Shown here: positions 1 to 64,000 of the stretch, piece after piece | Position numbering within the stretch: position 1 is the stretch's first letter | Layout: every line of letters begins with the position of its first letter | From: Myxococcota bacterium | GTDB lineage: Bacteria > Myxococcota_A > UBA796 > JAJRTE01 | Assembly (NCBI GenBank): GCA_024278455.1 | Contig: JAJRTE010000118.1 | Coordinates: 33,521 to 97,520, forward strand | Direction of reading: 5' to 3' | DNA: 64,000 nucleotides | Program-made: the position numbers and the translations under genes | Notes under the pieces: generated by a model | Told to the model about the DNA's origin: nothing | Seen by the model: the letters and a program-made list of their open reading frames with translations, nothing else | The model's database searches: none

Positions 1-428
1 ATTTCGACGAGTTCACGCGGATTTTCGAAGCCATGTTCGGGTCGTTCCGGTTCAGGGTCACGGCGAGGATCCCGCCGCTCGAGGGGGAGGAGTACAGGCC
101 CGATTTTTCCCGGCTCAGCGGTTCGTGGGTTGCCTACCTCCACGGTCTCAATACGGGCAACTACGTTCTCTTGCAGAAGAGTTGCGCGGGTATCAACGGT
201 TCGAAGATCATCGATGACACCAATGTGCAGGAGGTCAAGAGCCGCTACTTCCCGTATCAGAACCCAATCTACACCTTCGTGTCTCACGTGGAAGTGCGTG
301 ACCGGATCGCTCGAGCCAGGATTGCGTTGCGGGGGTTGCCTCCTGAAGGGTTTCTCATGCATGAGACCCGGGAGTTCATCAAGGAAGACGGCTACTGGCG
401 GGTGCTGCGGTTCGACAAGGTGGACTAG
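1..428 (+). CDS. Hypothetical protein, 5'-truncated (the ORF is open to the window start)
   Basis: The reading frame is open from position 3 upstream of the first ATG at 33. It ends with TAG at 426-428, 3 nt before the GTG start of the next gene. No recognisable motif. Confidence 0.4.
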   Translation, partial: FDEFTRIFEAMFGSFRFRVTARIPPLEGEEYRPDFSRLSGSWVAYLHGLNTGNYVLLQKSCAGINGSKIIDDTNVQEVKSRYFPYQNPIYTFVSHVEVRDRIARARIALRGLPPEGFLMHETREFIKEDGYWRVLRFDKVD

Positions 429-431
429 CGC

Positions 432-3400
432 GTGGCGTTCAAGGAAAGTCTGGACGTTGTCCTCAGGGACTGCAAGTTCTTGTTGAGTGCGAGCCAACTG
501 GAGGTGCTTCTGCCGGGGGTGCGAAGCTACCTTCCGCCCCTGACCGCGATTCGTTTCGCCGACAAGGGTGCTCCACGATTCGTGTGGGGGTTCCCCGTAA
601 TCCACGGCCGGCGCTTGATCGAAGCGCTGTGCCAGTTCGTCGGACAGGAAGAGCAGAAGTACCTCGAGGACTCCAACTACCAGGAGAATCTCAGGCTCCT
701 GACACCGGCACAACTGAAAGAGGAGCCCTATTTCAAGGTCCTTTCACACCATCTCCTCGAGACGCTCGCCGAGGGTGCGTTTCTGAAGCTCGATAGCGTT
801 CTCTGGATCTACCTCGCCGACCTCGTCTGCCGGCGTCTCAACCAGGATGAAGTGCTGGCCGCCATCATCAAGCAGCTTCACCCCAACGAGCACGCCAAGC
901 TCAACGCGCTCGAGGCGGACATGAGCCGGCTTCGATACAGCAATCCGCAGGGCTTTGCCGATGTGCGCAACCGCGTGCTCAGGAGCCTGTTCGCGCGGAA
1001 CGACTTTGCCAACAGTTCGATGAAGGAGGTGTTCGACGAAGTACCGAGCAACCTCCTGAACCGCGAGATGATCGCCAACCGCCTGGTCTACACGGAGCGC
1101 CCGGAACCGATCTACCGTTCATTGGAAGTCGACGAGGCGTTCTTGATCAAGGGCTACAGGCTGCCCGCATCGACCTTCTCGGGCGTCAACCGTATCCTGC
1201 GCATGGTGATCGTGGGCATGCTGGAGCGCGCGCGGACCGGCAACATGCTGCCCCTGGATCTCTATTTCCTTACTTCGTTCGTCGATGGTCAGGTTCGGGA
1301 CAAGGCTCTTCGGCTTCCTTCGCAAGGCACGGGATTCCAGAAACAGAACGCCGCGAATCCTCGAGCACTGGAAGAAGCCGAGGAACGCGAGCGGATTGCC
1401 TATCTCTTGTCTCTCCAGGAGGAGCCCTCCCGCTACCTCCTCAACCACCTGCCGCTCCATGACCGGGAATACGTCAGGCCGATCGAGAAGGCGGTGAGCC
1501 GGCTCAGCCTCACGTCCCGCGATAGTGTCAAGAAGTTGAGAAACAAGACCGCTGCGGCAGAACTCGCATCCCAGTACGCGGAAGCTGTCAGAGACATTCT
1601 GCGATGGGACCTGTTCCAGGCACTCAAGTCGAGGTTGCGCTGGGTTTTTCCCAAAGATGGCACGTTCTACTGCGACAACCGCCCGCTGACCCCTTCCACG
1701 ATACCTCTCAACCTGGACAGCTTCTACGAGGTCTATGCCCGTTCGCGCCGTGGCACGGCCGTGTTCATCGATCTCGTGGGGTTCACCAACCGCACCAAGG
1801 CACTCACTCGAGAACTCCAGGAAGCGGCAACGCGAGGGGACAAGGAACGCTACACCCTCTCCTCGGTATCGCTGGCGATCCAGAGGGTGTTCTCCGTTCG
1901 AAACCACATCGAAGAGTTCGGCGGCATACCCCAGGGGTTCGAAGGCGACGCCATCCTCGACACCTTTCCTCGAGCCATCGATGCGCTGCGTTACGTGTCC
2001 GCTTTCGCAGACAACTACTCGAAAAACCGCTATATCCGATTCCGCCCCTTCGAACGGCCCATCGAGAATCCATACAAGGAAGGTTTCCGTGTCGGCCTCG
2101 CCAGCGGCGATTACTCACTGATTTCGATCGTCGGCCGCACGAACGACCTTCAGGGCGAAAAGTCCACCGACCGGGCCGTGGGCCACACGATCAATCGCGC
2201 GTCCCGGCTGAATTCCGGCAAGAAGGGCGAGAAGATCTTCCTCTCCAGTGACGATACCGAGCGCGAGGAGGAGGTGCCCGACCCGCTCAACCTGTTCAAG
2301 GTTCATGTGACGGACAACCAGGAACTCCACAACGACGGCATTGCAAGCTTCGAGGACACCTTCCTCGAGCTGAAGCGGCACGTTAAGTCGGAGTCCATGC
2401 CCTGGTACGAGCCTCGTTCCGGACGAGGAAGCACCATTGCCGGTGTGACGCCCAAGTTCAGAAACTACACGTTCGAGTTCATATTCGAAGACCCCAGGTT
2501 GAAACGGATCTGTCTCATCCGCAGGTTGCCTCGTTCGCCCGTCTTGAAGGGGCTCGAGGATGAAGTCGTGACGGTGTTCGAGTACCTGCTCTTCGAGATC
2601 GACGACTTCCTGGCGCTCGTAAAAAAAGATGCGGCGATTGCCCCGCGTCCTACCGCGCGCCCCGCTCCATCGCGGAGGGTTCACCCGCTGGAGCGTCGTT
2701 CGGAAGGCGCGGAACAGCCTGAGCTGGAGATGTCGGCCGAGGGGCTTCCACAATCCCCGTTCCAATGGGAAGACGCCGTTGCAGATCCCGCACAGTTTCT
2801 CGCCGCCAACCCCGGGTTGTCGCTCGACGACGTGCTGGGTGGTCCGGAGGCAGTCAGGGAAACGGTCGAAACGCAGATGCAAACGGCTGGCGGCGAAGGA
2901 GTCGCCGCGGCTCCGGGTGAGGGGATTGGAGGAAATCGTATTGACATCTCAGCCGTTTCGGTGACCTCCGGGTCGCTCGACGATGACCATCTCGACGATG
3001 GCGACGGAGCGCAGACCGCTTCGAGCTTGGAGCACGACTTCCGGCGCGGGCAGTTGTACCAGGAGGAGCACGGACTGGATGGCGACCGGGGGACGGCAGA
3101 GGAGGCTTCGAAAGGAGATGCCATTTCTCAGTCGTTCAGGGAGCGACTGCTGTCACAGGAGCCGTCTTCGGCATTCGGTGCGCTCTCGAGCACCGCGCCC
3201 ATCTCGGGCAGCCCTGTGGGGGGAGTTGCGTACCTCGGCACACAGGAGGAAGCAGGGAGCCTCTTCGAGGAGGCTCCGGGCGACGGGGGTGGGTCGGCGC
3301 CGGATTTCACCACCGGTCTGGCTCTTGGCGAGGGGGGTCAGGCACTGCATGCCGGCGGAAGCGCCCGCCTCGACGGGCACACGGACATCTCCACGCAGGA

Positions 3401-3824
3401 ACCGATCCGGCCTGGCGAGGGGCGGAACGTATTGGCGTCTCGAGCAGACACCGTGGGCGTGCCGTCGCAGGGAGCCCGCATCCCCGAGCCGGCCGCGAAT
3501 ACGATCAAGCCTGTACCGAAAGCGGTCGTCCTGGCCTGGCGGGGCCCCAGGGAGACCAGGCCCGCCGTGGATCCGCCGGACGCCGCGGGACGGAGACGCT
3601 TCCCACGGGGCGCGGGCGCGAGCGCGCAGGGAGTGGACCCACTGGAGTCTCGCGTGGGTGGCTACGTCTTCTCCGCCATCATGACGGGTGGGAAGACCAG
3701 GACGCGCCGTATCGTCATCGGGAAGACCGGTGACGGCAAGCTCGAGGATGTTCATATCTATCCGGCACCGGCCCACAAGATGGCCCCCTGGGTGCTCGAT
3801 CGACCGTTCACTGCGTTCCTTTAA
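432..3824 (+). CDS. Large multidomain protein with a class III adenylate/guanylate cyclase catalytic domain, an N-terminal domain of about 450 aa of unknown function, and a low-complexity C-terminal tail of about 400 aa
   Basis: 1130-aa ORF with a GTG start. Cyclase motifs are present: VFIDLVGFT (metal-binding Asp), GFEGDAILDTF, and VGHTINRASRLNS (Asn/Arg transition-state residues). The C-terminal 400 aa is rich in A/G/P/E/D (disordered). Confidence 0.65.
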   Translation: MAFKESLDVVLRDCKFLLSASQLEVLLPGVRSYLPPLTAIRFADKGAPRFVWGFPVIHGRRLIEALCQFVGQEEQKYLEDSNYQENLRLLTPAQLKEEPYFKVLSHHLLETLAEGAFLKLDSVLWIYLADLVCRRLNQDEVLAAIIKQLHPNEHAKLNALEADMSRLRYSNPQGFADVRNRVLRSLFARNDFANSSMKEVFDEVPSNLLNREMIANRLVYTERPEPIYRSLEVDEAFLIKGYRLPASTFSGVNRILRMVIVGMLERARTGNMLPLDLYFLTSFVDGQVRDKALRLPSQGTGFQKQNAANPRALEEAEERERIAYLLSLQEEPSRYLLNHLPLHDREYVRPIEKAVSRLSLTSRDSVKKLRNKTAAAELASQYAEAVRDILRWDLFQALKSRLRWVFPKDGTFYCDNRPLTPSTIPLNLDSFYEVYARSRRGTAVFIDLVGFTNRTKALTRELQEAATRGDKERYTLSSVSLAIQRVFSVRNHIEEFGGIPQGFEGDAILDTFPRAIDALRYVSAFADNYSKNRYIRFRPFERPIENPYKEGFRVGLASGDYSLISIVGRTNDLQGEKSTDRAVGHTINRASRLNSGKKGEKIFLSSDDTEREEEVPDPLNLFKVHVTDNQELHNDGIASFEDTFLELKRHVKSESMPWYEPRSGRGSTIAGVTPKFRNYTFEFIFEDPRLKRICLIRRLPRSPVLKGLEDEVVTVFEYLLFEIDDFLALVKKDAAIAPRPTARPAPSRRVHPLERRSEGAEQPELEMSAEGLPQSPFQWEDAVADPAQFLAANPGLSLDDVLGGPEAVRETVETQMQTAGGEGVAAAPGEGIGGNRIDISAVSVTSGSLDDDHLDDGDGAQTASSLEHDFRRGQLYQEEHGLDGDRGTAEEASKGDAISQSFRERLLSQEPSSAFGALSSTAPISGSPVGGVAYLGTQEEAGSLFEEAPGDGGGSAPDFTTGLALGEGGQALHAGGSARLDGHTDISTQEPIRPGEGRNVLASRADTVGVPSQGARIPEPAANTIKPVPKAVVLAWRGPRETRPAVDPPDAAGRRRFPRGAGASAQGVDPLESRVGGYVFSAIMTGGKTRTRRIVIGKTGDGKLEDVHIYPAPAHKMAPWVLDRPFTAFL

Positions 3825-4036
3825 GACAGAATGCAGGAGGGTGACCAGCCTTCGGGGAGCACGCGCGTGGTCCCTCCCGCCATCCTTTCGACCATGATGC
3901 CGTTGCCCGTCCTCTACGTGATGCGGCTTCTCAAGAGGAAAAGCCGTGCCGAAGAGAGTTGAGGCAGGGAGCGGGAGGCCGGAACGCGGGTCGGCTGCGT
4001 GTACACGGGCGCGTTCTCTCGCGACTTCCGGTTTGC

Positions 4037-4065
4037 TTGCATCTCCCGGGCTATCGCGCTAGAAT
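4037..4065 (+). promoter_or_regulatory. Putative sigma70-type promoter (TTGCAT, 17 nt spacer, TAGAAT) for the OMP gene
   Basis: -35 TTGCAT at 4037-4042, 17-nt spacer, -10 TAGAAT at 4060-4065. A GGGGG Shine-Dalgarno lies 7 nt before the ATG at 4102. Confidence 0.3.
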
Positions 4066-4101
4066 CCCCACGATCGCGTTTCATCCGGCCAAGGGGGTAG
4101 T

Positions 4102-4917
4102 ATGTGGCACTCCGGACGCTGGGCACGCTGGCTCGTACTGACGGCGGTGGTCCTGTGCATACCTGGTAGCGGTGGTGCGGCCGCGGCTGGCGGAGCGAGA
4201 ACAGGGGGGGGCGACGCCCCCATCTGGTGGCTCGGATTCCAGTTGCGAGCCATCACCGACGGTGCTCCTCCTGCGACGGCATCCAACACCATGGACGCGT
4301 ACAAGGACCTTGACAGTATGCACTTCGATTGGGGCGGCGGGATAGCGTTCCCGGTGGGCGTCAACCTCTACCGAGGACTGGGAATGCGGATATCGCTGGC
4401 ACTCGCCTATTCCGGGGATCCTCCGTTCGACAAGGCCGTCGCGCAGATCTCCTTCCTGGAGCAGCAAGCCTCGGGGGCCTGGTCGGACCGCCAGTACCGT
4501 ACTCGCCCCGCTTTTTTCGTCGGCGGAGCCCTCATCACCGACGTCCAGTACATGTTCCCCCTGCTCTTCGGCGCCATCAAGCCCTACCTCGGACTGGGCC
4601 CCGGTCTGTATCTGAATTACGTGTTCACAGATATCACTCAGGACGAATACGCGCTGCTTGCCAACGAGTACAACGACCCGAACGACGACACCAACATCGA
4701 TCCCTATTCGGTGAATCTCGAGCCCGGGTTTGACGCCTACCTCGGGCTGAACTTCCTGGTCTCGGGCGGGATGCATTTGAACTTCGAGGTCCAGTACGAC
4801 GTGGCGCGTTTCCGCGAAGCGCCCCTGTTGAAAGCCACCGACGAGGCCGACGCGCGTCGCGCGGCATACACCTATTCGACGATCACCATGAGCACCGGTC
4901 TGACATTCAACTTTTGA
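4102..4917 (+). CDS. Outer-membrane beta-barrel protein (OmpA-like/porin family)
   Basis: N-terminal signal peptide (LVLTAVVLCIPGSGGAAAAG), alternating amphipathic beta-strand pattern, C-terminal ...GLTFNF ending in Phe (OMP sorting signal). Confidence 0.6.
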   Translation: MWHSGRWARWLVLTAVVLCIPGSGGAAAAGGARTGGGDAPIWWLGFQLRAITDGAPPATASNTMDAYKDLDSMHFDWGGGIAFPVGVNLYRGLGMRISLALAYSGDPPFDKAVAQISFLEQQASGAWSDRQYRTRPAFFVGGALITDVQYMFPLLFGAIKPYLGLGPGLYLNYVFTDITQDEYALLANEYNDPNDDTNIDPYSVNLEPGFDAYLGLNFLVSGGMHLNFEVQYDVARFREAPLLKATDEADARRAAYTYSTITMSTGLTFNF

Positions 4918-4932
4918 AGAAAGGCTTGTCGT

Positions 4933-5454
4933 ATGCGTATCTATCGCGCACAGATTCCACGGATAGCGACGGACATCATCGCGACGCTCAGGAAAGACAA
5001 CGACATCGAGGTCTCGGACGCCAACGTCGGCGAAGCCGAACTGGACATCGCAGCCATCCTGGAGCAGTACCGCAAGACGGAACTCCGTATCACGGACAAG
5101 GCCAAGGACCTGCTCGAATCGCGAGGGCTCACGCACGCCGACTTGGGACGCGTGAGACGTGAACTGTGCGAGCGGTACCAACATCCAACCGGAGATGACG
5201 GGATCGCCTGGGTGATCGGGCAGATCGTCGAGTGTTTCATGCTCTCCCGGTTCGTCGACGAAGTCTACTCGGATGACAACGTGCTCCGAAAGAAGGTCAA
5301 AACCGTTCTCACGCGGCACCTCGTCGATGATGCGAAGCTGGACGCCGAGGTGAGATCCCGTATCAAGAACCTCCAGGAGGGGACCTCCGCATGGCACATC
5401 CAGTACCAGAAGGTCATGCAGGAGGTCCGGCGCAAGCACGGTCTCGTGCAATAG
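4933..5454 (+). CDS. Hypothetical protein, DUF507-like
   Basis: 173-aa ORF 13 nt after the OMP stop. Charged helical protein with the MRIYRAQIPRIATDIIATL N-terminus typical of DUF507. Family assignment is from memory only. Confidence 0.45.
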   Translation: MRIYRAQIPRIATDIIATLRKDNDIEVSDANVGEAELDIAAILEQYRKTELRITDKAKDLLESRGLTHADLGRVRRELCERYQHPTGDDGIAWVIGQIVECFMLSRFVDEVYSDDNVLRKKVKTVLTRHLVDDAKLDAEVRSRIKNLQEGTSAWHIQYQKVMQEVRRKHGLVQ

Positions 5455-5759
5455 ACAATCAATCTCCTCGTTCAGTCCGTCCGGACTCCGATGGCGCCTG
5501 GCTGGAAGGTCACCTGTTTCCCGGGCGGCCTGTCTGCTCGGCCTTCGTCCGGATGGCCCGCGTGCATTCTCAAGATTGAAATCGAAGATGTCCTTCAGGC
5601 AAAACGGAAGCGTGGGCTTTCGGAGTTCGGGGAGGAAGAGGGGAGTGACGAGGGCACGACAATTCGGTTGCCGGAGAGCGACGCCGGGTGTATCTTCGTG
5701 TGATTCGATTGGCGCAGCCATGCACTGTGGAGAGTCTACCGAGCGAAAGGAGCAGGTTG

Positions 5760-6095
5760 ATGTCAAAGACAACAGACAAAGTGATGCACGTGACAGATGC
5801 AACATTCGACGACGAGGTGATCAAGAGCGAGGTACCGGTGCTCGTCGATTTCTGGGCAACGTGGTGTGGGCCGTGTCACATGGTCGCCCCCATCGTCAGT
5901 GATCTCTCGGTGACCCATGAAGGCAAGCTGAAAGTGGCGAAGGTTGACGTCGACGCTTGCCAGAAGACGGCGATCCGGTTCAACATTCGGAGCATTCCCA
6001 CGTTGTTGCTTTTCAAGGACGGCCGGGTCGTTGATCAGATCGTGGGTGCACAGCCCAAGGCGAAGATCGTTGCCGCGGTCGACAGGGCCTTATGA
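5760..6095 (+). CDS. trxA: Thioredoxin
   Basis: WCGPC active-site motif. Sequence VLVDFWATWCGPCHMVAPI ... KVDVDACQKTAIRFNIRSIPTLLLFKDG. The start is chosen at MSKTTDKVMHV within the longer ORF 5688..6095. Confidence 0.9.
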   Translation: MSKTTDKVMHVTDATFDDEVIKSEVPVLVDFWATWCGPCHMVAPIVSDLSVTHEGKLKVAKVDVDACQKTAIRFNIRSIPTLLLFKDGRVVDQIVGAQPKAKIVAAVDRAL

Positions 6096-6190
6096 TGGGC
6101 CTTGCGCGTCCCATGTCCGCATGCCGGCGCGCCTGCGGGTGGACGTCGCTTCCCTCCGGCGGCCGTTCCTGAATCCAGCCCCACCACGTT

Positions 6191-7292
6191 TCAGAACATG
6201 TAGCGGCGCATGCTGATGTTCAGGAGCAATCCAACCATCAGGTGAATTGTCAGGATAGATGATCCCCCGTAGCTCATGAGGGGCAGGGTGATACCTGTCA
6301 CGGGAAGCAGTCCCAGGACAGCACCCATGTTGACCAGGATCTGAAGGAAGATGGCACACACGATCCCGGTGGCCAGGATGGCTCCAAAGCGCTCCTTGGC
6401 CTGGCCCGCCACCCTGAGCCCCAGTACGAGAAGGGCGAGGAACAGGGTGAGTACGACGAGGCATCCCACGAATCCCCATTCCTCGGCAAGGACCGTGATG
6501 ACGAAGTCTGTGTGGTTCTCCGGGATAAAGCCCTGGTGGGTCTGCATTCCTTTGAGGTAGCCGCTCCCAAGCAGTTGTCCGGCCCCGATGGCATACCGTG
6601 CCTGGAGAATCTGGTATCCCTTGCCCAGGGGATCTCCCGCCGGATCGAGCAGGGCTACCACTCGGTTGCGCTGATAGTCCGTCAGTGCCACGGTGTATAC
6701 CACGGGAAGCGAGACGGCGACCACGATTGCCAGGATCAGGATGGAACGCCAGCGGAGGTTGACCGCGAACGCGACAGCCACGAACAGCATGACGTAGAAT
6801 GCTGCCGTGCCCAGGTCGGGAGACAGGTAGATCAAGGTCACCATGGGGACGAGAAGCATGGTGGGTTTTGCCAGGTCTCGAAGGCGATATCCTCCCACCA
6901 TCACGTGGGAGTGGAAGTATTTGGCCAAGACGATGACAAGAAGGAGTTTGCCGAATTCCGACGGTTGCATGGAGAAGGGGCCGAGGTCTATCCAGCGCCG
7001 GGCGCCCGATATGACGCGGCCCGTGATGAGTGGTACCGTCAACAGGAGGATACCGAGCCCATACAGGGGATAGGCGAGTCGCTCGTATACCCGGTAGTCC
7101 AGCACAGTCATGGCCAGCATCGCGATGACGGACAGCGCTACGAAGGCGACCTGCGAGAAGAAGACGGTCGAAGTGCCTCCCTGACCCTCTTGTTGAACCG
7201 CGCTGTAGAGATTGATCAGCCCAACCGCGTCCAGAATCAGGACTATCAACAGAATCGTCCAGTTGAAGTGAGCGAGGAGTCTGCGGTCCACG
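6191..7292 (-). CDS. rodA: Rod shape-determining protein RodA (SEDS family, FtsW/RodA)
   Basis: Polytopic membrane protein with SEDS motifs. Lies immediately downstream of PBP2 on the same strand. A GTG start at about 7290-7292 directly follows the mrdA stop. Confidence 0.85.
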
Positions 7293-7296
7293 GTAC

Positions 7297-9347
7297 TAGT
7301 CCTGGGGCGGCGAGGCGTCTGCCACGGCGACAACCGATTCGGCGCCGGGGCGGGCAGGCTGCACCGCGCGGGCCTGCCGGTCTCCTGGAACAGGCAACTC
7401 CCCACGGTCGAAGAACGTGCGCATGACTTCTCGAGCGATGGGCGCTGCCACGGCTCCTCCGTGACCCCCGTGTTCGACAATGACGGAGACGACGATTTCA
7501 GGGTTTTCGGCCGGAGCGTAGGCCGTGAACAGCGCATGGTCCCGGAAAGCTCTTTTGGGCTTCTTGCCCTGGTCCGCGTGGTCCTTGCGCACGACCTGGG
7601 CCGTCCCGGTCTTGCCCGCGACCCGGATGCCCTTGAGCTTGCTGCGCCGGGCGGTCCCGGAAGGATCCTCGAGAACGCCCAACATCGCCGACTGGATCAC
7701 GCCCAGGGTGGCCGGGTCCACCGGGATTCTACCGACTTCCTCCGGCTGGCTCTGCTTGATGACCCGGCCATCCACCGTCTGGATGCGCTCCACGACATAG
7801 GGGCGCATGAGCCGGCCTCCGTTCGCCAGTGCCGAGGTGTAGCGCGCCAGTTGCAGAGGCGTGACAAGGTTGTACCCTTGCCCGATGGTCGCGGACACGG
7901 TGTCCCCGATCACCCACGGTTGCCGGACCACGCGGAGCTTCCACACTTCGCTGGGGACGAGACCGGGCTTCTCCTCGTTCAGGCCCAGGCCGGTGGGCGC
8001 TCCCAGGCCGAAGGCGCGCGCGTATTTGGCGATCCTCGCAACGCCCAGCTTGGCCCCGATGGCGTAGAAGTACACGTCGCACGATTCCACCAGCGCCCTG
8101 CGAATATCCACGTAGCCGTGACCTCCCCTCTTGTGACAACGGAACTTCCGCCCCCCTATCTTGATGTAGCCCGGACAGTAGACGGTCGTCGCGGTCGTGA
8201 CCACACCTTCCGCCAGCGCAGCCAGGGCGGGAATCATCTTGAACGTCGATCCTGGAGGGTACTGGCCCCGGAGCGCCTTGTCTTCCAGTGGATGTTCCGG
8301 GTTCGTCCGAAGAGTCTCCCATGCCTCCCGGGATATGCCTCGAGCGAAGATCTCTGGATCGAAAGTCGGATTGTTGAACATCGCGAGAATCCGACCTGTG
8401 CCTGGTTCCATGGCCACGACGGAGCCCACGTGGCCTTCCATCAGTTCGCGGACCCTTCGCTGCAGTTCGAGGTCGATCGTGAGGACGAGGTCGTTTCCGG
8501 GGGAAGCGGGCCGGCCTCTTCGTGTAAGGTGTGCCAACATCGATCGCGCATACGCTTCCCCGTCCTCCCCTTCGGCGGGCGTCACCATCCGTCCGGTCGC
8601 GTCCTCCAGGACGTAGTAGACCCCGTCTTCGCCCTTCAGATAGGGTTCGTACTGTTTCTCGATGCCGTACTTGCCGACGAAGTCTCCTATTTCGTAGTAG
8701 TCTTCGCCCTTGGTGGCCCCATACAACTCACGGAGATGCTCCAGCTCTGAACTGTTCACCTCGCCCAGGTACCCCACAAGGTGACTAAAAAGATCTCCGT
8801 GCGTGTACGTCCGTTTCTGGCCCACCTGGATGGCCACCCCCGGCAGCTCAATCCGGTGGGCCTCGATCGCGGCCATCTCGTCTCGAGAGACATCCGGCTT
8901 GATCACGACCGGCTTGTAACGGGCCCTTCCCGTTGCGCTCTTGAAGCGCTCGACGACCGACTGGGCCGGGATGTGCAGCAAACGGGACAGCGCCTTGGCG
9001 ATGGCACCGATATCCAGGGCGGCGCCGTCGAGGCCCGGACTTGGGCCGGCGACAGCCGGCGCGTGCCGTCGAATCAGGTTCGGCCGGATGACCACGTCGA
9101 AAGACGGGCGGACATCGGCGATTCGGTTTCCGTGGCGATCGAAGATGATGCCTCTGGGCGCCGCGATTTCCCTGGCCTTGAAGGAGTTTCTGGCTGCGTA
9201 CCGAACGTAGTAGTCGCCCCTGACGAGTTGGAGATAAGAGAAACGGCAGGCGATGACGACGAACCCGGCGACCATGAAGGCGACAAGCCACTTCAGGCGC
9301 GGCTGAAACTCGCGATTATGTCCTTCGAAGTCGATGATGGGGGCCAT
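7297..9347 (-). CDS. mrdA: Penicillin-binding protein 2 (peptidoglycan D,D-transpeptidase MrdA)
   Basis: N-terminal TM anchor, dimerisation domain, transpeptidase SxxK motif (STFK), context with mreCD and rodA. The start is at MAPIIDFEG within the longer ORF. Confidence 0.85.
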
Positions 9348-9366
9348 GCTGACCTTTGGAACGCGG

Positions 9367-9885
9367 CTAGGCCGAAACCTGTATCGTCCCTGTCCGGCGG
9401 GCGAGGGACGACTCGACTCGAGACAACAGGGGAAACAGTAGCAGGACCACTGCCGCGCTGCTGGCAGCTCGAGCCACCACACTGGCCGGGGTGAATTCCA
9501 GGGGAGACGGGATCGAAGCGAGTCTCCCCAGCCCCGCGGCCCCGGCCTCGATCAAGACGCTGAGCATGGCAACCAGGAGCATCTGCACGGCACGGGTCTG
9601 CAAGAGCAATCTCATCCCGAGCAACCGGACGAGGAAAAACAGGCAGACATAGAGAAACAGGTAGGTCCCGAACGGCCGTCCCGAAAACAGGTCCACCAGG
9701 TATCCATACGACAAGGCCAACCCCGCGCCATTCACCTTGCCCCGGCGTATGCCCGCGTACACCAGGATGATCAACAGCATGTCCGGCTGCAGAATACTGT
9801 AGGTAGTATAGCTCACCACGGTCGATTGCAAGACCAAAATGAGCCATCCGACACCGAGGAGCAGAAAGAAGGTGCGAAGACTCAT
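9367..9885 (-). CDS. mreD: Rod shape-determining protein MreD
   Basis: Small polytopic membrane protein between mreC and mrdA. Its ATG overlaps the mreC stop (ATGA). Confidence 0.7.
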   Translation of the reverse strand: MSLRTFFLLLGVGWLILVLQSTVVSYTTYSILQPDMLLIILVYAGIRRGKVNGAGLALSYGYLVDLFSGRPFGTYLFLYVCLFFLVRLLGMRLLLQTRAVQMLLVAMLSVLIEAGAAGLGRLASIPSPLEFTPASVVARAASSAAVVLLLFPLLSRVESSLARRTGTIQVSA

Positions 9886-10856
9886 TCGCTGGTCTCCGAG
9901 ATGGGCGTCACGGTCTTGGGGATGACCCGGCCGGCACCTTCGAAAAAAGGGCTCGCCTGTCGTCCGCCGTCGCCTGGTTCTGCGGGCCCGCACTGGCAGC
10001 CCTCGATGTCCTCAGGCCCATCAGGCGGGGGCAGCGTTGCCAGCACGGCGACTTCTTCGATACGTGACATGTCGACCGCCGGCGCTATGCGTACTTCCTG
10101 GAAGACGTCGGAGGCGCGGCGACGAAGACTGCTCACTGTTCCAATCGCCAGCCCCGGGGGGAAAATGCTGTCCAGGCCCGACGTCACGACGAGATCCCCG
10201 GGCCGAACCTCGTCGAGGCGTAGGAGATACTTCAATCTCAGGGACGCGGCGCCAAGTCCTTCCACGGTGCCCCTGGCCCGCGTGCGTTGAATCAGCGCGT
10301 CGACACCGCTCTGGGGATCGGTCACCAACAAGACGTCGGCATAGTTCGACCAGGACCGCAGGACGCGCCCCACCACACCGGCGGACGTTACGACCGGCAT
10401 GCCCCGCAGCACGTTCCCCTCGGTCCCCCGGTCGATCCGGATGGTTCGATAGCGCGAGATAGGATCGTAGCCCACGACGCGCGCGGTGTACATCGGCCGG
10501 CCATGCTGTTCCGAAAAGTCGAGCAGCTTGCGCAAACGTTTGTTCTCGAGTTCCACTTCGTGAAGCTCTTCCAGGCGCTCGCGCAGCACAGCGACCTCAC
10601 GAGCCAACCTGTCGTTCTCCTGGCGAACGCCGACAAGAGCGACATAGGTGTGCCAGACGGTCGCAGCACGGCGAAACGCAACCGTGACAGCACGTTGTGC
10701 GGGGGCCGATAGCTTGAGCACGGCGCGGTCCACGGCGTTCAGTTCGTGTGGCCCCTTTGCGTTGGCGAGGAAGACCAGCAGTGTGGCCCCCAACAACAGC
10801 AAGGCGAGCACCAGCCGGCGCCGACGCCGGCGGAGAGGGCGAAACAGGATAGACAT
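9882..10856 (-). CDS. mreC: Rod shape-determining protein MreC
   Basis: N-terminal TM, coiled-coil region (ENDRLAREVAVLRERLEELHEVELENKRL), beta-rich C-terminal domain. Directly upstream of mreD. Confidence 0.8.
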   Translation of the reverse strand: MSILFRPLRRRRRRLVLALLLLGATLLVFLANAKGPHELNAVDRAVLKLSAPAQRAVTVAFRRAATVWHTYVALVGVRQENDRLAREVAVLRERLEELHEVELENKRLRKLLDFSEQHGRPMYTARVVGYDPISRYRTIRIDRGTEGNVLRGMPVVTSAGVVGRVLRSWSNYADVLLVTDPQSGVDALIQRTRARGTVEGLGAASLRLKYLLRLDEVRPGDLVVTSGLDSIFPPGLAIGTVSSLRRRASDVFQEVRIAPAVDMSRIEEVAVLATLPPPDGPEDIEGCQCGPAEPGDGGRQASPFFEGAGRVIPKTVTPISETSE

Positions 10857-11052
10857 TGGTGCCCATATATACCAGGCGGCGGCGTTTTTCAAGCGCATTT
10901 TGCCTTGACAGGCAGCAGTGCCAGGCTATACTGCGCAAGCGCCAGAGCGCGCAACGTTGCACACAATCGAACGCATGGGTCCTCCAGGTCGTGCTGGTCC
11001 TCCAGTGACCTCGAGCACGCCGCAGGACCCGGTAAACCGGGGCCCCCCAGAC

Positions 11053-12543
11053 ATGCTTGGTACACTCAGAGAGAACAAGAACTCGACCATCATCTCGTTC
11101 ATCGTAGGATTGATCGTACTCGCTTTCATCGTGTGGGGGCCAGGGCTCAAAACGAGAAAAAAGGGCGTGATGCTGGCTCGAGTCAACGGCGAGACCATTT
11201 CCCCCACGCGCTTCGGCCGCCAGGTCCGCGATGAACTCGAGCAACGGCGCCGCGCGTACCAGAGGGAAATCGGGGAGGACGAGAAGAAGGTCATCCAGCA
11301 GCAGGTGCTCGACCGGATGATCCAAAGAACGCTGCTCGCGCAGGAGGCAGGCCGGCTGGGCATTGTGATAAGCGACGAGGAGCTGCGGGAGAGGATCCTG
11401 GAAATCCCGTTCTTGAAGGACGAGGATGGCAAGTTCGACCTGCGCAGGTGGAAACGGCTGAAGCGCCAGTATCCCGGATTCGAGCAGGAACAGCGGGAAG
11501 ATATGCAGGTCAACCGGCTCATTCGGTTCGTTCGGGACGCGGTCGAGGTCTCAGACGCCGACATTCGGGATCTGTACGAGGAGCAGAATACCAGGATCAA
11601 TCTCGAGTTCGTCAAGCTCCCTTATTCGAAGTTCGAACGCGAAGTCCAGGTCACCCAGGAGGACAGGGACGCCTATTTCAAGGAGCACGAGCAGGAGGTG
11701 CGCCAGCGCTACGATGACGACTTCGAGCGGCTGTACGACATCCCGAAGAAGGTGAAGGCCAGCCACATTCTGCTCAAGTATGGCGAGGACGACAGCGATG
11801 CTTTGCGTGCCCAGTTGATGGAAAAGATGAAGGCCATACGGGAAGAAGCCTTGACAGGAGATTTCGCCGACCTCGCCCGTCGCTACTCCGAGGACCCCGG
11901 TTCGGCGACTCGAGGCGGGAGTCTCGGCTACTTCGAGCACGACAGGATGGACCCTGCGTTTGCCGACGCGGCCTTCGCCACGCCCAAGGGACAGGTCAGC
12001 GACATCGTCGAATCGAGGTTTGGCCTCCACATCATCAAGATCGAGGACATCCAGGAGGCGCAGGTCAAGACGTTCGACGAGGTCAAGAACGCGATCATCG
12101 ACAAGATGATCAAGAAAGAGAAAGCGCCGTCCTTGTGCCGGCGGGCTGCGGACAGGGTGAAGGCTGTGTGGGTCGAGGGGGGTCCGGAGTTGGAGGCACT
12201 GCTCGACGAGTACGAGCTTGCACTCCAGGAAACGGGTCCGACGCCTCGGCGGGGCGACACTATTCCGCGGATCGGCACCTCCGCGGAACTCGTGGAAACC
12301 GCATTCGCCCTCGATCCCGGTTCCCCGCCCCCCGACACCGTCTTCCACGTGAGGGACGCCGAAGTCCTCATTCGCCTGAAGGAACGTCAAGACCCGGATA
12401 TGACGAGGTTCGAGTCGGAGAAGGAACGTCTCAGGCAGAACGCGCTCATCAGGAAGCAGCAGATGGTTCTCGAGGCCTGGCTGGATGGGCTCAAGGCACG
12501 CGCAGATATCGAGGTCAACCCTCGGCTGGACTTCATGGCGTGA
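11053..12543 (+). CDS. Periplasmic chaperone / peptidyl-prolyl cis-trans isomerase, PpiD/SurA-like (parvulin domain)
   Basis: N-terminal TM anchor (IISFIVGLIVLAFIVWG), SurA-N-like region, parvulin signature ASHILLK ... GSLGYF ... FGLHIIK. Confidence 0.7.
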   Translation: MLGTLRENKNSTIISFIVGLIVLAFIVWGPGLKTRKKGVMLARVNGETISPTRFGRQVRDELEQRRRAYQREIGEDEKKVIQQQVLDRMIQRTLLAQEAGRLGIVISDEELRERILEIPFLKDEDGKFDLRRWKRLKRQYPGFEQEQREDMQVNRLIRFVRDAVEVSDADIRDLYEEQNTRINLEFVKLPYSKFEREVQVTQEDRDAYFKEHEQEVRQRYDDDFERLYDIPKKVKASHILLKYGEDDSDALRAQLMEKMKAIREEALTGDFADLARRYSEDPGSATRGGSLGYFEHDRMDPAFADAAFATPKGQVSDIVESRFGLHIIKIEDIQEAQVKTFDEVKNAIIDKMIKKEKAPSLCRRAADRVKAVWVEGGPELEALLDEYELALQETGPTPRRGDTIPRIGTSAELVETAFALDPGSPPPDTVFHVRDAEVLIRLKERQDPDMTRFESEKERLRQNALIRKQQMVLEAWLDGLKARADIEVNPRLDFMA

Positions 12544-12785
12544 TCGCCGGGGCGAAACCCGGATGCGTATCGCCTTGCTGCGCGCTTTCGAACGGGTACG
12601 CTCGACCACCGGCAGGCGGTGATGTCGGGCCGTCATGCGAACCACCTCCCGGCGCTCGGCCGGACAGGTCCGCGGCGTGAACAGTGCGGAGCGCAGGCGG
12701 CCCGGGAGTGCAGGTTGTCGCCGCGTGGCCGGGCGCTGACCCGGAGTTCGGGGCAGTGCCGCTGGGGTTCTCCGGCCCCCGCGGT

Positions 12786-13484
12786 GTGAGATGCCTGCTT
12801 GGGCCGCGGGGCGGGAAGGATGAGGAACAGATCTTGGAGTCGAGCGGCTATTTCGTGACATTCGAGGGCATCGAGGGCGCTGGCAAGAGTACCCAGATCG
12901 CGTCCACGAGGTCGTACCTCGCCGCTCGGAGCATCGAAGCCGTGGTGGTTCGGGAGCCGGGTGGCACCGAAGTCGGAGACCGGGTTCGAGATATCTTGCT
13001 TTCTCCCCTGAAGGAACCGCTTGCGCCCCTTGCCGAACTCCTGTTGTTTTGCGCGTCGCGTCACCAGTTGGTCACGACCGTGATTCGGCCGGCGCTCGCC
13101 GCCGGACACGTCGTTCTTTGCGACCGTTTTGCAGACTCGTCGCGGGCGTACCAGGGATTCGGTCGCGGTCTGCCCCTGGATGTCATCGAGCAGGTGAACA
13201 ATGTTGCCACCGGTGGGCTCGAGCCGGATCTGACGATAGTCCTGGACGTGCCGCCGGAACGGGGGCTGAACCGCGTAGAGCTTCGGAGCGGGGCGGCGCC
13301 TGGAGACCGCTTTGAGACCGAGGCGCTGGACTTTCACCGCCGCGTTCGAGAGGGGTTCCTGCAGCTTGCCAGGGAAGCGCCCCGGCGCGTCGCGGTCGTC
13401 GACGCTGGCCGGCCCGCGGAGCAGGTGACCAGGGCTGTACTCGAGTTGATTGAACATGGGATTCGACGACGTCTTGGGACATGA
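12786..13484 (+). CDS. tmk: Thymidylate kinase
   Basis: P-loop FEGIEGAGKSTQ, plus DRF and LID-region motifs. Canonical tmk-holB order. The start is uncertain (GTG 12786 or TTG 12834). There is no plausible ATG in frame. Confidence 0.8.
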   Translation: MRCLLGPRGGKDEEQILESSGYFVTFEGIEGAGKSTQIASTRSYLAARSIEAVVVREPGGTEVGDRVRDILLSPLKEPLAPLAELLLFCASRHQLVTTVIRPALAAGHVVLCDRFADSSRAYQGFGRGLPLDVIEQVNNVATGGLEPDLTIVLDVPPERGLNRVELRSGAAPGDRFETEALDFHRRVREGFLQLAREAPRRVAVVDAGRPAEQVTRAVLELIEHGIRRRLGT

Positions 13485-14466
13485 GAGGCAGTGTGCGCGG
13501 CTCAAGGCGGCCGTCGTCGGCGACCGAGTGCACCATGCGTACCTGATTACGGGTATTCCGGGCATCGGTCGCCGGACGATCGCGAGGATCTTCGCGCGAG
13601 CGCTCAATTGCGCGCGGCAGGATGGGGACGCATGCGAGAGCTGCGCCTCGTGCCGCAAGACCCTGGCGGGCGTCCATCCGGACGTCCTCGTCGTCGCCGA
13701 CGATGATGCCATACCGATGATCAAGGTCGACGCGGTCCGGATACAGATCATCCACTTCGTCGGACTGAAGGTGATGGAGGGGCGGTATCGCGTCGTGATC
13801 GTTCCGGGGGTGGAACGCATGAACCTGAATGCCGCCAATGCCCTGCTCAAGACGCTCGAGGAGCCGCCGCCTCGAACGGTCTTCATCCTGACCACCGCCA
13901 ATGCGAACATCTTGCTCCCGACCATCCGTTCCCGTTGCCAAAAGATAGTGTTGACCCCCTTGCCCGCAGCTCTTATCGCGGACTACCTGGTGACGAGGGT
14001 GGGCATGGATCCGGGCCGGGCCATGGAAGTGGCTCGGATCTCGGGTGGAAGTCCCGGCAGGGCGCTCAGCCTGAATGGCGATGAAATCCGTCTGCGGACA
14101 GAGTTCCTGGGAGCCGTCATGGACGTTGCCCGAGACGGCGTCCCCAACCTGCCAGATCTGGTTGAAGCCGTTCTCGGGAGCAAGGGCACGCGGCAGGACA
14201 TGTTGGCGATGCTGGACGTGTTGGCATCCTTCCTGCGAGACGCGGCCATGGTGAGCACCGCCCCGAGCGCACCGCTTCTCAATCCCGACCTGCGTGATAT
14301 GCTGTTGGAACTTGCAGCCAGGATGACCTTCGAGGACATCGTTGAACTGATGGCTCTGACGAACGAACTCAAGGACGCCGTCAGGCTCAACCTGGGTTTG
14401 CATGTCATCCTGGAGCGCTTGTTCATCGCCATGGCGCAAATTCGGAAGACCAACCATGCCGAATGA
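13456..14466 (+). CDS. holB: DNA polymerase III subunit delta-prime
   Basis: AAA+ clamp-loader motifs (HAYLITGIPGIGRRTIA, zinc module CxxC...CxxC, LKTLEEPP, SRC motif TIRSRCQ). Overlaps the end of tmk. Confidence 0.85.
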   Translation: MGFDDVLGHERQCARLKAAVVGDRVHHAYLITGIPGIGRRTIARIFARALNCARQDGDACESCASCRKTLAGVHPDVLVVADDDAIPMIKVDAVRIQIIHFVGLKVMEGRYRVVIVPGVERMNLNAANALLKTLEEPPPRTVFILTTANANILLPTIRSRCQKIVLTPLPAALIADYLVTRVGMDPGRAMEVARISGGSPGRALSLNGDEIRLRTEFLGAVMDVARDGVPNLPDLVEAVLGSKGTRQDMLAMLDVLASFLRDAAMVSTAPSAPLLNPDLRDMLLELAARMTFEDIVELMALTNELKDAVRLNLGLHVILERLFIAMAQIRKTNHAE

Positions 14467-15493
14467 TGGAACGACGCCACCTGCTGCAACCGAGCCTGGT
14501 CCGCCCGGCCGGTTCGTCGTGAGCGTCACCCTGTTCCCAGCGGATCGTTTCCACGAATATCTGTGTGAGGCACCACCACCTCGAGTCGGAACACCGGTTG
14601 TCATCGAGACGGAACGAGGTGTGTGTCTCGGGTGGGTGCGGCGCAAGCCTCACCCGGCCAGTGCGAGAGAGAAGGATGCCTTGCCGAGCCTTGTTCGGGT
14701 GGCGAGCGAAGGCGACCTGCTCCAAGAAGATCGAAACCGCGAACGGGAGATCCATGCCTTTCGGGTCTGTGTCCAACTCATCCAGAGGCACTCTCTCGTC
14801 ATGAAGCTCGTCAAGGTCCACTACCTGTTGGGGGGTGCCAAGGCGGTTTTCTACTTCACCGCGGATGGCAGGGTGGATTTCCGTGCTCTGGTCAGGGATC
14901 TGGCTGCGGAACTCCGTGTGCGCATCGAGATGAGACAGATCGGCGTCCGAGATGAGACCAAGATGTGTGGAGGCGTGGGGCACTGTGGGCGCCAGTTGTG
15001 TTGTTCCGGGTGGCTCAGGAACTTCGTGCCCGTGTCCATCCGCATGGCCAAGGACCAGAACCTTGCTCTGAACCCGCAAAAGGTGTCCGGGGCCTGCGGG
15101 CGTCTGATGTGCTGCCTGGCCTACGAGCACGAGAACTACGTGGCGATGCGGCGAGGATTGCCCAAGGTGGGGAAGCGCACCAAAACCGTCCATGGGTCCG
15201 GTCGCGTCGTCAGTGTGGAGGTTCTCAAGGAACGCATGACCATCGAACTGGACGAGGGTGGTCGGTTGCAGGTTGGGCGCGACGAACTGGTGGTTCCCCA
15301 GGGGCCGGCTGGTGCGGTGGGGGGGGACTATCGACAAGAGCAGGGATCATCGACCCAGCCAGCCAGGGAGGTGGAGTCGTCCCGGGGTGACCCCCCGGTC
15401 GGGGCAGTGGCGCAGTCCCCGGCCCAGCGCCCGAACAGCAGGCGGAGCCGTCGCGGCAGGCGAAGACGACAATCCCGTTCCGAGAAGCCATGA
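14456..15493 (+). CDS. PSP1 C-terminal domain protein (RicT/YaaT-like regulator)
   Basis: PSP1 domain signature (VIETERGVCLGWV ... YFTADGRVDFRALVRDLA), conserved Cys cluster (CGGVGHCGRQLCC ... CGRLMCC). Classic position after holB. The ATG overlaps the holB stop. Confidence 0.75.
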   Translation: MPNDGTTPPAATEPGPPGRFVVSVTLFPADRFHEYLCEAPPPRVGTPVVIETERGVCLGWVRRKPHPASAREKDALPSLVRVASEGDLLQEDRNREREIHAFRVCVQLIQRHSLVMKLVKVHYLLGGAKAVFYFTADGRVDFRALVRDLAAELRVRIEMRQIGVRDETKMCGGVGHCGRQLCCSGWLRNFVPVSIRMAKDQNLALNPQKVSGACGRLMCCLAYEHENYVAMRRGLPKVGKRTKTVHGSGRVVSVEVLKERMTIELDEGGRLQVGRDELVVPQGPAGAVGGDYRQEQGSSTQPAREVESSRGDPPVGAVAQSPAQRPNSRRSRRGRRRRQSRSEKP

Positions 15494-15550
15494 CTGTCCT
15501 TGGGGTGTGGCGGTGAGGATGAGGTGGGAAGAAAGAGAAAAACACGCGGG

Positions 15551-16405
15551 ATGGCGTTCCAACCCCTGGCATCACCCCTGATCGACAGTCATTGCCACCT
15601 GGTGCCCCAGGTCTACGGCGATGGCGTGCCGGAAGTCATCGAACGGGCGTTTGCCGCGGGTATCGAGCGGGTCGTCAACATCGGTGGCGGCGATGGTATG
15701 GCTGGCAACCATGAAGTGCTTCGAATGAATGCCCTCGACGCTCGACTTCACCCCGTAGTCGGTGTTCATCCACACGATGCCCGCCTGCTGACCGACCACC
15801 CGGAAATCCTGGATGAACTGTCAGCAATGGCAAGGCGTCCCGAAGTCGTCGGTTTCGGGGAAATCGGGCTGGACTACTACTACGACCTCTCGCCACGGCC
15901 TGCCCAGCAATCGGCGCTCGAGGCGCAACTGGACGTGGCCATGAGCGCCGGGAAACCCGTCGTCATCCATGTCCGCGACGCGTATGACGACCTGTTGTCG
16001 ATCCTGGGCGCGTGCAACGCGTGGGCACTACCGGTCGTCTTTCATTGCTTCTCGAGCGACTGGGCGTTTGCGCGGCGTTGTATCGATCGTGGCGCCTTCA
16101 TCGGGATTTCGGGCATCGTCACGTTCAGGCGTGCCGAGGAGGTCCGCGAAGTGGCCAGCAAGGTACCGGTGGAGCGCCTCCTGCTCGAGACCGACAGTCC
16201 CTATCTCGCACCGGAACCGTTTCGAGGACGCCGGAATGAACCGGCGCTCGTGCACGCCGTCGCCCTTGAGGTCGCCAGGCTCAGGAACATGGATGTCGCC
16301 GATCTGGCAGCTCTTGCCAGCGACAATGCGCGAAGACTGTTTTCGCTGCCCCCTTGCACCCGGAAGGGCGCGACCCGAAGCACATCCGTGCCCTCCGGGG
16401 AGTGA
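15551..16405 (+). CDS. TatD-family metal-dependent hydrolase
   Basis: IDSHCHL N-terminal motif and GEIGLDYYY, plus His/Asp/Glu metal ligands across a TIM barrel. Follows the PSP1 gene as in many bacteria. Confidence 0.85.
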   Translation: MAFQPLASPLIDSHCHLVPQVYGDGVPEVIERAFAAGIERVVNIGGGDGMAGNHEVLRMNALDARLHPVVGVHPHDARLLTDHPEILDELSAMARRPEVVGFGEIGLDYYYDLSPRPAQQSALEAQLDVAMSAGKPVVIHVRDAYDDLLSILGACNAWALPVVFHCFSSDWAFARRCIDRGAFIGISGIVTFRRAEEVREVASKVPVERLLLETDSPYLAPEPFRGRRNEPALVHAVALEVARLRNMDVADLAALASDNARRLFSLPPCTRKGATRSTSVPSGE

Positions 16406-16850
16406 CACGCTGCGATTTCACTTCGTGGCGTGGTTGTGATGGGAGGAGGGGCATCCCCTCCCCAGCCAAGCGGGCCGCGCCGCAGAGCGGGCGCCGGCAT
16501 GCCTCGCCGTGCCGATGCGGGCCAAGCAGGTTGGCAGGCTCAACCGCACGAGAACGTCAGGATGCGCTTTCCGTTGGATGGATCGGAAAAGGCGGCGTCG
16601 ACCCATTCTTACGGAGTCGCCTCTTCCGATCCCTGCCCGCCCTACGTCTCGTGTGCTTTCGAATGGCCTTGGTCTGTTTCGTGTTGGATGCCATGTCATT
16701 GCCCTGGTACAGATGTGATGCGTGTCACCCGGTCGGGTTTCTTCGCTCTCGTAGAAAGACCGTCGTAGGGTAGTCACACTGTGGGGGCATGTCAAGGAGA
16801 AAGCACGGCGGGAGCGGTGCCACGCCGCTCCCGGGCACTCGTCATCCTCG

Positions 16851-17222
16851 TCATCCGGCCTGAACCGCGATCTCTCGAGGTCGCAGGGAATCCTGTTTCG
16901 GCAGGTGAATCGTCAGCACCCCGTTCCTCAACTCTGCCGAAATGCGGTCCGGATCGATGCCCCCGGGAACCACGAACTTCCTCGTGTAGACGAAACCGTC
17001 ATCCTTCTCGTAGTCCTTGAGGCAGGTGCAGGTTCCCTCCATGGTGAGCTGGTTCTTCTCGAAGTTGATTTTCACTTCGTCCAGCGTCACGCCGGGCATG
17101 TCCGCGTACATCAGGATCTCTTCAGTGTTCTCGAAGATGTCCACGGCCGGCGCGTAGGTCCTCCGGCGCTCGATGCGCTCCACGTCGGTCGTCTCTCGCT
17201 TCGCAACGTTCTTGTCACTCAT
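16851..17222 (-). CDS. Hsp20/alpha-crystallin family small heat-shock protein
   Basis: Alpha-crystallin domain (PAVDIFENTEEILMYADMPGV ... RKFVVPGGIDPDRISAELRNGVLTIHLPK). Confidence 0.85.
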   Translation of the reverse strand: MSDKNVAKRETTDVERIERRRTYAPAVDIFENTEEILMYADMPGVTLDEVKINFEKNQLTMEGTCTCLKDYEKDDGFVYTRKFVVPGGIDPDRISAELRNGVLTIHLPKQDSLRPREIAVQAG

Positions 17223-17270
17223 GGCCGTTCTCCTTTCTCTATAGTAAAGTCCTCCGTTGTTTGCCTCGCT

Positions 17271-17723
17271 TCAGCTCGACTTGACCTGGATCTGCCTCGG
17301 CTGGCTCTCCGGTGCCTTCGGAAGCGTCACCGTGAGAATGCCGTTCCTGGCCAACGCCGTCGTCTTCTCCAGATCGACCTTGCAAGGCAGCGCGAAACTC
17401 CTCGAGAACTTCACCGAGGCCCGTTCGTGACGGTGCGTCTGGTACCCCTCCGGAACCTGCGTCCTCCGCTCTCCGCTGATGGTCAGCACGTCCTGGTTGA
17501 CAGACACGTTGACGTCCTTCTCCGACAATCCGGGGACCTCCGCAACAAGGGCCAGTTCGTTGCCCATGTCGATGAATTGCATCCGTGGCCATCCACTCGC
17601 CCACTGCGGCACAGAGGGCAGGTCCCCTCCTTCCGTCATTCGGCGGACCCATCGGTCCATCTCACGACGAGCCTCATCCAGCATGGCAAACGCGTTGTCG
17701 ATGTCATTCCAACGAAGCAGCAT
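17271..17723 (-). CDS. Hsp20/alpha-crystallin family small heat-shock protein (second copy, in tandem)
   Basis: Alpha-crystallin domain (PRMQFIDMGNELALVAEVPGL ... RSFALPCKVDLEKTTALARNGILTVTLPK). The start is at MLLRWNDID within the longer ORF. Confidence 0.85.
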   Translation of the reverse strand: MLLRWNDIDNAFAMLDEARREMDRWVRRMTEGGDLPSVPQWASGWPRMQFIDMGNELALVAEVPGLSEKDVNVSVNQDVLTISGERRTQVPEGYQTHRHERASVKFSRSFALPCKVDLEKTTALARNGILTVTLPKAPESQPRQIQVKSS

Positions 17724-17829
17724 GATGCATTCCTCCCGTGACAGGTACTTCGCCTCTTTTCTCCCGCGAGGCGGGGTCGCGGCGAACTGAAACACACGAC
17801 AAGTCACTAGATAAGCTTGGTGGTCTTCA

Positions 17830-17850
17830 ATTGGCAAGATAGACACCGGC
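17830..17850 (-). promoter_or_regulatory. Candidate sigma54 (-24/-12) promoter upstream of the tandem hsp20 genes
   Basis: The minus strand reads cGGTGTCTATCTTGCc: GG-N10-GC spacing matching TGGCAC-N5-TTGCW. It lies about 110 nt upstream of the hsp20 ATG. Confidence 0.25.
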
Positions 17851-18242
17851 GACCCACCGTCAAGTCCTGTACGTCATGTTTTTCCACTTTCAATCCGACG
17901 GGTTACGTGCCTTCTTGCCTTGCACATCCAATACTAAGCGCCGTGTCTGCGACGGCAAGGGGGCACGAAATCGAACCATCGATCTCGTAAGGCGCCCAGC
18001 GGAATCGTCACCCAAGTCCGCCTTGGGAAGACCGACTTTCTGGTGCGATCGCCGCCGGAGTGATTTGGCGGAGCAGCACGTGGCTGCGGAAGGCCCTCGG
18101 AATCCCGGAGCGCTGTGTCTCGTCTCGGTCTGAGTGGTCCGGGAGGCGAATCGGCCGGCGGTTCGTCGTGATGATGTCATGGGTGACATCCGATAGACCT
18201 CGTGATAATGGGCGGATATGGTATAGGTAGGCGTTCGAGTGC

Positions 18243-18271
18243 TTGCATTCGAGGCGGGCATGTGGTATTCA
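18243..18271 (+). promoter_or_regulatory. Putative sigma70-type promoter (TTGCAT, 17 nt spacer, TATTCA) for the KH-domain gene
   Basis: -35 TTGCAT at 18243-18248, 17-nt spacer, -10 TATTCA at 18266-18271. About 80 nt upstream of the ATG at 18350. Confidence 0.25.
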
Positions 18272-18349
18272 CATTTCTGAACTGGGCAGGTCGAAGGCCC
18301 CCGCTCGAGGGCGTTTCGAGCGGGAAGTCGAACTTGAAGGAGGTCTGTT

Positions 18350-18607
18350 ATGGATCCGGTGCAGGAAACGGCAAGCCTGATGGAACTGATGGTGAAGGCT
18401 CTGGTGGATGCGCCCGAGGCGGTTCGAATCGATGTGGTTTCGGGGACCCAGGCGGTGATCTATGAGGTTGCGGTGGACCCGGTGGATGTGCGGCGTGTGA
18501 TTGGACGCCGTGGGCGCACGGCGGATGCGCTTCGGGAGATCCTGACCAACCTGGGTTCCAAGGCTGGTCGGCGGTTCATGCTGGAGATCGTCGAGCCTCA
18601 AAGGTGA
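18350..18607 (+). CDS. KH-domain RNA-binding protein (UPF0109/YlqC-like)
   Basis: 85 aa. KH fold with GxxG-type loop VIGRRGRTADALREIL. Confidence 0.7.
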   Translation: MDPVQETASLMELMVKALVDAPEAVRIDVVSGTQAVIYEVAVDPVDVRRVIGRRGRTADALREILTNLGSKAGRRFMLEIVEPQR

Positions 18608-19032
18608 CGTAGCTGGCGGGTGGTTCGATTCCTCGTGCATTCCTGTCCTCGTGGCCCTTCGCGCTCACGGTGCAAGGCAACCTGCGGCACTTCAACGAAA
18701 ATCGCTCATTTGTCCGGAAGGGTCTGCCGATACCCATCGGTAGGCGAGTGGCTGCCAGGAATGGCATTCGCCGTGGTTGCTGAGCGTGGCTAGGCCGAAC
18801 GGTGGGCCAATATTGCCATGCGCATGGGTTGGGGGGATAGGATCTGTTTGGAAGGATGGGAGATACGTGGTGACGGGGAGTGCAGTGTGGCTGGCAGGTT
18901 TCTCGTGATACCGGAAGGCGATTCCGGCTACGGTTCATGCCGAAACTGGCAAAAGACATTTGTATTTTGCGAATTGTCCGGGAACAATAGGAGGTAGGCA
19001 TTGGAACGCAGCATCGCTTGGGAGGAAAGCCG

Positions 19033-19647
19033 ATGACCGAAACCGTCGACAACACTGCGATATCACGGATGATGTCCCGCCTGTTGGCCATCGTCGCGAT
19101 GGTGCCCTTGCTTCTGGGTGCCGGTCTGGCAGCGGCTGGGCAGGGAAAAGCCGCCGGGAGTGAGACGAAGAACGGAGGAATGGGGGATGGCTGTTCCTAT
19201 GAAGTGGAGTATCACGCAAACGGCAAGGTGAAGTCTCGAGTGGGCTTCACGGCGGGTGCGGACGGTCAACCAGTCCTCGGGTGCAAGACGACCGTATACT
19301 TCGAGAACGGCAAGATGGCCATGGAGCAGGAGTTTCGCAACGGTCTTCCCGATGGTGTCTATCGGACGTTCTACGAAAGCGGACAGGTGGAGATGGAGTA
19401 CTGGTACGACAACGGCACGCCGGAGGGCAAGGTCACCTCCTGGCACGAGAACGGCCGGCTGAAGGCCCAGGGCAGCATGAAAGGGGGGTTGCGAGATGGA
19501 CCGTGGGCGACCTGGCATGAAGACGGCAACATCGAGTCGCAAGGTGAGTATGCCATGGACCAGAAGATTGGCGTGTGGTTCTACCAGAAGGCGGATGGCG
19601 TCACTACCAAGACCGTGGACTACTCCGTTGGCACGGAGACGCAGTGA
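19033..19647 (+). CDS. MORN/YwqK-type repeat protein (secreted or membrane-anchored)
   Basis: N-terminal hydrophobic segment. Repeated G-x-W/Y-x-x-Y/W-x-x-G units (YFENGKMAMEQEFRNG, YRTFYESGQVEMEYWYDNG, TSWHENGRLKAQG, WATWHEDGNIESQGEY). Confidence 0.6.
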   Translation: MTETVDNTAISRMMSRLLAIVAMVPLLLGAGLAAAGQGKAAGSETKNGGMGDGCSYEVEYHANGKVKSRVGFTAGADGQPVLGCKTTVYFENGKMAMEQEFRNGLPDGVYRTFYESGQVEMEYWYDNGTPEGKVTSWHENGRLKAQGSMKGGLRDGPWATWHEDGNIESQGEYAMDQKIGVWFYQKADGVTTKTVDYSVGTETQ

Positions 19648-19704
19648 ACCGGTACCGAGAGAACCGCTGCCGATCTTTCGGCTCGCAGGCACCAGGAGGA
19701 AACC

Positions 19705-20886
19705 ATGTCGAGTGAAATGCCCGTTGTGACGTGTCCATCGAGAAGGTCCGGAACAGGAAGGTGTCGCTATGGTTTTGCAGCGGCAATCGCACTGCTTGCG
19801 GCTGTGAGCACGGCCACGACGTGGGCCTTCTTCGAAGAACCCGAACTTCCTGACGACCGGAACGAATCAACGATCCACTATTCTCTCGTCGGCGCGCTGG
19901 CCACGTGCGCCGGGTACGAGGAACTGGCCTACCGTGTCGCCACGTATGATCAGCTCACCGATCTGGGTATCGATCCATCATACGACGGCACGTTGTGCGA
20001 GGGTTGGGTGCCGGCCCCTCCCCCGAATCCCGTGGCGGCGGCGGTCTCCGGGGCCATCCTGACGGACCTGGTGGACGGCGTGATCAACGGGTGTGCCAGT
20101 TACGTGCCGCTCACTTTTCCCAACGACGAGAAAGGGCACGATCCCGCCTGCTTTGCGAACAGATTCAGGGGTACCGCCCACTTCTTCCATTTCCCCAACG
20201 ACGATCGGCTGGAGCGGTTGAGGGAATGGGCTTTCACTCCGAACGTGCCTCTGTATGGCGACATCTATGCGGCCTACGGCGGCTTCACCGCACTCCCCAT
20301 GACGTGGCGTTGTGTGGCCGAGTGGCTCGAGCAACCGATCGACACCGGTCCCATTACCAGCGACAGCCTCGAAGCGCTCGGGATCTACCTGCACTCGATG
20401 GCAGATCATGCGTCCCACTTCGATTGCATAGAGCACACCGAGAGTGACGAGATTGCTCTCAACATTCCGACGCACTATGGGCAGTGGGGGACGAGTTACT
20501 GTTCGTTCTTCGAGCACTATCAGGAGTTGGAAGGAGATGAGTCCGAACTGGACGAAGCGCCCTTGTCGCGAACGTTGGAGTCAGCGGTGGGCCACGAGGC
20601 CATGTTGTGGCTCTACGACGGCATTGTGCCTCACGACCAGCCCTATGACTTCTCGGGTATCTACGGTGAACTCCTCGCATGGCGTGGAGCCCACCCGGAC
20701 CTCTTCGTGGGAAAGCCGGATCCCATACCGGCTGACCTGGACAACATCGACTACCAGGAAATCATGGAGATGGTACAGGGCATGATCGTCGGAAATGCCG
20801 GGGAAGGCGGCCGGTACAACGGCATGTACCGTATCGAAGATGCGGATGATATCGCCGCATTCTGCCACGGTATCCAGGGGTTGTAA
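19705..20886 (+). CDS. Secreted hypothetical protein. After the predicted signal-peptide cleavage site the mature protein begins with Trp followed by His-rich motifs (possibly zinc-dependent phospholipase C / S1-P1 nuclease-like)
   Basis: Signal peptide AAAIALLAAVSTATTWA. Mature protein starts with W, then IHYSLVGAL, HFFHFPNDD, LHSMADHASHFD. The resemblance to Zn-PLC/P1 nuclease is pattern-level only. Confidence 0.45.
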   Translation: MSSEMPVVTCPSRRSGTGRCRYGFAAAIALLAAVSTATTWAFFEEPELPDDRNESTIHYSLVGALATCAGYEELAYRVATYDQLTDLGIDPSYDGTLCEGWVPAPPPNPVAAAVSGAILTDLVDGVINGCASYVPLTFPNDEKGHDPACFANRFRGTAHFFHFPNDDRLERLREWAFTPNVPLYGDIYAAYGGFTALPMTWRCVAEWLEQPIDTGPITSDSLEALGIYLHSMADHASHFDCIEHTESDEIALNIPTHYGQWGTSYCSFFEHYQELEGDESELDEAPLSRTLESAVGHEAMLWLYDGIVPHDQPYDFSGIYGELLAWRGAHPDLFVGKPDPIPADLDNIDYQEIMEMVQGMIVGNAGEGGRYNGMYRIEDADDIAAFCHGIQGL

Positions 20887-20958
20887 GCCTGCGCGGTCCT
20901 TGCCTCCATCCGGACGCCGCGCCGCTCGCGCCCCCCCCTACCCGGCTCCTTCCCCGCA

Positions 20959-21495
20959 TCACCTGCGGAACCCGGAGACCGCCCCGAATCTGCGCTTGAG
21001 TACGGGGAACGACCCGATCATCAGCACCGTTATCAGCGTGCCCACGGCGGCGGACGTTACGAATTGCCGCACAGGGATTTCGCCTTTCAGGAACGCATAC
21101 CGAAAGATGAGATAGAACAGCACCCAGTACAGGGTGCTCGTCAACAGCCCGGGGGAATAGCGCCTGGTCACTATCGTGGCCACGAGGTGCCAAAGCCCGT
21201 TCGTGGCCATCTGGAACACGAAGGTCAAGGGGAGGACGATCCAGGCGCCTCCCAGGATATCGTACAGAACGATGGAGAGGACTATGAGGGTCATCAATAG
21301 TGTGTTGAATCCGAAGAAATGTTTCCACCCGTAGTCGGGCCAGAAGTGGCGCCGCACCATCTCGACGAAGTTCTCGCCCAGGACAGATTCGTCGACGATG
21401 TGGATGACATACGCGAACACGTAGGCCCAGAAAAGGAGACTGATCGGAATCGACAGTGTGCCGCTCGTTCTCGCTGCCGCAACAGTGATGTCCAT
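20959..21495 (-). CDS. Integral membrane protein of unknown function (HXXEE-like motif HIVDES)
   Basis: Five to six predicted TM helices. The start is at MDITVAAART within the longer ORF. Confidence 0.5.
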   Translation of the reverse strand: MDITVAAARTSGTLSIPISLLFWAYVFAYVIHIVDESVLGENFVEMVRRHFWPDYGWKHFFGFNTLLMTLIVLSIVLYDILGGAWIVLPLTFVFQMATNGLWHLVATIVTRRYSPGLLTSTLYWVLFYLIFRYAFLKGEIPVRQFVTSAAVGTLITVLMIGSFPVLKRRFGAVSGFRR

Positions 21496-21636
21496 CCTCA
21501 CCTCCTCTGTTGTGTCTTGGTTGTGCGGCACAACCAGGCGATTGAACCAGGCTTTCCGATGTCCAGTCCCTCCTGTCGTGATACCGCAAGGACAGGAGGA
21601 AGCGGGTTGGGTGGATCCTCCACCAATTGACGGGCC

Positions 21637-22149
21637 GTGTCACCCCAATCGTCGCACCCCTCATTTTTTTGTCACATCTCTCCCCATGGCGTCAGAAACC
21701 AGGATGCAAGAATGAGAGAGCTTGTCAATCGGGGACACATCGTGACGTTCGTCAGATACCACGCACAACCAGGGAGTGGCAGCCCAGCGCGACGCCTTGC
21801 CCGCACGGCATCAGGCGGGCACGCAGAAGTGGCCCGTCATCCCGGAAAAGCTGTGTCGGACGCCACATCGGGTGCAGGCGATTTCGCCATCAATTTCCAC
21901 TTCGCCGGGGAGACCCAGGTCACGATCGATTTTGGGTTTGGTCACTGGACTGTCGACACATGGTTTAGCGGGGACTACAGGAGCATCTGGGACGCGGACG
22001 TGTTGTCCACCTGTTCGATCGCCGTGAGCAACACATCGGATCATATCGACAATTTCAGCTACAATGCCGATGATGTCCCGGGCGAGATCGAGCAGATGTT
22101 CGAGGATGAGGGAGAAACCAGGTCGAGGATGCCATCCGGAACGCGTTGA
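21637..22149 (+). CDS. Hypothetical protein
   Basis: 170-aa ORF with moderate GC3 bias. Its TGA overlaps the ATG of the next ORF (ATGA). Confidence 0.3.
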   Translation: MSPQSSHPSFFCHISPHGVRNQDARMRELVNRGHIVTFVRYHAQPGSGSPARRLARTASGGHAEVARHPGKAVSDATSGAGDFAINFHFAGETQVTIDFGFGHWTVDTWFSGDYRSIWDADVLSTCSIAVSNTSDHIDNFSYNADDVPGEIEQMFEDEGETRSRMPSGTR

Positions 22150-22598
22150 GAGACGCTCTCCTCGAGCAACTCGACATGCTTGTGACGAAAGACTGTGCCG
22201 TTCTCCAGGACATTGAAGGGTTGAACAAGAAGGGGGGCGTTTCGGTCCCGGCCGGGGGAGAGAAGACCTTCACGGTCGTCATGCTCAACACCGGGGAGGC
22301 GATGTGGGGTTCTGGTATTGCAACCCAGCTCGGCCTGGTCGGAGACGGGGGCAGCAGTTGCTACGGGTACCTCCAAACCAATCGGTGGCACCTCGATGCC
22401 ACGGTCTCCCCTGGCGAGGTCGGTGGGTATGATGTGCGTGTTTCCGGCCTGGATCCGGGCCAGGAGATTCGCTGCGAGTTCCAGATGGTCCGTGACGTTT
22501 CCGGACCCGGCACCGGCCCCCACTGGTTTGGTGATATCTTTGCACTCAAGATCACCGGGATGGAGATGATCACGCAGGTTGTGCACGCTGCGCCGTAG
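22146..22598 (+). CDS. Hypothetical protein with an NBR1/Ig-like beta-sandwich domain
   Basis: GEKTFTVVMLNTGEAMWG ... YDVRVSGLDPGQEIRCEFQM ... WFGDIFAL resembles the bacterial NBR1-like domain. Good GC3 bias. Confidence 0.35.
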   Translation: MRDALLEQLDMLVTKDCAVLQDIEGLNKKGGVSVPAGGEKTFTVVMLNTGEAMWGSGIATQLGLVGDGGSSCYGYLQTNRWHLDATVSPGEVGGYDVRVSGLDPGQEIRCEFQMVRDVSGPGTGPHWFGDIFALKITGMEMITQVVHAAP

Positions 22599-22905
22599 AT
22601 GCCACGATCGGTGGCCTCCTTGTTCCTCCTTCCACGTCACCTTCTCTGGTGCTCGATATCCTGTCGAAGATCATTTCGGCATGGGTTCGCGCGGGCGTGA
22701 CAGTGGCTGAACAGGCACGCGCCGACTCGTTCTCAAGCTGTTCTCCACCTGTGGGGAGGTTCCGGCGCACGTTCGTCCCCAGGCCCCCGCAGCAGGGCAT
22801 CGCTCGGCCTCTGCACGCCGCGACGGTGCCTTGTGCCCAACCTGGCGCTCTGGTACGATAGGCCGAGGCGTATGTTCGGGAGTCAGGAGCCATGGAGGAA
22901 GTGCG

Positions 22906-23334
22906 ATGTGCGGCGATCCCGGTTCAGGACAGGCGGTTTCGCAATCTGGCGGCGGGCGGCGAACCGGCGAGAAGGCCGCCTGGACCCTGGGCTGGCTGGG
23001 CGGATTCCTTTGGGTGCTCATCCTGTCGGTGGTTCGTCTCGTTCAGGGCAGCGTGGCCAGTGGCATGGCCGGCATCGCCCTGTTCGCCGCCGCGGTGTCG
23101 ATGATCGTCGTCTTCGCGCCGTGGCGTCACGCGACGGTGCGGCAATGGAAACTGATGGTCCCGGTGTACGTGACGCTCTTCGGCTCCATCGTCTGGGCTA
23201 TTTCGACCATGGGGGCAGGCGAACTTGGGCTGGGTTGGGGGTCCGCCTTCTTGGTCCTGCCCTGCCTCATCCCGCTCTGGACGGCCGGCACCAAACGATG
23301 GAACGACGTGAACGGCCCACCTGGAGGCTCCTGA
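22906..23334 (+). CDS. Small integral membrane protein (four predicted TM helices)
   Basis: Hydrophobic segments WTLGWLGGFLWVLILSVV, GIALFAAAVSMIVVFAPW, VPVYVTLFGSIVWAIS, SAFLVLPCLIPLW. The start is chosen at an internal ATG. Confidence 0.35.
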   Translation: MCGDPGSGQAVSQSGGGRRTGEKAAWTLGWLGGFLWVLILSVVRLVQGSVASGMAGIALFAAAVSMIVVFAPWRHATVRQWKLMVPVYVTLFGSIVWAISTMGAGELGLGWGSAFLVLPCLIPLWTAGTKRWNDVNGPPGGS

Positions 23335-23501
23335 CCTGGATCGTCGAGACCCCCTGGACCAGAACATGCGCGCAGGGCTGCTGCATCCTCGAGACCGCGG
23401 GCGGCTCCGTCACCTTGGCTTTGCGGCCATCTCGGGGCCGGGGGGCGGGAACACCCGAACGGCTGCGAACACGCCGGTGGGCTCACGCCCTTGAGGGTGC
23501 A

Positions 23502-26015
23502 TCACATCCCTGCCGGGTCGACGCCCGACAGGAGTCGTCCCCCAATCGCCGGCGAGGCGCGATCCTCCTCGAGTACGATGAATGCATGAATGCCAAAGCA
23601 TCCGCACGGTGAGGTATAACGCAGATCGAGCCGCTGCGCCACGGGCTGGATCTTGTGGGTGAACGTCACTGAAGAGCGAGCTTCGAGCGAGAACCCTCTT
23701 GCGAATCGCCCGGCCCCGGGCAACACCGCCGCCAACCAGTCGAGGCCCACCTGTGCGCCCAACTCCAGCGACGTTCCGCCTGTTGTCGGGGTGGGGTAGT
23801 ATCCCAGTGGCGGATTCGCCTCTCGCGAAGGATTCATCCACCCGAGCCGGTAGTCCAGCCGGAGAAGACCGAGTCGGGAGCTTCCATCGACGAAGATCCA
23901 CGAGAACGCCCGGAGGTCCGGCGCAGTCAGCACTGAAAGCCCCACCCGCGACGGCTGCACCGCCGTCAACCGGAACTCGAGATCGGTCCATCGGCCCGGA
24001 CGCGCGAACTCTTTGCCCAGGGCCACCTGGAGCCACCCCACCTCGACTTCCCGGGACGCCCCGTCATCCCGAAGCGTGCCGGAGACTTGCTGCGAGACAT
24101 GGAATACGATCTGCCTGGCCGGCCGAGACACGTCCCCGATCGCCGCGACGAACGCGGGATCCTCTGAAGACCATAGATCGTAGGCAACCTGGACGCCGGG
24201 CTCGACGAGATGACGGATACTTTCCCACGCCCCCCCCCCGAGAACGAATCGGCGGCCGATGAGCGTTCCCAGATCGATCGTCAGTGGCACCCGGTGGCGA
24301 TACAGGGCCGAAGCCAGTTGCGAGTCGGTACCATCAGTGGCGCGTGCCAGCGGCGCCATGAGGTCGCCTCGATAGCCCACGGAGGCCTTGGCGGTTGCGA
24401 TGTGCCACGGCTGAACCGTCCACACGATACTGGCTCGTGTGCTCGAGTAGAGCGGCCCACCAGCCTCCAGGGCCGGCGTGACGGGCGCTCCTGTTCCGCT
24501 CTGCTGCCGAAAGACCCCCCAGTCGGCATCGACTCGGGCCACACCCAAGCCGATTCGACGCGCCTGCCCAGTATATGAGACGTCGAGTTCCGGTGTCCGG
24601 CCTGCGAGTGAGAATTCGTGGTCGTCGAGATCGACGTAGCGGCGGACTCCAAGGGTCCCTGTCCAGCGTTCACCAGGGACCTCGAGCCGCGCGCGGGACG
24701 CCATCACATTCCCGGCCCGCGTCTCGATGTCGGTCCCGAAGTCTGCCAGGTAGTCCGGGTCGCTGAGCGCGCTCATGTCCGCGTAGATCCCGAGTCCGTT
24801 GTCAAAACGTTGTGCATGTTCCCAGTCCCACTCCCAGCGGTGGGACGGCGTGTCGGGCGTGGCGTCGGCACGGTAGCGCACTCGAGCACTGCCGCTGCCT
24901 GACACGTTCTGGTAGGCGAGTCGGCCGAACGCGCGGATGCCCCGGATTTCGGTCCAGCCGAGCCCCAGCCACAGGCGGTGGCCCCGGTCGATTCGCCAGG
25001 TCCAGGGGAGATCGACGTCGAGCCCGTCCTGGCCGTGTGCCACTCGAGGAGCCAGCGGGCCTGAGTAAATCCCCGGGACCAGCGGCAAGGTAAGGCGCGG
25101 CAAGTAGAAGACGGGGACGCCCTTGATCTTCAGGACCGCGGACTCGAGGCGGAGTCGTTCTGGACGCCCCGGGAGTGCCGGCATCCATGCCGGGTGGCGG
25201 GCTGAGGAAGTGGGAGGCTGTGTCTCGGCCGCGGGCACTTCGCCGCTGATCGTGCTTGCTGCGGCGGTCTTCGTCGCCGGTCGCGGTTCGATGGCGTTCG
25301 GTGGACGGGCTTCCAGGAAGACGGCGTGGCGGGCGGACAACACGACCAGGGGGCCTTCCGGGGCGGGGGGCGGTCCGCTGCTGCCTGGATCTGTTCCGCG
25401 CTCGCACCAACAGGGAGCGAAGAGGGTGTCGAACAGTTGCAGGTCCTTTCCCGTTGCCCATTGTGCGCCCGCTGCCCAGGCATGGGCGCCTGCGTCCGCA
25501 AGGAAAACGTGGCACTGCCCCAGACTGCCCGCGCCGTTCCCGGCGTCGATGGAGACCTCCATGGCCTCGAAGGTCGTGTCGGCCGCGCGCCAGAGCACCT
25601 GGCCGCGCAGGCGAACCACGCGATTCGCCAGGTCGATCTGGGCGCTCGAGGCGGTCAGGCGATATCCACCCCATTCCAGGAAGACCCCGTTCTTTCCCAG
25701 CATGCGAAGTGCCTTGCTATCGAACGTCAGGGAGCCGGCGCCGAGCGTCACGAAGGAGGAGATCGTGGTGCTCGATCCCGCAACGTTCGGCCGTGTGCTG
25801 TGTTCGTCCCTGTCCACCGTGGCCCCGGGTTGGGAGGGAGAAGTTGCTTCTCCGGCGTTGCGTGCCGGCGTGGACGCTTCGTTTTCATAGACCTGGGCGA
25901 TTGCGGGTCGAGGCCATGCGAGAAACGGGACAGGGAGCGAGAGCATGATCGAGAACAGGGTCAGGAACCACGGCTTGTGGCGGCCGGTGTGGAGGGCGAC
26001 GGCGCCGCGGCGCAT
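23502..26015 (-). CDS. lptD: LPS-assembly outer-membrane protein LptD (OstA-like N-terminal domain plus C-terminal beta-barrel)
   Basis: Signal/anchor (FLTLFSIMLSLPVPFLAWP). OstA-like beta-jellyroll region (VFLEWGGYRLTASSAQIDLANRVVRLRGQVLW). Large C-terminal beta-barrel with a CxC near the C-terminus (SPCGCFG). Confidence 0.55.
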   Translation of the reverse strand: MRRGAVALHTGRHKPWFLTLFSIMLSLPVPFLAWPRPAIAQVYENEASTPARNAGEATSPSQPGATVDRDEHSTRPNVAGSSTTISSFVTLGAGSLTFDSKALRMLGKNGVFLEWGGYRLTASSAQIDLANRVVRLRGQVLWRAADTTFEAMEVSIDAGNGAGSLGQCHVFLADAGAHAWAAGAQWATGKDLQLFDTLFAPCWCERGTDPGSSGPPPAPEGPLVVLSARHAVFLEARPPNAIEPRPATKTAAASTISGEVPAAETQPPTSSARHPAWMPALPGRPERLRLESAVLKIKGVPVFYLPRLTLPLVPGIYSGPLAPRVAHGQDGLDVDLPWTWRIDRGHRLWLGLGWTEIRGIRAFGRLAYQNVSGSGSARVRYRADATPDTPSHRWEWDWEHAQRFDNGLGIYADMSALSDPDYLADFGTDIETRAGNVMASRARLEVPGERWTGTLGVRRYVDLDDHEFSLAGRTPELDVSYTGQARRIGLGVARVDADWGVFRQQSGTGAPVTPALEAGGPLYSSTRASIVWTVQPWHIATAKASVGYRGDLMAPLARATDGTDSQLASALYRHRVPLTIDLGTLIGRRFVLGGGAWESIRHLVEPGVQVAYDLWSSEDPAFVAAIGDVSRPARQIVFHVSQQVSGTLRDDGASREVEVGWLQVALGKEFARPGRWTDLEFRLTAVQPSRVGLSVLTAPDLRAFSWIFVDGSSRLGLLRLDYRLGWMNPSREANPPLGYYPTPTTGGTSLELGAQVGLDWLAAVLPGAGRFARGFSLEARSSVTFTHKIQPVAQRLDLRYTSPCGCFGIHAFIVLEEDRASPAIGGRLLSGVDPAGM

Positions 26016-26107
26016 CCACGACAAGCGGTCCCGGGCCGGCCGGAGCGGCGGTGTCGGGGCGTGTCGAGGGGGGCGGCCCATGCTGGTTGGCCGTTGAGCC
26101 GCGTTGG

Positions 26108-27397
26108 TCACATCACCGACTCCGTGGGGCGAGCGATGGCCTGCTCTGCCTCGTGGACGATCGAGAGAGATCCACAGAGGATGTTCGCACCTCTCTTGTT
26201 GCGGCCAAAGGCCTCGATCGTGTCCGCGACGGTTGGAGCAATGGAGATTTCAGGCACTGGGGCGCCGGTCGGGATGGCTTTTCGTGCCACTTCTCGAGCG
26301 GTTTGCCTGAGTCGATCTGGTTCGATGCACCTGTTGGCCGAGCTGCGTGTGCAGATCAGGTGGTCGATCTCCGGAAGGAGAGGTGCGAGAAAGCCCCTGA
26401 CATCCTTGTCCTCGAAGATCGCAACCGCAAGCCATCGGGGGCTTCCGCGGCAGGTTGTGCGCAGGTTCCGGGCCAGGGCGAGGGCCGCGTGCGGGTTGTG
26501 CCCGCCGTCGACCAGGAAGCGGTATCCTTCCGGGTGGCAAAACCACTCGAGCCGTCCGCGTAAGCGAGTGGCCTCGAGACCTTCGCGGATGGCGCTGGCG
26601 GTGATGCGGAACGTCATCCGGGTCAGCCTGGAGGCCGCCTGGACGGCCAGGGCCGCATTGTCACGCTGATGGGTTCCAGGTATGCCGAGGCGGAGACCTT
26701 TCAGGCGGAGGCTCGGGGAGACGAACACCAGGTCGTTGCCCGTTCCGTCCATTCGGAAGTCCTCGTTCAGCACGTCAATGGGCATGGCCCCATTGGTCGC
26801 GTCTGGTTCGAGCCACGCTCGAGCTTGACCCGATGCCCCGGTGACGAGCGGTCTGCCGGGACGTCCTATGGCGGCCTTTTCTCGAGCGATCGATCCCAGG
26901 TCGCCGCCCAGTTCTCGCACGTGGTCCAGGGCGATGGATGTCAGGATGGAAAGCAACGGGTCGCAAACGTTGGTGGCATCGAGTCTTCCGCCCATGCCCA
27001 CTTCGACGAGGGCGATGTCAGGGTGTGCCTGTTCGAAGGCGAGAAAGGCCATTGCTGCCGCGGTTTCGAAGAGGGTGAGGCGGTCTGGCGCGGCGCGTCG
27101 CACCAGGAGGGCGAGGGCCTGCCCCTGCGTGTTGGTGAGGGGGGTGCCATTGTAGCAAATCTGTTCGTGGAAATCGGCGAGGGCCGGGGAGGTGAACGTT
27201 CCCACCCGGTACCCCGCAGCGCGCAAGATGGCGTCGAGAAACGCCACCGTGGACCCCTTGCCGTTGGTTCCTCCCACCAGGACGGCAGGCACGGCACGTT
27301 CCGGGTGGCCGAGGCGTTCCAGTGTCTGGCGGAGCAGTTCGTTCGAGGTTCTCTGTCCTGGGGCGATCCAGCCGATGAGATAGTCAGGAGTCAACAT
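26108..27397 (-). CDS. folC: Bifunctional folylpolyglutamate synthase / dihydrofolate synthase
   Basis: Mur-ligase motifs VGGTNGKGST, DHVRELGG, GGHNPHAA. Classic position immediately downstream of accD. Confidence 0.85.
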   Translation of the reverse strand: MLTPDYLIGWIAPGQRTSNELLRQTLERLGHPERAVPAVLVGGTNGKGSTVAFLDAILRAAGYRVGTFTSPALADFHEQICYNGTPLTNTQGQALALLVRRAAPDRLTLFETAAAMAFLAFEQAHPDIALVEVGMGGRLDATNVCDPLLSILTSIALDHVRELGGDLGSIAREKAAIGRPGRPLVTGASGQARAWLEPDATNGAMPIDVLNEDFRMDGTGNDLVFVSPSLRLKGLRLGIPGTHQRDNAALAVQAASRLTRMTFRITASAIREGLEATRLRGRLEWFCHPEGYRFLVDGGHNPHAALALARNLRTTCRGSPRWLAVAIFEDKDVRGFLAPLLPEIDHLICTRSSANRCIEPDRLRQTAREVARKAIPTGAPVPEISIAPTVADTIEAFGRNKRGANILCGSLSIVHEAEQAIARPTESVM

Positions 27398-27418
27398 GGG
27401 GCACCACGGCGAGGTGGA

Positions 27419-29503
27419 TCAGGAATACAACATCGAGTAGATGTTTGCCACGACCCTGCGCATGTCTTTCCTGTGAACGATCATGTCCACCATGCCATGC
27501 TCCAACAGGTACTCCGCGCGCTGGAATCCCTCGGGCAACTTCTGGCGGATGGTCTGCTCGATGACCCTGGGCCCCGCGAACCCGATCAAGGCGCCCGGTT
27601 CCGCGATGTTGACATCGCCCAGCATGGAGAAGCTCGCAGCCACTCCTCCCGTGGTCGGGTGACACAGCAAGGAGACATACGGCAGGGCGGCTTCTTTGAG
27701 CCTTGCCAGGGCGGCGCAGGACTTTGCCATCTGCATGAGCGACAGGACGCCTTCCTGCATCCTGGCGCCGCCCGATGCGGCGATGAGGATGGCGCCGGTT
27801 CGGGCGGCCAGGGCGTTCTCGAACATGCGCGTGACCTTCTCGCCCACGACCGAACCCATCGAGCCGCCCAGGAAGGTGAAGTCGAAGACACCGACGTGAA
27901 CCGGGAGGTCGTCCAGGGTTGCGGACCCGTACACGAAGGCATCATGAACGCCCAGTTTCTTCTGGACGGCCGCCAGGCGTTCACGGTAGGTCTTCGAGTC
28001 CTTGAACTCGAGGGGATCGACGGGGACGATGTGGGCATCGATCTCCGTGAAGCTGCCTTCGTCCACCGTCATGTCTATGCGGCGTCGCACCGGAAGATAG
28101 TGATGGAAGCCACACTGGGTGCAGACGTTCAGATTGGCTTCGAAGTCCGGGCGGTAGATGATCTCTCGGCACTTCTTGCACTTGAACCAGATGGCCTCGA
28201 GGGGCCTGCTGGCCTGCGGGCGCGCGGTGTCCGAGGATTCCCCCAGCGCGTCGGTGGCCAGCACCCAACCGGGCACGATCCCCTGTTGCCCGTTGGCTGG
28301 TTGTGCTCCTGCATGACTCACGAGTTCCTCGAACACCCTGCTCCCCGGTGGAGCGTAGCTTTCCGGGACGAGTTTCTCCATGACGAGGTCATGCAGCACC
28401 GGCCGGAACTGCTTGATCTTCTCGTTCTCCCGTGACGGGTGCACGCGGTTGGTGAGTAGGATCAGGACGATTTCGCGTGCAACGTCTATCCAGATGGATG
28501 TCCCGGTGAAACCCAGGTGACCCACGCTCAGCCCGGTGAAGAGTCGTCCTGCGGCCGACCCTTCGCGTGCGGGCACGTCCCAGCCATAGGCGCGCATGGA
28601 GCCGTCCGGGAAGACGCGTCTGCGCCAGAACTCTTGCACCACGTCTGGTCCGAACAGGAGTCCTCGTTCGCCATGGTAGGCCTTGAGCATGGTCACGGCC
28701 AGGGCGTGGATCTCCTCGGCGGTGGAGAACAGCCCGGCATGTCCTGACACCCCCCCCATGACGTGGGCGTTGTCGTCGTGTACCTCTCCTGTCAAGTAGC
28801 GGTCCAGGCGCCTGTTGTATTCCGTGGTGGCGAAGGCTTCCCGGGGCAGGCCTCGTCGCGGCGGCTCCGCGCCCAGGGGCAGGAAGAAGGTGTGTGACAG
28901 GCCAAGGTGCCGGTAGATATGCTCTTCGCAATACGTGTCCAGCGGCATACCGGCTGTTCGCTCGATGGCTTCCGTGAGAAGAATGAAGCCGAGATCGCTG
29001 TAGATGGCGCTCGAGCCTCTTGGCTGAACCTGTGGCGAAGCCTTGACCTCCGCCATGATGGCTGCCCTGGCTTCCGGGGTTCCGGGCTCGAGGCTGCCGA
29101 GTCGGTGGTTCTCCACGATCTCCTGGTAGAATGGTCGCCAGGCGGCCAGTCCGGCCCCGTGGATCAACAGGTCGGAGATCAGGACGCGGTCCTTCCACCC
29201 GCCCGAGTATTCGGGAATGTGCCTGGACACGGGGTCCTCGAGGGACATTCTACCGGACTCGACAAGGGTCATGACGGCAGGCGTCGTTGCCAACACCTTG
29301 GTCAGCGATGCAAGGTCGAATACGGTGCCTCGAGTCATGTTGCGTTGACTGGGCAGTCGTTGAGCGGCACCGTAGGCCTTGAAGTGGCGCACCACGCCTC
29401 CGGCTGAAACCAGCATGACTGCCCCGGGAAACACCCCGTCGGCCAGGGCCTGTTCCAGGCAACCGTCCACGTTGGGAGACAGGACTTTTTCTCCGAAATC
29501 CAT
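27419..29503 (-). CDS. accD: Fusion protein. N-terminal beta-lactamase/transpeptidase-family serine hydrolase domain (about 420 aa) joined to the acetyl-CoA carboxylase carboxyltransferase beta subunit (AccD, about 285 aa)
   Basis: The N-terminus has the SxxK motif (ASLTK) and overall class-C/AmpH-like serine hydrolase similarity. The C-terminus has the AccD zinc ribbon CKKC...CTQCGFHH, followed by FTFLGGSMGSVVGEKV, ASGGARMQEG, and IGFAGPRVIEQTIRQKLPEGFQ. It is a single uninterrupted ORF. Confidence 0.75.
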   Translation of the reverse strand: MDFGEKVLSPNVDGCLEQALADGVFPGAVMLVSAGGVVRHFKAYGAAQRLPSQRNMTRGTVFDLASLTKVLATTPAVMTLVESGRMSLEDPVSRHIPEYSGGWKDRVLISDLLIHGAGLAAWRPFYQEIVENHRLGSLEPGTPEARAAIMAEVKASPQVQPRGSSAIYSDLGFILLTEAIERTAGMPLDTYCEEHIYRHLGLSHTFFLPLGAEPPRRGLPREAFATTEYNRRLDRYLTGEVHDDNAHVMGGVSGHAGLFSTAEEIHALAVTMLKAYHGERGLLFGPDVVQEFWRRRVFPDGSMRAYGWDVPAREGSAAGRLFTGLSVGHLGFTGTSIWIDVAREIVLILLTNRVHPSRENEKIKQFRPVLHDLVMEKLVPESYAPPGSRVFEELVSHAGAQPANGQQGIVPGWVLATDALGESSDTARPQASRPLEAIWFKCKKCREIIYRPDFEANLNVCTQCGFHHYLPVRRRIDMTVDEGSFTEIDAHIVPVDPLEFKDSKTYRERLAAVQKKLGVHDAFVYGSATLDDLPVHVGVFDFTFLGGSMGSVVGEKVTRMFENALAARTGAILIAASGGARMQEGVLSLMQMAKSCAALARLKEAALPYVSLLCHPTTGGVAASFSMLGDVNIAEPGALIGFAGPRVIEQTIRQKLPEGFQRAEYLLEHGMVDMIVHRKDMRRVVANIYSMLYS

Positions 29504-29535
29504 CGAGGACCCCCGTTCAATCGGAATCAATCGCG

Positions 29536-30456
29536 TCACGCCACGACCGGCTCCCGTATCTCAAGTGTGCCCTTGTTACCATCCAGGGTCGCAAGTGCCC
29601 CGATCGGCAGCGTGGCGTTGTTTTCTCCATGGCCGAAGGGAAGCCCGTGGACCACGGGTCCGGGAATGGCTTGCGCGAATTGCTCAAGAATGTCCACCAC
29701 CGGCCGCCCCGCAGCGCCAGGCTCAACGCAGTCGACCATTTCTCCGAAGGCGACCCCCGCCGCCTGTTGCAGTTTGCCGGCGAGCTGGAGTTGTGTCAAA
29801 AGACGATCGACCCGGTAGGGGCGTTCTCCGATGTCCTCGAGGAAAAGGATCTTGCCTCGAGTGTCCAGTTCGAACGGCGTGCCGAGTGTGGCGGCTATCA
29901 GGGAGAGGTTGCCGCCGCAGAGTCGTCCGGTGGCGCGCCCCTCCGACAGGCAGATCGACCCGCCCGTCCCGGCTGCCACAGGACCGGGAATCGTGTGCGG
30001 CCGGGTCAGCATGGCCATCATCTGCGCCAGGCTCGAGGCGCTGGTCTTGTGCAACCCGGCCACGAGGGGGCCATGGAACGTGACGAGCCGCGTCATCTCC
30101 GTGATATGGTTCAGGAGCGGCGTCAGATCGGAGTGGCCAAGGACCACCAGGGGATGCGTATCCACGGAAGGCAGTACCAGGTCCGGGAGTAGTTGCATGA
30201 CTCCGTATCCACCGCGGGCGAAGAAGACCGCCCTGATGTCCGGAGACGTGAACAACTCCTCGAGTTCGGCGATGCGTCGTTCCCGGGACCCGGCCAGGTA
30301 GTGTTCTCGATCGTGGATGTCGGCCCGATACCGAACCCGGAAGCCCTGAGTCTGGAGCCAGGCAACGCCCGCATCGAACGCAGCCCGGTCGAATGCGCTC
30401 GATGGAGCCGCGATGCCTATGACATCCCCTTTTTGCAAAGCTGGTGGAAGGACCAT
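29536..30456 (-). CDS. ldcA: LD-carboxypeptidase (peptidase S66, LdcA/MccF family)
   Basis: Motifs GDVIGIAAPSS, VFFARGGYG, VVLGHSDLTPLL, IFLEDIGERPYRVDR, HGLPFGHG. Its stop overlaps the start of the accD fusion gene. Confidence 0.8.
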   Translation of the reverse strand: MVLPPALQKGDVIGIAAPSSAFDRAAFDAGVAWLQTQGFRVRYRADIHDREHYLAGSRERRIAELEELFTSPDIRAVFFARGGYGVMQLLPDLVLPSVDTHPLVVLGHSDLTPLLNHITEMTRLVTFHGPLVAGLHKTSASSLAQMMAMLTRPHTIPGPVAAGTGGSICLSEGRATGRLCGGNLSLIAATLGTPFELDTRGKILFLEDIGERPYRVDRLLTQLQLAGKLQQAAGVAFGEMVDCVEPGAAGRPVVDILEQFAQAIPGPVVHGLPFGHGENNATLPIGALATLDGNKGTLEIREPVVA

Positions 30457-30551
30457 GGTGGCATGATGCGCGAAGGCCGGTGGGGTTTCAACGAAATTTC
30501 CATGCCCGTTCGCCGTTCGGGCCGAACGGCGCCATCGCTCTGGCATGCCGG

Positions 30552-31670
30552 CTACTCCGGTTCGTGTCCACTCTGGCATGGTTCCCTTGCATCGCGAGCA
30601 CATTGACATGCGTCCAGTGCCAAGGGGAGAAACGGGCAGGTATCACACGCATGGTCCGGGTCGGCATGGAAACGGCACAAGGCCGCCGGCATGCCTCGCT
30701 CCGGCTCGAGGATGGCGGCGGCAAGGCCCAGGATGAGATCCACGGGGAGAAGCGATGGCTCGACGGACCGATTCTTCGGGCTCCCTTTCGACAGGATGCG
30801 GCCCGAATCGTGGAGATACCATCCCCCGGCCATGCCCACGTCGCGAAGCCGGTCGGCCGGGATGGGTCTTCCCGCCACCACTGCCTCGGCCAGGCGAACG
30901 ACCTCCGCGAGCGGTTCCAGGTCGAACTCCCCCAGCCGGCCTTTCGTGCGCATGGTCACCCCCGTGTGACCTCGAGCGTCGCGGTGCACCACCAGGTCCG
31001 CCTTGTGCAACCGGGCAACCTTCACTGCACCGGTGCTGGCAGATACCACCGCGACCAGGCTGGTCTTGTTGGAAAGACGGATGCGCAGCGCGGACTTGAA
31101 GTCTTGCTCGGCACGAATCCAGTCGAGTTCTGTCGCGTGCGCGGCATCGAACAGCGCCATCATGATGTCGGTCACGCGTTGTGGCTCGCGCGGGTGGCAC
31201 AGGTTGAGTCCTCGAATCAAGTTCGGCAGGCTGACGAGGTGATCCATGGGAATGCGCGACGCGATGGAACGGCCTCGAGTCTCCTGTAGCCTCACGAATT
31301 CCAACAACTTGGATAGTTCCGGGCGATTCATAATGCCGAGGTCCTCGGCGACAAGCCATGACGCCGACTTCTCCTGCTTGCCTGGTGCACGGGTGCCGGC
31401 CCGGGCATGCGTGTCCAGTCGCCCGCCCCCGGTGTCGACGGCAAGCACGCCTCGTTCCTTCTCCAGGGTATCCGGATCGAGACCGTCTGGGAGATGACCG
31501 GCCGGGACGTAGACCACCGGGACACGCGCAATGCCCGGGTACCTGGTATCACCAAAGCGCCGGAGCAGCCAGATGCTCAGCGTGGCGTCCAGGTCGGGAT
31601 GCTCATGGGTCAGAATCGCGGTGACGCGACGGGGTGCAAAGTCGTCGATGATGCCCTCCTGTGGTCGAGC
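30552..31670 (-). CDS. DHH-family phosphoesterase (NrnA-like). The conserved N-terminus lies upstream of the first canonical start codon
   Basis: The track ORF 30552..31517 begins with GTG. The same frame is open 261 nt further upstream with no stop, and encodes DHH motif I (AILTHEHPDLDATLSIWLL; compare H-x-N-P-D-G-D-A-x-G-S) and motif II (LAVDTGGGRLDT). That upstream stretch contains no ATG, GTG or TTG. Confidence 0.5.
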   Translation of the reverse strand, partial: ARPQEGIIDDFAPRRVTAILTHEHPDLDATLSIWLLRRFGDTRYPGIARVPVVYVPAGHLPDGLDPDTLEKERGVLAVDTGGGRLDTHARAGTRAPGKQEKSASWLVAEDLGIMNRPELSKLLEFVRLQETRGRSIASRIPMDHLVSLPNLIRGLNLCHPREPQRVTDIMMALFDAAHATELDWIRAEQDFKSALRIRLSNKTSLVAVVSASTGAVKVARLHKADLVVHRDARGHTGVTMRTKGRLGEFDLEPLAEVVRLAEAVVAGRPIPADRLRDVGMAGGWYLHDSGRILSKGSPKNRSVEPSLLPVDLILGLAAAILEPERGMPAALCRFHADPDHACDTCPFLPLALDACQCARDAREPCQSGHEPE

Positions 31671-32088
31671 GGCTCGTCGCTTTTCCCGGGCAGCCCGCCT
31701 GTCGGGGATCTTGGACCTGCGCGGATTCGATGGAATCGTCGATGGGCAGGTGCCCGTGTCGGGGCCGATGGCCCGCGATCAGACTGGGCGGGTACTCTAG
31801 ACGACCACCTGAAGCCCTGTCAAGGACCCTTTTGCTGGATGAGTGGTCCGTCATGCGCTCCGGGTCTTGAGATGGAGCGTTCCCGTCACGCATGGCCTGG
31901 TTGCAAACGGACAAGGAACGCTGAGAGATCCTGGGAAGGGCGGCACGGAATCAAGGATTGCTGGTCTCGGTGCGAAGCTGCGCATGGACCACCCAGGCCT
32001 CCTCGAGCAAGCGCTCCAGTCGAGCCTCAGCAGCGCGAACTCTGCATAATCATTCACCTCATGCCTCACCTCCAGCGTGTACATCAGA

Positions 32089-33288
32089 CTACCGCCCCGA
32101 TTCACGCTCATTCGTTACGAACCAACCCGCTTCGAGCGGTTCGAGGTCCTCGAGACATCGTGACAGGGCAATGGCATCCACGTTTTCGGCCAAGGGGAAA
32201 CTGTCGGTCCCGGCGTGGATGACGTACAACCGGAACAGGTGCAGGTCGGCAAGCGCTGACCGCATCGACCGCGTCACTCGAGGTCGTTCCGTGCGCTTGA
32301 TCTCGAAGCCCACCTTCTTGCCGTCGTGGACTATCAGCAAATCCAATTCTGCACCGGTGTGGGTGGCCCAGAAGTAGGTTTCCTCGTCTCGAGCGCCCAG
32401 GATGTCGAGCATCTGCGCAATGGCAAACCCTTCCCAGGAGGCCCCCACCTTGGGGTGCCCCTCCAAGGCGTCGGGAGACGACAGACCCAGCAGGGTGTGA
32501 AGCGCGCCGGTATCGCTCAGGTACACTTTGGGAGACCTGACCTGGCGTTTTCGCAGATTCTCGAACCAGGGAGAGAGTTGCTGGACCACGAACGCACCGC
32601 TCAGCAAGTCCAGGTAGCGACGGACCGTGGTATCCGACACCCCGAACGAGCGGGCGAACTCGGACCCATTCCACGTCTGACCGTGGTAATGGGCCAGCAT
32701 GGTCCAGAATCGCCGCATCGTCTGAGCAGGAATGTTGATACCAACCTTCCGCAAGTCTCGATCGAGAAAGGTTGCGACATATTGCCGCCGCCACTCGACG
32801 CTGAGCGTTTCGCTTTCGGACAGATAGCTCCGGGGCAACCCGCCCCGCACCCACAGCCTCTCGAGGTTGTCTGCACCCACTTCAGCCAGACTGAACCCCG
32901 ACAATGGGTGATAGGCAATTCGCCCCGCCAGGGTCTCCGAACTCCGCTGCTGGAACGTCAAGGCAGCACTCCCCAGGAGAAGAAAGCGCGTGGAAGGTGG
33001 TGCCCGGTCAGCAAGCACCCGGAGTACAGAGAACAACTCGGGCTCGAGTTGGACTTCGTCGAGAATGATCAACCCACGCAGGCCGCGCAGGGCCAGACCT
33101 GGTTCAGCCAAGCGCGCCGCGTCGGCCGGGTCCTCGAGGTCGAAGAAATGGGTCGGCCCGTCCCACTGAGCTTCGACCTGATGGGCAAGTGTCGTCTTGC
33201 CTACCTGCCGGGCTCCGACAATGGCGACGACCGGGAAATGGCGGAGCAGGTACCGAACACGGGACAGATGTCTCGTGCGCTGGATCAT
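32089..33288 (-). CDS. AAA_14/DUF4143-family ATPase
   Basis: Walker A (VGARQVGKTTL), Walker B (ILDEVQ), FLLLGSAAL, and a C-terminal DUF4143-like region. Flanked by lower-GC DNA. Confidence 0.8.
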   Translation of the reverse strand: MIQRTRHLSRVRYLLRHFPVVAIVGARQVGKTTLAHQVEAQWDGPTHFFDLEDPADAARLAEPGLALRGLRGLIILDEVQLEPELFSVLRVLADRAPPSTRFLLLGSAALTFQQRSSETLAGRIAYHPLSGFSLAEVGADNLERLWVRGGLPRSYLSESETLSVEWRRQYVATFLDRDLRKVGINIPAQTMRRFWTMLAHYHGQTWNGSEFARSFGVSDTTVRRYLDLLSGAFVVQQLSPWFENLRKRQVRSPKVYLSDTGALHTLLGLSSPDALEGHPKVGASWEGFAIAQMLDILGARDEETYFWATHTGAELDLLIVHDGKKVGFEIKRTERPRVTRSMRSALADLHLFRLYVIHAGTDSFPLAENVDAIALSRCLEDLEPLEAGWFVTNERESGR

Positions 33289-33366
33289 GACATACCCCCG
33301 GGCTCTCAGCGTCCTTGAACAGATGTTTACCATGAAATCTCGATATCAACCACCGAAATTTCGTGG

Positions 33367-33768
33367 TTGGGCCAGACGAGGTTACCCCCGCTACGGGAGG
33401 CAGACCAAGATGTCAGGAAGCGGGGTACGAGGTGGAGACAGAACACCAGCACGCCAACCCGACTTCGACATTCCGGCACGAAGAATGGCCTATTCTCGAC
33501 CTCTTCCATCCTCCAACCTATTGATTTCAAGAACAGGCTGAAGCGTGCGGCTGGAATACCGGAACACGAGTGGGGGAATTGCGAGATTGACCACATCCTC
33601 CCTCTAGCTCCTGGAGGCAGCAACTGTCCGACCGATCTCCAACTGCTATCAAGACGCCGCTCCTGTCTGAAGATGGCATTCGAGCAGATCGTGGTGAGAG
33701 ACTTCGAGGCTGGGCGAATCAGCTACGAAGGCGCGGTGATATGCGTGCTGAAGTGGCAGCGGCAGTGA
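33367..33768 (+). pseudogene. HNH endonuclease remnant (degenerate or truncated)
   Basis: HNH core (NCEIDHILPLAPGGSNCPTDLQLL) without the upstream Cys pair. Lower local GC and atypical codon usage. It lies within the ATPase islet. Confidence 0.4.
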
Positions 33769-34197
33769 CTTTCCGGCCAGCGAGCCGCGCCTCCCAGGAG
33801 AGACCTACCTTTCGTAGACTGCGCACCTGAGCGTCGGGGCACCTGAGGATCCTTGCGGAGCCATCCGCGCTGTCCAGAACCTGAGTAGTTTCGCGGCGAA
33901 CCGATGCTGTTGAAACAAGACTACCCCAGATTCCACGCCGAAAACGCCCTGGAGGGCGGGAGCCACAGCCTATTTGGAGAGGACTTTCTTCGCACCGGCG
34001 CCACTTCCTACACCACTGATTCATGCTCCAATCGCTCGTGACCCTGGCTCCGCCCGCGGGACTACCTCGAGAAAGTTTCCGGGTGGTATTTCGGCTTTGC
34101 CACCTGACCGAGCACGTTTTGTCCGATCCGGCGGACTACCAGGCGTTGATGGACATGTTCCTCGATGCGGCCGGCGGGTGATCGGAGACGGGCCGGG

Positions 34198-34407
34198 TCA
34201 CGTCCGTCCGCGGCCGCCGCACCTGCGGCAGACCCGGTAGCGCACACCGCACCTGCCCTGTGCATCCGGCTCTGTGCGCACGATCTCTCGCCCGCTCCCG
34301 CAGCATTCGGGGCACAGTGTGCCTGGGGGCCTGGGTTGTGATGCGAAGCCCCGGTAGGCCAGGAACCCGGCGCAGGCGAGCACGATTAGGGCGGTGAGCG
34401 GGTCCAC
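34198..34407 (-). CDS. Small membrane-anchored zinc-ribbon protein (CxxC ... CxxC)
   Basis: 69 aa. N-terminal TM segment (ALIVLACAGFLAY) followed by CPECCGSG ... CRRCGG. Confidence 0.25.
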   Translation of the reverse strand: MDPLTALIVLACAGFLAYRGFASQPRPPGTLCPECCGSGREIVRTEPDAQGRCGVRYRVCRRCGGRGRT

Positions 34408-34460
34408 GACGCATGTCCCTCACTGGCGGTGCCACCTCGTTGGCGCGAGGTGGGTCGAGG

Positions 34461-34772
34461 CTACGCCTTCTTGTCCACGGACCTTGCCAGTTCGATGTAG
34501 CGAGACCAGGGAATCGCCGGCCAGGTCTCTGCTGCCAGCGCACCGTTCGCTCGAGTAATCGTCGAGACCTTGGTGGCCGTTTCCGGCCCGTCCGCCTCGT
34601 AGATGTCCATGAAGTCATAGGGTCCCAGAAGCGCATAGTGGGCGATCCACTTGACTTCTGGGCACATCTCGTCCACCTGCTTCTTCCATGCCTTGCCGAT
34701 CGCTTCCCGGCGTTTCAGGTCCGCGCTGATTTCCGGGGTCAGCTTGGTCATCAGTACGTACGTGGCCATGGC
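34461..34772 (-). CDS. GYD-domain protein
   Basis: MATYVLMTKLTPE ... HYALLGPYDFMDIYEA matches the GYD family. The start is chosen at an internal ATG. Confidence 0.7.
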   Translation of the reverse strand, partial: AMATYVLMTKLTPEISADLKRREAIGKAWKKQVDEMCPEVKWIAHYALLGPYDFMDIYEADGPETATKVSTITRANGALAAETWPAIPWSRYIELARSVDKKA

Positions 34773-35042
34773 ATTCCTCCTGATTGGTTGACGAAGAATC
34801 ATCGTCCTCGAGGCGACAATCACGCTGGTTCCATCATACACCGCCTAAGGAGCGTTTCTCAAGATATCCCCGTCGACACGGAAACCTGTCACCATGGTGT
34901 CACCGGCGGAATCAGGCCAGAATCGGCAGGACTGGACGGCAGATCGGTTGGGACGCCGCAGCGATGAAGCTATTGTTTTTCAGGTGGCCGCTTCCCGGAT
35001 CCCCATCCTCGACCTGGGCTTGCGCTACTGGTCGGGGACCGG

Positions 35043-38000
35043 TCACTCCACCTGCACGGCAACCGGGATATACACGACCGGCTGGGTCGGGTCGTTCGTC
35101 TCTGCACGGATCTGGAATTGGTAGCCCCCGGCAGCGAGTCCTTCCGCCGACACGTCCAGGTCCAGGGTAGAGGCTTCCCCGCCCGCGATCACAGCCTCCG
35201 CTGCGCCCTCGAGGTCACGGAACGACACGAGACCGGCCGAGGGCAGCACCGAGGGGGCCAACTCGACGGCGGAGTATGTTCGTGGCACGGTTGGCGCCTC
35301 TCCGGGTCTGATAACGGCGACCTCGAGGCCTTCCCTGCCTTCACCGTCCTGGATGCCGACTCGAGCCCAGCTTTCGGGCGCACCAGGGATCTCCTCGTAG
35401 TAGAACCGGATCCTGCCATCGGGAAAGAGCACGATCTGGAAGGTGTATCGGAAATCACCGGCATAGTCGGGCACGTTCTGGAACTGGACATAGGCGACGG
35501 AACGGGACGAGTCATAGTAGAAGTAGGCGCGATCCGTGGAACCGAAGTCGAGGTCGGCCCAGAACGGAGCGATCAAGTTGGCCGGCGCATCCGAACTCGG
35601 AATCGGCAGTTCGCGATAGGCTTCTGTGGTATCTTCCGTGAGCGTGATGTAGCCATCGGTCGAGACGTAGAGCTGGTTGAACGAGCCCAGGTAGAACGGG
35701 AAGGGCTTGGTAAGAAGCAGTCCCGACGAATGGGCCTGATCCCCAGTCAGGTGGAGGGGCAGGACTTTCAGCTCTAGGTCATCCCACACGAACGGGATTT
35801 CGTACCAGGTGTATGACACGGTGGGTCTGAGGGAGTAGGCCAGTTGGCTTTCCTGCGGTCCTGCGTTGGTCAGCGCGATACGGACCGTGCCGGAATCTCC
35901 AGAGGAGATCTCGAGGGGAACTGGACTCACGTTCCATTGCAGCACCGGTGCCGGGCGTTCGGCCAGCTCGAGTTCCACGATGCCCACGGATCCCGTGGCG
36001 GCGGCTCCCTCCGCGGGAGCCTGGATGGGAATCATGACCGACACGTCGTAGAAGCCAACGGCGCTGGCTGTGAGCATGCCCGACGTGGCGCTGGCGTCGT
36101 CCAGCTCGAACAGGAAGTTGCCGGCGCTGTCCGTTCCGGTCTCGAGCACGTCGCTGGCGACTTCCAACGTGACGCGTGCAGCAGGGATAGGCGCGCTGTC
36201 TCCCTGGTCTGACGATACGACGCGCCCGCTAACCACGATGCGAGGCGTCCCTTCACCGTCGGTCAGGATGCCCGTGGCCAGGAAGGCTTCCAGCAGGCTG
36301 GAATAGAGCCGCTGCGCCTGGTCGGACGCCAGCCCGATCTCGGTGGCCGCGCCGAGCATGCTGACCGCGAATTCGGTGAAGCCGCTGGCCGGCGTCAACC
36401 GGTACTGCACAGTGTTGTACGCGCAACGGGCGAGCAACCGGGCGGCGGCCCAGGGGTCGTCGTCGATGGGTGTCACCGCGTACCCATGGAAGGTTTTCCC
36501 TGGAGGGGTTCCCGACACGGCCAGGTACATGGCCTTGTTGACGATGGCGGAGTCGTAGTGCAGTGGCGTGTAGCCGCCGTCGCTGCCGATGTACCCGCTC
36601 ATGTGTCCCGGCATGCCGAATATCTCCGGGTGGGCGAGGTTGCGGACCGGCGGCCTTCCAGGGATGTCTTCCCCGATGGACCAGTCCAACTCCCCGGTGG
36701 CGTAGGCCTCCACGAACGTGCCGAACAGGTCGGCCAACGCCTAGTTGAGGGCACCGGACTGCCCGGCATATTCGAGGTCCGGGCCATGGTCGATAACGCC
36801 GTGAGTGAGTTCATGCGCGATCACGTCCACGGCCACCGCGAGGGACGTGGCGCGCGACGTGCCGACGCAAAGCACCGCGTAGTCCGTGATCCAGGCCGCG
36901 TTGTAGCCAGACATATCCACCCGCACCACCACGTCCATGGGACTGTCGCTGTCGTCGATGCCTTTTCGGCCATGCTCCTCGAGGTAGTAGTCCAGCGCCA
37001 TGCGGACAGCGGCCAGCGCGCTGACACTCGCGCCATATTCTGGCTCGTCGAACCTGGTGCCGGGACCGTAGGTGATGTGGTCGTATTCGTCGAAGAACTG
37101 CCGGTCGTATGCCGAGAAGACGGAACCGTCGCTGTGGATGACATAGATCACCCCGGTCTCCTCCTCTGAAGAGGCATCCACGAAGAAGGTGTCGTCGCCG
37201 GCAGCATCTCCGTAGAGGTCCGGGTAGGCGTCGTCATCGTAGGGGTGGAGGTAGCCATCCACGAGATAGGGAAGGGGGAAGCCCTGTCCGCGGTACAGGT
37301 TCAGGGCATAGACCTGCCCGTCGTCGCCCGTGCCCGTGGCCGACACCTGGCAATCGGTATCGTTTTCGCTCGAACAGGTGGGCCAGGTGGAGGTGTCGAG
37401 ACGAACCAGGTCCTCTCGAGCCAGTACGCGGCCGTCGACCTTGCTCACCAGTGCCCGAACCGGGCGTGTCTCACCCGTTCGGGCATCCAGTGCCTCTGCC
37501 ACGAACTCCAGCGCGGCTTCCGCCGCCCCATGCGGCCCCACCCACAAGAAAGTCTGGCCTTCCGTTCCCAGGACGCGCAGCCCCTCCGCGCGGACGCGGT
37601 CGGCCATCTCGCGGGGCGACAGGACGCCCTGCTCGACTGTCCGGATGTTCGCCAGGCTGGCGTTGAGGGAGGTGACACGGCCGCCTCGAACATGAAGATT
37701 GAGTCGGGCGCCGCGTACCGGCAGCTCCCCACGGTATTGATGGAACTGCAGGTGCCTGGCACCGTGGGTGTCCGTGTCGTCTCGAGTCAGCCGCAAAGTG
37801 GAGAGTGGGTCCAGGGCCAGGAGGTGACCCAGCCGGGTGCGCACGCTCTGGCCCGGATCTCCGCGGCCCAGGTCGGGAAACGGGAGGTCGACCCCTGCCG
37901 CGGCCTTCACCCGGCCGTCGCGATCGTACACCGCCCAGACACGCCCGGCGCTGGAGATCGAACCTCCTGGTGCCTCAGGGCGCACGCCGGCAACAGCGCT

Positions 38001-38138
38001 CGGATCGCTCCTCGATTCGCGCTCGACAAGGGCCGTTCGCCGCTCCATCTCTCCCGGGGTGCCGGGGTCGCAGACGACCCCCAGAGACGCGACGACCATT
38101 CCGAGAACAATCCCGGCTGTTCTGCACCTTCTGTCCAT
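35043..38138 (-). pseudogene. Thermolysin-like M4 zinc metalloprotease (propeptide, catalytic domain and C-terminal extension) interrupted by an in-frame TAG at 36741-36743
   Basis: The upstream ORF ends ...[27 protein letters not shown]. The downstream ORF continues [13 protein letters not shown]... (compare thermolysin HELTH ... ESGAINEAISDIFGT). TAG replaces the Glu codon at the thermolysin E166 position (third zinc ligand). N-terminal signal peptide at MDRRCRTAGIVLGMVVASLGVVC. Confidence 0.75.
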
Positions 38139-39237
38139 GCGGGCATTCCCTTCTCCCGGCCGGGCACGACCGGAGAACGCCGATGATACATCTTTCGCGA
38201 AGCGGCTCGAGAACGGAACGACAGCGGGGAGCAACAGGGAGCGCAGAACACGGCAAGCACAATCGGTACTGCGGGGAAAGCCTTCCGCCGACGCCAGCGG
38301 TCGAATCATTCGGGCTGGCTGCTACCCAGTGTACATCGCACGGTCGCACCGTGTCAACGGGATTGACACTGCCAATTTGTGCGCGAAATCGCGGCAGAAA
38401 TCCGGCTGGATAGCGGTTGCCACCAGGTTTCCAGTGGTAGATTGGTCATTCCGTGGGCCTGCTCGACCCGGCTCGAGGACTCCGCCCACTGGTGGGCCGG
38501 GCCGCCAGGCCGAGTCTTGGGTGAACCACGATAGGCGTTGTGACGAAGAAACTCGGTGGGCAAGCGCATCGACGCAGCAGGACCACCCCGCGATGGGGTT
38601 GTAACGGTATGTTTTTGTTGAGAAAACCAGGTGGGGGCGGGTATTTGCCTGCCGCGCTGGATTCTCGCCAAGAAAATTCTTGCGCTGTTGGTTTGTCAGG
38701 TGTACGGATGACAGCATCCCAAGGGTAGAATCGCGTTAGCCGTCGTGGTGGCCGTGCTCAAAAACCGTCTCTATCACGAGATGTCGATAGCGATAATTTG
38801 CGATTATGGGTGAGAGAAAAATCTTGGCCCGTCAATAGAAAACATGGATTAGCGCTCGACCGATACTCTCTTCTCGTTCACAATAGCATGGGGTGTTCTG
38901 CCTTGCGACCTACTCGGGCTCGTTGTAGCGGATGTCGACCCGTTTCGTCCTGGTAGTTGCTTTGACACACGTCCAGAAAGTCCGAAAGCGCGTGGGAAGA
39001 ACGTCGCAAATAAACGCGGTGCGTCGAGCACCGCAGTGGAGGCCCTTCTGGCTGTCGTGGTTGCCTGCTCGAAACACGTCTGATGCAGGGACATTGGGGG
39101 ATGGCTTTGGGGGCGTGGTAGACCAAGGAATAACGCTGAGATCGGAGCCCGGGCGTGCCGAACAGAAGCTGACACGAGCACTCGCGGCGAACCAGGGAAC
39201 TACGGCGTTGGCAGTTGTTCCGACGGAGAGGTGTGAC

Positions 39238-40665
39238 ATGCCAGGAGAGCAGCAAGTACTGACTCCCTCCACAAGTGCTTCGCTCGAATCGGTGTATCCT
39301 CAAACCAAATGGCTCGCCCTCGTGCCGGGCATCCTGCTGCTTGGGCTGGTCGTGGCGGGGATGGCGTCTCTCTTCTCGCCCCCACAGGATGCCGGACCGT
39401 ACGGCATGGCTGCGGGGAATCAGCAGAGAACCGATGATGGCGCCGGAACACCTTCGCTCCGCGAACAGGCCATCGAATCCATCCGGATGGCAGCAACACT
39501 CCAGGAAGAGGACCCCGCCGAAGCCGAACGGCTCTACCGGCGCGCCCAGCAGGTTGCGCTCGACGCAGGTGACAACGGAGTGGCCGCATGGTCTCTTCGC
39601 ATGCTCGGTGACATGAAGAGCGATAGCGCTGTGCGAAACGCACGGGATGGCGATGGAAACGCCCCGGCCGAGTTCGACGAAGCCGAGGCGTTGTTGCAGC
39701 AGGCGTTGGAGATGGATCAATCCCATGGGTACGTGCAGGACTCTTACCTCGACTTGCTAGCATTGGCCGCTCTGGAGAAAAAACGAAAGGATTACCCAGC
39801 GGCAGAAAAAAGGTACCGGGAGATTCACCAGATCGCCTCGATGGACTCCGGCATGGCTCCGCTGATAGCCTGTTCGGCAGCAGCCGACCTTGGCGACTTG
39901 CTTCGCGAAACCGAGGGAGACGTGAAGAATGCGCAGAAGGCCTACCAGGATTGCCTGGCGACCTATCGGGATAGGGGTGACGCGCCCCGGGAGGCCTACT
40001 ACCTGTGGCGGCTCGGCGTCAACGCGTTCGAGCGTCTCGCCTTTGACGAGGCCATCGAAAGCCTCGAGAAGAGCGTGAAGATTTGGGACGAGGAACGCAC
40101 ATCTGGCCGGCTGAAGGAGTGGAATCAGAAGCCGATTCCGTGGTGGACATGGGTCTCGGAACAGTGGCTGGCGGTGGCTCGTATCCTCGAGATGGAGGAC
40201 CTGCAGGACCGCGATGGCGTGCACCTTTCCGAAGCGGGCAGAGTACGGGCGCAAGACGTGGACCCTGAGTGGATAGCTGGGCTGGCCGATGAGGCCCGGA
40301 TGTGGGCCCAGGAGATCCCGGCCACCACAGATCACATGCCCTATGCTGTGTGGGCCACTGCACTGTACCACCGGCTCACAGCGGCGCGGGACGGGGCGGA
40401 TTCCTTGGACGTCGAGCAAGACTTGCTGCGCTTGCGCCGGCAACGCGCCGACCACGAACTGGCGTTCCTGGCTGGCCGCGAACTGGCCGCATTCTATCTC
40501 GAACGCGGCGAGCGTTCCAGGGCACGCGCGACCGTGGCAGGTACCCTGGAGATGTTTCGGCCAGTCTACGCAAACGTTCCTTTTCTCAATCTTCACCACG
40601 AAGATCTCCTGAGGTGGCAGCGATCGCTGTCCGAAGGCCGCAGCGAGGTTTCGCCGGGCCGCTAG
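39238..40665 (+). CDS. Membrane-anchored TPR-like repeat protein (module 1)
   Basis: N-terminal TM anchor (WLALVPGILLLGLVVAGMASLF) followed by a TPR-like helical repeat region. It is a paralogue of the ORF at 60419..61867, sharing LAFDEAIESLE, ELAFLAGRELAAFYLE and NVPFLNLHHEDLLRWQ. Confidence 0.7.
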   Translation: MPGEQQVLTPSTSASLESVYPQTKWLALVPGILLLGLVVAGMASLFSPPQDAGPYGMAAGNQQRTDDGAGTPSLREQAIESIRMAATLQEEDPAEAERLYRRAQQVALDAGDNGVAAWSLRMLGDMKSDSAVRNARDGDGNAPAEFDEAEALLQQALEMDQSHGYVQDSYLDLLALAALEKKRKDYPAAEKRYREIHQIASMDSGMAPLIACSAAADLGDLLRETEGDVKNAQKAYQDCLATYRDRGDAPREAYYLWRLGVNAFERLAFDEAIESLEKSVKIWDEERTSGRLKEWNQKPIPWWTWVSEQWLAVARILEMEDLQDRDGVHLSEAGRVRAQDVDPEWIAGLADEARMWAQEIPATTDHMPYAVWATALYHRLTAARDGADSLDVEQDLLRLRRQRADHELAFLAGRELAAFYLERGERSRARATVAGTLEMFRPVYANVPFLNLHHEDLLRWQRSLSEGRSEVSPGR

Positions 40666-41273
40666 GCATGGCTATTCCTGCCAGGGTGCGCGTCAATCTC
40701 CGCAGCATAGGTTTTTGGCTTGGAGGCTGCTATGTGGTGGTGTAGGAAAAGATACATCTGCTTGATTGTTGGGCTCGTGGCGCTCATGGCGTGCCTGCAC
40801 TTCTCGATACCAGGTTGGGGCGTTTCGGTGGCATAGGAGAAGGTCCGCACCTCGTCGTGGCCGGCCCAGATCGTGGAACTCGTCAGGGCCCAGGTTACCC
40901 GGTTCTACGCCTTCCCCCACTTTGTCGGCAGTACCGATCGTTGCCGACTCCGACTCCAACGCCACAGCCCGATCTCCAGCGACGGCCCCTGCAACACCGC
41001 GGCCGCTGACCCAGGTGCAACGAGCAGAGCCGCGGGGCTGATCTTGCGTTCACCAGCGGTGGGGGCACCTGGTTCGATCCCGGAGGAGACGGATCCGTGG
41101 CACGATCAGGCCGAGCCCCCAGGAACGTTGTTCCCCTTGACCGACCCATCTGCCACACCCTGGTGGTGCTCCTCTTGGCGGTGCTCTTCTCGTCGTCCCC
41201 TGTGCATGGTGACTAGAGCAGCCAGGTCAATGGTAGTGAGACTGCCGAGAGTTTCCGCGTAGACCTCATCCAA

Positions 41274-43487
41274 TTGTCTCGATCTCCCTATCGCGGCGCG
41301 CCCACGGTGAAGGCCCGGTGTGCAACCGGGTCTCCCGAAGACCAGGCTTCCACGTTGCACCTGCGGCTTCCCGGAACCAGGGTGGCAGATCCATCAAGGA
41401 CCGTATCCATCCAGTTGCCGTGCACGAATGGTTTCGACTGGCCCCTCGAGGTGGCGAATCGCAGTGGGCCGGCGAATGAGGCGCGCGTTACGTTTCGAGC
41501 CGGTTCGGAGGAGACGTCGGCCGACCGTGCGCCCATGCCCTTCTTCATCCGCCGCAACGATTTTGTCGAAAGGCGTCTTGCGGAAATCGCACCGATCGGG
41601 ATCAACGCTCTCGCCTGCGGCCTCCCTGGCGACATCTGTGCCGTGGGAGGACGTGCCGGCTCGACCATGGTGAAGGAGCCGTTCGAGCAATCCGTTCTCC
41701 ACCTGTCATACAGCGATGGCTTGCCCGGTAGAGCCGTGATGTCGCTGGACCGTGCCGGCAAGACACTGTGGATTCAGACGGAGGATGGTTATTGCCGCTA
41801 CGATCCTCCCGGCGTACTACGGTGCGGACCGGCGACACCTGGGCTCGCCCGCTCCAGGCCGGGCAGATATCGAATCGTGGCGGATCCCATCCTGGAAGAA
41901 TGTGCCTGGGCGTTGCGGCCCGGCGGCAAGGTCAGGGCGGTCCATGGGCCATCTGGACCGATCGGCTCGGCGTTGAGGGAATACGAGGACGAGGTGCTGG
42001 AGGCGTTGGAAGCAGACGACATCGTGCTGCTGAACCTGGATCGCTGCCAGCAGCTTTGGGTGCTGGAGGGCGGGAAGCAGTACGACGTGTTCGTGCGCTG
42101 TCTTTTCGAAGACCCCCGCGACTCGAGCAGCCCATGTGGAGGATGGGTGGCCCCCCCCTCGAACCAGGTGCCGCTGGATGGCGATATCTGGCATGCAACG
42201 GGCGATCCTGCCCGCGTTGCATGGGTGTGGGGCTGGGGAACCGGGACGCTGAGAATCGACGCCGCTGTCGAGGATGGGAGCGTGGAGACCGGTGTTCGCC
42301 CCAAAGGAAGCCCCGTGTACGAGGAGAAGCTGCACACCCTTCTGCCGAAAGATGAGAAGGGGGGCTCGGACACGAACGTCCGATTGATTCTTCCTACCCG
42401 GGAGGGGGTCTGGATCGCTGGAGCGCAACGCGTCTGGTGGATCCCGAGAAAAGACTCGGGAGACGCAGAGCCCGGCGCCCCGGAACCGGGGAGTGCAGGC
42501 GACAAAGGTTTTGTTGGGCAGGTGCCTCGTGCGACCAGAGAGGGCGCTTCGCCGATCATCAAGGCCATGGCACCCACCGATGGCGGTGCCGGGGAGGCGC
42601 TTCTTGTTGCGACCGACCTGGGCGTGCACCGCTGCTGGCCCACTTTTGATGCCAAAGACCGCGTCACGTGCCGGGCGAGCACGCGAGTAGGGTACGCCGG
42701 TCCACAGGACGCGCGAATTACGGCCGCCTGGGCCGACATGAGCGGACGGTTCTGGGTGGGAGACTCCCGCGGTGGCGTTCATCTTCTGAGCCTGGACAGA
42801 ACGTTCGTACCCCATTGGGCCGACTCCATCGATCTGGGCGACAAGTACTATGCCGGCTCTGAACCTTTGGAGTCCGATAGTGGTGGTGGAGCTGACAGGG
42901 GCTGCTCGAGAGAGCGTCGAGCGGTTCAGGCCCTGGTGAAGACCAGCCGGTGGCTGTACATCGCTTGTTCGGACATGCTGTTTCTTTGGGACGTCGAGGG
43001 GCTTCCGGGCAGCGGAGGTGTCGCACCCCGGAGCACACCTGTCCCAATCATGTTCCAGAAGCCCTTTCTCACACCCGCGAATGCGGACGACCTGTTCGAC
43101 CGTCTTCCCATCGCAAGAATGCGGCTCGACCCTCAGAGCAGGGTGTTGGTCGCTACCAGCAACGGCCTCTACAGCGGTCCCCCTGTCGGCAAGGGGGGCG
43201 ACAACTCGCCGGTCTATTTGCGGTCAGTCCCACTTCCCCTTCCGCACGTAGGCGATGACACGGGAAACGGTGTCCCACGAAATAAGATCTCGGACTTCGC
43301 CTGCGATCGGAAAGACCGCCTGTGGGTGATAGTCGGCGGCAGCCTCTCGTACTTCAAGGTCGAGCATCGAGGGAACGCCACGAGCAGCGATACCGGCAGC
43401 GGGACCGCGCAGGCGAGCGACGAAGGATGCGGAACGGATCGATCGTCACAACAAGACGGGACGCCGGCGGACAACGCTCCAGAATGA
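41274..43487 (+). CDS. Large Reg_prop (two-component regulator propeller)-like beta-propeller repeat protein (module 1). The N-terminus is possibly disrupted
   Basis: Repeats of the L-W-I/V-G/A-T-x-x-G-L/I-x-x-Y/F type (TLWIQTEDGYCRYD, RFWVGDSRGGVHLL, LWVIVGGSLSYF). Paralogue of 56480..60067. A signal/anchor-like segment (LVVLLLAVLFSSSPVHG) lies in the same frame upstream but is separated from the TTG start by an in-frame TAG at 41214-41216. Confidence 0.6.
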   Translation: MSRSPYRGAPTVKARCATGSPEDQASTLHLRLPGTRVADPSRTVSIQLPCTNGFDWPLEVANRSGPANEARVTFRAGSEETSADRAPMPFFIRRNDFVERRLAEIAPIGINALACGLPGDICAVGGRAGSTMVKEPFEQSVLHLSYSDGLPGRAVMSLDRAGKTLWIQTEDGYCRYDPPGVLRCGPATPGLARSRPGRYRIVADPILEECAWALRPGGKVRAVHGPSGPIGSALREYEDEVLEALEADDIVLLNLDRCQQLWVLEGGKQYDVFVRCLFEDPRDSSSPCGGWVAPPSNQVPLDGDIWHATGDPARVAWVWGWGTGTLRIDAAVEDGSVETGVRPKGSPVYEEKLHTLLPKDEKGGSDTNVRLILPTREGVWIAGAQRVWWIPRKDSGDAEPGAPEPGSAGDKGFVGQVPRATREGASPIIKAMAPTDGGAGEALLVATDLGVHRCWPTFDAKDRVTCRASTRVGYAGPQDARITAAWADMSGRFWVGDSRGGVHLLSLDRTFVPHWADSIDLGDKYYAGSEPLESDSGGGADRGCSRERRAVQALVKTSRWLYIACSDMLFLWDVEGLPGSGGVAPRSTPVPIMFQKPFLTPANADDLFDRLPIARMRLDPQSRVLVATSNGLYSGPPVGKGGDNSPVYLRSVPLPLPHVGDDTGNGVPRNKISDFACDRKDRLWVIVGGSLSYFKVEHRGNATSSDTGSGTAQASDEGCGTDRSSQQDGTPADNAPE

Positions 43488-43805
43488 TGCGCGTTTCCCC
43501 TCCACCCCGTGACCTCCTCATGCGGCCCGATCGCGGGCACTGTCCTCCCACGATTCTCGCCACACCCCGTCAACGCCGGAAAGCCAACGTTCCTGTTCCA
43601 CGGTGATCGCCATCGTTGCCCGGAGCGTCTCGTCCCTCTTCCGCTCACTTCACCTTGCCAACCGGGCGTGAATCTCCTATCGTATTCCCCGCGAGAGGCA
43701 CGGCCTTGTCCGGCAAGGCGCGACGGGACGGTCTGGCGTCGCTGCCGGTCTCGGTCCCCTCACGGCGGCTGCCGAAGCAGTGCCCGGCCGTAGCGGGTCG
43801 GCTCG

Positions 43806-44906
43806 ATGGAGCGGTATGGCATGGCGTGGCTCGTGGATGCAGCCCAACTGACTACACGTCTCGGCAAGGCCCTCGTCTCGGGCCGTGTGCCAAACTACGT
43901 CATCGCCTTCGTGACCGGACACTGCAACATGTCCTGCGCCTTTTGCTGCCCGGCTTCCCGGTCCATCCGTGACGCGGATGAACTCGACCCGGACCAGTGG
44001 GGGCGCGCCTTGTCCGGGTGCGACGCACTGGTTCATCTCACCGTCACCGGCGGCGAGCCCTTCTTGCGCGACGACCTCCTCGACGTCGTCTCGAGTATGG
44101 TAGGTTCCAGCGGCGTTCCTCGGCTGAGCATCAACACCAACGGGTACTTCACGGGCAGGATCTTCGCCACCCTCGAGACGCTGTTGCGCCGGTTCCCGGG
44201 GGTCGACACCTGCCTGGCGATCTCCCTGGACGGACCTCGAGCCGTTCACGACGCGCTGAGAGGCATGCCCGGGGCGTTCACGCGGGCCCGATCCACCATC
44301 GACGAGGTGGACAGGCTGCGCTCGAGGTATCCTCGGCTCACGGTCCGTCTCACGTCGGTCCTACAGCCGGACAACGCAGATGTGCTGGGACCGTTCCTCG
44401 AGGAGACCGCCCTCTGGCCCGTCGACTTCCACGAGCTGGCCTTGATCCGTGACGTGCCGATCGAGGTTCAGCGCCAGGTGGTGGAAGCCTACCGCAGGCT
44501 CACCGCCGTGCAGCTCCGCCGGGCATCCCGCCGCTACCTCCAGACCATGGATTGGCGGCTCGCCCGGCAGCTCCGGCAGGACGTGTTGGACCAGACCGCC
44601 GAAGGGGCGAGACCGTTTGGTTGCCTCGCGGGCGGCCGGATGATCGAGGTGATGGCCGACGGCACCGTGCGCGGGTGCGAAATGGAGAAGATGCGGCCTC
44701 ACAGCAACCTGGGGCGGGTTGGGGGTGACGCACACACCATCGTGGACCTGCTGGCCGGCGAACCGGCGAGGCGGTTCCGGCGCAGGGCGGCGTCGTGCCA
44801 CTGTACGTTCGAGTGCGCACTGACCTGCAAGACCGTATTCACGCCTCGAGCATGGCCCCGCCTGTGGATGCCACGTCGCTTCGGGCCGGAACAGGAGGAC
44901 CGATGA
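43806..44906 (+). CDS. Radical SAM / SPASM-domain protein
   Basis: CxxxCxxC (GHCNMSCAFCC), GGEPFL, and a C-terminal Cys-rich SPASM-like region (CHCTFECALTC). Confidence 0.8.
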   Translation: MERYGMAWLVDAAQLTTRLGKALVSGRVPNYVIAFVTGHCNMSCAFCCPASRSIRDADELDPDQWGRALSGCDALVHLTVTGGEPFLRDDLLDVVSSMVGSSGVPRLSINTNGYFTGRIFATLETLLRRFPGVDTCLAISLDGPRAVHDALRGMPGAFTRARSTIDEVDRLRSRYPRLTVRLTSVLQPDNADVLGPFLEETALWPVDFHELALIRDVPIEVQRQVVEAYRRLTAVQLRRASRRYLQTMDWRLARQLRQDVLDQTAEGARPFGCLAGGRMIEVMADGTVRGCEMEKMRPHSNLGRVGGDAHTIVDLLAGEPARRFRRRAASCHCTFECALTCKTVFTPRAWPRLWMPRRFGPEQEDR

Positions 44907-45916
44907 ACCCGGTGGCGGTCAGCATTATCGTCCCCGCGCACAACGAAGCCTCGAGGCTCGATACGTGCTTGTCATCGATCGTCGAGATGTCCCGAACCAA
45001 GGGCTGGCAGGCACTGGTGGTGGACGACGGGAGCACCGACGAGACCGCCAAGGTCGCTCGAGGCGCGGGCCTACCGGTGATCCGAAACGAGACGCCACAA
45101 GGGGTGGCGGCGGCCCGCAACCTGGGAGCCAATCGCGCCGATGGCGACGTGCTGGTCTTCGTCGACGCCGATGTGGTGGCGCCGGCGGAAACACTCGAGG
45201 CCCTCGTCGCGCGGTTGGTGGACGATGCTGGCGTGCATGCTGTGGGTGCGTGGCCCGAAGTTTCGGACCTGTCGCCGGAATGGAGTGCCCGGTTCGTGGG
45301 CCTCCGCGCTGCCATGCCTTTCAAGATCGGGCCGCGATCGGACATCGAGTGCTTTTCCGCTTTCCAGTCCGAGTGCGGGGCCATCCGTCGCGAAACGTTC
45401 CAGGCCGTGGGAGGCTTCCCGGACCATCACCGGGGCGTTGGCATGGAAGAGTTCGAGATGGGCCACACTCTCGAGCGTCTCGGTTACCGGAATGTCATCC
45501 TGGCCGATGCCCACTACTACCACCATTTCAAACCGCTCGGTCCCCGGTGTCGCGAGCTGTACCGGCGAACGCGCCGGTGGGTTCCGCTCCTGCTCGACCG
45601 CGGGCGTCTCGAGTCCACCGGGGCGGTGGGAACTGGCCACGAGACCCTGTCCTGCGGGCTGTCCGTGGCCGCTGCCGCCGGGTTGGTGGTCGCGCCGTTT
45701 CACGCCGGCGGGCTGGTGTTGTCCGCTTCCGCCCTGGCTGCGCAAGGCTTGGTCGAGCGGCGGTTCCTGGCCCTGGCCCGGCGCACGTGCGGCCCCGCGA
45801 TGGCGCTGTACGCCCTGCCTGCGCTTCAGTGCATCAACCTGTCGATCGCCGCGGGGTTTGCGGCCGGGCTGGTCGACCAGGTCGCGCGCGGCGGCCGGAC
45901 GCCGGAGCAACGGTGA
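44903..45916 (+). CDS. Family 2 glycosyltransferase (GT-A fold)
   Basis: VSIIVPAHNEA ... VVDDGSTDET ... DxD (FVDAD). The start overlaps the stop of the preceding radical SAM gene. Confidence 0.8.
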   Translation: MNPVAVSIIVPAHNEASRLDTCLSSIVEMSRTKGWQALVVDDGSTDETAKVARGAGLPVIRNETPQGVAAARNLGANRADGDVLVFVDADVVAPAETLEALVARLVDDAGVHAVGAWPEVSDLSPEWSARFVGLRAAMPFKIGPRSDIECFSAFQSECGAIRRETFQAVGGFPDHHRGVGMEEFEMGHTLERLGYRNVILADAHYYHHFKPLGPRCRELYRRTRRWVPLLLDRGRLESTGAVGTGHETLSCGLSVAAAAGLVVAPFHAGGLVLSASALAAQGLVERRFLALARRTCGPAMALYALPALQCINLSIAAGFAAGLVDQVARGGRTPEQR

Positions 45917-45944
45917 TGGGGCGCTCCTGTTTCGGCGCAGCGCG

Positions 45945-45982
45945 CTGCGCCCCTGCCTCCCTCGCTCCTACTCGCTACTCGA
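45945..45982 (+). repeat. Partial copy of a roughly 30-bp GC-rich repeat motif (gYGCCCCTG ... CTCGCTaCTyC); see also 61951-62063
   Basis: tgcgcccctgcctccctcgctcctactcgctactcg aligns with the two direct repeats at 61958 and 62032. Confidence 0.3.
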
Positions 45983-46009
45983 GACGATGTCAAGATGGGT
46001 TGGGCGACC

Positions 46010-46471
46010 CTATTGGGGTCCTCGAGACGATCGCAACTCCCGATAACGTGTCTCTTCATGGAGTTCCGAATGGTGCGAACGGTGTTGGAAGCTCAACAAC
46101 CAATGGGAACCGGTCAGCAGGAATTGCCCGGTTTCGTCGCGGTTGGCGTCGATCCGCTCCTTGATGTAAGGAAGGAGGTCCGGGGCGTACTGCACCTCGT
46201 CGAATATCACGGGCGGTGGGTACATCTCGACGAAGGTACGCGGATCTCGCTGTGCAGCCCCGCGGACATCGGGTGGCTCCAGGGAGACGTAGCGGTGGTG
46301 CGTTCCGAAGAGGTGCAGCAGGAGCGTGGTCTTGCTGGCCAGGCGGGGTCCGGTGAGCACCAGGGCCGGGAACTCGGCGGCCGCTTCCTTGAGGATGGGC
46401 TCCAACGATCGCTCGATGTCGGCTGGACGCACGGGCAGCCTCCTTGGTGGAGACGCGCATTTCGAATGCAC
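46010..46471 (-). pseudogene. N-terminal fragment of an AAA_14/DUF4143-family ATPase with a degenerate Walker A
   Basis: ALVLTGPRLASKTTLL (the GK Gly is replaced by Ser), IFDEVQYAPDL, FLLTGSH, then loss of similarity after about 120 aa. Homologous to the intact copy at 32089..33288. Confidence 0.5.
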
Positions 46472-47079
46472 GAAGTCAGGTGCTGGAGGCGATTCACCGC
46501 AGGTTGAGCCGGTTGGCCACGGAAGAACGGCGTCTTCGCACGGCTTGGCGGTTGGCGACCGGCCTGGGATCCTCCCATCCGACGGAAAACGGGTTCACCT
46601 TCGACTGGAACGTCGGCGTGCCGTTTCTCCCAGGATCGTCCCTCAAAGGGCTCGCACTCGCCCATGCGCGCCTGATCGGGATGACCGAGGACCGTGTCAC
46701 GGCCCTGTTCGGGCTCCAGCGGGACGAGGACCGGGTGCGCGAGGACTGGAGCGCGTCGGGAGACCTGGTCTTCCTGCCCGCCTACCCCAGCCGGTGGCCG
46801 GACATCGAGGTGGATGTGGTCAACTGCCACCACCCGGAGTACCATGGAGATCGCCCGGGCAGCCGTCCGGCACGTCCGGCTGTGGACTACGAGAATCCCA
46901 ACCCTGTCTTCTTTCTCACCGTGGCTTCGGACCAGGACTTCATCTTCCGGCTGTTCAGCCGGACCGGAGACCTGCGGGCGGTCGAGCGCGGGTTCCAACT
47001 CCTCGAGGAGGGCCTGGGCACGCTTGGCGTCGGGGCAAAGACTGCCGTGGGGTATGGGTTGCTGGCGCCGGTCTCGTGA
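46444..47079 (+). CDS. RAMP-superfamily protein (Cas7 group, Cmr6/Csm3-like), solitary
   Basis: Cmr6-type N-terminal motif (TGLGSSHPTENGFTFDWNVGVPFLPGSSLKGLALAHARL) and a C-terminal glycine-rich loop (LGTLGVGAKTAVGYGLL). 211 aa with a TTG or GTG start. There is no other cas gene in the window. Confidence 0.65.
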   Translation: MVETRISNARSQVLEAIHRRLSRLATEERRLRTAWRLATGLGSSHPTENGFTFDWNVGVPFLPGSSLKGLALAHARLIGMTEDRVTALFGLQRDEDRVREDWSASGDLVFLPAYPSRWPDIEVDVVNCHHPEYHGDRPGSRPARPAVDYENPNPVFFLTVASDQDFIFRLFSRTGDLRAVERGFQLLEEGLGTLGVGAKTAVGYGLLAPVS

Positions 47080-47223
47080 CGAGTCGAGGCAGGTGGTGAT
47101 GTGCGGGCTCGTGCCGCGGAAGATCTCGAGAAGGAAGGGATTGTATTACAGATGGAACAACGTTCGTCATGCCCCGGTCGTGCGAGCACGAATGGACCGG
47201 AGAGGGACATCTTCAGGGCTCTA

Positions 47224-47388
47224 CTCTTCGGCACAAACCTGGCTCGAGGGAGAGGAGGGGGTGCAGTCGTAGTCTTGCGGCAAGAACCCGGCCGGGGCGT
47301 CCTCCCACGTGCCGGGCCAGAAGTAGTCCGGGAAGCCGTCGCCGTCCAGGTCCCAGGTCGCGCCGCTGTGTCCGGAGTCGTCCGGCAT
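47224..47388 (-). CDS. Candidate small ORF (55 aa): Asp/Trp/Tyr-rich peptide with an FG-GAP-like DxDGDGxxD loop
   Basis: MPDDSGHSGATWDLDGDGFPDYFWPGTWEDAPAGFLPQDYDCTPSSPSSQVCAEE. About 40 of the first 42 codons end in G or C (strong GC3 bias typical of real genes here). No clear Shine-Dalgarno. Absent from the track because it is under 60 aa. Confidence 0.3.
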
Positions 47389-47570
47389 TCGTAGGTCGGG
47401 GAGTCTTCGTCGTACGGGAGGCTGGACAAAAGGTCGTACGCCCTTCAGATGTCTCGAGACGAGGACCGTGAGCGGTTCGATCGGATGGCCGTGGTGCTCG
47501 ACTACGCGGCGATGTCATTCCCGACAAAGGTTCCGAACGGGCTTGAAATACCGCGCCGCGGCTGCTAGCC

Positions 47571-48947
47571 TTGAAAAGATACGTTGGTCATGGTGTGCAG
47601 CCGCGGCGTGCGACCTGCGGAAAACCCGGGTTTCTGAGAGTTGACTTGGATACGAAACGGATTCGGAAGCTGGACCGGTTCGCCGGAAAACCCTTGTGCC
47701 TGTCGTTGACCGTCCTCGAGCGGGTGCGTCGCACCGTTCGGCCGCGTGCCGGCGAGCCACCGAAAAAGATCCTGTTCCTCAAGCTCATCGAGATGGGCTC
47801 CACCGTGTTGGCCTGCCCGAGCTTCGAGGAGGCGACCGGCATGGTCGGTCGGGACAACCTGTACATCCTGGTGTTCGAGTCCAACCGCGCCATCGTGGAC
47901 ATATTGCCCTACTTCGAGCAGGACAATGTGTTGACAATCGACGATCGCAGTCTGCCCCGGTTCGTGCTCGGACTTCTCCGCGTGATGTGGCGAACCCGCC
48001 GGGAAAAGATCGACACCGCCATCGACATGGAAGGGCTCACGCGGGCGTCGGCGATCATCACCTACCTGACCGGGGCGAAGCGGCGGGTTGGATTCCACAA
48101 TTTCAGCGCCGAAGGTCCCTACCGGGGGCGGCTGTTCACCATCGAGCTGGGATACGCTTTCCAGCACCACACGGCCCGGATGTTCCTCTCCCTGGTGCGG
48201 GCCCTCGAGGCCCCGCTGGACCAGGTCCCCAAGCTCAAGCGAACCGTCGAAGTCAGCCCGGACGCCATGCCCCGTTTCGAGCCCACGTTGCAGGAGTTGG
48301 AAGAGATGGAGACAGGGCTCGATCAACGCTTCGTGGCGGGCTCGAGCGGAACCACGCCCCGGGGGCGCATTCGGGCCCGGCGAGGACCCAGGGTCATCTT
48401 GAACCCGAACTGCAACGACCAGCTCCCGCTCAGGAAATGGCCGGAAGATCGTTTCGTCGCCCTGGGCCGGCGACTGCTCGGAACCAGGGACGACCTCACG
48501 CTGATACTGACCGGCAACCCGTCGGAGCGGGCACCCTCCGAGGCGATGGCTCGAGCCATCGGGCCGGCGGACCGCGTGATCTCCATGGCCGGGGACACCT
48601 CGCTACGCCAGCTCTTGACCCTGTACCACCTGGCGGACGTCCTGGTCTCGAGCGATAGCGGTCCGTGCCACTTCGCCGCGCTGACACCCGTCCACGTGGT
48701 GGCCCTGTTCGGCCCGGAGACGCCGGCGCTATACAGCCCGCTGAGCGACCGGGTGACCACGATTTCCGCCGGCCTGGCATGCAGTCCCTGCCTCAACATG
48801 CTCAACCACCGGCTGTCGTCCTGTACCGACCCGGTGTGCATGCGAGAAATCCCGGTGGAGACCGTGCTGGGCGCCACGCTCGAGGCCCTGGCTTCGCGCC
48901 CGCAACGGCTCGATGCCGCCCAGGCGCGTGCTCCCGCAGGTTCATGA
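47571..48947 (+). CDS. Family 9 glycosyltransferase (ADP-heptose:LPS heptosyltransferase-like)
   Basis: KKILFLKLIEMGSTVLACP at the N-terminus and HLADVLVSSDSGPCHFAAL (GT9 signature). The exact start is uncertain (TTG/GTG candidates). Confidence 0.75.
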   Translation: MKRYVGHGVQPRRATCGKPGFLRVDLDTKRIRKLDRFAGKPLCLSLTVLERVRRTVRPRAGEPPKKILFLKLIEMGSTVLACPSFEEATGMVGRDNLYILVFESNRAIVDILPYFEQDNVLTIDDRSLPRFVLGLLRVMWRTRREKIDTAIDMEGLTRASAIITYLTGAKRRVGFHNFSAEGPYRGRLFTIELGYAFQHHTARMFLSLVRALEAPLDQVPKLKRTVEVSPDAMPRFEPTLQELEEMETGLDQRFVAGSSGTTPRGRIRARRGPRVILNPNCNDQLPLRKWPEDRFVALGRRLLGTRDDLTLILTGNPSERAPSEAMARAIGPADRVISMAGDTSLRQLLTLYHLADVLVSSDSGPCHFAALTPVHVVALFGPETPALYSPLSDRVTTISAGLACSPCLNMLNHRLSSCTDPVCMREIPVETVLGATLEALASRPQRLDAAQARAPAGS

Positions 48948-50092
48948 TGGACTTCCTCGAGACAGTAGGCCAGGCAGGCGAACACGGCGACGGGTCGGCA
49001 GACCGGACATCGAGTGCTTGGCGCGCTGTAACCCAGGCAGGCGTGATGATGGACGTGTGGCTCGCGAGGCACCTGGGCCGGAAGCCGCGCTACCTGCCCA
49101 TCGTGCTGGCATTCATGACGTTCCGCTGCAACCTGAGTTGTCGGGCGTGCGGGGTCGAGTTTCAGCACGACGAGACGAAGAGGGAACTGACCACCGGGGA
49201 ATGGAAGCGCGCCCTGGACTCGATGGCCAGGCTTCGCACGTCGATCATTTCCATTTCCGGTGGAGAGGCGCTCCTGCGGCCCGACATCTTCGAGATCATC
49301 GCCCATGCCCGGCGGCGAGGGATCGCGGTCCACCTGTGCAGCAACGCGACCCGTATCGGTGCGCGAACGGCCCGGCGGCTCGCCGAGGCCGGAACCCACA
49401 CGGTTTCCGTCTCCCTGGATGGCTCGAGGCCCGCCGTGCATGACGCCATCCGTGGCAAGGGGTCGTTCGAGGCCACCCTGGCCGGCATCCGGGCGCTCAG
49501 GCAGCACGCGCCGGGCGTGCGTATCGGCATCAACACCCTCGTTACCACCGTCAATGCCGCCGACATGCTGCCGTTGTTGGCTCTCGCCGAATCCCTGGGT
49601 GCCCACCAGGTGAAATTCGCGCCTGTGCACACCAATCTGCTCCACAGGGACAAGCCGGTGGACGCATACGGGGACCTGATGTTTCGCACCGAGGACGAAA
49701 TCCGCGGCCTCGAGATCGAGGTGGCCCGGTTGATTCGGGCGTCGAGACGATCACGGGTCCAGGTCAATCCGGCCGCCTACCTCGAGGGGATCGCCGACCT
49801 TTACCGGACGCCCAGGCGATTCCGGTGCTTCGCCGGCCATGCCGTCTGTGCCATCGGGCCGACCGGCGAGGTGACGCCCTGCTGCGACATGTCCGGAGGC
49901 CCGAGCATCAGGACCCGGCCGCTCGAGGAGATATGGCTCGGGGACGCCTTCCACGTGCTGCGGCAGGAGGTGAGGCATTGCCGCGCGCCGTGCTGGGACA
50001 CCACCAACACCGAGCTGAGCCTGCGGTTGTCGGTACGAAACCTGCCCGCCGTGCTCCCCGATACGTGGCGGGCGCTGCGATTCTACTTCTGA
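48944..50092 (+). CDS. Radical SAM / SPASM-domain protein
   Basis: CxxxCxxC (FRCNLSCRACG), SISGGEALL, and C-terminal SPASM cysteines (CFAGHAVCAIGPTGEVTPCCDM ... CRAPCW). The ATG overlaps the GT9 stop (ATGA). Confidence 0.8.
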   Translation: MMDFLETVGQAGEHGDGSADRTSSAWRAVTQAGVMMDVWLARHLGRKPRYLPIVLAFMTFRCNLSCRACGVEFQHDETKRELTTGEWKRALDSMARLRTSIISISGGEALLRPDIFEIIAHARRRGIAVHLCSNATRIGARTARRLAEAGTHTVSVSLDGSRPAVHDAIRGKGSFEATLAGIRALRQHAPGVRIGINTLVTTVNAADMLPLLALAESLGAHQVKFAPVHTNLLHRDKPVDAYGDLMFRTEDEIRGLEIEVARLIRASRRSRVQVNPAAYLEGIADLYRTPRRFRCFAGHAVCAIGPTGEVTPCCDMSGGPSIRTRPLEEIWLGDAFHVLRQEVRHCRAPCWDTTNTELSLRLSVRNLPAVLPDTWRALRFYF

Positions 50093-50103
50093 AAGGAACA
50101 GCG

Positions 50104-51297
50104 ATGATTCCACGACGGCGAGCCTACCTGGACCCGGACGAGTTTTCCTTCGTCGCGCGGATCCTCGAAACCGGGTCAACCCCGGTCCACGCGGTGGCAC
50201 GTCTCGAGGAGGCGGTGGCGTCTCGAGTCGGCACGGCCGCAGGGGTCGCAATGAGTTCAGGACGCCGGGCGATGGTCGCCATCCTGTCCCACCTCGAGGT
50301 CGGTCCCGGGGACGAGGTGGTGATACCGGCCTACACGCTCAAAGACCTGGTACCCCTCATCCAGGGACTCGGGGCCACAGCCGTGCCTGCGGACATCGAC
50401 CCCGAAACGTTCAATGTCTCCCGGGATACGGTCGCCCCGAGGCTGACATCGAGAACTCGAGCGATCCTGGTCGTGCACCTGTTCGGCGCACCGTGCGATA
50501 TCGAGGGCATCGTGGACCTGGGACGGAACCGAGGTATCCCCGTGATCGAGGACTGCGCCCACGCTCTGGGCAGCAGTGTCCATGGCCGGCAAGTCGGCTC
50601 ATTCGGCCGCGCCGCCTTCTTCAGCTTCGAAACCACCAAGCCGGTCAACACCTTCGGCGGCGGCATGGTGGTCACGAACGATCTCGAGTTGGCAGCAGCG
50701 GTCCGATCGGCCCGCGCGGGCGCCTGCATGTCTTTCGAGGCGTTCCGCCAGAAGACCACTTCCGTGGTGCTCGAGGACCTGCTGTTCCGCACCGGGTTGG
50801 CGGCCCCATTCCTGTTCTTGCTGGCCACTCCCAGGTTCAAGAGGTGGATGAACCAGGCGTACCGGCGGTTGCAGCACGCACCCCCGGCGGACACCGCCTA
50901 CCTGCCGGTCCAGGCCGAACTGGGCCTGCGGAAGCTGGCTTCCCTCGAGACGCGGGTCGCGGAACGGGAGCAGATTGCGCTCCGGTACCGGGCATTGCTC
51001 GCCCCCCGAATCACGATCCAGAAGGTCCCGGCCGGGTGCCGGAGCACCTGGTACTTCCTCGTGGCATTGCTGCCTCGAGACGCTGCTCCCGTGCGTCGCG
51101 CGCTCCTGCTCCGCGGCATCGACGCCGGGGTCGAGGACGAGATCGCCGATGACTGCGCAGCATGGCTCGAGCGGAGCGATTGTCCAGTGGTGGCGGACGT
51201 CGCCCGCCGTGCCATCGCGCTGCCGATCTACGAAGGGTTGCGGGAACGCGACCTTCGTCAGGTGGCACACACCTTGAATACCCTGGTCGCGGGATGA
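50104..51297 (+). CDS. DegT/DnrJ/EryC1/StrS-family PLP-dependent aminotransferase (sugar aminotransferase/dehydratase)
   Basis: PAYTLKDLVPLI, VVHLFGAPCDI, VIEDCAHALGS, SFGRAAFFSFETTKP (the PLP-lysine region). Confidence 0.8.
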   Translation: MIPRRRAYLDPDEFSFVARILETGSTPVHAVARLEEAVASRVGTAAGVAMSSGRRAMVAILSHLEVGPGDEVVIPAYTLKDLVPLIQGLGATAVPADIDPETFNVSRDTVAPRLTSRTRAILVVHLFGAPCDIEGIVDLGRNRGIPVIEDCAHALGSSVHGRQVGSFGRAAFFSFETTKPVNTFGGGMVVTNDLELAAAVRSARAGACMSFEAFRQKTTSVVLEDLLFRTGLAAPFLFLLATPRFKRWMNQAYRRLQHAPPADTAYLPVQAELGLRKLASLETRVAEREQIALRYRALLAPRITIQKVPAGCRSTWYFLVALLPRDAAPVRRALLLRGIDAGVEDEIADDCAAWLERSDCPVVADVARRAIALPIYEGLRERDLRQVAHTLNTLVAG

Positions 51298-51382
51298 CGG
51301 GGAGCAAGGCGCGGGGGGCGGAGCAGGACAGGACGGCACCGGTAACCCTGAGCGCGCTGACTCGGACATGGCGGGGCGGGGG

Positions 51383-52795
51383 CTACCCGAACGCCAGCAT
51401 GGCTCGAGCGCCTCGCAAATGCACCTTCCACTCCGTCCAGGTCCTCATGCCCATGGCACGCCGGAACAGGTAGCGCGGCCTGAGGTAGAAGGCGCGATAG
51501 GAACGGTCCAGGAACGCCTGGTATTCCTCGGCGCTCAGACCCTCCGGGACGTACACCAGGGCGTTGTGATCCAACGTGGAACTCTGTTCGAAATCGAACT
51601 GGTATCCTCGAGCCGACAGCTCTTCGTAGAACGTCGTGCCCGGGAAAGGCACGAACTTGTTGAAATGGGCGAAGTCCAGGTCGAGTTCCCGGGCGAACGC
51701 CAGGGTCCGTTCCAGGGTCTCCCGGGTTTCGGCGGGTGAGCCAACCAGGAAGTCCGCGCGCACCCGCAGCCCGGCTTGCCTCGCCCATTGCACCGCGCGC
51801 CGGTTCTGCGCCGCCGTGTTACCCTTGTTCAATGTCTTCAGGATGGCGTCGTCCCCGGACTCGAGCCCGAAGAGCACCTGCCAGCAGCCGGCGTCCTTCA
51901 TCATCGAAAGCATGTCGAGGTCCACGGCGTTGACTCGAGTCAGGCAGGTCCAGGGAAGCCGGGGGCGGAAACGGCGCAATTCGCGACACAACCGCTCGAG
52001 ACGGCGGCGGTTGAGGGTGAAGGTATCGTCGAAGAAACGGATTTCCCGCGCGCCGTACTTGCCGGCCAGGAGTTCGATCTCCCCCATGACGTTCTCGACG
52101 GAGCGCTCCCGGTAGCGCTCTCCGAACACGGCCCGGTCGCAGAAGTTGCACCGGGAGGGACAGCCTCGAGATGTCATGACGTGGGCGAGGGGGAGTCGGC
52201 GCAGGGATGCCGGGCAGGGCTCGTAGGCTTCCAGCGGGGGCAGGAGGTGGCGGGCCGGGTAGGGAATCGTGTCCAGGTCTTTCACGAACGGCGCGGGCCC
52301 GGTCCAGCAGGGCTTGCCGCCGGCCTCGAATACCAGCCCGGGAATCGACTCCGGCTGCGGTCCCCCGCCCTCGAGATGCGCAAGCAAGGCGGAAAAGGTC
52401 GTCTCGCCCTCCCCCAGGACCAGGAAGTCGAACCGGCCGGATTCGATGGTCTCTTCGGGCATGGCGGTGGGGTGGGACCCGCCGGCCACGAACGCCGCGC
52501 CGGGAATGATGCGCCGGAGGATGTCCGCGGTCCTGACAGCGTTGCTGAAGGAAGGCGTGGTGACGCTGACGCCGACCACGTCAGGCCGAAAGCTGCGTCC
52601 TTCCACCGAGATAGCTTCCCACGGAAGGCCTCGAGCACAGTCCAGGATGTGGACATCGTGGCCGTCCCGCTCGGCCACGGCAGCCAGGTAGGCCAGGCCC
52701 AACGACGGAATGATGTTCTCCACCCCGGAGAAGAGCTGGCGCTGCCCGCCGATGTCGGTGGCGCCAAAGGGCACGTCCACCAGCAGCACTTTCAT
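51383..52795 (-). CDS. B12-binding-domain radical SAM protein (class B cobalamin-dependent radical SAM)
   Basis: N-terminal cobalamin-binding Rossmann-like domain (KVLLVDVP ... GLAYLAAV ... PDVVGVSVTT), then CPSRCNFC and the downstream radical SAM core. Confidence 0.85.
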   Translation of the reverse strand: MKVLLVDVPFGATDIGGQRQLFSGVENIIPSLGLAYLAAVAERDGHDVHILDCARGLPWEAISVEGRSFRPDVVGVSVTTPSFSNAVRTADILRRIIPGAAFVAGGSHPTAMPEETIESGRFDFLVLGEGETTFSALLAHLEGGGPQPESIPGLVFEAGGKPCWTGPAPFVKDLDTIPYPARHLLPPLEAYEPCPASLRRLPLAHVMTSRGCPSRCNFCDRAVFGERYRERSVENVMGEIELLAGKYGAREIRFFDDTFTLNRRRLERLCRELRRFRPRLPWTCLTRVNAVDLDMLSMMKDAGCWQVLFGLESGDDAILKTLNKGNTAAQNRRAVQWARQAGLRVRADFLVGSPAETRETLERTLAFARELDLDFAHFNKFVPFPGTTFYEELSARGYQFDFEQSSTLDHNALVYVPEGLSAEEYQAFLDRSYRAFYLRPRYLFRRAMGMRTWTEWKVHLRGARAMLAFG

Positions 52796-52999
52796 CGCTC
52801 GACCTCGTTTCCACACCGCACCCGCAACCGCTCGTGCCGGTCCCGGGGGACCCGGCTCGACCGCATACCGCCCTGCACATTCCGGGATTGTGTCCAGTAT
52901 GAGAAGACCCGGCGGTCTCCCTGGGTGCGCCTGCGTTCCGGGTGAAAGGACCTCGTCGCGGGGCTGACGCCGCCGGGACGGGGTCCTGTCGGCTCCCTG

Positions 53000-53563
53000 C
53001 TACAAGATACGGCCTCCCACGGCCTCCATCAGCCCCGCGTGGGGGGCGGGAATGACCTCGATGTTGGTGACCATGCCCGGTTCGGCGGCCTCCTCGAGGT
53101 ACCTGGCGGCCTCCTCGACCTCGTACAAGGGGCCGGTGATGAGGAAAAAGGCCTTCCCACCGAGCCCCTGGGCCAGGCGCAGATCGAGGAGCCGTACCGC
53201 GTTGTGCTTCAGCGCCTGGTCTGCCAGAACGACCGCGGCGGACACCGAGAAGGTCTCGACAATGACCACCGAATCGATCTCCTGGTCCTGGTTGCCACCG
53301 GTCATGGCGGGGAAAACCTCCTCGCTGATGTTCGGGATGAACAGGCTGTCGACTACCGCCTCGCCGCCGTAGTGCAATCCCTCTTCCATCGCCTCCTGGA
53401 CCTCGCGCTCGCCACCCGCCACGAGAACCATGTACTTGCCCGGGCACAGGCTGTGAGACTCGAGCACGGTGATCCGGGCCTTCTTGAGCATGACATCATG
53501 AACGAGGATGCCTCGAGCAACGCTGTTGGTCTCCACGAGGCCGAGTGCTGGGTATTTCATCAT
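53000..53563 (-). CDS. Tandem-BMC-domain microcompartment shell protein, PduT-like (possible Fe-S pore ligand in CPGK)
   Basis: Two BMC domains (ALGLVETNSVARGI ... ; VVIVETFSVSAAV ...). The LCPGKYMVLVAGG motif corresponds to the Fe-S-ligating Cys of PduT. 187 aa. Confidence 0.8.
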   Translation of the reverse strand: MMKYPALGLVETNSVARGILVHDVMLKKARITVLESHSLCPGKYMVLVAGGEREVQEAMEEGLHYGGEAVVDSLFIPNISEEVFPAMTGGNQDQEIDSVVIVETFSVSAAVVLADQALKHNAVRLLDLRLAQGLGGKAFFLITGPLYEVEEAARYLEEAAEPGMVTNIEVIPAPHAGLMEAVGGRIL

Positions 53564-54879
53564 CCACCCATAATGACGATACGGTCGCTCGAGACCTCCA
53601 CCACCTGTCCGGAGATGGACGCGTGGTGGTTGGCTCCGAGCTTGCCGGCTGGAATGCGCGCGATCAACTGCCCCTTGGAAACGTGATCGCCTCTCCGGAC
53701 CACCGGCTCCGAAGGCGCCCCGCTCTGCTGCGTCAGGGAGATGGCGACTCGAGGCGGGTCCTCCATCCGGGTCAGGGGCAGGTCATGGTCCTCGTAGGGC
53801 TTCAACTGGTACCGGCGCGTGATCCTGTCCTTGCCGATCTTGCGATACTTGTTGAACTCGTGGAGCTGCCTGGGGGCATGGTGGTGCGGATTCTTGACCC
53901 CGGCCGCCCGCAACCGCTCGAGGATCTCGGCGTAGGCCCGCCTGGGACTGAGATACATCGGGCAGGCAAACTCGCACAGCCCGCACTGGGAGCACAGGAA
54001 CGCCGCGGTCATCACCGACGTGGGCTGCTCCAGTTTGTATGCCAGCGTTCGCATCACCCTGTGGGGCTCGATATGGTGCCCCTGCATGTACCTCGAGCAG
54101 GCGTCAGTGCAGTAGCGGCACTGGCAGCAGGCGGCCACGCTCCGCCGGATCATCGCTTCCATGGTGATCTGCTTCTGCTGGACCACCGGGTGATCTCTCG
54201 GCAGGAACAGGATTCCGCTCGTCGTCTTGTTGACGGAAGCACCGGTGCCGACAATCCGGCCCATCATCGGTCCGCCGTCGATGATGGCGATGTCCTCCAC
54301 CGGGATCCTGGGCTGACAGCGCAGCAGAAGATCCAGCACCGGCGTGCCGATGGGCGCGATGATGACTTGCGGGTGTTCGATTTCCCCTGCCAGGGTCACG
54401 ATCCGGTCGGTCACCACACGACCGCGAGCAGCTCGAGCCACCTGGACCATGGTCAACACGTTGCTGACGACCGCGCCGACCTGGAGTGGAATGCCGCCCT
54501 CCGGGACGATTCGTCCGGTGAGGTCCGCGAGGAGTATGTGCTCGTCGCCGGCCGGGTAGGTGTTGCCCATCAGGCCAAGCTGGACGTTGCCGCGTCCGTT
54601 CAACTGCTCCGTCAGGGCCTCCACCGCTCCGTGGTAGTGTTTCTTGACCCCGATCAGGCCTCGAGACGCGCTGGTGTGGGACATGATCAGCAGCAGGCCC
54701 TCGAGGATTTCGTCGGCGTAGTGCTCCATGACCCGCTGGTCCGACGCGAGCAGGGGCTCGCATTCGGCCCCGTTGGCCAGGACCAGGTCCACCTTGGCAT
54801 CGATCTTCACGTGGGTAGGGAATCCCGCTCCGCCGCAACCGATGATGCCGGCGTCACGAACGATATCGACAAGAGACAT
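53560..54879 (-). CDS. PduS-like cobalamin reductase / RnfC-family flavin and Fe-S oxidoreductase
   Basis: GIIGCGGAGFPTHVKI (NADH/FMN-binding motif of PduS/RnfC). Two 4Fe-4S ferredoxin motifs (CCQCRYCTDAC, CSQCGLCEFACP). Its stop overlaps the PduT-like start. Confidence 0.8.
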   Translation of the reverse strand: MSLVDIVRDAGIIGCGGAGFPTHVKIDAKVDLVLANGAECEPLLASDQRVMEHYADEILEGLLLIMSHTSASRGLIGVKKHYHGAVEALTEQLNGRGNVQLGLMGNTYPAGDEHILLADLTGRIVPEGGIPLQVGAVVSNVLTMVQVARAARGRVVTDRIVTLAGEIEHPQVIIAPIGTPVLDLLLRCQPRIPVEDIAIIDGGPMMGRIVGTGASVNKTTSGILFLPRDHPVVQQKQITMEAMIRRSVAACCQCRYCTDACSRYMQGHHIEPHRVMRTLAYKLEQPTSVMTAAFLCSQCGLCEFACPMYLSPRRAYAEILERLRAAGVKNPHHHAPRQLHEFNKYRKIGKDRITRRYQLKPYEDHDLPLTRMEDPPRVAISLTQQSGAPSEPVVRRGDHVSKGQLIARIPAGKLGANHHASISGQVVEVSSDRIVIMGG

Positions 54880-54912
54880 GGATGGTGCTCCGTGTATAGC
54901 CGCTGGTTTCTT

Positions 54913-55518
54913 TTACAGAATAGCGCGGGGCGGTGCAACCGAAAAGAGGCTGTGCAGGTCGGGTCTCGGGACTTCTCCGCCAAGGGCTCTCCGGCGGAGG
55001 GCCGTGACAGGGAGACGCAGGCGTCGTCTCGCGGGAGTGATCCGAGTGGATGAGTCACCGAACCACAGTGCTCCCTGGGTGTCTCGCGCGATGAAGACAG
55101 CCTCGGGAGACAGGCCGTGCTGTGGGCCGAACGGTCCTACCACCCCGTCCTGGGGCGTGATGGCGTAGGTCAACCGAAGGTCCTGGTCGCCGCCTCCACC
55201 GGTGGCGCCCCCCTTTCTACGCTCCGATACGAGTGCCCAGATGTTGCCCCGGCTGTCCTGGCCGAGCGCGCAGATGTTCGTCTCGACGGCGTTGCTCGAA
55301 GAGACGCTTGGTGGCGAGGAAGTACCGTGGGAAATGGCCCGCATTACCCGCGGCTTGCGATGCGACCGCTCCCCGTGCGATGACGGACCGGCAAAGCACG
55401 GGACGCCTTCGAGTGCCGGTGATTTCGGGCACCAGGGCGGCGTGTCGGTGGTTGCGGACATTGGGGAGCAGGTTTGGTGTTCGGGCACACGAGGGGTGGG
55501 ACTGCGAGGAGTTCGCAC
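54913..55518 (-). pseudogene. Truncated duplicate of a fragment of the large beta-propeller gene at 56480..60067
   Basis: It encodes SSSNAVETNICALGQDSRGNIWALVSERRKGGATGGGGDQDLRLTYAITPQDGVVGPFGPQHGLSPEAVFIARDTQGALWFGDSSTRITPA, identical except for one residue to an internal segment of the 1289-aa protein. The flanks are unrelated. Confidence 0.45.
55028..55306. repeat. Copy 1 of a roughly 279-bp near-identical direct repeat
   Basis: About 99% identical to 57115-57392. The two mismatches are gggAgacagg vs gggCgacagg and ctCcgatac vs ctTcgatac. Confidence 0.85.
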
Positions 55519-55766
55519 CAGGTGTCATCCACTTCGCCGTCCGGATAGGTGAACCAACCGAAGAACAGGGTGGATTCATCTGTGCGATGAACGGACACAA
55601 GGCCAGTCAGGGCCACGTCGAGCCGGGCGATGTACAACTCGTGAATTCGTCCGCTGACGAAATCGGGGACGAAGTCCTCCACCGCCAGGGCCAACGCCCC
55701 GCCATTGGCGTCCCCCGTGTCGGGGGACAAGACGTCCTCCTCTGTTGGTGGTGTTTTCATTCTACC
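55344..55766 (-). CDS. Small hypothetical protein. The C-terminal part is possibly corrupted by the adjacent duplication
   Basis: MKTPPTEEDVLSPDTGDANGGALALAVEDFVPDFVSGRIHELYIARLDVALTGLVSVHRTDESTLFFGWFTYPDGEVDDTWCELL has good GC3 bias. The last 45 codons (proline-rich) have poor GC3 and run into the repeat boundary. Confidence 0.3.
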   Translation of the reverse strand, partial: GRMKTPPTEEDVLSPDTGDANGGALALAVEDFVPDFVSGRIHELYIARLDVALTGLVSVHRTDESTLFFGWFTYPDGEVDDTWCELLAVPPLVCPNTKPAPQCPQPPTRRPGARNHRHSKASRALPVRHRTGSGRIASRG

Positions 55767-56145
55767 CAAGCCCTGGGAGAAGTCTCAAGGGTTTGCTGGT
55801 TGTTTTGGTCTGGTGCCGGGAGAGCCGGGCAAGGCGGGCGTTGGGTACGTGGGACAGTCCAGGTCAAGCGGCTCGTACCCCCCTTTTGAAAGTGTCTCGA
55901 GAATCCCTCTGGGGTCGTCCAACCGCCATGGGAAAGGTTTCGGACCGAGGGCAGACCGGTAGAGGAGCGGCCCGAGCGGGCTGTTCGGATTCGGAGGAGG
56001 ATGCGGGGGGCTGGTCATCCCAGTGGGTCAGGATGTGAGGAGATCGAACCCATGGTCTGCTGATAGAGCCGCCTCCGTGTCTTCGGGCGGTAGCGGCTCG
56101 AGCGCCGGTTTCAAGAATTCGTTCTCGGCGACCACCCCAACGCCC

Positions 56146-56370
56146 CTACCCGTCCAGTCCTCCCTGCGCCAGCAGGACCGACCGGTAGTCGTCGTCGCAC
56201 CGCAGGCAGGTGTCGAACCAGGCTCCCTCGGCCACAAGGCGATGCTTGTCCTCGAGGAGGTCTGCCCAGTCGACCTGTGCCACCAGGCCAAGGCGGTGGC
56301 CACCTGGCACATCGTTGACACAGGAGAGGAGGTCGCCGTCCGACGTGATGAAGGTGACCGACGCGAACAT
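56146..56370 (-). CDS. Small hypothetical protein (74 aa)
   Basis: Strong GC3 bias throughout. A GGAG sequence lies 10 nt upstream of the ATG. Sequence MFASVTFITSDGDLLSCVNDVPGGHRLGLVAQVDWADLLEDKHRLVAEGAWFDTCLRCDDDYRSVLLAQGGLDG. Confidence 0.4.
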   Translation of the reverse strand: MFASVTFITSDGDLLSCVNDVPGGHRLGLVAQVDWADLLEDKHRLVAEGAWFDTCLRCDDDYRSVLLAQGGLDG

Positions 56371-56479
56371 CCCACATCTCGAGCAGGCTCCTGGTCGCGG
56401 GCGTGCGTCGCCGTGTCCTCCCCGGCCGTGCTTCCCCCGCCAGAAAAAGGAGAATCCGCGTGCCTAGGACCATCTCTTG

Positions 56480-59400
56480 CTACTCTCCTCTCGACCCGGT
56501 TCGGGTTCCCTGGGTCTTCGGCCCAAGTGGGTGCAGATAGCGAACGATGGCCACAAGAAGGAAGGGAAGCAGGGCGTGGACAATCGCCAGGCGGGGTAGG
56601 GCACTTCCCAAGAAAACGGGGCCTGGCTGGGCAAGGCAATCCACGAAAAGATGGTTCCCAAGAAAACCGTTCTCCGTGATCTGGCCGCGAACTCCTCCGG
56701 CAACGAGGAACCAGGCCCCCGTGCTCAGGAGCGTCAAGAGAAGAAAGAGAACCGCCACACCCCAGTCCCGACTTTCAAGGTGCCTTCGGTTCCCGGCCAG
56801 GCGAACCATGAGGGAGACAAGGCCCAGGGCATGGCCACCGACAAGGACAAGGCGTGAGTCGATCTGGTCGAGAAGTCCGAGAATGGGGAAGCTCGGGTCG
56901 AATCGCAAGTACGACACCATGGTTGCCAATCCGCCCGCAAGGACCCACGTTGAGAGTTCCCAGGCAAAAACCATGTCCCACAGCGAGGCCTCCTTGCCGG
57001 CGCCGAGTTTTCTCCAACTCCAAACCAGCAGGCATACCCAGACGATGACACTCGCAAGCTCGACTCCGAATGCCCCGCACCAGCCCATGGCGGTCCTTTC
57101 GGGACCGCAGCGATTCGCGGGAGTGATCCGAGTGGATGAGTCACCGAACCACAGTGCTCCCTGGGTGTCTCGCGCGATGAAGACAGCCTCGGGCGACAGG
57201 CCGTGCTGTGGGCCGAACGGTCCTACCACCCCGTCCTGGGGCGTGATGGCGTAGGTCAACCGAAGGTCCTGGTCGCCGCCTCCACCGGTGGCGCCCCCCT
57301 TTCTACGCTTCGATACGAGTGCCCAGATGTTGCCCCGGCTGTCCTGGCCGAGCGCGCAGATGTTCGTCTCGACGGCGTTGCTCGAAGAGACGTTGTCGTT
57401 GCCAGCAGGAAGGAGAGGGGGCGCGGCACGCAGCCGCTTCGTCCATGCCTCGACTGGCTGGAAGCTGTGCGACCCGGTGTCGCCGATTCTCCCACGGAAG
57501 AGCTTGTCGCCTTGCCCCCATGCCCACAGCCGGTTGGTGTGGTCCAGGAAGATGTGTTCGATGTCGATGTCGTTCCGCTGCCCGTCCGCCGCCGGTCCCT
57601 CTCCGGTGCTGCAGGGCCTCAGATGTACGGTGACCGCAGGACTCTTTCGAGCGTCGCCCGCCGCGGTCGAGGCGCCAGCGGTGTTTTGGTAGGTGACATC
57701 GAAACAGCTCAAACCGTCCCTGACGACCCAAAGCCTTGCTGACTGTTGGTCCTGGACTTCCACGGCAATGCTCTTGACCTTCGCATTGGCCCTCCTGGCG
57801 TCGGTTTTCCGAACCCGGGGCATATCGACGGTTTGCAGGTAGGCTGCACGCTGGGTTCGGTATCTCGTCCAGTCCGGTGGGCCGGTGTAGATCCCTCGAC
57901 TGGTGGCCACCCAGAGCACACCGTTCTCGTCCACCAGCATTTTCGCTATCTCTCTCTGTGCCGCGACATCCACGATGAGGCCTGACCGGCGCTTCTGACC
58001 GGGCTTCTGGAACAGGACGGGTTCGGGAGAGTCGGAGGGACAACGCGGGCCCTCTCCGAGCGCGACTCTCGAGGCCCCCACGTTCCACCGATAGAGGCGG
58101 TCAGCGTAGGCGATGTACAACCACTTTCCGACCATGGCCAGGGCGCGAACAGACTGCGGGCTCATGAGCGTTCTGCATGCCCTGGTGCTCGCGCCCGTGC
58201 CGCTCTTGGTTTCCTCGCTCGTCGTTTTCAAGACACCACGTGCTGGATAGGTCGAGCAGGCCCAAAAGGGAGCAAGTGTGTGGCCCTGCACGAGGGCGTG
58301 TACGCCGCCGGAAGAATCACCAACCCAGAATCGTCCGGCCCGGTCTGGTGAGGCGGCGGTGATGTGGGCGTCCCGGGGTCCGAGCGATCCTTCCCCCGGT
58401 GGCACTCTGCGCTTACAGGTTACGCCGGGGTCCCGCTTCTCGCTCAAGTTGTGGGTACACTCGTATCTCCCTGCGTCGGTTACGACGAGCACGGGGTCAC
58501 CCACATCGCCGTCAAGGGCGCGGATCGCGTTGATATGCAGGTGCGTACCTCCGGAAACCGGCTGGAGCGTCGCGGCGCCCACGGTTACTGTCTTCTTCTT
58601 GTCCAGAATCGGCGGATCGTCCTTCCCTGCTTTTTTCCTCGGGAGCCACGACAGGCCGCGGTCATGGCCTACCCAGACGCCGTCGCGTAGTGGCAGGATG
58701 GCGTGGATCGTGGAGAGGTTCGTGATTTGCTCGAGATCGAGACGCCTGCATGCCTGTTGGTCCGTTTCCGGCTCAGGCGCTCCGGGGAGACCCCCTGTGG
58801 CGGCCGCACGGCGGCAGGCGATCAACGCGGTTCCCCCTCGGCCCCACACCCAGCCCGGTTGGAAAGGATCGGCGACCGTGCTGGAGAGTTCCAGGCCGGT
58901 CGGCACTTGAAGGGGATGGCTCCATCGATCGCATGGTGGCCCGGCGTCAGGCGCGTCCCACTCCGGGAGAGAGCGTTCGAATACCGTGTAGCGCATGTCC
59001 AGACTTTCCAGCACCCACAGTTGCTGAAAGGTGCCCAGGTCCAGTATCGCAATATCGTCTGCCGATACGCTGTCGAGCCCGCGGGCCGCGGTTTCACGAA
59101 GGACGGTACCGAGCTTCTGGTCGACCTCCTGAACAGCCAACACACGGCCGTCCGGCAGCACCTCCCAGGCACAACGCGCGGGATAGATCGGATCCGCGAT
59201 GACCCGATAGCTCCGTTGGCGCACCCGGCGCTCTTCGACCTGTTGTAGGGATGGACGCGTTGCCGGTCGTGTGCACAACAGGGTCCCCGGACCGTCATAT
59301 CGGCACACCCCCCGGGCTGTCAGAATCCAGAGGACTCCCTCACGACCGTCCAGGGATATGACCGTGTCATCGGGCAAGCCGTCGAGGTAGCTCAGTCTGG

Positions 59401-60067
59401 ACCCGGCTTGCTCGAAAGGATCATTCAGGATGGTGACACCACCTCGTCCCCCGATAGCCCAGTAGTGGCCAAAGGGTTGGATAGCACTGACACTGACAGG
59501 CGCCGTCATGGCATCACGAGTGAGATAGTCCGACCTCCTGATGAAGAACGGCATCGGAACATCATGATGACATGCTGACTTTGTGCCGCGGTAGACGTCC
59601 ATGCGAGCACTGGCGGTAGGAGCGGCACGGTTTGCCAACGTCAACGGCCAGTCGAAGGTCGTTCCACAGGGTGGCTGGAAAGGGATCTTCCAGTTCTTGC
59701 TAGGATCCATTCCTCCCGGTTGGAGAAGCAGCCAGTGGGTGCTTGCGCGTGGAGACCACTGCGAACAGCGCAGCCTGACGCCCAGTGTGTGTCGGGTGGG
59801 CTCACGGGGTACCTGGACGAGGTCGAGTGTACCATCGCAGGTCACCTCGGAAGCCGGCGGGTCCTTGCCGACGTTCGCGACGACGGCCGTGGCCTGAGGT
59901 GCCAGGACCCAGGGCAGAAGAGCAATGAGCACATACGTGATGGGTCTGACGGCACGGGCGGCTGAGGAAGGCAGCAGGAGAAGTCGTTGCACGCGCACCA
60001 CCTCTTCAGGGAAGAGCCGTCCGGTTGCCCAGCAACGGCCGTGGGAGCCGTACCTCCTCGCTGCCAT
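56480..60067 (-). CDS. Large Reg_prop-like beta-propeller repeat protein with a signal peptide and a C-terminal polytopic membrane domain (module 2)
   Basis: Signal peptide (VRPITYVLIALLPWVLAPQATA). Reg_prop-like repeats (VLWILTARGVCRYD, RFWVGDSSGGVHAL, VLWVATSRGIYTGP, RLWVVRDGLSCFDV). About 200 aa C-terminal region with 5-6 TM helices. Paralogue of 41274..43487 (FDWPLTLANR / VPMPFFIRRSDYL). Confidence 0.7.
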   Translation of the reverse strand: MAARRYGSHGRCWATGRLFPEEVVRVQRLLLLPSSAARAVRPITYVLIALLPWVLAPQATAVVANVGKDPPASEVTCDGTLDLVQVPREPTRHTLGVRLRCSQWSPRASTHWLLLQPGGMDPSKNWKIPFQPPCGTTFDWPLTLANRAAPTASARMDVYRGTKSACHHDVPMPFFIRRSDYLTRDAMTAPVSVSAIQPFGHYWAIGGRGGVTILNDPFEQAGSRLSYLDGLPDDTVISLDGREGVLWILTARGVCRYDGPGTLLCTRPATRPSLQQVEERRVRQRSYRVIADPIYPARCAWEVLPDGRVLAVQEVDQKLGTVLRETAARGLDSVSADDIAILDLGTFQQLWVLESLDMRYTVFERSLPEWDAPDAGPPCDRWSHPLQVPTGLELSSTVADPFQPGWVWGRGGTALIACRRAAATGGLPGAPEPETDQQACRRLDLEQITNLSTIHAILPLRDGVWVGHDRGLSWLPRKKAGKDDPPILDKKKTVTVGAATLQPVSGGTHLHINAIRALDGDVGDPVLVVTDAGRYECTHNLSEKRDPGVTCKRRVPPGEGSLGPRDAHITAASPDRAGRFWVGDSSGGVHALVQGHTLAPFWACSTYPARGVLKTTSEETKSGTGASTRACRTLMSPQSVRALAMVGKWLYIAYADRLYRWNVGASRVALGEGPRCPSDSPEPVLFQKPGQKRRSGLIVDVAAQREIAKMLVDENGVLWVATSRGIYTGPPDWTRYRTQRAAYLQTVDMPRVRKTDARRANAKVKSIAVEVQDQQSARLWVVRDGLSCFDVTYQNTAGASTAAGDARKSPAVTVHLRPCSTGEGPAADGQRNDIDIEHIFLDHTNRLWAWGQGDKLFRGRIGDTGSHSFQPVEAWTKRLRAAPPLLPAGNDNVSSSNAVETNICALGQDSRGNIWALVSKRRKGGATGGGGDQDLRLTYAITPQDGVVGPFGPQHGLSPEAVFIARDTQGALWFGDSSTRITPANRCGPERTAMGWCGAFGVELASVIVWVCLLVWSWRKLGAGKEASLWDMVFAWELSTWVLAGGLATMVSYLRFDPSFPILGLLDQIDSRLVLVGGHALGLVSLMVRLAGNRRHLESRDWGVAVLFLLLTLLSTGAWFLVAGGVRGQITENGFLGNHLFVDCLAQPGPVFLGSALPRLAIVHALLPFLLVAIVRYLHPLGPKTQGTRTGSRGE
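57115..57392. repeat. Copy 2 of the roughly 279-bp near-identical direct repeat (within the module-2 beta-propeller gene)
   Basis: See copy 1 at 55028-55306. Confidence 0.85.
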
Positions 60068-60418
60068 GGTGGCTAGCGACGACGCAGGTTCTTGGGCGGC
60101 GTTTCTGGTGTCGGTGGTGGGGTGGGCGTCGGCGTGACCATGGGATCGTTCACGGGCGGCCCCACGTGGGTCCCCGGCAGCAATCCTTGTGTCAACTGCC
60201 ATTTGAACAATTCCGCGAGCTGTTCCGCCCATGACCTGGGCGCCACCCTTTCCTCCGCTGCCGCCGCTCCCCCCCCTGGCAGTTCGAGCTTGATGGAAAA
60301 CGCCAGAATGAAGAGGCCAACAATCAAGTAGATGCGTTTCTTTGTCCACTGTATCATTGCCACACCCTTGAACAACCCGGAGCTGTATTCGAAAAGGAAA
60401 TGCGCCCGTGGCGCACCA

Positions 60419-61867
60419 TCATCGGACAGATTCGTTCTTGCCAATGCTGTCAAGATGTCGGTTTGCTGTCTGGCAAGGCTGCTGTTGCCAAATCAGCAAT
60501 TCCTCACGGTAGAGTTTCAGAAGAGGAACGTTGTCGTGGGCAGGCCGATAGGTGTCCAGCGCGGCGTCGACCACGGAAGCAAACCTTTCACAGTCTGCAT
60601 GATCGAGATAGAACCTGGCGAGTTCTCTTGCAGCCATGAACGCGAGTTCGTCGTCGTCGTTTCTGGTCAGGTCCTCCAGGGTGGCCTGAACAGATGCTGG
60701 GTGCAGGCCCACGAGCCGGTCATAAGTCGCTGCCGTCAACTCCGCGTAGCGAAGATGGGCCTGCGCAAACGACTTATCACGAAAACGCTCCGCGTCATCT
60801 CGGACCGCATGGACCAATGTCGCACCGCCGGACCGCAGGGCGTTCGCCCTGACGTTTCCCGCCTTGGAAAGGTGCGCGCCATCACGTTCAAGGAGATCTT
60901 CAAGCTCAAGAACCCGGGCTAACATCGTGTCTTGAGTGGCCAGCCATTGCCACCACGCGAACGACTTCCGATCCCACTCTTCCGGCTTGCCGAACTCGGC
61001 AACCTGTTTCCAGAGGTCGCTGCTCGCTTCGAGGTCGTCGATGGCTTCGTCGAATGCCAGCCGATCGATGGCATTGCTGCCCAACATCCAGTAGGAGTAG
61101 GCCTGCCTCGGAACATCTCCAAGGTCTCGATAGGTCTCCAGGCACTTTTCCCTCGCTTCACGCACAGTTTCCACATCTCCATGGGTCTGGCGACGAATGT
61201 TCCCGAGGTCTGCTTCGATAGAGCATTCGACCCTTGGGTCCAGGCCAATGGTCGTGGAGAAAAGCTGAAGAGCTTCCCGATACCTCGAGGCTGCGACGTC
61301 GAGACGCCCCCTTCTCTTTTCCAGGGTTGCCATGGCTTGCAGAACAAGACACTCCTCCTGCGCCAACTCGTGGGCTCGGCTCAGGTCCAGCGCCTGGTTC
61401 AACAGGGCATCGGCCTCGGCAAATGCTGCCACAGCGGCATCTGCGTCTCCGTCCTTCCGGAGAGCATCGCCGTAACTGCCCTTCAAGTCACCAAGCAACC
61501 TGAGGCTGAGCGATGCGGTTGCGTAGTCTCCGGCCTCGAGTGATTGGCGCAACGCCTGATGGTAGAGCTGTTCGGCTTTGGCGTCGTCCTCGGCCTCGAC
61601 CGCGGCTCCCTCTCGGAGAGATGCCATGGCCAGTTCGCGCAGCGAGGGCGGTGGATCGGCATCCGCCCGTTTGAAAGCCTCCCAGGCAAGACTCGACGAG
61701 CTGGAACCTCCGGATGCGGAAAACAGGGGCGCAAGGCCCACGACAAACAAGATCATGATCCCGGCTGGTATGGCCAACGCCCATTTCGATGTTCGTGAGT
61801 CGTTTTCGCTGTCGTTGACAGGCGCATTGGGAGTACCCAACGCTTCCGACGCATTGGCCATCGTCAT
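60419..61867 (-). CDS. Membrane-anchored TPR-like repeat protein (module 2), paralogue of 39238..40665
   Basis: N-terminal TM anchor (WALAIPAGIMILFVVGLAPLF). Shared blocks LAFDEAIDDLE, ELAFMAARELARFYLD, NVPLLKLYREELLIWQ. Confidence 0.7.
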   Translation of the reverse strand: MTMANASEALGTPNAPVNDSENDSRTSKWALAIPAGIMILFVVGLAPLFSASGGSSSSSLAWEAFKRADADPPPSLRELAMASLREGAAVEAEDDAKAEQLYHQALRQSLEAGDYATASLSLRLLGDLKGSYGDALRKDGDADAAVAAFAEADALLNQALDLSRAHELAQEECLVLQAMATLEKRRGRLDVAASRYREALQLFSTTIGLDPRVECSIEADLGNIRRQTHGDVETVREAREKCLETYRDLGDVPRQAYSYWMLGSNAIDRLAFDEAIDDLEASSDLWKQVAEFGKPEEWDRKSFAWWQWLATQDTMLARVLELEDLLERDGAHLSKAGNVRANALRSGGATLVHAVRDDAERFRDKSFAQAHLRYAELTAATYDRLVGLHPASVQATLEDLTRNDDDELAFMAARELARFYLDHADCERFASVVDAALDTYRPAHDNVPLLKLYREELLIWQQQPCQTANRHLDSIGKNESVR

Positions 61868-61950
61868 TCCTCCCGGGCTGAGAACACGGAGCGAGAGAGC
61901 ACGTTGATCCAGTGGCGGGCGCGCCCCCTACCTCATGCATACGGCACGCC

Positions 61951-62063
61951 TCCTGGTGGCGTGCCCCTGTCGTCTCTCTCGCTACTTCCAATCGGCGAAA
62001 CGGCGGCTATACTGAAGAAAAAAAGCCTGGTGACGTGCCCCCGCTTCCTCTCTCGCTACTTCG
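61951..62063 (+). repeat. Two degenerate roughly 39-bp direct repeats separated by a roughly 35-bp spacer
   Basis: cctggtgGcgtgcccctgtcgtctctctcgctacttcc (61951-61989) and cctggtgAcgtgcccccgcttcctctctcgctacttcg (62025-62063), about 82% identical. They lie in the 5' region of the module-2 TPR gene. Confidence 0.4.
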
Positions 62064-62429
62064 GGACTGCGGCCATGAGATCCGAGCGCTAACTGCGCAG
62101 CAACAACGTTGACACCACCCCCTCCATTTTCCCCGAATCAGAGCAGGAGGCACAAGTGTTTTCTTAGAGAAATTTGTTGGCTGCCACCAAGATCCCTTAT
62201 GAGTCATAGAGTCACTCTATCACACAAGGCATCGAGCCACAAACAGCACTTTTGAGTCAGCTCAACCGCCTCTTCGTCGACGCGATGGCAACGAGTGTAT
62301 CAGTTGCCACGTAGACGTGTCAACAATCTTGTCCTTCTTTTTCACGAGTGATCCGACGCCATGCTTGACCGGGGAAAATGCTCGCCACGACTGCAAGATA
62401 GGTTTGGCGGCACTGCTGCCATGCCTCCC

Positions 62430-64000
62430 CTACTCGCCAGCTCGCACAACCTGCACGCGTGCCCCGGGGGACCCTCCGGCGACGGCGCTGTCGTACATCA
62501 TCTCGGCCATGGCGGGCGGCTGGTTGAAGCGTCCGGGCACGATGGCTCGGGCACGGAAACGAAAGTCGTAGGTCCCCTTGGGCAGAGTGTCGTAGTAGTA
62601 GGCGACCCGGTCGTCCAGCATGGCCACGTGGGTCGGGGCCAGGGTCGGCGGGCGGCTGGGAGTGGCCTCGGGCGGAGCAGTGGCCAGGGCCGGGTTGAGC
62701 GGATCGAGCCCGGCCGCCAGGGGCACCGTGATGGCTACTTGGTGGCGATCGGCGGGATTGACCACCTGCAAATGGTCCTCGATCACGTCCCCGGTGGCGA
62801 GTTCGAGGGTGATGCCCGGTTCGGAGATGGCATGCTTCACCGGGGGAGCGTCTCCAGGCTGCACGACGAGGAGTTCCCGCGTGACGACGAATCCCCGGGA
62901 GAATGGCTCGGCCAGTCCCACGTCTTCCCCGGGCAGCCAACTTTCGGCCAACCGGAGCACGATTTCCCCCTGGTCCGGGCCGGCGGCGAGACGGACGCGC
63001 CCAGGGCCTCGAGCCGTCGTGACCATCGTCGCGGCAGGCTGCTCCCCGGACACCTCGAGCACCCTGTTGTCATCTCCGGCGCGGATGTCGATCCTGGCCT
63101 CCGGGCCGGGTGGCAAGGGAGGCTGCAGCCGCTGAGCGAGGGCGGCCATGGCCGCTGCGTTGGCGTTGGTCGTGCCCCATCCTCCGTCCTTCCCGAGGGT
63201 GACCAGGGCGTCGATCAGGGGCGGAAGCCGCGGCTCGTCCGGCTGGTACCTCTCGATTGCGCGGATCGTCAGCGCCAGCGTGCGGGCCTCGGAAGGGAGC
63301 ACCAGCGCGCTGCGCTTCTCGATGCTGTCCTGCAAGCCGCCGTAGACCGGTTTCCCTTCCCGTTGTTCGATGACCACCCCGTGCCACAGGTCGTCCGCCA
63401 GGGCCTGGGCCACAATCTCCTCGCCCCTTCCGCCCAGCGAGAACGCCAGGGCGACTCGAGCCTTGCCCTCCTGGTCGAGGTAGGCGGCTCTCCGCGCGAG
63501 TTCCGCGGCATAGCCCGGGTCGAAGTCGCCGGCTTGGGCCAGGGCGAGCAAGGCCATGGTCCGTTCCCCGTCCCGCTCGCCGTCGATGAGCCCTGCGGCG
63601 TCGGAGCGGAGCGCTCGACGCAATGCCCGCTTCAGGGTGTGGCGCAGGTCGCTATCGATCGTGTATCCCCGGTCGCTTGCGGCCTGGAGGAACTCGAGGG
63701 TCCAGGCGGTGAGGGACACGTAGCCGCGAGCGCCCGGCCAGTAGGCGACCAGGCCCCGGCCGTCCACTGCCCGGGGGAGCGCTTCGAGCGTTTCCTTCAC
63801 CGCGGCGTCCAGTTCGCTGGCCCGCTCCTCGAGGTGGAGGAGTTCCCGGAAGGCTCTTGTGCTCAGGATCGCCCGGGCCCGGCTGAGCTTCTGCTCGGTG
63901 CAGCCGTAAGGGTACTCGAGGAGGAAGTCCAGGCCATCCGCCAGGTCGACGAGGACCGGTTGGTTGGTCACGAAGAAGGCCCGCTTCACGCTCCCAGGGC
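62430..64000 (-). CDS. Alpha-2-macroglobulin family protein, C-terminal portion (the gene continues beyond the window end)
   Basis: Thioester motif YPYGCTEQ, followed by alpha-2-macroglobulin thioester-domain and receptor-binding-domain-like sequence. The frame is open to position 64000. Confidence 0.8.
   Translation of the reverse strand, partial: PGSVKRAFFVTNQPVLVDLADGLDFLLEYPYGCTEQKLSRARAILSTRAFRELLHLEERASELDAAVKETLEALPRAVDGRGLVAYWPGARGYVSLTAWTLEFLQAASDRGYTIDSDLRHTLKRALRRALRSDAAGLIDGERDGERTMALLALAQAGDFDPGYAAELARRAAYLDQEGKARVALAFSLGGRGEEIVAQALADDLWHGVVIEQREGKPVYGGLQDSIEKRSALVLPSEARTLALTIRAIERYQPDEPRLPPLIDALVTLGKDGGWGTTNANAAAMAALAQRLQPPLPPGPEARIDIRAGDDNRVLEVSGEQPAATMVTTARGPGRVRLAAGPDQGEIVLRLAESWLPGEDVGLAEPFSRGFVVTRELLVVQPGDAPPVKHAISEPGITLELATGDVIEDHLQVVNPADRHQVAITVPLAAGLDPLNPALATAPPEATPSRPPTLAPTHVAMLDDRVAYYYDTLPKGTYDFRFRARAIVPGRFNQPPAMAEMMYDSAVAGGSPGARVQVVRAGE

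Follow-up and report, generated by a model that had tools for sequence, protein, structure and literature searches.

The 64-kb stretch of DNA analysed here (hereafter the window) contains an accD gene whose reading frame begins far ahead of the usual AccD N-terminus. This raises the question of whether it is truly a single gene, what its first half would do, and whether the joining of the two halves serves the cell. Ahead of the zinc ribbon, where AccD usually has a leader of about 25 residues, the encoded protein carries a 380-aa enzyme domain and a linker. A preliminary description of this DNA had read the gene as an in-frame fusion of a complete SxxK (ASLTK) beta-lactamase/PBP domain to AccD, and our results support that reading, since a PF00144 domain, the AccD zinc ribbon and a match to TIGR00515 are found within one open frame. 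Taken singly, AccD and hydrolases of the beta-lactamase fold are familiar proteins; their natural, clade-wide fusion is undescribed in the searchable literature, where, as had been supposed beforehand, no earlier account of a hydrolase-AccD fusion was found. The fusion is a new domain architecture made from known parts. The genes and domains concerned are the following.

30552..31517, minus strand: conserved gene upstream of ldcA; no Pfam or NCBIfam match, function not assigned
29536..30456, minus strand: ldcA (LD-carboxypeptidase, S66); Peptidase_S66 and S66C domains; suggested start ATG 30456
27419..29503, minus strand: fusion gene, YfeW/AmiE-like serine hydrolase, linker and AccD in one open frame; 694 aa plus stop
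28364..29503, minus strand: beta-lactamase-family domain (PF00144 match), aa 1-380, no signal peptide
29297..29308, minus strand: catalytic S66-L-T-K69 motif (ASLTK), invariant across fused proteins
28196..28363, minus strand: linker between the two domains, aa 381-436; differs in sequence and length among homologues, reading frame kept throughout
28112..28189, minus strand: AccD zinc ribbon (C442, C445, C461, C464, 694-aa numbering); PF17848, E 2e-9
27422..28111, minus strand: AccD carboxyltransferase beta domain; TIGR00515, superposition on 8uz2_H
26108..27397, minus strand: folC, separated from the end of the fusion gene by 21 nt; TIGR01499; downstream in all fused loci
23502..26111, minus strand: LptD-like outer-membrane protein gene; PF04453, E 7e-11; overlaps the folC stop

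Counted from a GTG, the open reading frame spans 706 codons (27419..29539, minus strand), and alignment with nine fused homologues points to the ATG at 29503 as the start. Because all of these homologues begin at a Met matching this ATG, we take the gene to be 27419..29503, encoding 694 aa, in agreement with the start first proposed. In this numbering the protein has three parts, namely (i) the hydrolase (aa 1-380), (ii) a 56-residue linker (aa 381-436) and (iii) a complete AccD, and 438 uninterrupted residues precede the zinc-ribbon Trp, close to the roughly 420 initially estimated. The AF2 model of the fusion shows two confident domains and a low-confidence linker (pTM 0.61). A foreign origin of the hydrolase part, as an insertion, was considered and rejected, GC and GC3 being even along the fusion gene and its neighbours.

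The C-terminal 270 aa correspond to a full-length AccD of the kind found in E. coli and S. aureus, with zinc ribbon and carboxyltransferase fold. The NCBIfam accD model (TIGR00515) matches aa 439-704 of the 706-aa ORF at 383.2 bits, above its cut-off of 317.45, and in the same numbering Pfam places Zn_ribbon_ACC at aa 451-476 and Carboxyl_trans at aa 484-664. The four zinc-ribbon Cys are invariant across the fused proteins (alignment A1). Superposed with Foldseek on E. coli AccD (8uz2_H), the model of this half gives a TM-score of 0.88 and an rmsd of 2.5 Å at 54% identity, and superpositions on 2f9i_B and 2f9y_B are similar. The closest free-standing AccD shares only 65% identity, so that no close unfused paralogue is visible; save for edge-truncated fused genes, the databases hold no accD above that value, the fused clade has no unfused accD orthologue among 5.8 billion protein clusters, and neither a second accD nor an accA occurs within the 64 kb of the window. 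Other AccDs with a long N-terminal extension (P0201, P0214, P0231, P0232, P0222) have no recognisable domain there. Plastid AccD also carries a long N-terminal extension, and the AccD fusions known to us are with AccA. The present proteins indicate that AccD tolerates a 42-kDa N-terminal domain before its zinc ribbon.

A domain search of the N-terminal part returns PF00144 over aa 25-373 (706-aa numbering; E 4e-54), with 184.5 bits against a gathering threshold of 27 and covering profile positions 2-318 of 329. All three active-site motifs of the fold (SxxK, Yx(N/D) and (K/H)xG) are present as S66-L-T-K69, Y168-S-D170 and H329-L-G331, residues S66, T68, K69, Y168, S169, D170, H329, L330 and G331 being invariant in all fused proteins, and the domain is modelled by AF2 with pLDDT values of about 90 or above. 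Among NCBIfam models the best by a wide margin is PBP4B/YfeW (NF002968) with 163.8 bits, AmpH and AmpC giving 45 at most; the score lies below the PBP4B equivalog cut-off of 385, and judged by its sequence the hydrolase appears as a related branch of PBP4B/YfeW, not an equivalog. The fused domain shares with E. coli YfeW 33% identity over 360 aa (E 1e-45) and the SxxK, YSD, GEVHDxxA..MGGVSGHAGLFS and GHxG motifs. YfeW is exported; at the N-terminus of the fused protein (MDFGEKVLSPNVDG...) there is no hydrophobic stretch that would mark a signal sequence.

PF00144 is functionally very diverse, and the nearest solved folds are a macrolactin acyltransferase, family VIII carboxylesterases (6kjh, 4ivi, 7pp3, EstB) and Pab87. 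This lends some weight to the idea that the domain serves as a resistance enzyme or beta-lactamase, or else that it is a family VIII esterase or acyltransferase with lipids or acyl-CoA as substrates, in which case its link to AccD would be metabolic, through acyl chemistry. The fold and the three active-site motifs are indeed those of AmpC and the family VIII esterases. However, these fold matches are at only 17-23% identity (16-23% with AmpC and the family VIII esterases taken together), and the best sequence match in the PDB is at E 6e-14. Class C beta-lactamase models reach some 42 bits against cut-offs of at least 415, about one tenth (NF033085, with 42.6 bits against 415, places the domain outside that family), PBP4B/YfeW being the best sequence model, and a protein without a signal peptide cannot reach periplasmic beta-lactams. 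In contrast to AmpC, the hydrolase is predicted to be cytoplasmic, being joined to an enzyme of the cytoplasm, and has a gene context of peptidoglycan recycling, the neighbours and fusion partners of its subfamily being consistently the recycling enzymes LdcA, Mpl, NagZ and NamZ. We regard a lactamase or acyl-directed role as very unlikely.

Between the two domains, the linker evolves fast (mean pairwise identity 0.34, versus 0.63 and 0.75 for the domains) and is modelled with pLDDT values of 35-46. The distance from the end of the hydrolase (HDLVME) to the zinc-ribbon Trp ranges from 62 to 71 aa in the window and in the fused loci L001, L004 and L005, every indel being in frame and no stop being present. 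Such a long linker, predicted to be disordered, would be accessible to proteases, and a separate AccD might be released from the one ORF by proteolysis or be made by internal initiation, in which case the fusion would not matter for the proteins made. In this regard, the linkers of these four loci were scanned for in-frame ATG, GTG and TTG codons and for Shine-Dalgarno-like sequences. In the window, two in-frame GTG codons (aa 390 and 395) have GGAG or GAGG 8-9 nt upstream, and further GTG codons at aa 410 and 414 fall roughly where a native AccD N-terminus would be expected. None of these candidate starts or Shine-Dalgarno-like sequences is conserved among the four linkers, however, and the surroundings of VLATDALGE, where an internal start had been suspected, have no Shine-Dalgarno-like sequence and are likewise not conserved. 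Moreover, the frame is kept open in all 10 full-length genes despite the indels, something for which separate products would not select. Two proteins from this gene thus seem a distinctly unlikely outcome.

An M4 peptidase gene in the same window is broken by an in-frame TAG, indicating that errors or pseudogenes do occur in this DNA, and it could be asked whether a sequencing or assembly error had joined two separate genes here as well. Independent homologues effectively refute this idea, leaving it a negligible chance. The same N-terminal extension and overall architecture are found in nine further full-length proteins (57-83% identity), recovered from NCBI, JGI, ENA and Logan assemblies, and in two fragments, all from independent samples and assemblers; no frameshift or stop lies between the domains in any of the 10 full-length genes, and no orthologue with two separate genes was found within the fused clade. 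Measured against L001, dN/dS amounts to 0.07 in the hydrolase, 0.19 in the linker and 0.08 in AccD, with dS saturated; both halves are under strong purifying selection, which, like the lack of a free-standing accD orthologue among the protein clusters mentioned above, speaks against an artefact.

The fused genes, including the two edge-truncated fragments, form one clade in a neighbour-joining tree of AccD, which is unbootstrapped and based on one protein. Taken together, the fusion is real, monophyletic and conserved. Among the best 80 loci from 185,579 GTDB species representatives a single one carries it, and this sole representative of the clade bears the submitter label 'uncultured Gammaproteobacteria bacterium'. 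The named AccDs nearest to the clade belong to Geobacter and Desulfuromonas, and within the same 80 loci the closest hydrolases come from Myxococcota, Binatia and Desulfobacterota. A metagenome scan gave only free-standing hydrolases among the matches listed. No two-domain protein appeared among the best 150 of a HMMER search of 1.84 billion cluster representatives, where the known fused proteins were missing as well; an AccD-only search of the cluster representatives missed them likewise, which is probably an effect of the clustering or the prefilter.

The order upstream gene-ldcA-fusion-folC is common to L001-L006, and ldcA lies directly upstream of the fusion gene in every fused locus. The genes on either side are those named in the preliminary description. 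The product of ldcA has both S66 domains (PF02016, E 1e-30; PF17676, E 2e-35) and scores 160 bits against the cut-off of 378 of the E. coli-type LdcA equivalog (NF008424), which it does not reach; by its domains it is a distant member of the S66 LD-carboxypeptidases. Its ORF extends to 30609, and homologues of 306-327 aa suggest the ATG at 30456. The overlap of the ldcA stop with the start of the fusion gene, reported initially, holds for the GTG at 29539 only; from the ATG at 29503, which the homologues support, the two genes are separated by a spacer of 32 nt. Downstream, the FolC score (TIGR01499, 295.4 bits, cut-off 162.65) identifies the gene as FolC and not as an Mpl-type ligase, and in E. 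coli, too, folC is the next gene after accD. The LptD-like gene, which L001 and L089 have in the same place, is probably the last of the operon. L001, L004 and L005 each carry, in the corresponding place, a copy of the gene at 30552..31517 with 45-65% identity. No terminator-like site was seen between 31517 and 23502, and Rfam and tRNA scans of the window gave no matches.

The function of the N-terminal domain is best approached through its free-standing relatives, which at 38-46% identity have no signal peptide either. In the set of 159 listed loci (79 from GTDB, 80 from metagenomes), ldcA lies directly upstream of the free-standing hydrolase in 41/76 GTDB and 20/59 metagenome cases, and a gene for an Mpl-like ligase follows it immediately in 27/72 and 16/51. 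The complete ldcA-hydrolase-mpl order is found in 25 of the 79 GTDB loci and 13 of the 80 metagenome loci, such operons occurring in Myxococcota, Binatia, Desulfobacterota, NC10, Nitrospirota and others. In further relatives (40-47% identity) the hydrolase is joined to GH3 NagZ, in some cases together with NamZ. The assignment to a peptidoglycan-recycling type of hydrolase, made beforehand, is therefore upheld both by the PBP4B/YfeW model and by relatives that sit beside ldcA and mpl.

Related gene orders are known from E. coli, where yfeW belongs to murQ-murP-yfeW, and from B. subtilis, where amiE belongs to murQRP-amiE-nagZ-namZ (PMC5061867, PMC8054146, PMC10653849). B. subtilis AmiE (YbbE), a PF00144 protein, is a secreted exo-MurNAc-L-Ala amidase (PMC8054146), and its operon partners NagZ and NamZ are the very fusion partners of the hydrolase's relatives. 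For E. coli PBP4B, the only activity reported, as cited in PMC5061867, is that of a DD-carboxypeptidase and not an amidase (Vega and Ayala 2006). Unlike secreted AmiE and exported YfeW, the fused domain lacks a signal peptide, as do its free-standing relatives, and their genes lie next to those of cytoplasmic LdcA and Mpl.

These features make a cytoplasmic muropeptide-processing enzyme the most likely identity of the hydrolase. The ldcA-hydrolase-mpl context would set it, as in the AmpD-LdcA-Mpl pathway, between muropeptide import and LdcA/Mpl, which is where an anhMurNAc-L-Ala amidase is needed, and by analogy it is probably a MurNAc-L-Ala amidase in the role of AmpD; a difference from that pathway is that mpl is not in the operon of the fused clade. 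AmpD has the Amidase_2 fold and works as a zinc amidase. The fused enzyme, in contrast, is a serine hydrolase with the beta-lactamase fold, and given this difference it would be an analogue of AmpD and not a homologue. For the subfamily as a whole, we put at about even the chance that it represents a widespread, uncharacterised beta-lactamase-fold AmpD analogue, that is, a cytoplasmic anhMurNAc-L-Ala amidase.

How the two genes came together is suggested by a relative, L089, in which ldcA, accD, folC and the LptD-like gene follow one another, their stops and starts overlapping, and a hydrolase gene is missing. Its LdcA (41% identity to that of the window) and FolC (33%) are not especially close, and its kinship to the fused clade comes from the unbootstrapped one-protein tree. 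Given this arrangement, adjacency within an operon best explains the fusion, which probably arose because both genes were operon neighbours; as separate adjacent genes, hydrolase and accD were found in none of the 79 GTDB and 80 metagenome loci listed. Apart from L089, what comes nearest to such an arrangement is L088, where a hydrolase of 36% identity is encoded about 3 kb upstream of accD, with two genes between them.

We therefore favour, with fair confidence, a bifunctional cytoplasmic protein fused once by the loss of a stop between operon neighbours, whose activities would be independent. In this model, the stop codon between two adjacent genes would have been lost in a common ancestor of what is now a small clade of uncultured bacteria. 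The upstream partner would have been the second gene of an old and widespread recycling module (ldcA plus a YfeW/AmiE-like hydrolase, often followed by mpl), and the downstream partner would have been accD, heading accD-folC-lptD. Imported muropeptides would be the cytoplasmic substrates of the N-terminal domain, most likely an (anhydro)MurNAc-L-Ala amidase that takes the place of AmpD and frees the stem peptide for LdcA to trim to the tripeptide, or, less likely, a DD-carboxypeptidase that converts the pentapeptide to the tetrapeptide needed by LdcA. The C-terminal half would be the AccD of the cell, pairing with AccA as carboxyltransferase. On a flexible tether the two activities may well proceed independently, the fusion giving at most equimolar co-expression.

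It could also be argued that the hydrolase domain binds or cleaves muropeptides and thereby regulates the attached AccD, through its carboxyltransferase activity, the assembly of ACC or the nucleic-acid binding of the zinc ribbon, so that lipid synthesis would follow wall turnover; the fusion would then be adaptive and a genuine Rosetta-stone link. Several observations are in line with this notion: (i) the intact frame is kept down to 57% identity in the clade although the linker evolves fast; (ii) the entire operon (ldcA, fusion, folC and the LptD-like gene) is envelope-related, and ldcA adjoins accD even in the unfused L089; (iii) mreBCD-pbp2-rodA lies beside the free-standing hydrolase in about 10 loci; and (iv) E. 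coli ACC forms higher-order filaments (PDB 8uz2), which an N-terminal domain of 42 kDa could influence. Retention over such a large divergence, with dS saturated, would also be consistent with selection for the fusion, over and above its neutral tolerance. On the other hand, the AF2 model shows no sign of an interface between the domains, the 56-residue linker being modelled at pLDDT 35-46 and the pTM being only 0.61, and the complete retention of the catalytic residues resembles an ordinary enzyme more than a sensor. Furthermore, no link between accD and peptidoglycan recycling was found in the literature, the fusion is confined to a single clade, with one case among the best 80 GTDB loci, and accD is absent from all 159 listed loci of the free-standing hydrolase, so that the two families show no broader association in genomes. 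Given that single clade, those 159 loci and the arrangement of L089, a fusion of neighbours is the simpler explanation, and the step from the fusion to wall-lipid coupling or a moonlighting domain, taken in the preliminary description, is left unsupported.

We consider such functional coupling improbable, and slightly more so its stronger form, an adaptive physical link in which a muropeptide-binding hydrolase tunes acetyl-CoA carboxylase and fatty-acid synthesis tracks the flux of recycled peptidoglycan; the AmpD-analogue reading of the hydrolase is more likely than this link. Were the link functional, it would offer a handle on how bacteria balance wall and membrane synthesis. Even as a tolerated merger of neighbours, the fusion points to a large cytoplasmic YfeW/AmiE-like family between ldcA and mpl in many phyla, which is a strong candidate for a muropeptide recycling route not based on AmpD.

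A single open frame of 706 codons, beginning at a GTG, spans 27419..29539 on the minus strand. In the alignment all nine homologues share a common start, the Met of the ATG at 29503, so that the fusion gene extends over 27419..29503 (minus strand) and encodes 694 aa. The preliminary description had placed a hydrolase and AccD in one frame at 27419-29503, and the open frame, the Pfam and NCBIfam domains and the ATG at 29503 agree with it. The gene product is a new domain architecture made from two known families and limited to one uncultured clade.

Pfam domains of the fusion protein (numbering of the 706-aa ORF)
aa 25-373, Beta-lactamase PF00144 (E 4e-54)
aa 451-476, ACC zinc ribbon
aa 484-664, carboxyltransferase domain

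Nine full-length homologues (693-713 aa, 57-83% identical to the window protein) emerged from a search of 5.8 billion protein clusters; they come from NCBI, JGI, ENA and Logan assemblies and all have the same three Pfam domains, so that the orthologue check proposed earlier finds the N-terminal extension in every one of them. On each fetched contig the order is a conserved unknown gene, ldcA, the fusion and folC, and folC is followed by an LptD-like gene in the closest relative, matching the window. Among the fused proteins S66xTK69, Y168SD and H329LG do not vary, nor do the four Cys of the zinc ribbon. The linker varies in sequence and length, always in frame and free of stops, with a spacer of 62-71 aa from the hydrolase end to the zinc-ribbon Trp at the four loci examined. 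Pairwise identity averages 0.75 in AccD and 0.63 in the hydrolase but falls to 0.34 in the linker. Against L001, the closest relative, dN/dS (Nei-Gojobori) is 0.08 for AccD, 0.07 for the hydrolase and 0.19 for the linker, values that are qualitative only because dS is near saturation. GC and GC3 are uniform over the fusion gene and its neighbours. The alignment supports a maintained fusion, and selection and composition point in the same direction.

The C-terminal half is a complete AccD, with 54% identity to E. coli AccD, a superposition TM of 0.88 and a score above the NCBIfam accD equivalog cut-off (383 versus 317 bits). No close free-standing AccD paralogue of the fused clade was seen in the protein databases searched, which suggests that the fused copy is probably the cell's working accD.

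As for the N-terminal domain, its top curated NCBIfam model by far is PBP4B/YfeW (164 bits, under the equivalog cut-off of 385), with AmpH at 45 bits. BLASTP gives 33% identity to E. coli YfeW over 360 aa (E 1e-45), and the motifs YSD, GEVHDxxA..MGGVSGHAGLFS and GHxG are common to both. A resistance beta-lactamase was rejected, since class C models score about 42 bits against cut-offs of at least 415 and there is no signal peptide. No close solved structure was found, the best PDB sequence match being Pab87 (E 6e-14) and fold matches reaching at most 23% identity. The MurNAc operon of E. coli, murQ-murP-yfeW, has yfeW in third place (PMC5061867); B. subtilis amiE (ybbE) belongs to Pfam PF00144 (PMC10653849) and lies in the operon murQ-murR-murP-amiE-nagZ-namZ, where AmiE is an exo-MurNAc-L-Ala amidase acting between NagZ and NamZ (PMC8054146). 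These data tie the YfeW/AmiE branch to MurNAc recycling. Resembling the AmiE system, relatives of the hydrolase (40-47% identical) are fused to GH3 NagZ, with or without NamZ (L069:1752-5783, plus strand, and the proteins P0168, P0200 and P0248); these polypeptides, the longest of about 1,350 aa and with a signal peptide, unite the entire B. subtilis NagZ-AmiE-NamZ exo-lytic cascade in a single protein. Another member of the subfamily, P0150 (673 aa), carries two GNAT acetyltransferase domains at its C-terminus.

The free-standing relatives of the hydrolase lack a signal peptide, and their gene context is consistent between two independent sets.

Gene context of the free-standing hydrolase
79 GTDB loci: ldcA directly upstream on the same strand, 41/76; Mpl-like ligase directly downstream, 27/72; both, 25
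80 metagenome loci: ldcA directly upstream on the same strand, 20/59; Mpl-like ligase directly downstream, 16/51; both, 13

The downstream ligase scores best with the NCBIfam mpl model (350 bits versus 291 for murC). The operon of ldcA, a YfeW/AmiE-like PF00144 hydrolase without signal peptide and an Mpl-like ligase (25/79 loci, among them L009, L011-L016 and L018, and 13 of the 80 loci L092-L171) is present in Myxococcota, Binatia, Desulfobacterota, NC10 and further groups, and no published description of it was found. Its make-up suggests that an enzyme of the beta-lactamase fold would serve as an AmpD analogue when peptidoglycan is recycled in the cytoplasm. Being widespread and suggestive of a non-AmpD amidase, this operon may carry broader significance than the fusion architecture, which should be a moderate surprise for the specialist. 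At about 10 Desulfobacterota-type loci (L054:6001-12722 and some nine others) the free-standing hydrolase is followed directly by mreB-mreC-mreD-pbp2-rodA; in the window, mreC, pbp2 and rodA lie at 6191..10898, about 17 kb from the fusion gene.

Gene context thus assigns the N-terminal domain to peptidoglycan recycling. Since the amidase is the step that ldcA-X-mpl lacks on the way from the imported anhMurNAc-peptide to the tripeptide ligated by Mpl, we prefer to regard the domain as a putative (anh)MurNAc-L-Ala amidase of the cytoplasm, which would make it a serine hydrolase analogous to AmpD. Alternatively, it may be a DD-carboxypeptidase that gives LdcA tetrapeptide in the cytoplasm; for PBP4B no other activity has been reported (Vega and Ayala 2006, as cited in PMC5061867). 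Most likely, the product is a cytoplasmic protein of 77 kDa in which the two enzyme domains would act independently, the N-terminal one processing recycled muropeptides alongside LdcA and the C-terminal one pairing with AccA. An esterase or acyltransferase role of the N-terminal domain is improbable. AlphaFold2 (57-sequence alignment; mean pLDDT 83.9, pTM 0.61) predicts confident domains at aa 1-380 and 437-694 and a pLDDT of 35-46 for residues 381-436, so that the modelled protein resembles two beads joined by a flexible string.

Among the other explanations, functional coupling between cell-wall turnover and ACC is the likeliest, if still an outside chance. In its favour, the LD-carboxypeptidase gene and accD adjoin in an operon even without fusion (on L089, the contig of the free-standing AccD P0276); against it, accD stands near the free-standing hydrolase at 0 of 159 loci. 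Separate proteins, made by an internal start or cleavage, are somewhat less likely than coupling and slightly more likely than the esterase or acyltransferase role. Besides the GTGs at aa 410 and 414, near the VLATDALGE where an internal start had been proposed, the window linker holds in-frame GTGs at aa 390 and 395 that are preceded by weak SD-like sequences; none of the four is kept in L001, L004 or L005, three of the fused loci, and there is no conserved internal start. An artefact, by far the least probable reading, was rejected given nine full-length proteins of the same architecture from separate assemblies.

An NJ tree built from the AccD portions, with no bootstrap, unites all fused proteins in one clade, which also includes two 246-aa fragments; one of these, P0269 (on L091), is a truncated copy, as its ORF runs off the contig edge. 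The sister group comprises the free-standing AccDs P0271, P0276 and P0319, about 65% identical to that of the window. The P0276 contig matches the window in synteny but lacks the N-terminal domain:

L089:7045-12489 (also L090), ldcA-accD-folC-LptD-like, genes overlapping by 4 nt, hydrolase domain absent, followed by MopE; AccD sister to the fused clade

On the P0271 contig, two genes separate accD from a hydrolase (36% identical) that lies about 3 kb upstream. We infer a fusion of neighbours. In the simplest history, an old ldcA-hydrolase pair would have come to stand ahead of accD-folC-lptD, the stop codon between hydrolase and accD would have been lost in a single event, and the L089 lineage would have lost the hydrolase. 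The reverse order, with ldcA-accD first and the hydrolase inserted later, is a possible alternative; the tree carries no bootstrap values, and the LdcA and FolC of L089 are no more than 41% and 33% identical to those of the window.

Among the best 80 loci listed from 185,579 GTDB species (one genome each), one is fused (82% identity; GCA_964418585.1, on the contig that is also L001) and the remaining 79 have free-standing hydrolases (38-46%). When HMMER was run exhaustively on 1.84 billion cluster representatives, none of the best 150 matches held both domains in one protein. The AccD-only word-index and 50%-cluster-representative searches did not list the nine known fused proteins, expected as top-scoring, so absence from those lists is no evidence against further fused forms. 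Five AccD homologues of 550-1,008 aa (P0201, P0214, P0231, P0232, P0222) bear N-terminal extensions of 250-625 residues without a Pfam domain. The fusion had appeared undescribed, and indeed the literature searched links accD neither to a beta-lactamase-family domain nor to peptidoglycan recycling; the source records give the fused proteins no name.

Regarding the neighbours, ldcA upstream (both LD-carboxypeptidase S66 domains, Pfam) and folC downstream (NCBIfam, 295 bits versus a cut-off of 163) are as first described, with the LptD-like gene next; the claimed stop/start overlap with ldcA gives way to a 32-nt spacer between the ldcA stop and the ATG start. No terminator-like site was found on the fusion strand between 31517 and 23502. 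The gene before ldcA (30552..31517, minus strand) has no Pfam or NCBIfam match, measures about 320-380 aa in the fused clade, where it always precedes ldcA (L001:7806-8948, L004:7777-8832, L005:635-1708; identity 45-65%), and is absent from L089; its product has a Cys/His-rich C-terminus (…CRFHADPDHACDTCPF…CQC…).

Elsewhere in the window, a thermolysin-like M4 peptidase gene (35043..38309, minus strand; FTP propeptide, Peptidase_M4, Peptidase_M4_C, CarboxypepD_reg and NIDO domains) is interrupted by one in-frame TAG at 36741..36743, reading G A L N * A L A D L F G on the minus strand. The TAG occupies what we take to be the zinc-ligand Glu of the NExxSD motif of M4 peptidases and thus resembles a GAG codon turned into TAG; recoding, a sequencing error or decay to a pseudogene could account for it. 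In addition, 43806..52816 holds a cluster probably involved in sugar or envelope modification, with three radical-SAM genes, one of which has a B12-binding domain, and one gene each for a GT9 heptosyltransferase-family protein and a DegT/DnrJ aminotransferase.

Follow-up and report, generated by a model that had tools for sequence, protein, structure and literature searches.

Thermolysin and the Bacillus neutral protease are PDB relatives of the gene described here (E ~3e-29 when the catalytic region was searched by phmmer against PDB sequences). In thermolysin, the zinc ligands come from the arrangement H142ExxH-19 aa-E166, and the His ligands are hydrogen-bonded by Asn165 and Asp170 (PMC3268031). 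In this work, a single gene of this family (M4, thermolysin family) was found on the minus strand at 38138..35043, with an in-frame TAG on the codon of the third zinc ligand. It comprises 1031 codons including the internal TAG and lies in a 64-kb window, by which we mean the whole stretch of DNA that was analysed, part of the chromosome of a Gram-negative bacterium whose best named RodA relative belongs to a 'Myxococcota bacterium' MAG (60% identity). A sequence-only reading had taken two adjacent minus-strand ORFs for one M4 gene, and the coordinates it gave for the gene and for the TAG were exact. The whole architecture is common to only two other proteins found, both uninterrupted. The closer one is P0001 (1030 aa, about 59-60% identity over 94% of the query), from contig CAYQMG010000067.1 of the MAG GCA_964418585.1, named 'uncultured Gammaproteobacteria bacterium'. 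The other is L003, an ORF on the JGI contig Ga0163147_10039776 with 45% identity. The features of the disrupted gene are as follows.

35043..38138, minus strand: whole disrupted M4 metalloprotease gene, from ATG 38138 to TGA 35043, aligned over its full length to P0001
38328..38357, minus strand: sigma-70-like promoter match TTGACA-18-TACACT, a consensus match alone, ~190 nt upstream of the ATG
38070..38138, minus strand: signal peptide ending in Cys23, which is invariant in the alignment with P0001
37656..37799, minus strand: FTP (fungalysin/thermolysin propeptide) motif, PF07504, 35.3 bits against a cut-off of 21
36792..37055, minus strand: Peptidase_M4 catalytic N-domain, PF01447, E 5.9e-17, profile positions 56-144 of 145
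36801..36815, minus strand: HELTH zinc-binding motif with the His142, Glu143 and His146 equivalents, from the sequence and the thermolysin alignment
36741..36743, minus strand: in-frame TAG on the Glu166-equivalent codon (third zinc ligand), GAG in the relatives
36735..36737, minus strand: TTG, the first possible start of the downstream ORF, two codons past the TAG
36309..36740, minus strand: Peptidase_M4_C alpha-helical domain, PF02868, E 9.7e-15, including D470 and H527
36558..36560, minus strand: H527, the His231 equivalent by thermolysin alignment, inside Peptidase_M4_C
36036..36233, minus strand: CarboxypepD_reg-like beta-sandwich domain, PF13620, 28.4 bits, under the Pfam cut-off of 32.3
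35499..35678, minus strand: NIDO (nidogen-like) domain of the C-terminal extension, PF06119, 36.5 bits against a cut-off of 25

The open frame upstream is 465 codons long, from ATG 38138 to the TAG at 36743..36741, and this start is backed by the N-terminal alignment to P0001. The downstream frame holds 565 open codons after the TAG and ends at the TGA at 35045..35043; the chance of 565 codons without a stop is ~1e-7 at the base composition of the window. Pfam places FTP and Peptidase_M4 upstream of the TAG, and Peptidase_M4_C, the CarboxypepD_reg-like domain and NIDO downstream of it. The Peptidase_M4 match (62.9 bits, cut-off 22.4) stops at profile position 144 of 145, and the Peptidase_M4_C match (55.3 bits, cut-off 24.4) begins at position 15 of 165, with the first residue past the TAG, at which the two ORFs abut. 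The Pfam domains thus run on across the TAG, so that the two ORFs are the halves of one gene, as had been proposed, and the full-length alignment to P0001 agrees with this. At the N-terminus, Cys23 comes after a hydrophobic stretch at a position common to P0001 and the disrupted gene; the residues that lead to it are the non-canonical GVVC here, versus the canonical lipobox LVGC in P0001. The N-terminus of the M4 gene is probably a lipoprotein signal. At the other end, the CarboxypepD_reg family is also precomputed for P0001, in which the NIDO region (35499..35678) is well conserved. The NIDO domain is familiar chiefly from animal extracellular-matrix proteins.

The public protein collection lists a separate 564-aa product (P0066) that starts from TTG 36737, a codon that is preceded by no good Shine-Dalgarno sequence. 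A split enzyme made by a restart at this TTG was considered and rejected, because the C-terminal piece would have no signal peptide and a restart would not bring back the zinc-ligand Glu. The two ORFs should be annotated as one disrupted M4 gene and not as two proteins.

The residue that the stop replaces can be named from the alignment. The stretch from HELTH to the TAG aligns without gaps with thermolysin (1kei_A), which puts the TAG at +20 from the second His, at Glu166. The equivalents of Asn165 (N465), Asp170 (D470), Tyr157 (Y457) and His231 (H527) are all kept in this alignment, and D470 and H527 lie downstream of the TAG. In the M4 homologues retrieved by database search, the Glu is present within a GA[LIM]NE motif in 60 of 60 sequences, at +20 in 59 and at +21 in the remaining one, which carries a one-residue insertion. 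The assignment of the stop to the third zinc ligand in the sequence-only reading is therefore borne out. As encoded, the third-ligand Glu of the M4 motif GAxNExxSD is absent, with the surrounding motif kept as GALN-*-ALAD; a 40-mer that spans the site, with the codon itself left free, is GGTGCCCTCAACNNNGCGTTGGCCGACCTGTTCGG. The disrupted gene would accordingly count as M4 by descent and, as encoded, not as a functional M4 peptidase. That a random nonsense mutation should strike this very codon is improbable a priori, which counts against an ordinary null allele. There are 289 one-step nonsense paths in the gene, distributed over 228 codons, and only one of them falls at this Glu and four at catalytic residues. 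The strike is thus a 0.3-1.4% coincidence, a figure that is post hoc since any in-frame stop would have been flagged, and we read no mechanism into it.

The ancestral codon was sought in the relatives. The codon context is AGC GAG GCG in L001, the locus of P0001, and AAT GAG GCG in L003, compared with AAC TAG GCG in the disrupted gene. Since GAG is found in both close relatives, one G-to-T transversion is enough to produce the TAG, which is the change that had been suggested, and the proposed comparison of orthologues gave two intact genes (P0001 and L003), each with GAG at this site. A CAG intermediate is conceivable, with a C-to-T change at CCAGG leaving the stop in CTAGG, but it was rejected as less parsimonious because the Glu codon of the relatives is GAG. 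Scans of genome contigs returned only the 59% relative and scans of metagenome contigs one 45% relative, with no independent assembly of the same species among them, so the TAG rests on a single consensus base. The word-indexed protein search was non-exhaustive: the fused query retrieved P0001 without P0066, and the downstream-ORF query retrieved P0066 without P0001. For this reason, the fact that no closer relative was found is weak evidence.

Apart from the stop, the gene shows no sign of decay, with a GC3 of 0.76 before the TAG and 0.80 after it. In a relative-rate test on a three-way alignment with L003 as the outgroup, 66 unique amino-acid changes were counted in the lineage of the disrupted gene versus 80 in P0001, and downstream of the TAG the numbers were 39 and 38, respectively. 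By this test, there is no excess of lineage-specific substitutions in the disrupted gene. The absence of decay elsewhere in the gene means that the TAG event would be very recent on an evolutionary scale, and an old pseudogene is excluded by it. The same absence fits equally a very recent mutation, an assembly with a wrong base at this site, or continued expression of the gene.

Stop use was compared across the window. Among its 36 genes, 24 end in TGA, 10 in TAG and two in TAA. Several genes that end in TAG have complete C-terminal domains, among them those for PBP2, a DUF4143 ATPase, a radical SAM protein, a BMC protein, a GYD protein and an alpha-2-macroglobulin with the MG10 domain. This agrees with the earlier statement that TAG is a genuine stop elsewhere in the window and that codon reassignment is unlikely. 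The last of these (62430..63989, minus strand) is the C-terminal part of a bacterial alpha-2-macroglobulin, a protease inhibitor, located ~25 kb from the M4 gene; nothing points to a functional link between the two.

A six-frame scan of the 64-kb window for stops with coding-like GC3 on both sides left the TAG at 36743..36741 as the only in-frame stop inside a coding sequence. The other candidates were antisense frames or neighbouring genes that share a frame. The candidate between two Hsp20 genes separates adjacent genes and interrupts none, and that upstream of 4918..5454 stands between an unknown ORF and a separate ORF with a complete DUF507 domain. The candidate between a BMC shell gene and a B12-binding radical SAM gene marks neighbours, not an interruption. 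These two belong to a group of three genes at 51383..54879 (minus strand), which encode a PduS-like flavoprotein (Complex1_51K, 4Fe-4S, RnfC_N), a tandem BMC-domain shell protein and the B12-binding radical SAM enzyme, and which may be a fragment of a microcompartment locus. AccD and FolC are likewise adjoining genes with no interruption between them. Directly upstream of FolC, the 706-codon ORF at 27419..29539 (minus strand) contains a complete Beta-lactamase domain (PF00144, residues 25-373) in frame with AccD (Zn_ribbon_ACC at 451-476, Carboxyl_trans at 484-664), and the linker between the two parts is 75 residues long, with neither a stop nor an ATG. Either the two parts are truly fused, or accD starts internally at a non-ATG codon and is overlapped by an upstream gene that reads on.

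The TAG at 426-428, the one ambiguous candidate, was found to be a true gene boundary. In a full HMMER search against 1.8 billion representatives, the homologues of the upstream fragment reach their C-termini there, and those of the downstream ORF align from residues 2-6 onwards. The downstream gene (432..3824, plus strand) is translationally coupled to the small upstream gene (TAG, 3 nt, GTG) with a likely ribosome-binding site AAGGTGGA. Its 1130-aa protein has about 20 public homologues of similar length and no Pfam or NCBIfam match, and within it a 'VFIDLVGFTNRT' stretch is similar to the motif with which class III nucleotidyl cyclases bind metal. Elsewhere in the window, an ORF at 46393..47079 (plus strand) matches the CRISPR-associated RAMP superfamily (PF03787, 42.7 bits) and is surrounded by genes for a glycosyltransferase, a radical SAM/SPASM protein and a DegT aminotransferase.

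We hypothesize that the TAG is a real and ordinary null allele of the M4 protease gene, of very recent origin (a one-step pseudogene), and we consider this the probable explanation. The intact gene would encode a membrane-anchored or secreted M4 zinc metalloprotease of ~1030 aa, built from a signal peptide that ends in the conserved Cys, an FTP propeptide, a two-lobed M4 unit, and C-terminal beta-sandwich and NIDO-like domains. One G-to-T transversion would have turned the GAG of the third ligand into TAG. With standard decoding, translation would then end after residue 465, leaving the signal, the propeptide and the HExxH lobe. The truncated product would be without the third zinc ligand, the alpha-helical lobe with the equivalents of Asp170 and His231, and all of the C-terminal domains. 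Without the third ligand and the helical lobe, it could not be expected to act as a protease, and we infer the loss of protease activity from the role of Glu166 together with the loss of the whole C-terminal domain. The TAG would in this case be present in the organism and not merely in the assembly.

The sequence-only reading had left three options: a mutation, a sequencing error, and readthrough. The comparisons above make readthrough or recoding unlikely, while mutation and error are inseparable from sequence without reads. If the T (plus-strand A at 36743) were a miscall or a minority variant introduced by the metagenome assembler, the organism would have GAG and an intact M4 protease. The sequence is a single 121-kb contig, most likely from a metagenome-assembled genome, and the gene is otherwise perfect with no relaxed constraint, as would be seen if it were intact. 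G-to-T (C-to-A) changes are, moreover, a typical oxidative-damage artefact of short-read libraries. However, there are no other signs of a poor consensus in the 64 kb, with 0 frameshifts and 0 other in-frame stops in about 36 genes. Complete domain coverage was found for RodA, PBP2, MreC, SurA-like, HolB, PSP1, TatD, LptD, AccD, FolC and LD-carboxypeptidase, and the complete domain matches in about 35 other genes indicate a good consensus sequence, in which a single miscall could still occur. Consensus substitution errors per base are also far rarer than real nonsense alleles per gene. On this basis, an artefact is an unlikely explanation, though one to be taken seriously. The preference for mutation over error comes from general knowledge of error and pseudogene rates and from the clean state of the other genes.

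If the TAG were decoded at a useful frequency, through near-cognate readthrough or with a suppressor tRNA whose gene lies elsewhere in the genome, some full-length protein would be made, and the TAG would act as a leaky or conditional switch on a secreted protease. The 565 intact downstream codons with no detectable relaxation would be compatible with it. Against this, the TAG is not conserved, as both relatives have GAG and all 60 homologues have Glu; no tRNA genes were found in the 64-kb window; and the RNA fold of about 140 nt around and after the TAG is no better than that of shuffled sequence (z = -0.5). Since TAG ends 10 of the 36 genes, a strong suppressor would lengthen many proteins. 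The residue that near-cognate readthrough usually places at UAG is Gln, Tyr or Lys, so that no carboxylate zinc ligand would be restored. We therefore regard such decoding as very unlikely, and much the same holds for a real TAG that is suppressed in part in vivo, whether through an amber suppressor tRNA on the chromosome or through readthrough that depends on conditions. If partial suppression were true, a costly cell-surface protease would be throttled at translation termination, at the very residue that gives it activity. The insertion of pyrrolysine, or the reassignment of TAG to a sense codon, is exceedingly improbable. A TAG at an active site superficially recalls pyrrolysine in the methylamine methyltransferases, and pyl genes occur in some deltaproteobacteria-like lineages. 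Nevertheless, the window contains a single in-frame TAG; TAG is a frequent genuine stop there, and the one at 426-428 truly separates two genes. Among the annotated genes of the 64-kb window, no pylS/B/C/D-like domains or tRNA were found, the orthologues encode Glu, and the side chain of pyrrolysine has no carboxylate for zinc binding. Codon reassignment, pyrrolysine and programmed readthrough are thus all unsupported, and the recent null allele remains the preferred reading.

If the TAG is real, this uncultured, Myxococcota-like lineage would carry a natural and clean null allele of a large protease that is secreted or exposed at the surface. Costly extracellular enzymes are commonly lost in natural populations, and such an allele would fit this pattern. 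Beyond annotation, the TAG in the M4 gene matters little.

Compared with P0001, the disrupted gene is alike in length, domain order and the N-terminal Cys, and it differs in the stop, P0001 being intact with GAG (Glu) at the TAG site. The gene neighbourhoods are also different: P0001 is found beside a suf operon and an amidase gene, whereas the disrupted gene is located beside a GYD-domain gene and a TPR gene. The protease subfamily, with three members found, is rare in public data; it is uncharacterised and elaborates on an enzyme family that is well known. With thermolysin and the Bacillus neutral proteases (MEROPS M4; PDB 1kei, 1npc), the gene shares HExxH, the 19-residue spacer and the FTP propeptide. 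On the other hand, its Glu166 codon is a stop, its protein is about three times longer, and it has a ~150-residue insert ahead of the catalytic domain, a probable lipoprotein signal, and a ~400-residue C-terminal extension with the CarboxypepD_reg-like and NIDO-like domains. By comparing it with ordinary one-step bacterial pseudogenes, the case is the same in kind, with a stop made by a single substitution in an otherwise intact gene that has intact orthologues, and the sole curiosity is that the substitution struck a catalytic metal ligand.

Follow-up and report, generated by a model that had tools for sequence, protein, structure and literature searches.

Paralogous Three-Gene Modules with Reg_prop-Type Propellers on Both Sides of a Conserved Gene Cluster in a Myxococcota Bacterium

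Introduction

Two gene modules, each with a gene for a TPR protein and a gene for a propeller protein, lie in inverted orientation, one on each side of a conserved gene cluster, in the window studied here (i.e., the whole 64,000-nucleotide stretch of DNA from a Myxococcota bacterium). What kind of unit is this locus, and what may the proteins of the modules do? The explanation favoured here, with a little more confidence than doubt, is that two old, diverged copies of a lineage-specific three-gene envelope module flank an ancestral cluster, module 2 being apparently functional. The initial annotation had seen a composite unit in the same arrangement, and had overlooked that each module has a third gene, that module 1 is decaying and that module 2 contains a 278-nt duplication.

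Organisation and Paralogy of the Two Modules

The features of the locus are as follows:

39238..40665, + strand: TPR1, 475 aa, with an N-terminal membrane anchor and TPR repeats, frame intact (ORF and translation)
40732..41009, + strand: small-gene remnant of module 1, homologue of a single-pass membrane protein (DNA and three-frame translation)
41097..43487, + strand: prop1 gene, with a probable GTG start at 41097, a signal peptide, a TAG codon and then an ORF
43806..54879, no strand given: conserved core cluster, not part of the modules (Pfam, NCBIfam)
55029..55306, − strand: copy 1 of a 278-nt direct repeat, duplicating the prop2 codons for blade units 13–14
56480..60067, − strand: prop2, 1195 aa (translation; P0001)
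57115..57392, − strand: copy 2 of the 278-nt repeat, inside prop2 (residues ~892–985), directly before the membrane domain
60073..60357, − strand: small2, a 94-aa single-pass membrane protein (DNA, translation and homology to the module 1 remnant)
60419..61867, − strand: TPR2, 482 aa, with an N-terminal membrane anchor and TPR repeats (translation; P0002)

The coordinates first assigned to the four ORFs TPR1, prop1, TPR2 and prop2 are all correct, and the two propeller genes lie 12,993 nt apart. Pairwise alignment gave 42% identity over 446 aligned aa for TPR1 and TPR2 (E 1e-94) and 36% over 739 aa for prop1 and prop2 (E 1e-107). Such similarity is far above chance, so that, as judged from the protein alignments, the proposed paralogy of two modules with identical gene order holds; the motif pairs quoted in its favour were all found in the translations. 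Each module had been described as consisting of two genes. The TPR and propeller genes stand, but in both modules a third, homologous small gene lies between them. That is to say, the module is made up of an N-terminally anchored TPR protein (the anchor is present in both TPR1 and TPR2, as had been proposed), a small single-pass membrane protein and an exported Reg_prop-type propeller. The pairing of TPR and propeller proteins matched no described family in Pfam, NCBIfam, PADLOC or PHROGs, in agreement with the initial annotation.

In composition, the modules have the lowest GC3 in the window (0.65–0.71, vs. 0.76–0.84 in the cluster between them). Residues of Trp, Cys, Pro and Gly are shared by the paralogues clearly more often than the average; for example, 10 of the 16 Cys are kept, at an overall identity of 38%. 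This conservation points to long-term purifying selection since the duplication.

Module 2 and the Architecture of Prop2

The three genes of module 2 are separated by gaps of 61 nt and 5 nt, which is operon-like spacing, the stop codon of small2 lying 5 nt ahead of the prop2 ATG. For the assignment of TPR proteins, an HMM match and an alpha-solenoid were considered together: TPR1 is recognised by HMM (TPR_12, 46.5 bits, cut-off 30.1), and TPR2, which reaches 18.4 bits and so falls under the cut-off, is recognised by its all-helical model and by Foldseek. The AF2 model of TPR2 is an all-helical solenoid (pLDDT 67, confident at residues 70–250), and Foldseek related it with a probability of 1.00 to the TPR superhelices of LGN and OGT. 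Small2 has a basic N-terminus, one TM helix, a periplasmic helix and a Pro/Thr-rich tail, and matched no known family.

Prop2 begins with an Arg-rich N-terminus containing a signal or anchor helix, followed by an N-terminal domain of ~130 aa whose fold is unassigned and which carries the FDWPL..ANR and PMPFFIRR motifs. Residues ~190–985 hold ~14 Reg_prop-like blade units, and residues ~994–1180 five predicted TM helices, after which comes a short basic tail. The Reg_prop assignment, put forward without an HMM search, was borne out: prop1 scores 26.3 bits and prop2 43.4 bits, both above the gathering score of PF07494 (20.4 bits, whole-protein), although the scores sum weak blades and no lone repeat passes. 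A hydrophobic C-terminus of ~200 aa is present in prop2 and absent from prop1, as had been noticed; hydropathy divides it into four segments and AF2 secondary structure into five helices, so the count of five TM helices remains a prediction from the two methods. Only secondary structure was taken from the AF2 model of prop2, the mean pLDDT of which is 32.5. In the blade map, 14 motif units follow one another at a spacing of 41–70 aa. When each was left out of the HMM in turn, nine were supported (i.e., at most 7 of 200 shuffles reached the score of the unit), three were marginal and two unsupported. These units would probably make up two seven-bladed propellers, like those of the HTCS sensor domains and PorZ, an arrangement that is read from the motif count only. 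No Cys lipobox was seen in the signal peptides of prop1 or prop2.

Copy 2 of the 278-nt repeat (repeat family D1) is next to the junction of the propeller and the membrane domain, and copy 1, 99% identical with two mismatches, lies within an annotated 201-aa ORF (54913–55518, P0010) where the inserted segment borders on the PduS-like gene; this fragment ORF itself scores 20.4 bits for Reg_prop. A duplication at this very junction makes it doubtful whether the fusion of propeller and membrane domain is native or is a product of assembly or rearrangement. The GC content by codon position shows a coding-like pattern along the full length of module 2, and the module as a whole looks functional from its sequence.

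Decay of Module 1

Module 1 is degenerating, with two amber codons and a frameshift, and its propeller has neither a membrane domain nor counterparts of the three final blade units of prop2. TPR1 is still intact, and its exact sequence is found in the protein collection as P0003. The small-gene remnant has an in-frame TAG at 40834–40836, and its Pro/Thr-rich tail has been shifted to a different reading frame; with tblastn, small2 matches it across the TAG (42% over 55 aa, E 2e-11) and matches the tail in the other frame (E 3e-4). In the prop1 gene, an in-frame TAG at 41214–41216 downstream of the signal peptide separates the latter from the ORF. The signal peptide is homologous to the N-terminus of prop2, and the match spans the TAG in one frame (E 4e-17). 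Past the TAG, the ORF 41274–43487 encodes the N-terminal domain and 11 blade-like units, without the membrane domain and the ~3 last blade units found in prop2; in the public annotation the gene is represented solely by P0009, a product of 690 aa that begins at an internal start. Since TAG ends 13 of the 33 tabulated ORFs (one of the 13 being an amber codon inside the M4 peptidase gene), it is an ordinary stop codon here and recoding of the module 1 TAGs is unlikely. The amber codons could also be sequencing errors.

The Conserved Cluster in a Related Lineage

The core cluster encodes a radical SAM protein, GT2 and GT9 glycosyltransferases, a radical SAM/SPASM protein, a DegT aminotransferase, a B12-binding radical SAM protein, a BMC shell protein and a PduS/RnfC-like flavoprotein. 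Only one related lineage was found (L001, L002 and L003). It keeps the gene order from the radical SAM gene through the PduS-like gene, at 61–91% aa identity, and has neither module nor any module protein. There the cluster lies directly between an alpha-2-macroglobulin (A2M) gene and the M4-peptidase side, with 147 nt from the A2M gene to the PduS-like gene and 46 nt from GT2 to GT9. In the relative an M4 peptidase gene, present in this window as well, lies three unrelated genes further on. At the site of module 1 the relative has a PPTase gene, a gene for an Adenosine_kin domain protein and a 136-aa ORF, all three absent from the window; with three different genes at this position, one of the two lineages must have remodelled the site. 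The term "accessory island" therefore has to be given up, because the cluster is conserved in order and flanks in the relative and it is the modules that are the variable part.

Relationship to Known Systems

The nearest known proteins are the periplasmic sensor domains of the Bacteroides hybrid two-component systems (HTCS sensors), such as BT4663 (4A2L/4A2M) and BT4673 (3V9F), which have the Reg_prop blade motif in common with prop2; they are the sole PDB sequence matches of the propeller, and the best remote matches among the proteins searched. Both kinds of protein are exported and membrane-tethered, and the ~14 blade units of prop2 may be compared with the two seven-bladed propellers of the HTCS sensors (PMC5121618). 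In BT4663, disaccharides are bound on these two propellers (PMC5121618). However, the similarity is limited to single blades (58 columns in hhalign), and Reg_prop scores are 26–43 bits in prop1 and prop2 vs. 140–290 bits in the ten relatives scanned. Prop2 lacks the Y_Y_Y, HisKA, HATPase, receiver and HTH output domains of the sensors, and adds to them the ~130-aa N-terminal domain and the five-helix C-terminal membrane domain.

It had been stated that the propellers occur without a kinase, and Reg_prop was indeed their only Pfam match, with no kinase, receiver or Y_Y_Y domain (for Y_Y_Y, PF07495, no match at E ≤ 1 in either propeller). That this absence is unusual does not follow: 5 of 10 sampled blade-level relatives show no kinase, and Y_Y_Y is present in 6 of the 10. 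The cell-envelope protein PorZ of the Porphyromonas gingivalis T9SS likewise has no kinase and consists of two seven-fold propellers of the HTCS-sensor type, as in BT4663 (PMC5121618). PorZ deals with a glycan, being described as handing A-LPS to the PorU sortase (PMC8545088), and by analogy it may serve as a functional precedent for a non-signalling role of the propeller. PorZ is surface-located, with a T9SS C-terminal domain and no membrane helices, whereas prop2 has a polytopic membrane C-terminus. No T9SS signal, T9SS genes or sequence similarity to PorZ were detected here, and T9SS CTD-type Pfam models had no match at E ≤ 1 in prop1 or prop2.

The pairing of the two proteins has a parallel in E. 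coli, where the yfgM and bamB genes are adjacent. YfgM is inner-membrane-anchored and belongs to the Sec/PpiD complex; BamB is the periplasmic beta-propeller of the BAM complex, an eight-bladed lipoprotein of ~390 aa. The logic is alike, with the gene for an anchored periplasmic TPR protein just upstream of that for an exported propeller. In YfgM, an N-terminal TM segment precedes the periplasmic domain of this TPR protein (PMC9643414). No sequence relationship goes with the likeness: YfgM has ~200 aa vs. ~480 aa in TPR1 and TPR2, prop2 differs from BamB in its missing lipobox, ~14 blades and polytopic anchor, and YfgM or PQQ/BamB-type Pfam models gave no match at E ≤ 1, nor did NCBIfam.

Distribution of the Family

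When a HMMER profile of the propeller was run against 1.84e9 representative proteins, the only full-length matches were P0001, P0009 and P0010 from this genome. The other 465 matches are stretches of 35–90 aa (E ≥ 3e-16 for the best stretch per match), nearly all on one conserved blade region at profile positions ~145–260. A set of 185,579 species genomes yielded no relative of the propeller or of the TPR protein, and JGI metagenome contigs yielded none of the propeller; when the protein collection was searched with the TPR protein, the 8000 best candidates by shared words were scored, and the paralogue already known was not among the matches. The profile search of representative proteins found no homologues of the prop2 membrane domain. 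According to these searches, the propeller family is an orphan found only in this lineage.

Origin and Possible Function of the Modules

On the composite-unit view, the inverted modules bound a segment that may be mobile or co-transferred and has the modification-enzyme island of 13 kb as its cargo. The inverted orientation, the like gene order of both modules and their composition, which differs from that of the intervening DNA, all suit this idea, but the cargo keeps its order in the relative without the modules and between the same A2M and M4 peptidase flanks, and the GC3 of the island, above that of the modules, is typical of the rest of the genome. The arms share only 36–42% protein identity; DNA matches between them are at most 57 nt at 75–79%, plus one 303-nt stretch at 64%, and the best inverted repeat has 57 nt at 79%, all within coding sequence. 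No transposase or integrase domains occur in the ORFs scanned at 38–62 kb, and there is no tRNA gene in the window. A composite transposon or mobile island was rejected on the same grounds, i.e., no near-identical end repeats, no mobility genes and a conserved bounded segment; the composite-unit claim of the initial annotation is largely refuted, and we regard it as very improbable. The modules may instead be ancestral at both sites and deleted in the comparator, that is, old, fast-evolving residents and not insertions. The paralogues are 36–42% identical vs. 61–91% for the orthologous core genes, and the module 1 site, with three other genes in the relative, has been remodelled in one lineage; however, two independent clean losses would be required, the family would have to be missing completely from all other genomes and metagenomes sampled, and the lower GC3 of the modules fits foreign or recently arisen DNA. 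We consider this history unlikely. The divergence itself fits either an old duplication with loss in the relative or fast evolution, as far as the sequences tell.

As to function, it may be that neither module is functional, both being decaying remnants or partly artefacts of assembly in a rearranged region of a draft genome. Three amber codons in 4.5 kb (36741, 40834 and 41214) with a frameshift speak for it, as do the 278-nt, 99% duplication at the propeller–membrane junction of prop2, which yields the annotated fragment ORF, and the lack of homologues showing constraint. Against it, module 2 consists of three intact, tightly spaced ORFs, one of 1195 codons, in a genome of 63% GC; the codon-position GC pattern of the module is that of coding DNA, and the Trp, Cys, Pro and Gly conservation between the paralogues adds to this, so that we consider general decay improbable. 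A kinase-less sensor, in which a periplasmic ligand on the propellers would cause the five-helix domain to signal to an unlinked kinase, anti-sigma factor or transporter, is rather unlikely. HTCS sensors are the best-known carriers of Reg_prop blades (PMC5121618), and here the propeller is joined to a polytopic membrane domain; yet this membrane domain is without homologues, the Y_Y_Y spacer is missing, the window has no adjacent regulator, sigma/anti-sigma pair or kinase gene, and there is no cytoplasmic domain (the tail of prop2 has ~17 aa and its N-terminal cytoplasmic stretch ~40 aa). Lacking a cytoplasmic output domain, prop2 is more likely to be part of a ligand-binding or scaffolding device than a signal transducer.

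In the favoured explanation, two diverged copies of an envelope module beside an ancestral cluster, the cluster would be the old part of the locus and the modules variable DNA that this lineage gained by insertion or the relative lost; with one comparator lineage, insertion here and loss there leave the same picture. Prop2 would be exported via its N-terminal signal or anchor helix, its N-terminal domain and ~14 blades would fold, and the five C-terminal TM helices would hold the protein on the inner membrane. TPR2 and small2 would be oriented N-in, C-out and may act as scaffold and adaptor, so that the bulk of all three module 2 products would lie in the periplasm, a location suggested by the positive-inside rule and Cys conservation. 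Together with the periplasmic TPR scaffold, prop2 may bind a ligand, possibly a glycan, or scaffold an envelope complex.

Conclusions

The locus is best regarded as a lineage-specific curiosity, and not as a mobile or composite unit.

Two paralogous modules of three genes

The object described here is an orphan duplicated envelope module, one copy of which is decaying. In the window, whose GC content is about 63%, ORF calling and translation recovered the four ORFs of the initial annotation:

39238-40665, + strand: TPR1, reading frame intact
41274-43487, + strand: prop1 ORF (propeller protein of module 1)
61867-60419, - strand: TPR2, ORF
60067-56480, - strand: prop2, ORF (propeller protein of module 2)

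The proposed homology of the TPR pair and of the propeller pair was confirmed by pairwise alignment, the former being 42% identical over 446 residues (E 1e-94) and the latter 36% identical over 739 residues (E 1e-107). In Pfam, TPR_12 is matched in the TPR proteins, and Reg_prop is the sole family in the propeller proteins, above the cut-off of 20.4 bits in both prop1 (26.3) and prop2 (43.4), with each score being the sum of many weak blades. Nothing specific to the module proteins was found in NCBIfam, PADLOC or PHROGs, and tblastn gave no further module copies elsewhere in the window. An anti-phage defence system or a prophage was considered and rejected, as the module proteins gave only a generic TPR match and one weak PHROG match of unknown function in the PADLOC and PHROGs searches.

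The modules had been described as pairs of genes; the order of TPR and propeller genes stands, but a third, small gene had been overlooked. The TPR-propeller spacers of the two modules are alike (repeat I3) because they encode a small protein:

60357-60073, - strand: small2, a clean 94-codon ORF whose stop lies 5 nt ahead of the prop2 ATG
from 40732, + strand: module 1 homologue of small2, with an in-frame TAG at 40834-40836

In the small2 product, a single hydrophobic helix stands between a basic N-terminus and a Pro/Thr-rich tail. A non-coding RNA in the conserved spacer was rejected, since the similarity is accounted for by the small protein gene; Rfam gave no match anywhere in the window. 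In the 563-nt spacer upstream of TPR2 there are two 37-nt direct repeats (61952-61988 and 62026-62062, 84% identical). Identical promoter-like hexamers with the same spacing (GTTGACACG, 18 nt, TACACT) are located upstream of TPR2 (62323-62294, - strand) and of the M4 peptidase gene (38357-38328, - strand), the count of promoter-like sites being not above the shuffled expectation.

Genomic context of the modules

The BMC shell protein encoded between the modules belongs to a 90%-identity cluster with members from other assemblies, and through one member (P0007) two loci of a related lineage were reached, L001 (contig CAYQMG010000007.1 of GCA_964418585.1) and L002 (a Logan contig); L003, on a JGI contig, is of the same lineage. 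The gene order in this relative is A2M (alpha-2-macroglobulin, 1951 aa), PduS-like, BMC, B12-radical SAM, DegT, radical SAM/SPASM, GT9, GT2, radical SAM, PPTase, Adenosine_kin domain protein, a 136-aa ORF and M4 peptidase. The proteins shared with the window are 61-91% identical, and the DNA 69-80%. No module protein is encoded in L001, L002 or L003. The distance from A2M to the PduS-like gene is 147 nt in the relative and about 7.5 kb in the window, where the gap is filled by module 2 and a segment with a 278-nt repeat, and homology starts again about 65 nt upstream of the PduS-like ATG. Module 1 stands in place of the relative's PPTase, Adenosine_kin and 136-aa genes, none of which was found in the window.

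Since the core order is kept in the relative without the modules, the variable DNA is that of the modules, and the 13-kb stretch is a conserved core, contrary to the accessory island first proposed: in the neighbourhood comparison the "island" was conserved in all three loci, and the pairs of TPR and propeller genes, whose recurrence was in question, were absent from the related lineage. Nor is there support for a composite unit, as no mobility genes were seen among the ORFs scanned in 38-62 kb and no tRNA genes in the tRNA scan of the window, and no DNA-level inverted repeats beyond short coding similarity exist between the modules. The modules have the lowest GC3 in the window (0.65-0.71, versus 0.76-0.84 in the core and 0.71-0.80 in the rest). 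On the whole, the observation in the initial annotation is correct and its interpretation is half right.

Several other features were recorded in and around the core:

43806-54879: conserved cluster matching L001 8682-18059, order kept at 61-91% protein identity
46393/46444-47079, + strand: solitary Cmr6-like type III-B CRISPR RAMP gene (TIGR01898 110.7 bits, cut-off 51.1; PADLOC Cmr6 E 1.7e-34)
32089-33345, - strand: AAA_14/DUF4143 ATPase (PADLOC candidate defence family PDC-S01, E 8e-83)
27419-29560, - strand: 713-codon open frame with Beta-lactamase (PF00144), AccD zinc ribbon and carboxyltransferase domains

The cluster comprises a tandem-BMC-domain shell protein and a PduS/RnfC-like flavoprotein beside a B12-binding radical SAM protein (HpnJ/BchE-like, below the family cut-offs), together with a DegT aminotransferase, a radical SAM/SPASM protein, GT9, GT2 and a further radical SAM protein. 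The Cmr6-like gene lies within a 1.65-kb insertion between GT2 and GT9 (in the relative, 46 nt separate these two), and the window showed neither further cas genes nor a CRISPR array. The 713-codon frame, which may be an unusual fusion, continues unbroken in frame into a Mur-ligase (FolC-like) ORF, with only a TGA between them.

Architecture of the module 2 proteins

The N-terminus of prop2 is composed of an Arg-rich stretch and a hydrophobic helix with an AxA end, followed by about 130 aa in which the motifs FDWPL..ANR and PMPFFIRR are strongly conserved and for which there was no database match. Next, 14 blade-like units were mapped at residues 190-985, with a spacing of 41-70 aa. When each unit was scored against an HMM of all other blade positions and compared with 200 shuffles of itself, the scores of nine of the 14 were matched by at most seven shuffles, three were marginal, and units 3 and 9 were unsupported. 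Two seven-bladed propellers are present in BT4663, BT4673, BT3049 and PorZ (PMC5121618), and 14 units would be expected of such a pair. The AF2 model of prop2, run on a two-sequence alignment, failed (mean pLDDT 32.5), so that the 14 blades stay a motif count, not a demonstrated fold. With hhalign, the propeller profile and a canonical HTCS were aligned over one blade pair only.

Over the last 200 residues of prop2, hydropathy shows four hydrophobic segments and the AF2 secondary structure five helices, which agrees with the polytopic C-terminus proposed initially, and the loops and tail fit the positive-inside rule with five helices and a cytoplasmic C-terminus. Between the paralogues, 10 of 16 aligned Cys are conserved, versus 38% identity overall, a pattern that fits disulfide bonds in a putatively exported protein. 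As for TPR1, TPR2 and small2, the basic residues beside their TM helices suggest cytoplasmic N-termini and periplasmic large domains. The AF2 model of TPR2 is an all-helical solenoid (pLDDT 67, confident over residues 70-250) and resembles generic TPR superhelices, e.g., LGN/Pins and OGT.

One copy of a direct repeat also lies within prop2:

55029-55306: 278-nt repeat copy 1, inside the annotated 201-aa ORF 54913-55518 (product P0010)
57115-57392: 278-nt repeat copy 2, coding for prop2 residues ~892-985 (blade units 13-14), directly before the membrane domain

The copies are 99% identical (2 mismatches) and 2086 nt apart. Copy 1 keeps the prop2 frame open and then runs into an Arg-rich junk tail, which ends 34 nt short of the PduS-like start. 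Between the copies lie 1.8 kb that code for the membrane domain and include about 1.2 kb without matches, and this segment (55307-57114) gave no match to the window or the relative except the 278-nt repeat itself. It is possible that the repeat marks a rearrangement that created the prop2-membrane fusion, or that it is an assembly artefact. Since the membrane-domain codons have the same composition as the remainder of module 2, we think that the fusion is native and that a small dispersed duplication recently placed copy 1 at the inserted segment's edge. Within the unmatched segment beside prop2, a 74-codon ORF of high GC3 (56146-56370, - strand) has a weak SPASM-like C-terminal signature (E 0.019) and may be a radical SAM gene fragment.

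Decay of module 1 and amber codons

In the small gene of module 1, homology to small2 carries on across the TAG (42% over 55 aa, E 2e-11), and the Pro/Thr-rich tail is read in a different frame, a sign of a frameshift. Upstream of the prop1 ORF, a homologue of the prop2 signal/anchor helix is found in the same frame from a GTG at 41097, parted from the ORF by an in-frame TAG at 41214-41216, across which the prop2 alignment passes straight (34% over 127 aa, E 4e-17); the public annotation holds only a 690-aa product with an internal start (P0009). At its other end, prop1 stops after the 11th blade-like unit, without the three further units and the membrane domain of prop2. To judge from these reading frames, module 1 is a decaying copy; TPR1 is intact.

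TAG terminates 13 of the 33 tabulated ORFs, including the BMC, DUF507 and PBP2 genes (the amber codon inside the M4 peptidase gene is taken into this count). Recoding or suppression of TAG was therefore rejected as a source of the amber codons. TAG is an ordinary stop in the window, so that those in module 1 are read as nonsense mutations, possibly as sequencing errors.

A further amber codon was observed beside module 1:

35043-38309, - strand: thermolysin-like M4 peptidase gene, split by an in-frame TAG at 36741-36743

This TAG is exactly at the third zinc-ligand Glu position of the GALNEAxSD motif (GQSGALN*ALADLFG aligns with ESGALNEAISDIFG of neutral protease 1NPC), and the relative's gene is called as one unbroken ORF with both M4 domains. 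The M4 peptidase gene and module 1 (two) thus hold three amber codons within 4.5 kb, at least two of them consistent with GAG>TAG. Another TAG (426-428, + strand) parts a 141-codon ORF, cut by the window edge, from a same-frame 1131-codon ORF; neither has a Pfam match, and with a GTG one codon past the TAG they may be two adjacent genes rather than a fourth amber interruption.

Distribution and origin of the family

A HMMER profile of prop1 and prop2 (N-terminus trimmed) was searched against 1.84 billion representative proteins, and the full-length matches were only the products of prop2 (P0001) and prop1 (P0009) and the duplicated fragment (P0010), all from this genome. The remaining 465 matches have best stretches of 35-90 aa (E >= 3e-16), almost all of them in a single conserved blade region of canonical Reg_prop proteins; nothing matched the N-terminal or membrane domain of prop2, and in this search the family is absent from all other predicted protein sets of the collection. 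Pattern scans gave no relative of the propeller in 185,579 species genomes or in JGI metagenomes, and none of the TPR protein in the same species genomes. The word-indexed searches with prop2 and with TPR2 each returned their own product only, the latter missing TPR1, which is present in the same collection, so that its outcome does not speak for absence. In the PDB, single blades of the BT4663 and BT4673 sensors were the sole sequence matches of the propeller.

The initial annotation had also pointed out that the propellers, normally sensor domains of hybrid histidine kinases, have no kinase domain here. Its observation is sound, as Reg_prop is their only Pfam family. Among ten blade-level relatives scanned with Pfam, five have histidine-kinase domains and five carry Reg_prop alone, with Y_Y_Y, with CBM9 or with a sub-threshold Vgb_lyase, and therefore a missing kinase alone is nothing uncommon. 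The unusual points are the architecture as a whole and the extent of the divergence.

The polarity of the change rests on one comparator lineage, because the cluster's gene order is not kept at the PduS-like loci that come next in similarity (L004-L082, 35-49% identity), which makes them unusable as outgroups. The paralogues are far more diverged from each other than the orthologous core genes are, for which three histories are possible: the duplication may be old, with both copies later lost in the relative; the modules may have been acquired twice, from related donors; or a recent duplication may have been followed by fast evolution. As the family was found nowhere else and is of atypical composition, a lineage-specific gain of the modules is favoured, and their loss in the relative's lineage is considered unlikely.

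Possible function and significance

Module 2 is a three-gene operon-like unit with an exported-protein signature, Reg_prop blades and a TPR solenoid, and its proteins contain no output domain. Its products would form a periplasmic complex tethered to the inner membrane. In it, the propeller, with about 14 blades and probably two rings, would bind a ligand, and the TPR protein and the single-pass protein would serve as scaffold and adaptor. The pairing of TPR and propeller genes recalls yfgM-bamB, two genes that are adjacent in E. coli. YfgM combines an N-terminal TM segment with a periplasmic domain (PMC9643414). The nearest functional precedents are BT4663, whose propellers bind a disaccharide (PMC5121618), and PorZ, which handles A-LPS in the type IX secretion system without a kinase (PMC5121618; PMC8545088). 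The module proteins fail the defining features of the BT4663-type, PorZ and YfgM/BamB families.

In a bolder reading, module 2 would be an undescribed functional envelope machine, in which a double Reg_prop propeller carries a five-helix membrane domain of its own and works together with a periplasmic TPR scaffold dedicated to it and with a single-pass adaptor rich in Pro/Thr. It would be a machine that arose or was acquired very recently in one lineage, was then duplicated, and has a role outside those known for Reg_prop; for example, it could pass a glycan or lipid-linked intermediate from the neighbouring GT, radical SAM and DegT enzymes to the envelope. We regard this reading as quite improbable. 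The adjacency to these enzymes is not conserved and therefore gives no guilt-by-association evidence for the modules. The module represents a new architectural variant among the Reg_prop envelope proteins, found in a single genome.

The main present value of these results is a correction, namely that it is the flanking modules that vary, on either side of an "island" that is the conserved core. The region also shows clearly how, at the edges of a conserved cluster, an orphan gene module is born, is duplicated and decays. Reg_prop propellers are best known for sensing sugars in hybrid kinases. A functional module 2 would represent a new kind of reuse of such a propeller with a polytopic anchor and a periplasmic TPR partner, without signalling output.

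Follow-up and report, generated by a model that had tools for sequence, protein, structure and literature searches.

Radical SAM enzymes with SPASM or twitch domains and B12-binding radical SAM (B12-rSAM) methylases are common maturases of RiPPs. The hopanoid side-chain pathway uses the same enzyme classes as the locus described here, and aminoglycoside pathways have as hallmarks a radical SAM dehydrogenase with a DegT aminotransferase (BtrN-BtrS, SpeY), B12-rSAM methylases (GenK), and AprD4. We analyzed a 64,000-nucleotide stretch of a Myxococcota contig (hereafter, the window), in which an initial annotation had described an island of radical SAM enzymes, GT2 and GT9 glycosyltransferases, a DegT-family aminotransferase, and a PduS/PduT pair, all of which we confirmed by profile matches. 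Of the two roles then offered, RiPP-like maturation and unusual glycan modification, the former was favored but failed against our evidence, and the latter fits it. The region is a conserved and intact gene set for building or modifying sugars of the envelope, not a peptide-antibiotic factory. More specifically, positions 43806-52816 probably constitute a conserved and functional locus for the synthesis or tailoring of a heptose-type glycoconjugate of the cell envelope, and its six enzyme genes appear to form three units: a translationally coupled rSAM_A-GT2 pair, GT9-rSAM_B-DegT, and the B12-rSAM gene alone.

In the first unit, Pfam and NCBIfam identified rSAM_A (43806/43821-44906, +) as a radical SAM enzyme whose C-terminal Cys domain is of an abbreviated SPASM/twitch type. 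The rSAM_A stop codon overlaps the start (ATGA) of a GT2 glycosyltransferase gene (44903-45916, +; Pfam, 102.8 bits), the product of which has a hydrophobic segment at the C terminus. The database start of rSAM_A is the ATG at 43821. Both radical SAM proteins had been annotated as SPASM enzymes; this held for rSAM_B (25.9 bits, above the cutoff), whereas rSAM_A, which matched Radical_SAM with 36.7 bits, reached 19.5 bits for SPASM, slightly short of the 21.5 cutoff. In the rSAM_A family alignment (A1), the CX3CX2C motif was invariant, as were C268, C286, C326, C328, and C332, and the AF2 model had a pLDDT of 91. Homologs of rSAM_A with 37 to 68% identity occur across phyla. A GT2 gene lay directly 3' of the homolog in 12 of 16 distinct loci, which derived from Planctomycetota, SAR11, other Alphaproteobacteria, and other lineages. 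No GT2 was detected beside the homolog in three Nitrospirota loci (L004, L010, and L016), and in L004 and L016 the homolog adjoins cytochrome c biogenesis genes.

The second unit begins with GT9 (47571-48947, +; Pfam, 85.3 bits), a glycosyltransferase of the heptosyltransferase family that is nearest, among solved structures, to heptosyltransferase II and a GT9 enzyme; its translation may actually begin at the GTG at 47595. Upstream of it, the motif TTGAAA-N17-TAGCCT (47542-47571, +) is identically placed in the window and the closest relative (L001) and, judging from these two sequences, may be a conserved promoter-like element; a generic promoter-consensus scan did not call it. The GT9 stop overlaps the start of rSAM_B (48944-50092, +; Radical_SAM, 89.2 bits), which is followed by a DegT/DnrJ/EryC1-family PLP sugar aminotransferase gene (50104-51297, +; Pfam, 216 bits). 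The B12-rSAM (51383-52816, -), a class B enzyme, matched B12-binding with 87.9 bits and Radical_SAM with 96.5 bits, and 55 related loci were found for it, about 35 of them at 43 to 80% identity. DegT and B12-rSAM orthologs adjoin rSAM_B in many loci, and the three genes are contiguous in about 15. Two modules thereby recur in other genomes, the rSAM_A-GT2 pair and this trio. No enzyme of the window cluster attained any curated NCBIfam equivalog cutoff; the top match of rSAM_B, for instance, was AhbD (134 versus 500 bits).

Another relative, L007 (47 to 61% identity), has an hldE-hldD-GT9-rSAM_B-DegT-B12rSAM operon and, divergent from it, a 10-TM membrane protein gene with rSAM_A and GT2 next in order. 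The GT9 ortholog (54% identity) comes immediately after hldE and hldD, and both HldD (286 versus 274.6 bits) and HldE domain II (192 versus 181.5 bits) exceeded their cutoffs. ADP-heptose genes were found beside GT9 in L007 only and were absent from the window and the L001 locus. This arrangement bears on the possibility that the cluster performs lipid head-group tailoring of the hopanoid HpnH/HpnI/HpnJ/HpnO type, in which GT2 would glycosylate a membrane lipid polyol, and the radical SAM enzyme, B12-rSAM, and aminotransferase would generate an amino-cyclitol-like head group. The enzyme classes agree with such a pathway, GT2 carries a membrane segment at its C terminus, the lipid-acting GDGT-MAS was a weak match of rSAM_B, and HpnJ, HpnH, and HpnI matched B12-rSAM (for which HpnJ was the top NCBIfam match, with BchE also among the top ones), rSAM_B, and GT2, respectively. 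However, these Hpn scores were far under the cutoffs (205 versus 577.6, 77 versus 225, and 28 versus 310 bits), the aminotransferase is of the DegT type rather than the HpnO class, and the loci examined lacked a squalene-hopene cyclase gene and all other hpn genes. Since the grouping of GT9, hldE, and hldD in L007 speaks for ADP-heptose glycans and the module also occurs in glycan loci of SAR11, we regard a hopanoid-type role as unlikely.

Between the GT2 stop and the promoter-like motif of GT9 lies a 1654-bp segment (45917-47570) that was unmatched in a tblastx comparison of the window with L001. Because L001 keeps GT2 and GT9 only 46 bp apart, this segment is a lineage-specific insertion, and what had been regarded as an intergenic gap is in fact gene debris missing from the closest relative. 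It holds three gene fragments. One is a 153-aa N-terminal piece of an AAA_14 ATPase (46010-46471, -; Pfam AAA_14, 57 bits), 32% identical to a full-length 414-aa AAA_14/DUF4143 paralog at 32089-33333, so the ATPase pseudogene noted initially is real. Another is an N-terminally truncated orphan cmr6 (type III-B RAMP) fragment (46444-47079, +; TIGR01898, 110.7 bits versus a cutoff of 51.1), which covers only residues ~120/167-336 of solved Cmr6 chains (296 to 376 aa); we found no CRISPR array, and there were no further cas genes among the window genes scanned. The list of the initial annotation lacked this ORF.

The third fragment is a 55-aa ORF with a DLDGDGFPD motif (47221-47388, -), which had been put forward as a substrate or precursor peptide. 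Its codon bias was as described: among the 189 ORFs in the window with lengths of 45 to 70 aa, just 2.6% reach its coding-like GC3 of 0.89. A phmmer search against 1.84 billion proteins returned 106 matches, in nearly all of which residues 5-52 of the ORF corresponded to the final ~48 residues of proteins of 55 to 2453 aa, with Beta_helix, NosD, Chlam_PMP, and MopE domains among the matching proteins. By this similarity, the ORF is the leftover C-terminal module of a secreted beta-helix/MopE-motif protein and not a precursor peptide. A RiPP-type cluster would have the SPASM-type radical SAM enzymes, B12-rSAM, and glycosyltransferases modify a ribosomal peptide encoded by this ORF. Indeed, these radical SAM classes are frequent among RiPP maturases, the RiPP maturase SkfB is the nearest solved sequence match of rSAM_A (E = 2e-10), and B12-rSAM obtained 169 bits with the ApyD model. 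Against this, every RiPP maturase model scored far under its cutoff, and the ORF lies inside the insertion, has no SD-like sequence upstream, and has no counterpart across more than 140 related loci. No small ORF of the window cluster had a cross-locus match, and neither a conserved small ORF nor a leader-recognition domain, peptidase, or ABC exporter was present in the related loci. We therefore consider the RiPP reading exceedingly improbable and close to refuted. Of the outcomes that the initial annotation had named as refuting it, conservation of the neighbors as a polysaccharide-type locus and the lack of a conserved small ORF were observed; the radical SAM enzymes, however, lie outside housekeeping families.

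The enzyme genes themselves had been taken as part of horizontally acquired or decaying accessory DNA, which our comparison contradicts. All of them are intact, and their GC3 values (0.76 to 0.85) are the window maximum. L001 retains all eight genes in unchanged order at 68 to 91% identity, with every internal gap of its cluster at most 100 bp and with the alpha-2-macroglobulin gene (62430-63989 in the window) downstream. Variation in the region resides in the propeller/TPR modules and the inserted debris. The paralogous modules reported to bound the island are real and inverted relative to each other: an upstream TPR protein (38932-40665, +) and Reg_prop propeller protein (41274-43487, +), both assigned by Pfam, are 42% and 36% identical to a downstream TPR paralog (60482-61789, -) and a 1289-aa propeller protein (56480-60349, -), respectively. 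The upstream pair is absent from the L001 flanks. Relative to L001, PduS and the alpha-2-macroglobulin gene are separated by an inserted block (55029-61789) that includes a 278-nt piece with a 99% duplicate (55029-55306).

The remaining two genes encode a PduT-like tandem-BMC shell protein (BMC-T; 53000-53563, -; two Pfam BMC domains) and a PduS/RnfC-like flavoprotein with two 4Fe-4S clusters (53560-54879, -; Pfam Complex1_51K, Fer4_17, and RnfC_N), the stop of PduS overlapping the start of BMC-T. PduS scored 239 bits against TIGR01945 rnfC (cutoff, 246), and BMC-T matched the PduT structures 3pac and 3n79 (E = 1e-35) with the cluster-ligating Cys (CPGK) aligned and conserved. According to Axen et al. 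2014 (PMC4207490), PduS acts as a cobalamin reductase, and a role in conducting electrons has been proposed for PduT, so that PduS might reduce cobalamin or feed electrons to the clusters of B12-rSAM and the other radical SAM enzymes, with the FeS-bearing BMC-T as its partner outside any microcompartment. The retained Cys, the lack of a further BMC shell gene in the 64-kb window, and the PduS-PduT-B12rSAM order shared with L001, on one strand with gaps of 76 to 183 bp that would permit cotranscription, are in line with this. Nevertheless, the closeness of the window and L001 suffices to explain the synteny through descent alone, and the pair was next to B12-rSAM in only 1 of 55 B12-rSAM loci (L090, of the L001 lineage). 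The BMC-T clade at 62 to 81% identity had a PduS partner in every case, adjoining a full DeoC/RpiB-type BMC locus in L086 and lying among unrelated genes in L088 and L089. Participation of the pair in the system is unlikely; PduS-PduT (53000-54879) constitutes a separate redox satellite of microcompartments, made up of two genes and lying outside the glycan system, and its adjacency to B12-rSAM is limited to this lineage.

Both modules, rSAM_A-GT2 and rSAM_B/DegT/B12-rSAM, lie amid glycan genes. In related loci, GT2, GT9, GT87/GT-C-like polytopic proteins, and sulfatase/EptA-like proteins recur, as do sugar C-methyltransferase, epimerases, YdjC plus formyltransferase, carbamoyltransferase, sulfotransferase, and heparinase-like proteins. 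A cluster for a diffusible aminoglycoside- or aminocyclitol-like secondary metabolite, instead of an envelope glycan, would account for the enzyme pairing, which resembles the hallmarks of aminoglycoside pathways, for AprD4 as the nearest solved structure to B12-rSAM (E = 7e-30), and for SpeY and BtrN among the fold matches. Yet the window and L001 contain no cyclitol synthase, resistance gene, or exporter, the neighbors are envelope housekeeping genes (RodA, PBP2, SurA-like, LptD, LD-carboxypeptidase, and alpha-2-macroglobulin), membrane enzymes of the GT-C-like and EptA-like kinds are characteristic of surface glycans, and the genes are widely spread over surface-glycan loci of SAR11 and Planctomycetota. 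A diffusible product is consequently very unlikely.

Compared with characterized enzymes, the radical SAM proteins have both sugar-acting (DesII, BlsE, AbmM, SpeY, BtrN, and AprD4) and peptide-acting (SkfB, anSME, CteB, SuiB, and PqqE) sequence or fold neighbors; therefore, the glycan assignment rests on gene context. For the envelope glycoconjugate, we propose that GT9 would transfer an ADP-heptose-derived sugar, that rSAM_B, needing neither NAD nor O2, would oxidize a hydroxyl group of a sugar to the ketone, and that DegT would convert the ketone into an amino sugar by transamination, after which B12-rSAM might catalyze C-methylation or a rearrangement/dehydration of the sugar. The membrane-anchored GT2 and rSAM_A would make or modify a second sugar, probably lipid-linked. 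The steps may proceed in this order, and the acceptor could be LPS core, another glycolipid, or a protein. Such chemistry has precedents in known systems: BtrN, SpeY, and DesII for the oxidation by rSAM_B, and methylases of the GenK type, together with enzymes of the AprD4 and HpnJ types, for the B12-rSAM step.

Genes were called by GC3-guided ORF analysis combined with profile searches, and every gene listed in the initial annotation was found in the window. On the plus strand, the radical SAM gene rSAM_A (43806, or an ATG at 43821, to 44906) is followed by the glycosyltransferase gene GT2 (44903-45916), whose start overlaps the stop of rSAM_A. A second glycosyltransferase gene, GT9 (47571-48947; Pfam, 85.3 bits against a cutoff of 22), leads into rSAM_B (48944-50092), which scores 89 bits for Radical_SAM and, above the cutoff of 21.5, 25.9 bits for SPASM, and into a DegT aminotransferase gene (50104-51297; Pfam, 216 bits). 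The minus strand carries a B12-binding radical SAM gene (B12-rSAM, 51383-52816; B12-binding, 87.9 bits against a cutoff of 32.1; Radical_SAM, 96.5 bits), a tandem-BMC PduT-like gene with two BMC stretches (53000-53563), and a PduS/RnfC-like gene (53560-54879) encoding Complex1_51K (Nuo51-FMN), Fer4_17 (2x[4Fe-4S]), and RnfC_N domains.

All eight genes were found in the same order and orientation in the closest relative (loci L001, L002, L006, and L090), with amino acid identities of 68% (rSAM_A), 70% (GT2), 73% (GT9), 71% (rSAM_B), 70% (DegT), 80% (B12-rSAM), 91% (BMC-T), and 84% (PduS). In that lineage, GT2 and GT9 are separated by 46 bp, the largest gap inside the L001 cluster is at most 100 bp, and an alpha-2-macroglobulin gene directly follows PduS. 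A homolog of this last gene lies at 62430-63989 in the window. This spacing implies that the window has gained two stretches compared with its relative, namely, 1,654 bp between GT2 and GT9 and approximately 7.5 kb, comprising a propeller/TPR module and a duplicate piece, between PduS and the macroglobulin gene. The genes of the cluster are all of full length, with the highest GC3 of the window (0.76 to 0.85, versus approximately 0.70 in the propeller/TPR genes); the GC content of the cluster is 0.66, and both GC and GC3 are at or above the window norm. No integrase was identified in the window. We therefore rejected a horizontally acquired genomic island, since the composition is not atypical, no integrase was identified, the same alpha-2-macroglobulin neighbor is present in L001, and the flanking paralogs share no more than 36 to 42% identity. 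Thus, the core enzyme genes form a conserved cluster and not the decaying or acquired island that had been suggested for them.

The paralogous modules described on both flanks of the cluster do exist, and they are inverted. TPR-plus-propeller modules bracket the cluster at 38932-43487 and 56480-61789; the TPR proteins (38932-40665, plus strand; 60482-61789, minus strand) share 42% amino acid identity, and the propeller proteins (41274-43487, plus strand; 56480-60349, minus strand) share 36%. In the closest relative, the flanks lack these modules, which gave only a weak Reg_prop match. Besides, a 278-nt direct repeat, 99% identical, occurs at 55029-55306 and 57115-57392; its first copy, just upstream of PduS, is a partial duplicate from the C-terminal part of the 1,289-aa propeller gene, and the duplication is recent. 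The wider neighborhood consists of envelope housekeeping genes encoding RodA, PBP2, a SurA-like protein, LptD, an LD-carboxypeptidase, and a Mur-ligase-family protein. Elsewhere in the window, a 706-aa ORF (27419-29539, minus strand) joins a beta-lactamase-family domain (residues 25 to 373) to an AccD-type zinc ribbon/carboxyl-transferase domain (residues 451 to 664) and may be a fusion or reflect a missed stop. A thermolysin-like M4 peptidase (35043-38309, minus strand) is apparently split over two adjacent ORFs, one with the FTP and catalytic domains (36741-38309) and the other with the M4 C-terminal, NIDO, and CarboxypepD_reg domains (35043-36737).

The insertion between GT2 and GT9 (45917-47570) is made up of three truncated genes. 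The first is the ATPase fragment noted previously (46010-46471), an AAA_14 N terminus of 153 aa versus 414 aa in the full-length paralog of the window; its 5' end is overlapped by an ORF on the opposite strand, a cmr6 fragment (46444-47079, plus strand) that was missing from the initial annotation. This fragment encodes a type III-B RAMP protein (TIGR01898, 110.7 bits against a cutoff of 51.1) and is N-truncated, aligning only to residues ~120/167 to 336 of solved Cmr6 chains (296 to 376 aa). Neither a CRISPR array nor tandem repeats were detected in the 64-kb window, and no further cas genes were present among the window genes scanned. A type III-B CRISPR-Cas (Cmr) system was rejected, as the N-truncated cmr6 stands without an array and without cmr1-5/cas10 partners in the scanned genes. 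For the insertion as a whole, only a 10-nt, chance-level match was found as a target-site duplication.

The third gene is the 55-aa ORF (47221-47388, minus strand) that had been put forward as a precursor peptide. The ORF is real, and its GC3 is 0.89, a value reached by only 2.6% of the window ORFs of comparable size. An exhaustive phmmer search (1.84 billion representatives) returned 106 matches, in nearly all of which residues 5 to 52 of the ORF correspond to the C-terminal ~48 residues of proteins that are 55 to 2,453 aa long. The ORF and its matches have in common the C-terminal motif WDxDxDGxPDYFWPGxWxDAPAGFxPxDYDCDDxDPxVQxC, and the long matches are repeat proteins of the right-handed beta-helix, NosD, or Chlam_PMP type that carry MopE-type metal-binding motifs. 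Because the matches end at the C termini of large proteins, the ORF is, by its sequence, the stranded C-terminal tail of a beta-helix-type gene, which also explains its coding-like GC3. No SD-like sequence was found upstream of it, and no counterpart was found in L001, L007, or the rest of the more than 140 related loci. A short ORF next to SPASM enzymes can thus, in spite of a GC3 bias, be the tail of a pseudogene and not a RiPP precursor.

Directly upstream of the GT9 start, the sequence CTTGAAAT-N15-TAGCCT (TTGAAA-N17-TAGCCT) occurs both in the window (47542-47571) and in L001 (approximately 12125-12154). This pair of sequences suggests a candidate promoter of GT9-rSAM_B-DegT that was left intact by the junk insertion, and, given the position of the motif, GT9 may in fact start at the GTG at 47595 in the window. 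A generic promoter and terminator scan gave matches at chance level, and an Rfam scan gave no riboswitch, cobalamin riboswitch included, or other RNA family.

As for the radical SAM enzymes, rSAM_B belongs to the radical SAM superfamily with a SPASM domain. The SPASM score of rSAM_A (19.5 bits) is just below the cutoff of 21.5, implying an abbreviated, twitch-like version; its family alignment shows CX3CX2C together with invariant C268-X12-G-X4-C286 and C326-X-C328-X3-C332, and its homologs form a tight family of ~30 proteins with 38 to 68% identity. An exact look-up of rSAM_A, with either start, gave no match. B12-rSAM is assigned by sequence to the class B radical SAM enzymes, having a B12-binding domain N-terminal to the radical SAM core. 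Its closest solved relative is AprD4, and HpnJ and BchE are its best family matches. AprD4 is not known to use B12. A fold search, which among the cluster enzymes covered the AF2 model of rSAM_A (pLDDT, 91), returned Foldseek neighbors with TM scores of 0.5 to 0.6 and 12 to 19% identity; sugar-acting and peptide-acting radical SAM enzymes, DesII, SpeY, and BtrN among them, were about equally good. Sequence searches against solved structures likewise gave a mixture of the two kinds. None of the radical SAM, glycosyltransferase, or DegT enzymes of the cluster reaches a curated equivalog cutoff (NCBIfam). Given the mixed fold neighbors and the lack of an equivalog, we take the substrate assignment from gene context.

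This context consists of two recurrent modules. GT2 lies immediately downstream of rSAM_A in 12 of 16 distinct loci of the rSAM_A family (37 to 68% identity), which are labeled as Planctomycetota, Pelagibacter/SAR11, other Alphaproteobacteria, or MAGs without a reliable name. Several of these loci carry a 7-10-TM GT-C-like membrane protein of ~570 to 730 aa directly upstream, and their neighbors include sulfatase/EptA-like, PMT-like, sugar C-methyltransferase, epimerase, YdjC plus formyltransferase, sulfotransferase, and heparinase-like genes. In two Nitrospirota loci (L004, 10001-13436; L016, 9959-14929), the rSAM_A homolog adjoins ResB/CcsA cytochrome c biogenesis genes and no GT2 was detected; in L016, a B12-rSAM ortholog (35% identity) comes after these genes.

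The second module, a trio, comprises rSAM_B, DegT, and B12-rSAM; when metagenomes were scanned with B12-rSAM, 55 loci were obtained. The order rSAM_B-DegT-B12-rSAM is contiguous in L093, L094, L098, and L099, and likewise in the genome locus L007, where it lies on the minus strand; DegT-B12-rSAM-rSAM_B is contiguous in L102, L104, L106, L107, L108, L109, and L123. The three genes lie close together in several more B12-rSAM loci, and rSAM_B and DegT are adjacent, often overlapping, in ~20 loci. Unbiased clustering of all ORFs in the B12-rSAM loci recovered GT2 (12 loci), GT9 (12 loci), and a further radical SAM protein (7 loci) as recurrent families, in addition to sulfatase-like, GT87, SAM methyltransferase, epimerase, metallo-beta-lactamase-fold, CMD-family, and NodU-type carbamoyltransferase proteins; these mostly concern sugar handling or tailoring. 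Five sediment metagenome loci (L106, L107, L109, L116, and L121) hold 4 to 6 B12-binding radical SAM paralogs around the trio and may be far more elaborate forms of this tailoring system. Taken together, the two cassettes are widely distributed, over Planctomycetota-like MAGs, SAR11, Nitrospirota, Gemmatimonadota, and numerous MAGs from sediment. Two TPA "binchicken" MAGs (L007 and L009) are labeled Enterobacterales and have DNA of 70 to 74% GC and Planctomycetota-like gene content, so that the labels look unreliable; labels of such MAGs, naming Enterobacterales or Gammaproteobacteria, were left out of the taxonomic evidence.

Among the recurrent families of the B12-rSAM loci there was no peptidase, exporter, or precursor-like small ORF, and no window ORF among the intergenic ORFs of 20 to 100 aa from 66 loci had a cross-locus match. 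The lone recurrent small ORF, which is absent from the window, encodes ~52 aa near the trio in four loci (L105, 8627-8785; L123, 5911-6069, close to a carbamoyltransferase gene; L132, 9171-9329; and L022, 3361-3573, ~70 aa with an N-terminal extension). It ends in KWWLxPIIxxLLLLGxLIFxTQSSAVAPFIYTLF, has no Pfam or NCBIfam match, and was rejected as a RiPP precursor, being a hydrophobic single-TM peptide that is not precursor-like. The curated RiPP radical SAM families were likewise rejected (SkfB, 46 bits versus 300; PqqE, 97 versus 381). Of the two readings in the initial annotation, peptide maturation therefore falls, for want of a conserved precursor, with models far below cutoff and with glycosyltransferases as conserved partners, whereas glycan modification is strengthened by the gene context.

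A link to heptose comes from L007, the most telling of the loci, in which an hldE-hldD-GT9-rSAM_B-DegT-B12-rSAM operon is divergent from a second set of genes, for a 10-TM protein, rSAM_A, and GT2 in that order. Its HldD (286 bits versus 274.6) and the adenylyltransferase domain of its HldE (192 bits versus 181.5) pass the equivalog cutoffs, and this operon would tie GT9 and the trio to ADP-heptose. The hldE and hldD genes adjoin the GT9 ortholog in L007 and not in the window or L001. The window protein itself carries the GT9 domain and falls below the WaaC/F/Q equivalog cutoffs (63 bits versus 134.6).

We further examined the PduS-PduT pair. The window BMC-T protein aligns with the PduT structures 3pac and 3n79 (E = 1e-35), including the FeS-ligating Cys of "CPGK," and can be classed from its sequence as PduT-type, with tandem BMC domains and a conserved cluster-ligating pore Cys; it scores 128.9 bits, below the 250.3 bits of the PduT/EutT equivalog TIGR02526. 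The PduS and BMC-T genes overlap by 4 nt, as in orthologs: the 186-aa BMC-T orthologs (62 to 81% identity) had a 440-aa PduS-like partner with a 4-nt overlap in all three loci followed up. In L086 the pair adjoins a complete microcompartment locus (four EutN, BMC-H, aldehyde dehydrogenase, DeoC, RpiB, DeoR, and CsoS1D-like genes), and in L088 and L089 it stands alone among unrelated genes. No further BMC-domain or EutN-like ORF was found in the 64-kb window by tblastn with approximate PduA/EutN query sequences, nor was any BMC-H, BMC-P, or signature enzyme found by Pfam among the flanking genes. The window was accordingly rejected as a microcompartment locus, lacking BMC-H/BMC-P and a signature enzyme within 64 kb. 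A PVM-type assignment of the pair was also rejected, because PVM is defined by a class II aldolase, in place of which the full locus in L086 has DeoC and RpiB.

Satellite loci of microcompartments have been catalogued (Axen et al. 2014, PMC4207490). Since the pair occurs both by a BMC locus and alone, and is adjacent to B12-rSAM only in the L001 lineage among the 55 B12-rSAM loci, PduS-PduT looks like such a satellite and a separate unit, and its adjacency to the B12 enzyme is most simply positional. With gaps of 76 to 183 bp between the genes, the pair and B12-rSAM may be co-transcribed; functional recruitment of the pair to the B12-rSAM system we regard as quite improbable. PduS-PduT pairs thus occur as free-standing satellites with unrelated neighbors.

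Literature searches found no published description of this enzyme combination or cassette. On the basis of what was observed (which genes are present and conserved, how they are grouped into modules, their glycan and heptose context, and the absence of a precursor), we propose that GT9 would add heptose from ADP-heptose and that rSAM_B would generate a keto-sugar by radical dehydrogenation, for which DesII, SpeY, and BtrN, fold neighbors of rSAM_A, offer precedents. DegT would then place an amine on the keto-sugar, and B12-rSAM may methylate or rearrange the sugar, as its affinity to AprD4, HpnJ, and BchE would allow. The rSAM_A-GT2 pair, often with a GT-C-like partner, may handle a second, probably lipid-linked, sugar. 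In its complete form, with both cassettes serving as a radical route, independent of NAD and O2, by which envelope glycans would receive a C-methylated or rearranged amino-heptose or another amino sugar, and with PduS-PduT possibly serving here as cobalamin/FeS reductase of B12-rSAM outside a microcompartment, the scheme is speculative, and we hold it with low confidence. If true, bacteria of abundant environmental groups, with examples in the surface-glycan regions of SAR11 and in Planctomycetota-like MAGs, would make modified amino sugars of their surfaces by a new radical-SAM-based route. Little is known of the envelope chemistry of those groups, and glycans of this kind influence how phages and grazers recognize cells; the two clean recurrent cassettes are a testable lead for enzymology.

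Compared with known systems, the cluster resembles several and belongs to none of the RiPP class, the Hpn set, the Waa heptosyltransferase equivalogs, the BMC loci, and the Cmr systems. As in RiPP SPASM maturases (SkfB, PqqE, anSME-like, and ScmE/F), a radical SAM core is joined to a Cys-rich C-terminal auxiliary-cluster domain, and among solved sequences the best matches are SkfB and PqqE; however, the window scores are far (about 5- to 10-fold) below cutoffs, and precursor gene, RRE domain, peptidase, and exporter are lacking, with glycosyltransferases as conserved partners. Hopanoid tailoring (HpnH, HpnI, HpnJ, and HpnO) uses the same classes of radical SAM enzyme, membrane GT2, B12-binding radical SAM enzyme, and aminotransferase, and HpnJ is the top NCBIfam match of B12-rSAM, whereas the aminotransferase is of another family. 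The HpnJ, HpnH, and HpnI scores are all far below cutoff (205 bits versus 577.6, 77 versus 225, and 28 versus 310), and no hopanoid genes were found in any related locus examined. The PduS-PduT pair matches that of Pdu and other bacterial microcompartments in its PduT protein with the conserved Cys and its PduS-like protein with Nuo51-FMN, 2x[4Fe-4S], and RnfC_N domains, although the nearest full locus with the pair, L086, is of a DeoC/RpiB sugar-phosphate type and not Pdu. Besides, the cluster has in common with LPS inner-core/heptose loci (hldE-hldD plus WaaC/WaaF/WaaQ) a GT9-family enzyme, for which heptosyltransferase II and a GT9 enzyme are the nearest solved structures; its length of 458 aa, however, exceeds that of solved GT9 chains (348 to 349 aa) by ~110 aa, and the three radical SAM enzymes joined to it have no counterpart in classical core loci. 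In septacidin heptosamine biosynthesis, oxidation by SepI is followed by transamination by SepG (PMC9978623), and as in the BtrN/BtrS and SpeY aminoglycoside pairs, a sugar hydroxyl becomes a ketone that receives an amine from a PLP aminotransferase, the logic that rSAM_B and DegT would follow. SepI is not a radical SAM enzyme, however, and by sequence rSAM_B falls outside the BtrN and SpeY families; the likeness to these antibiotic pathways is one of genes, in a window whose context is envelope glycan. By analogy, the cluster would work most like an envelope-glycan tailoring locus with the chemistry of aminoglycoside and heptosamine pathways.
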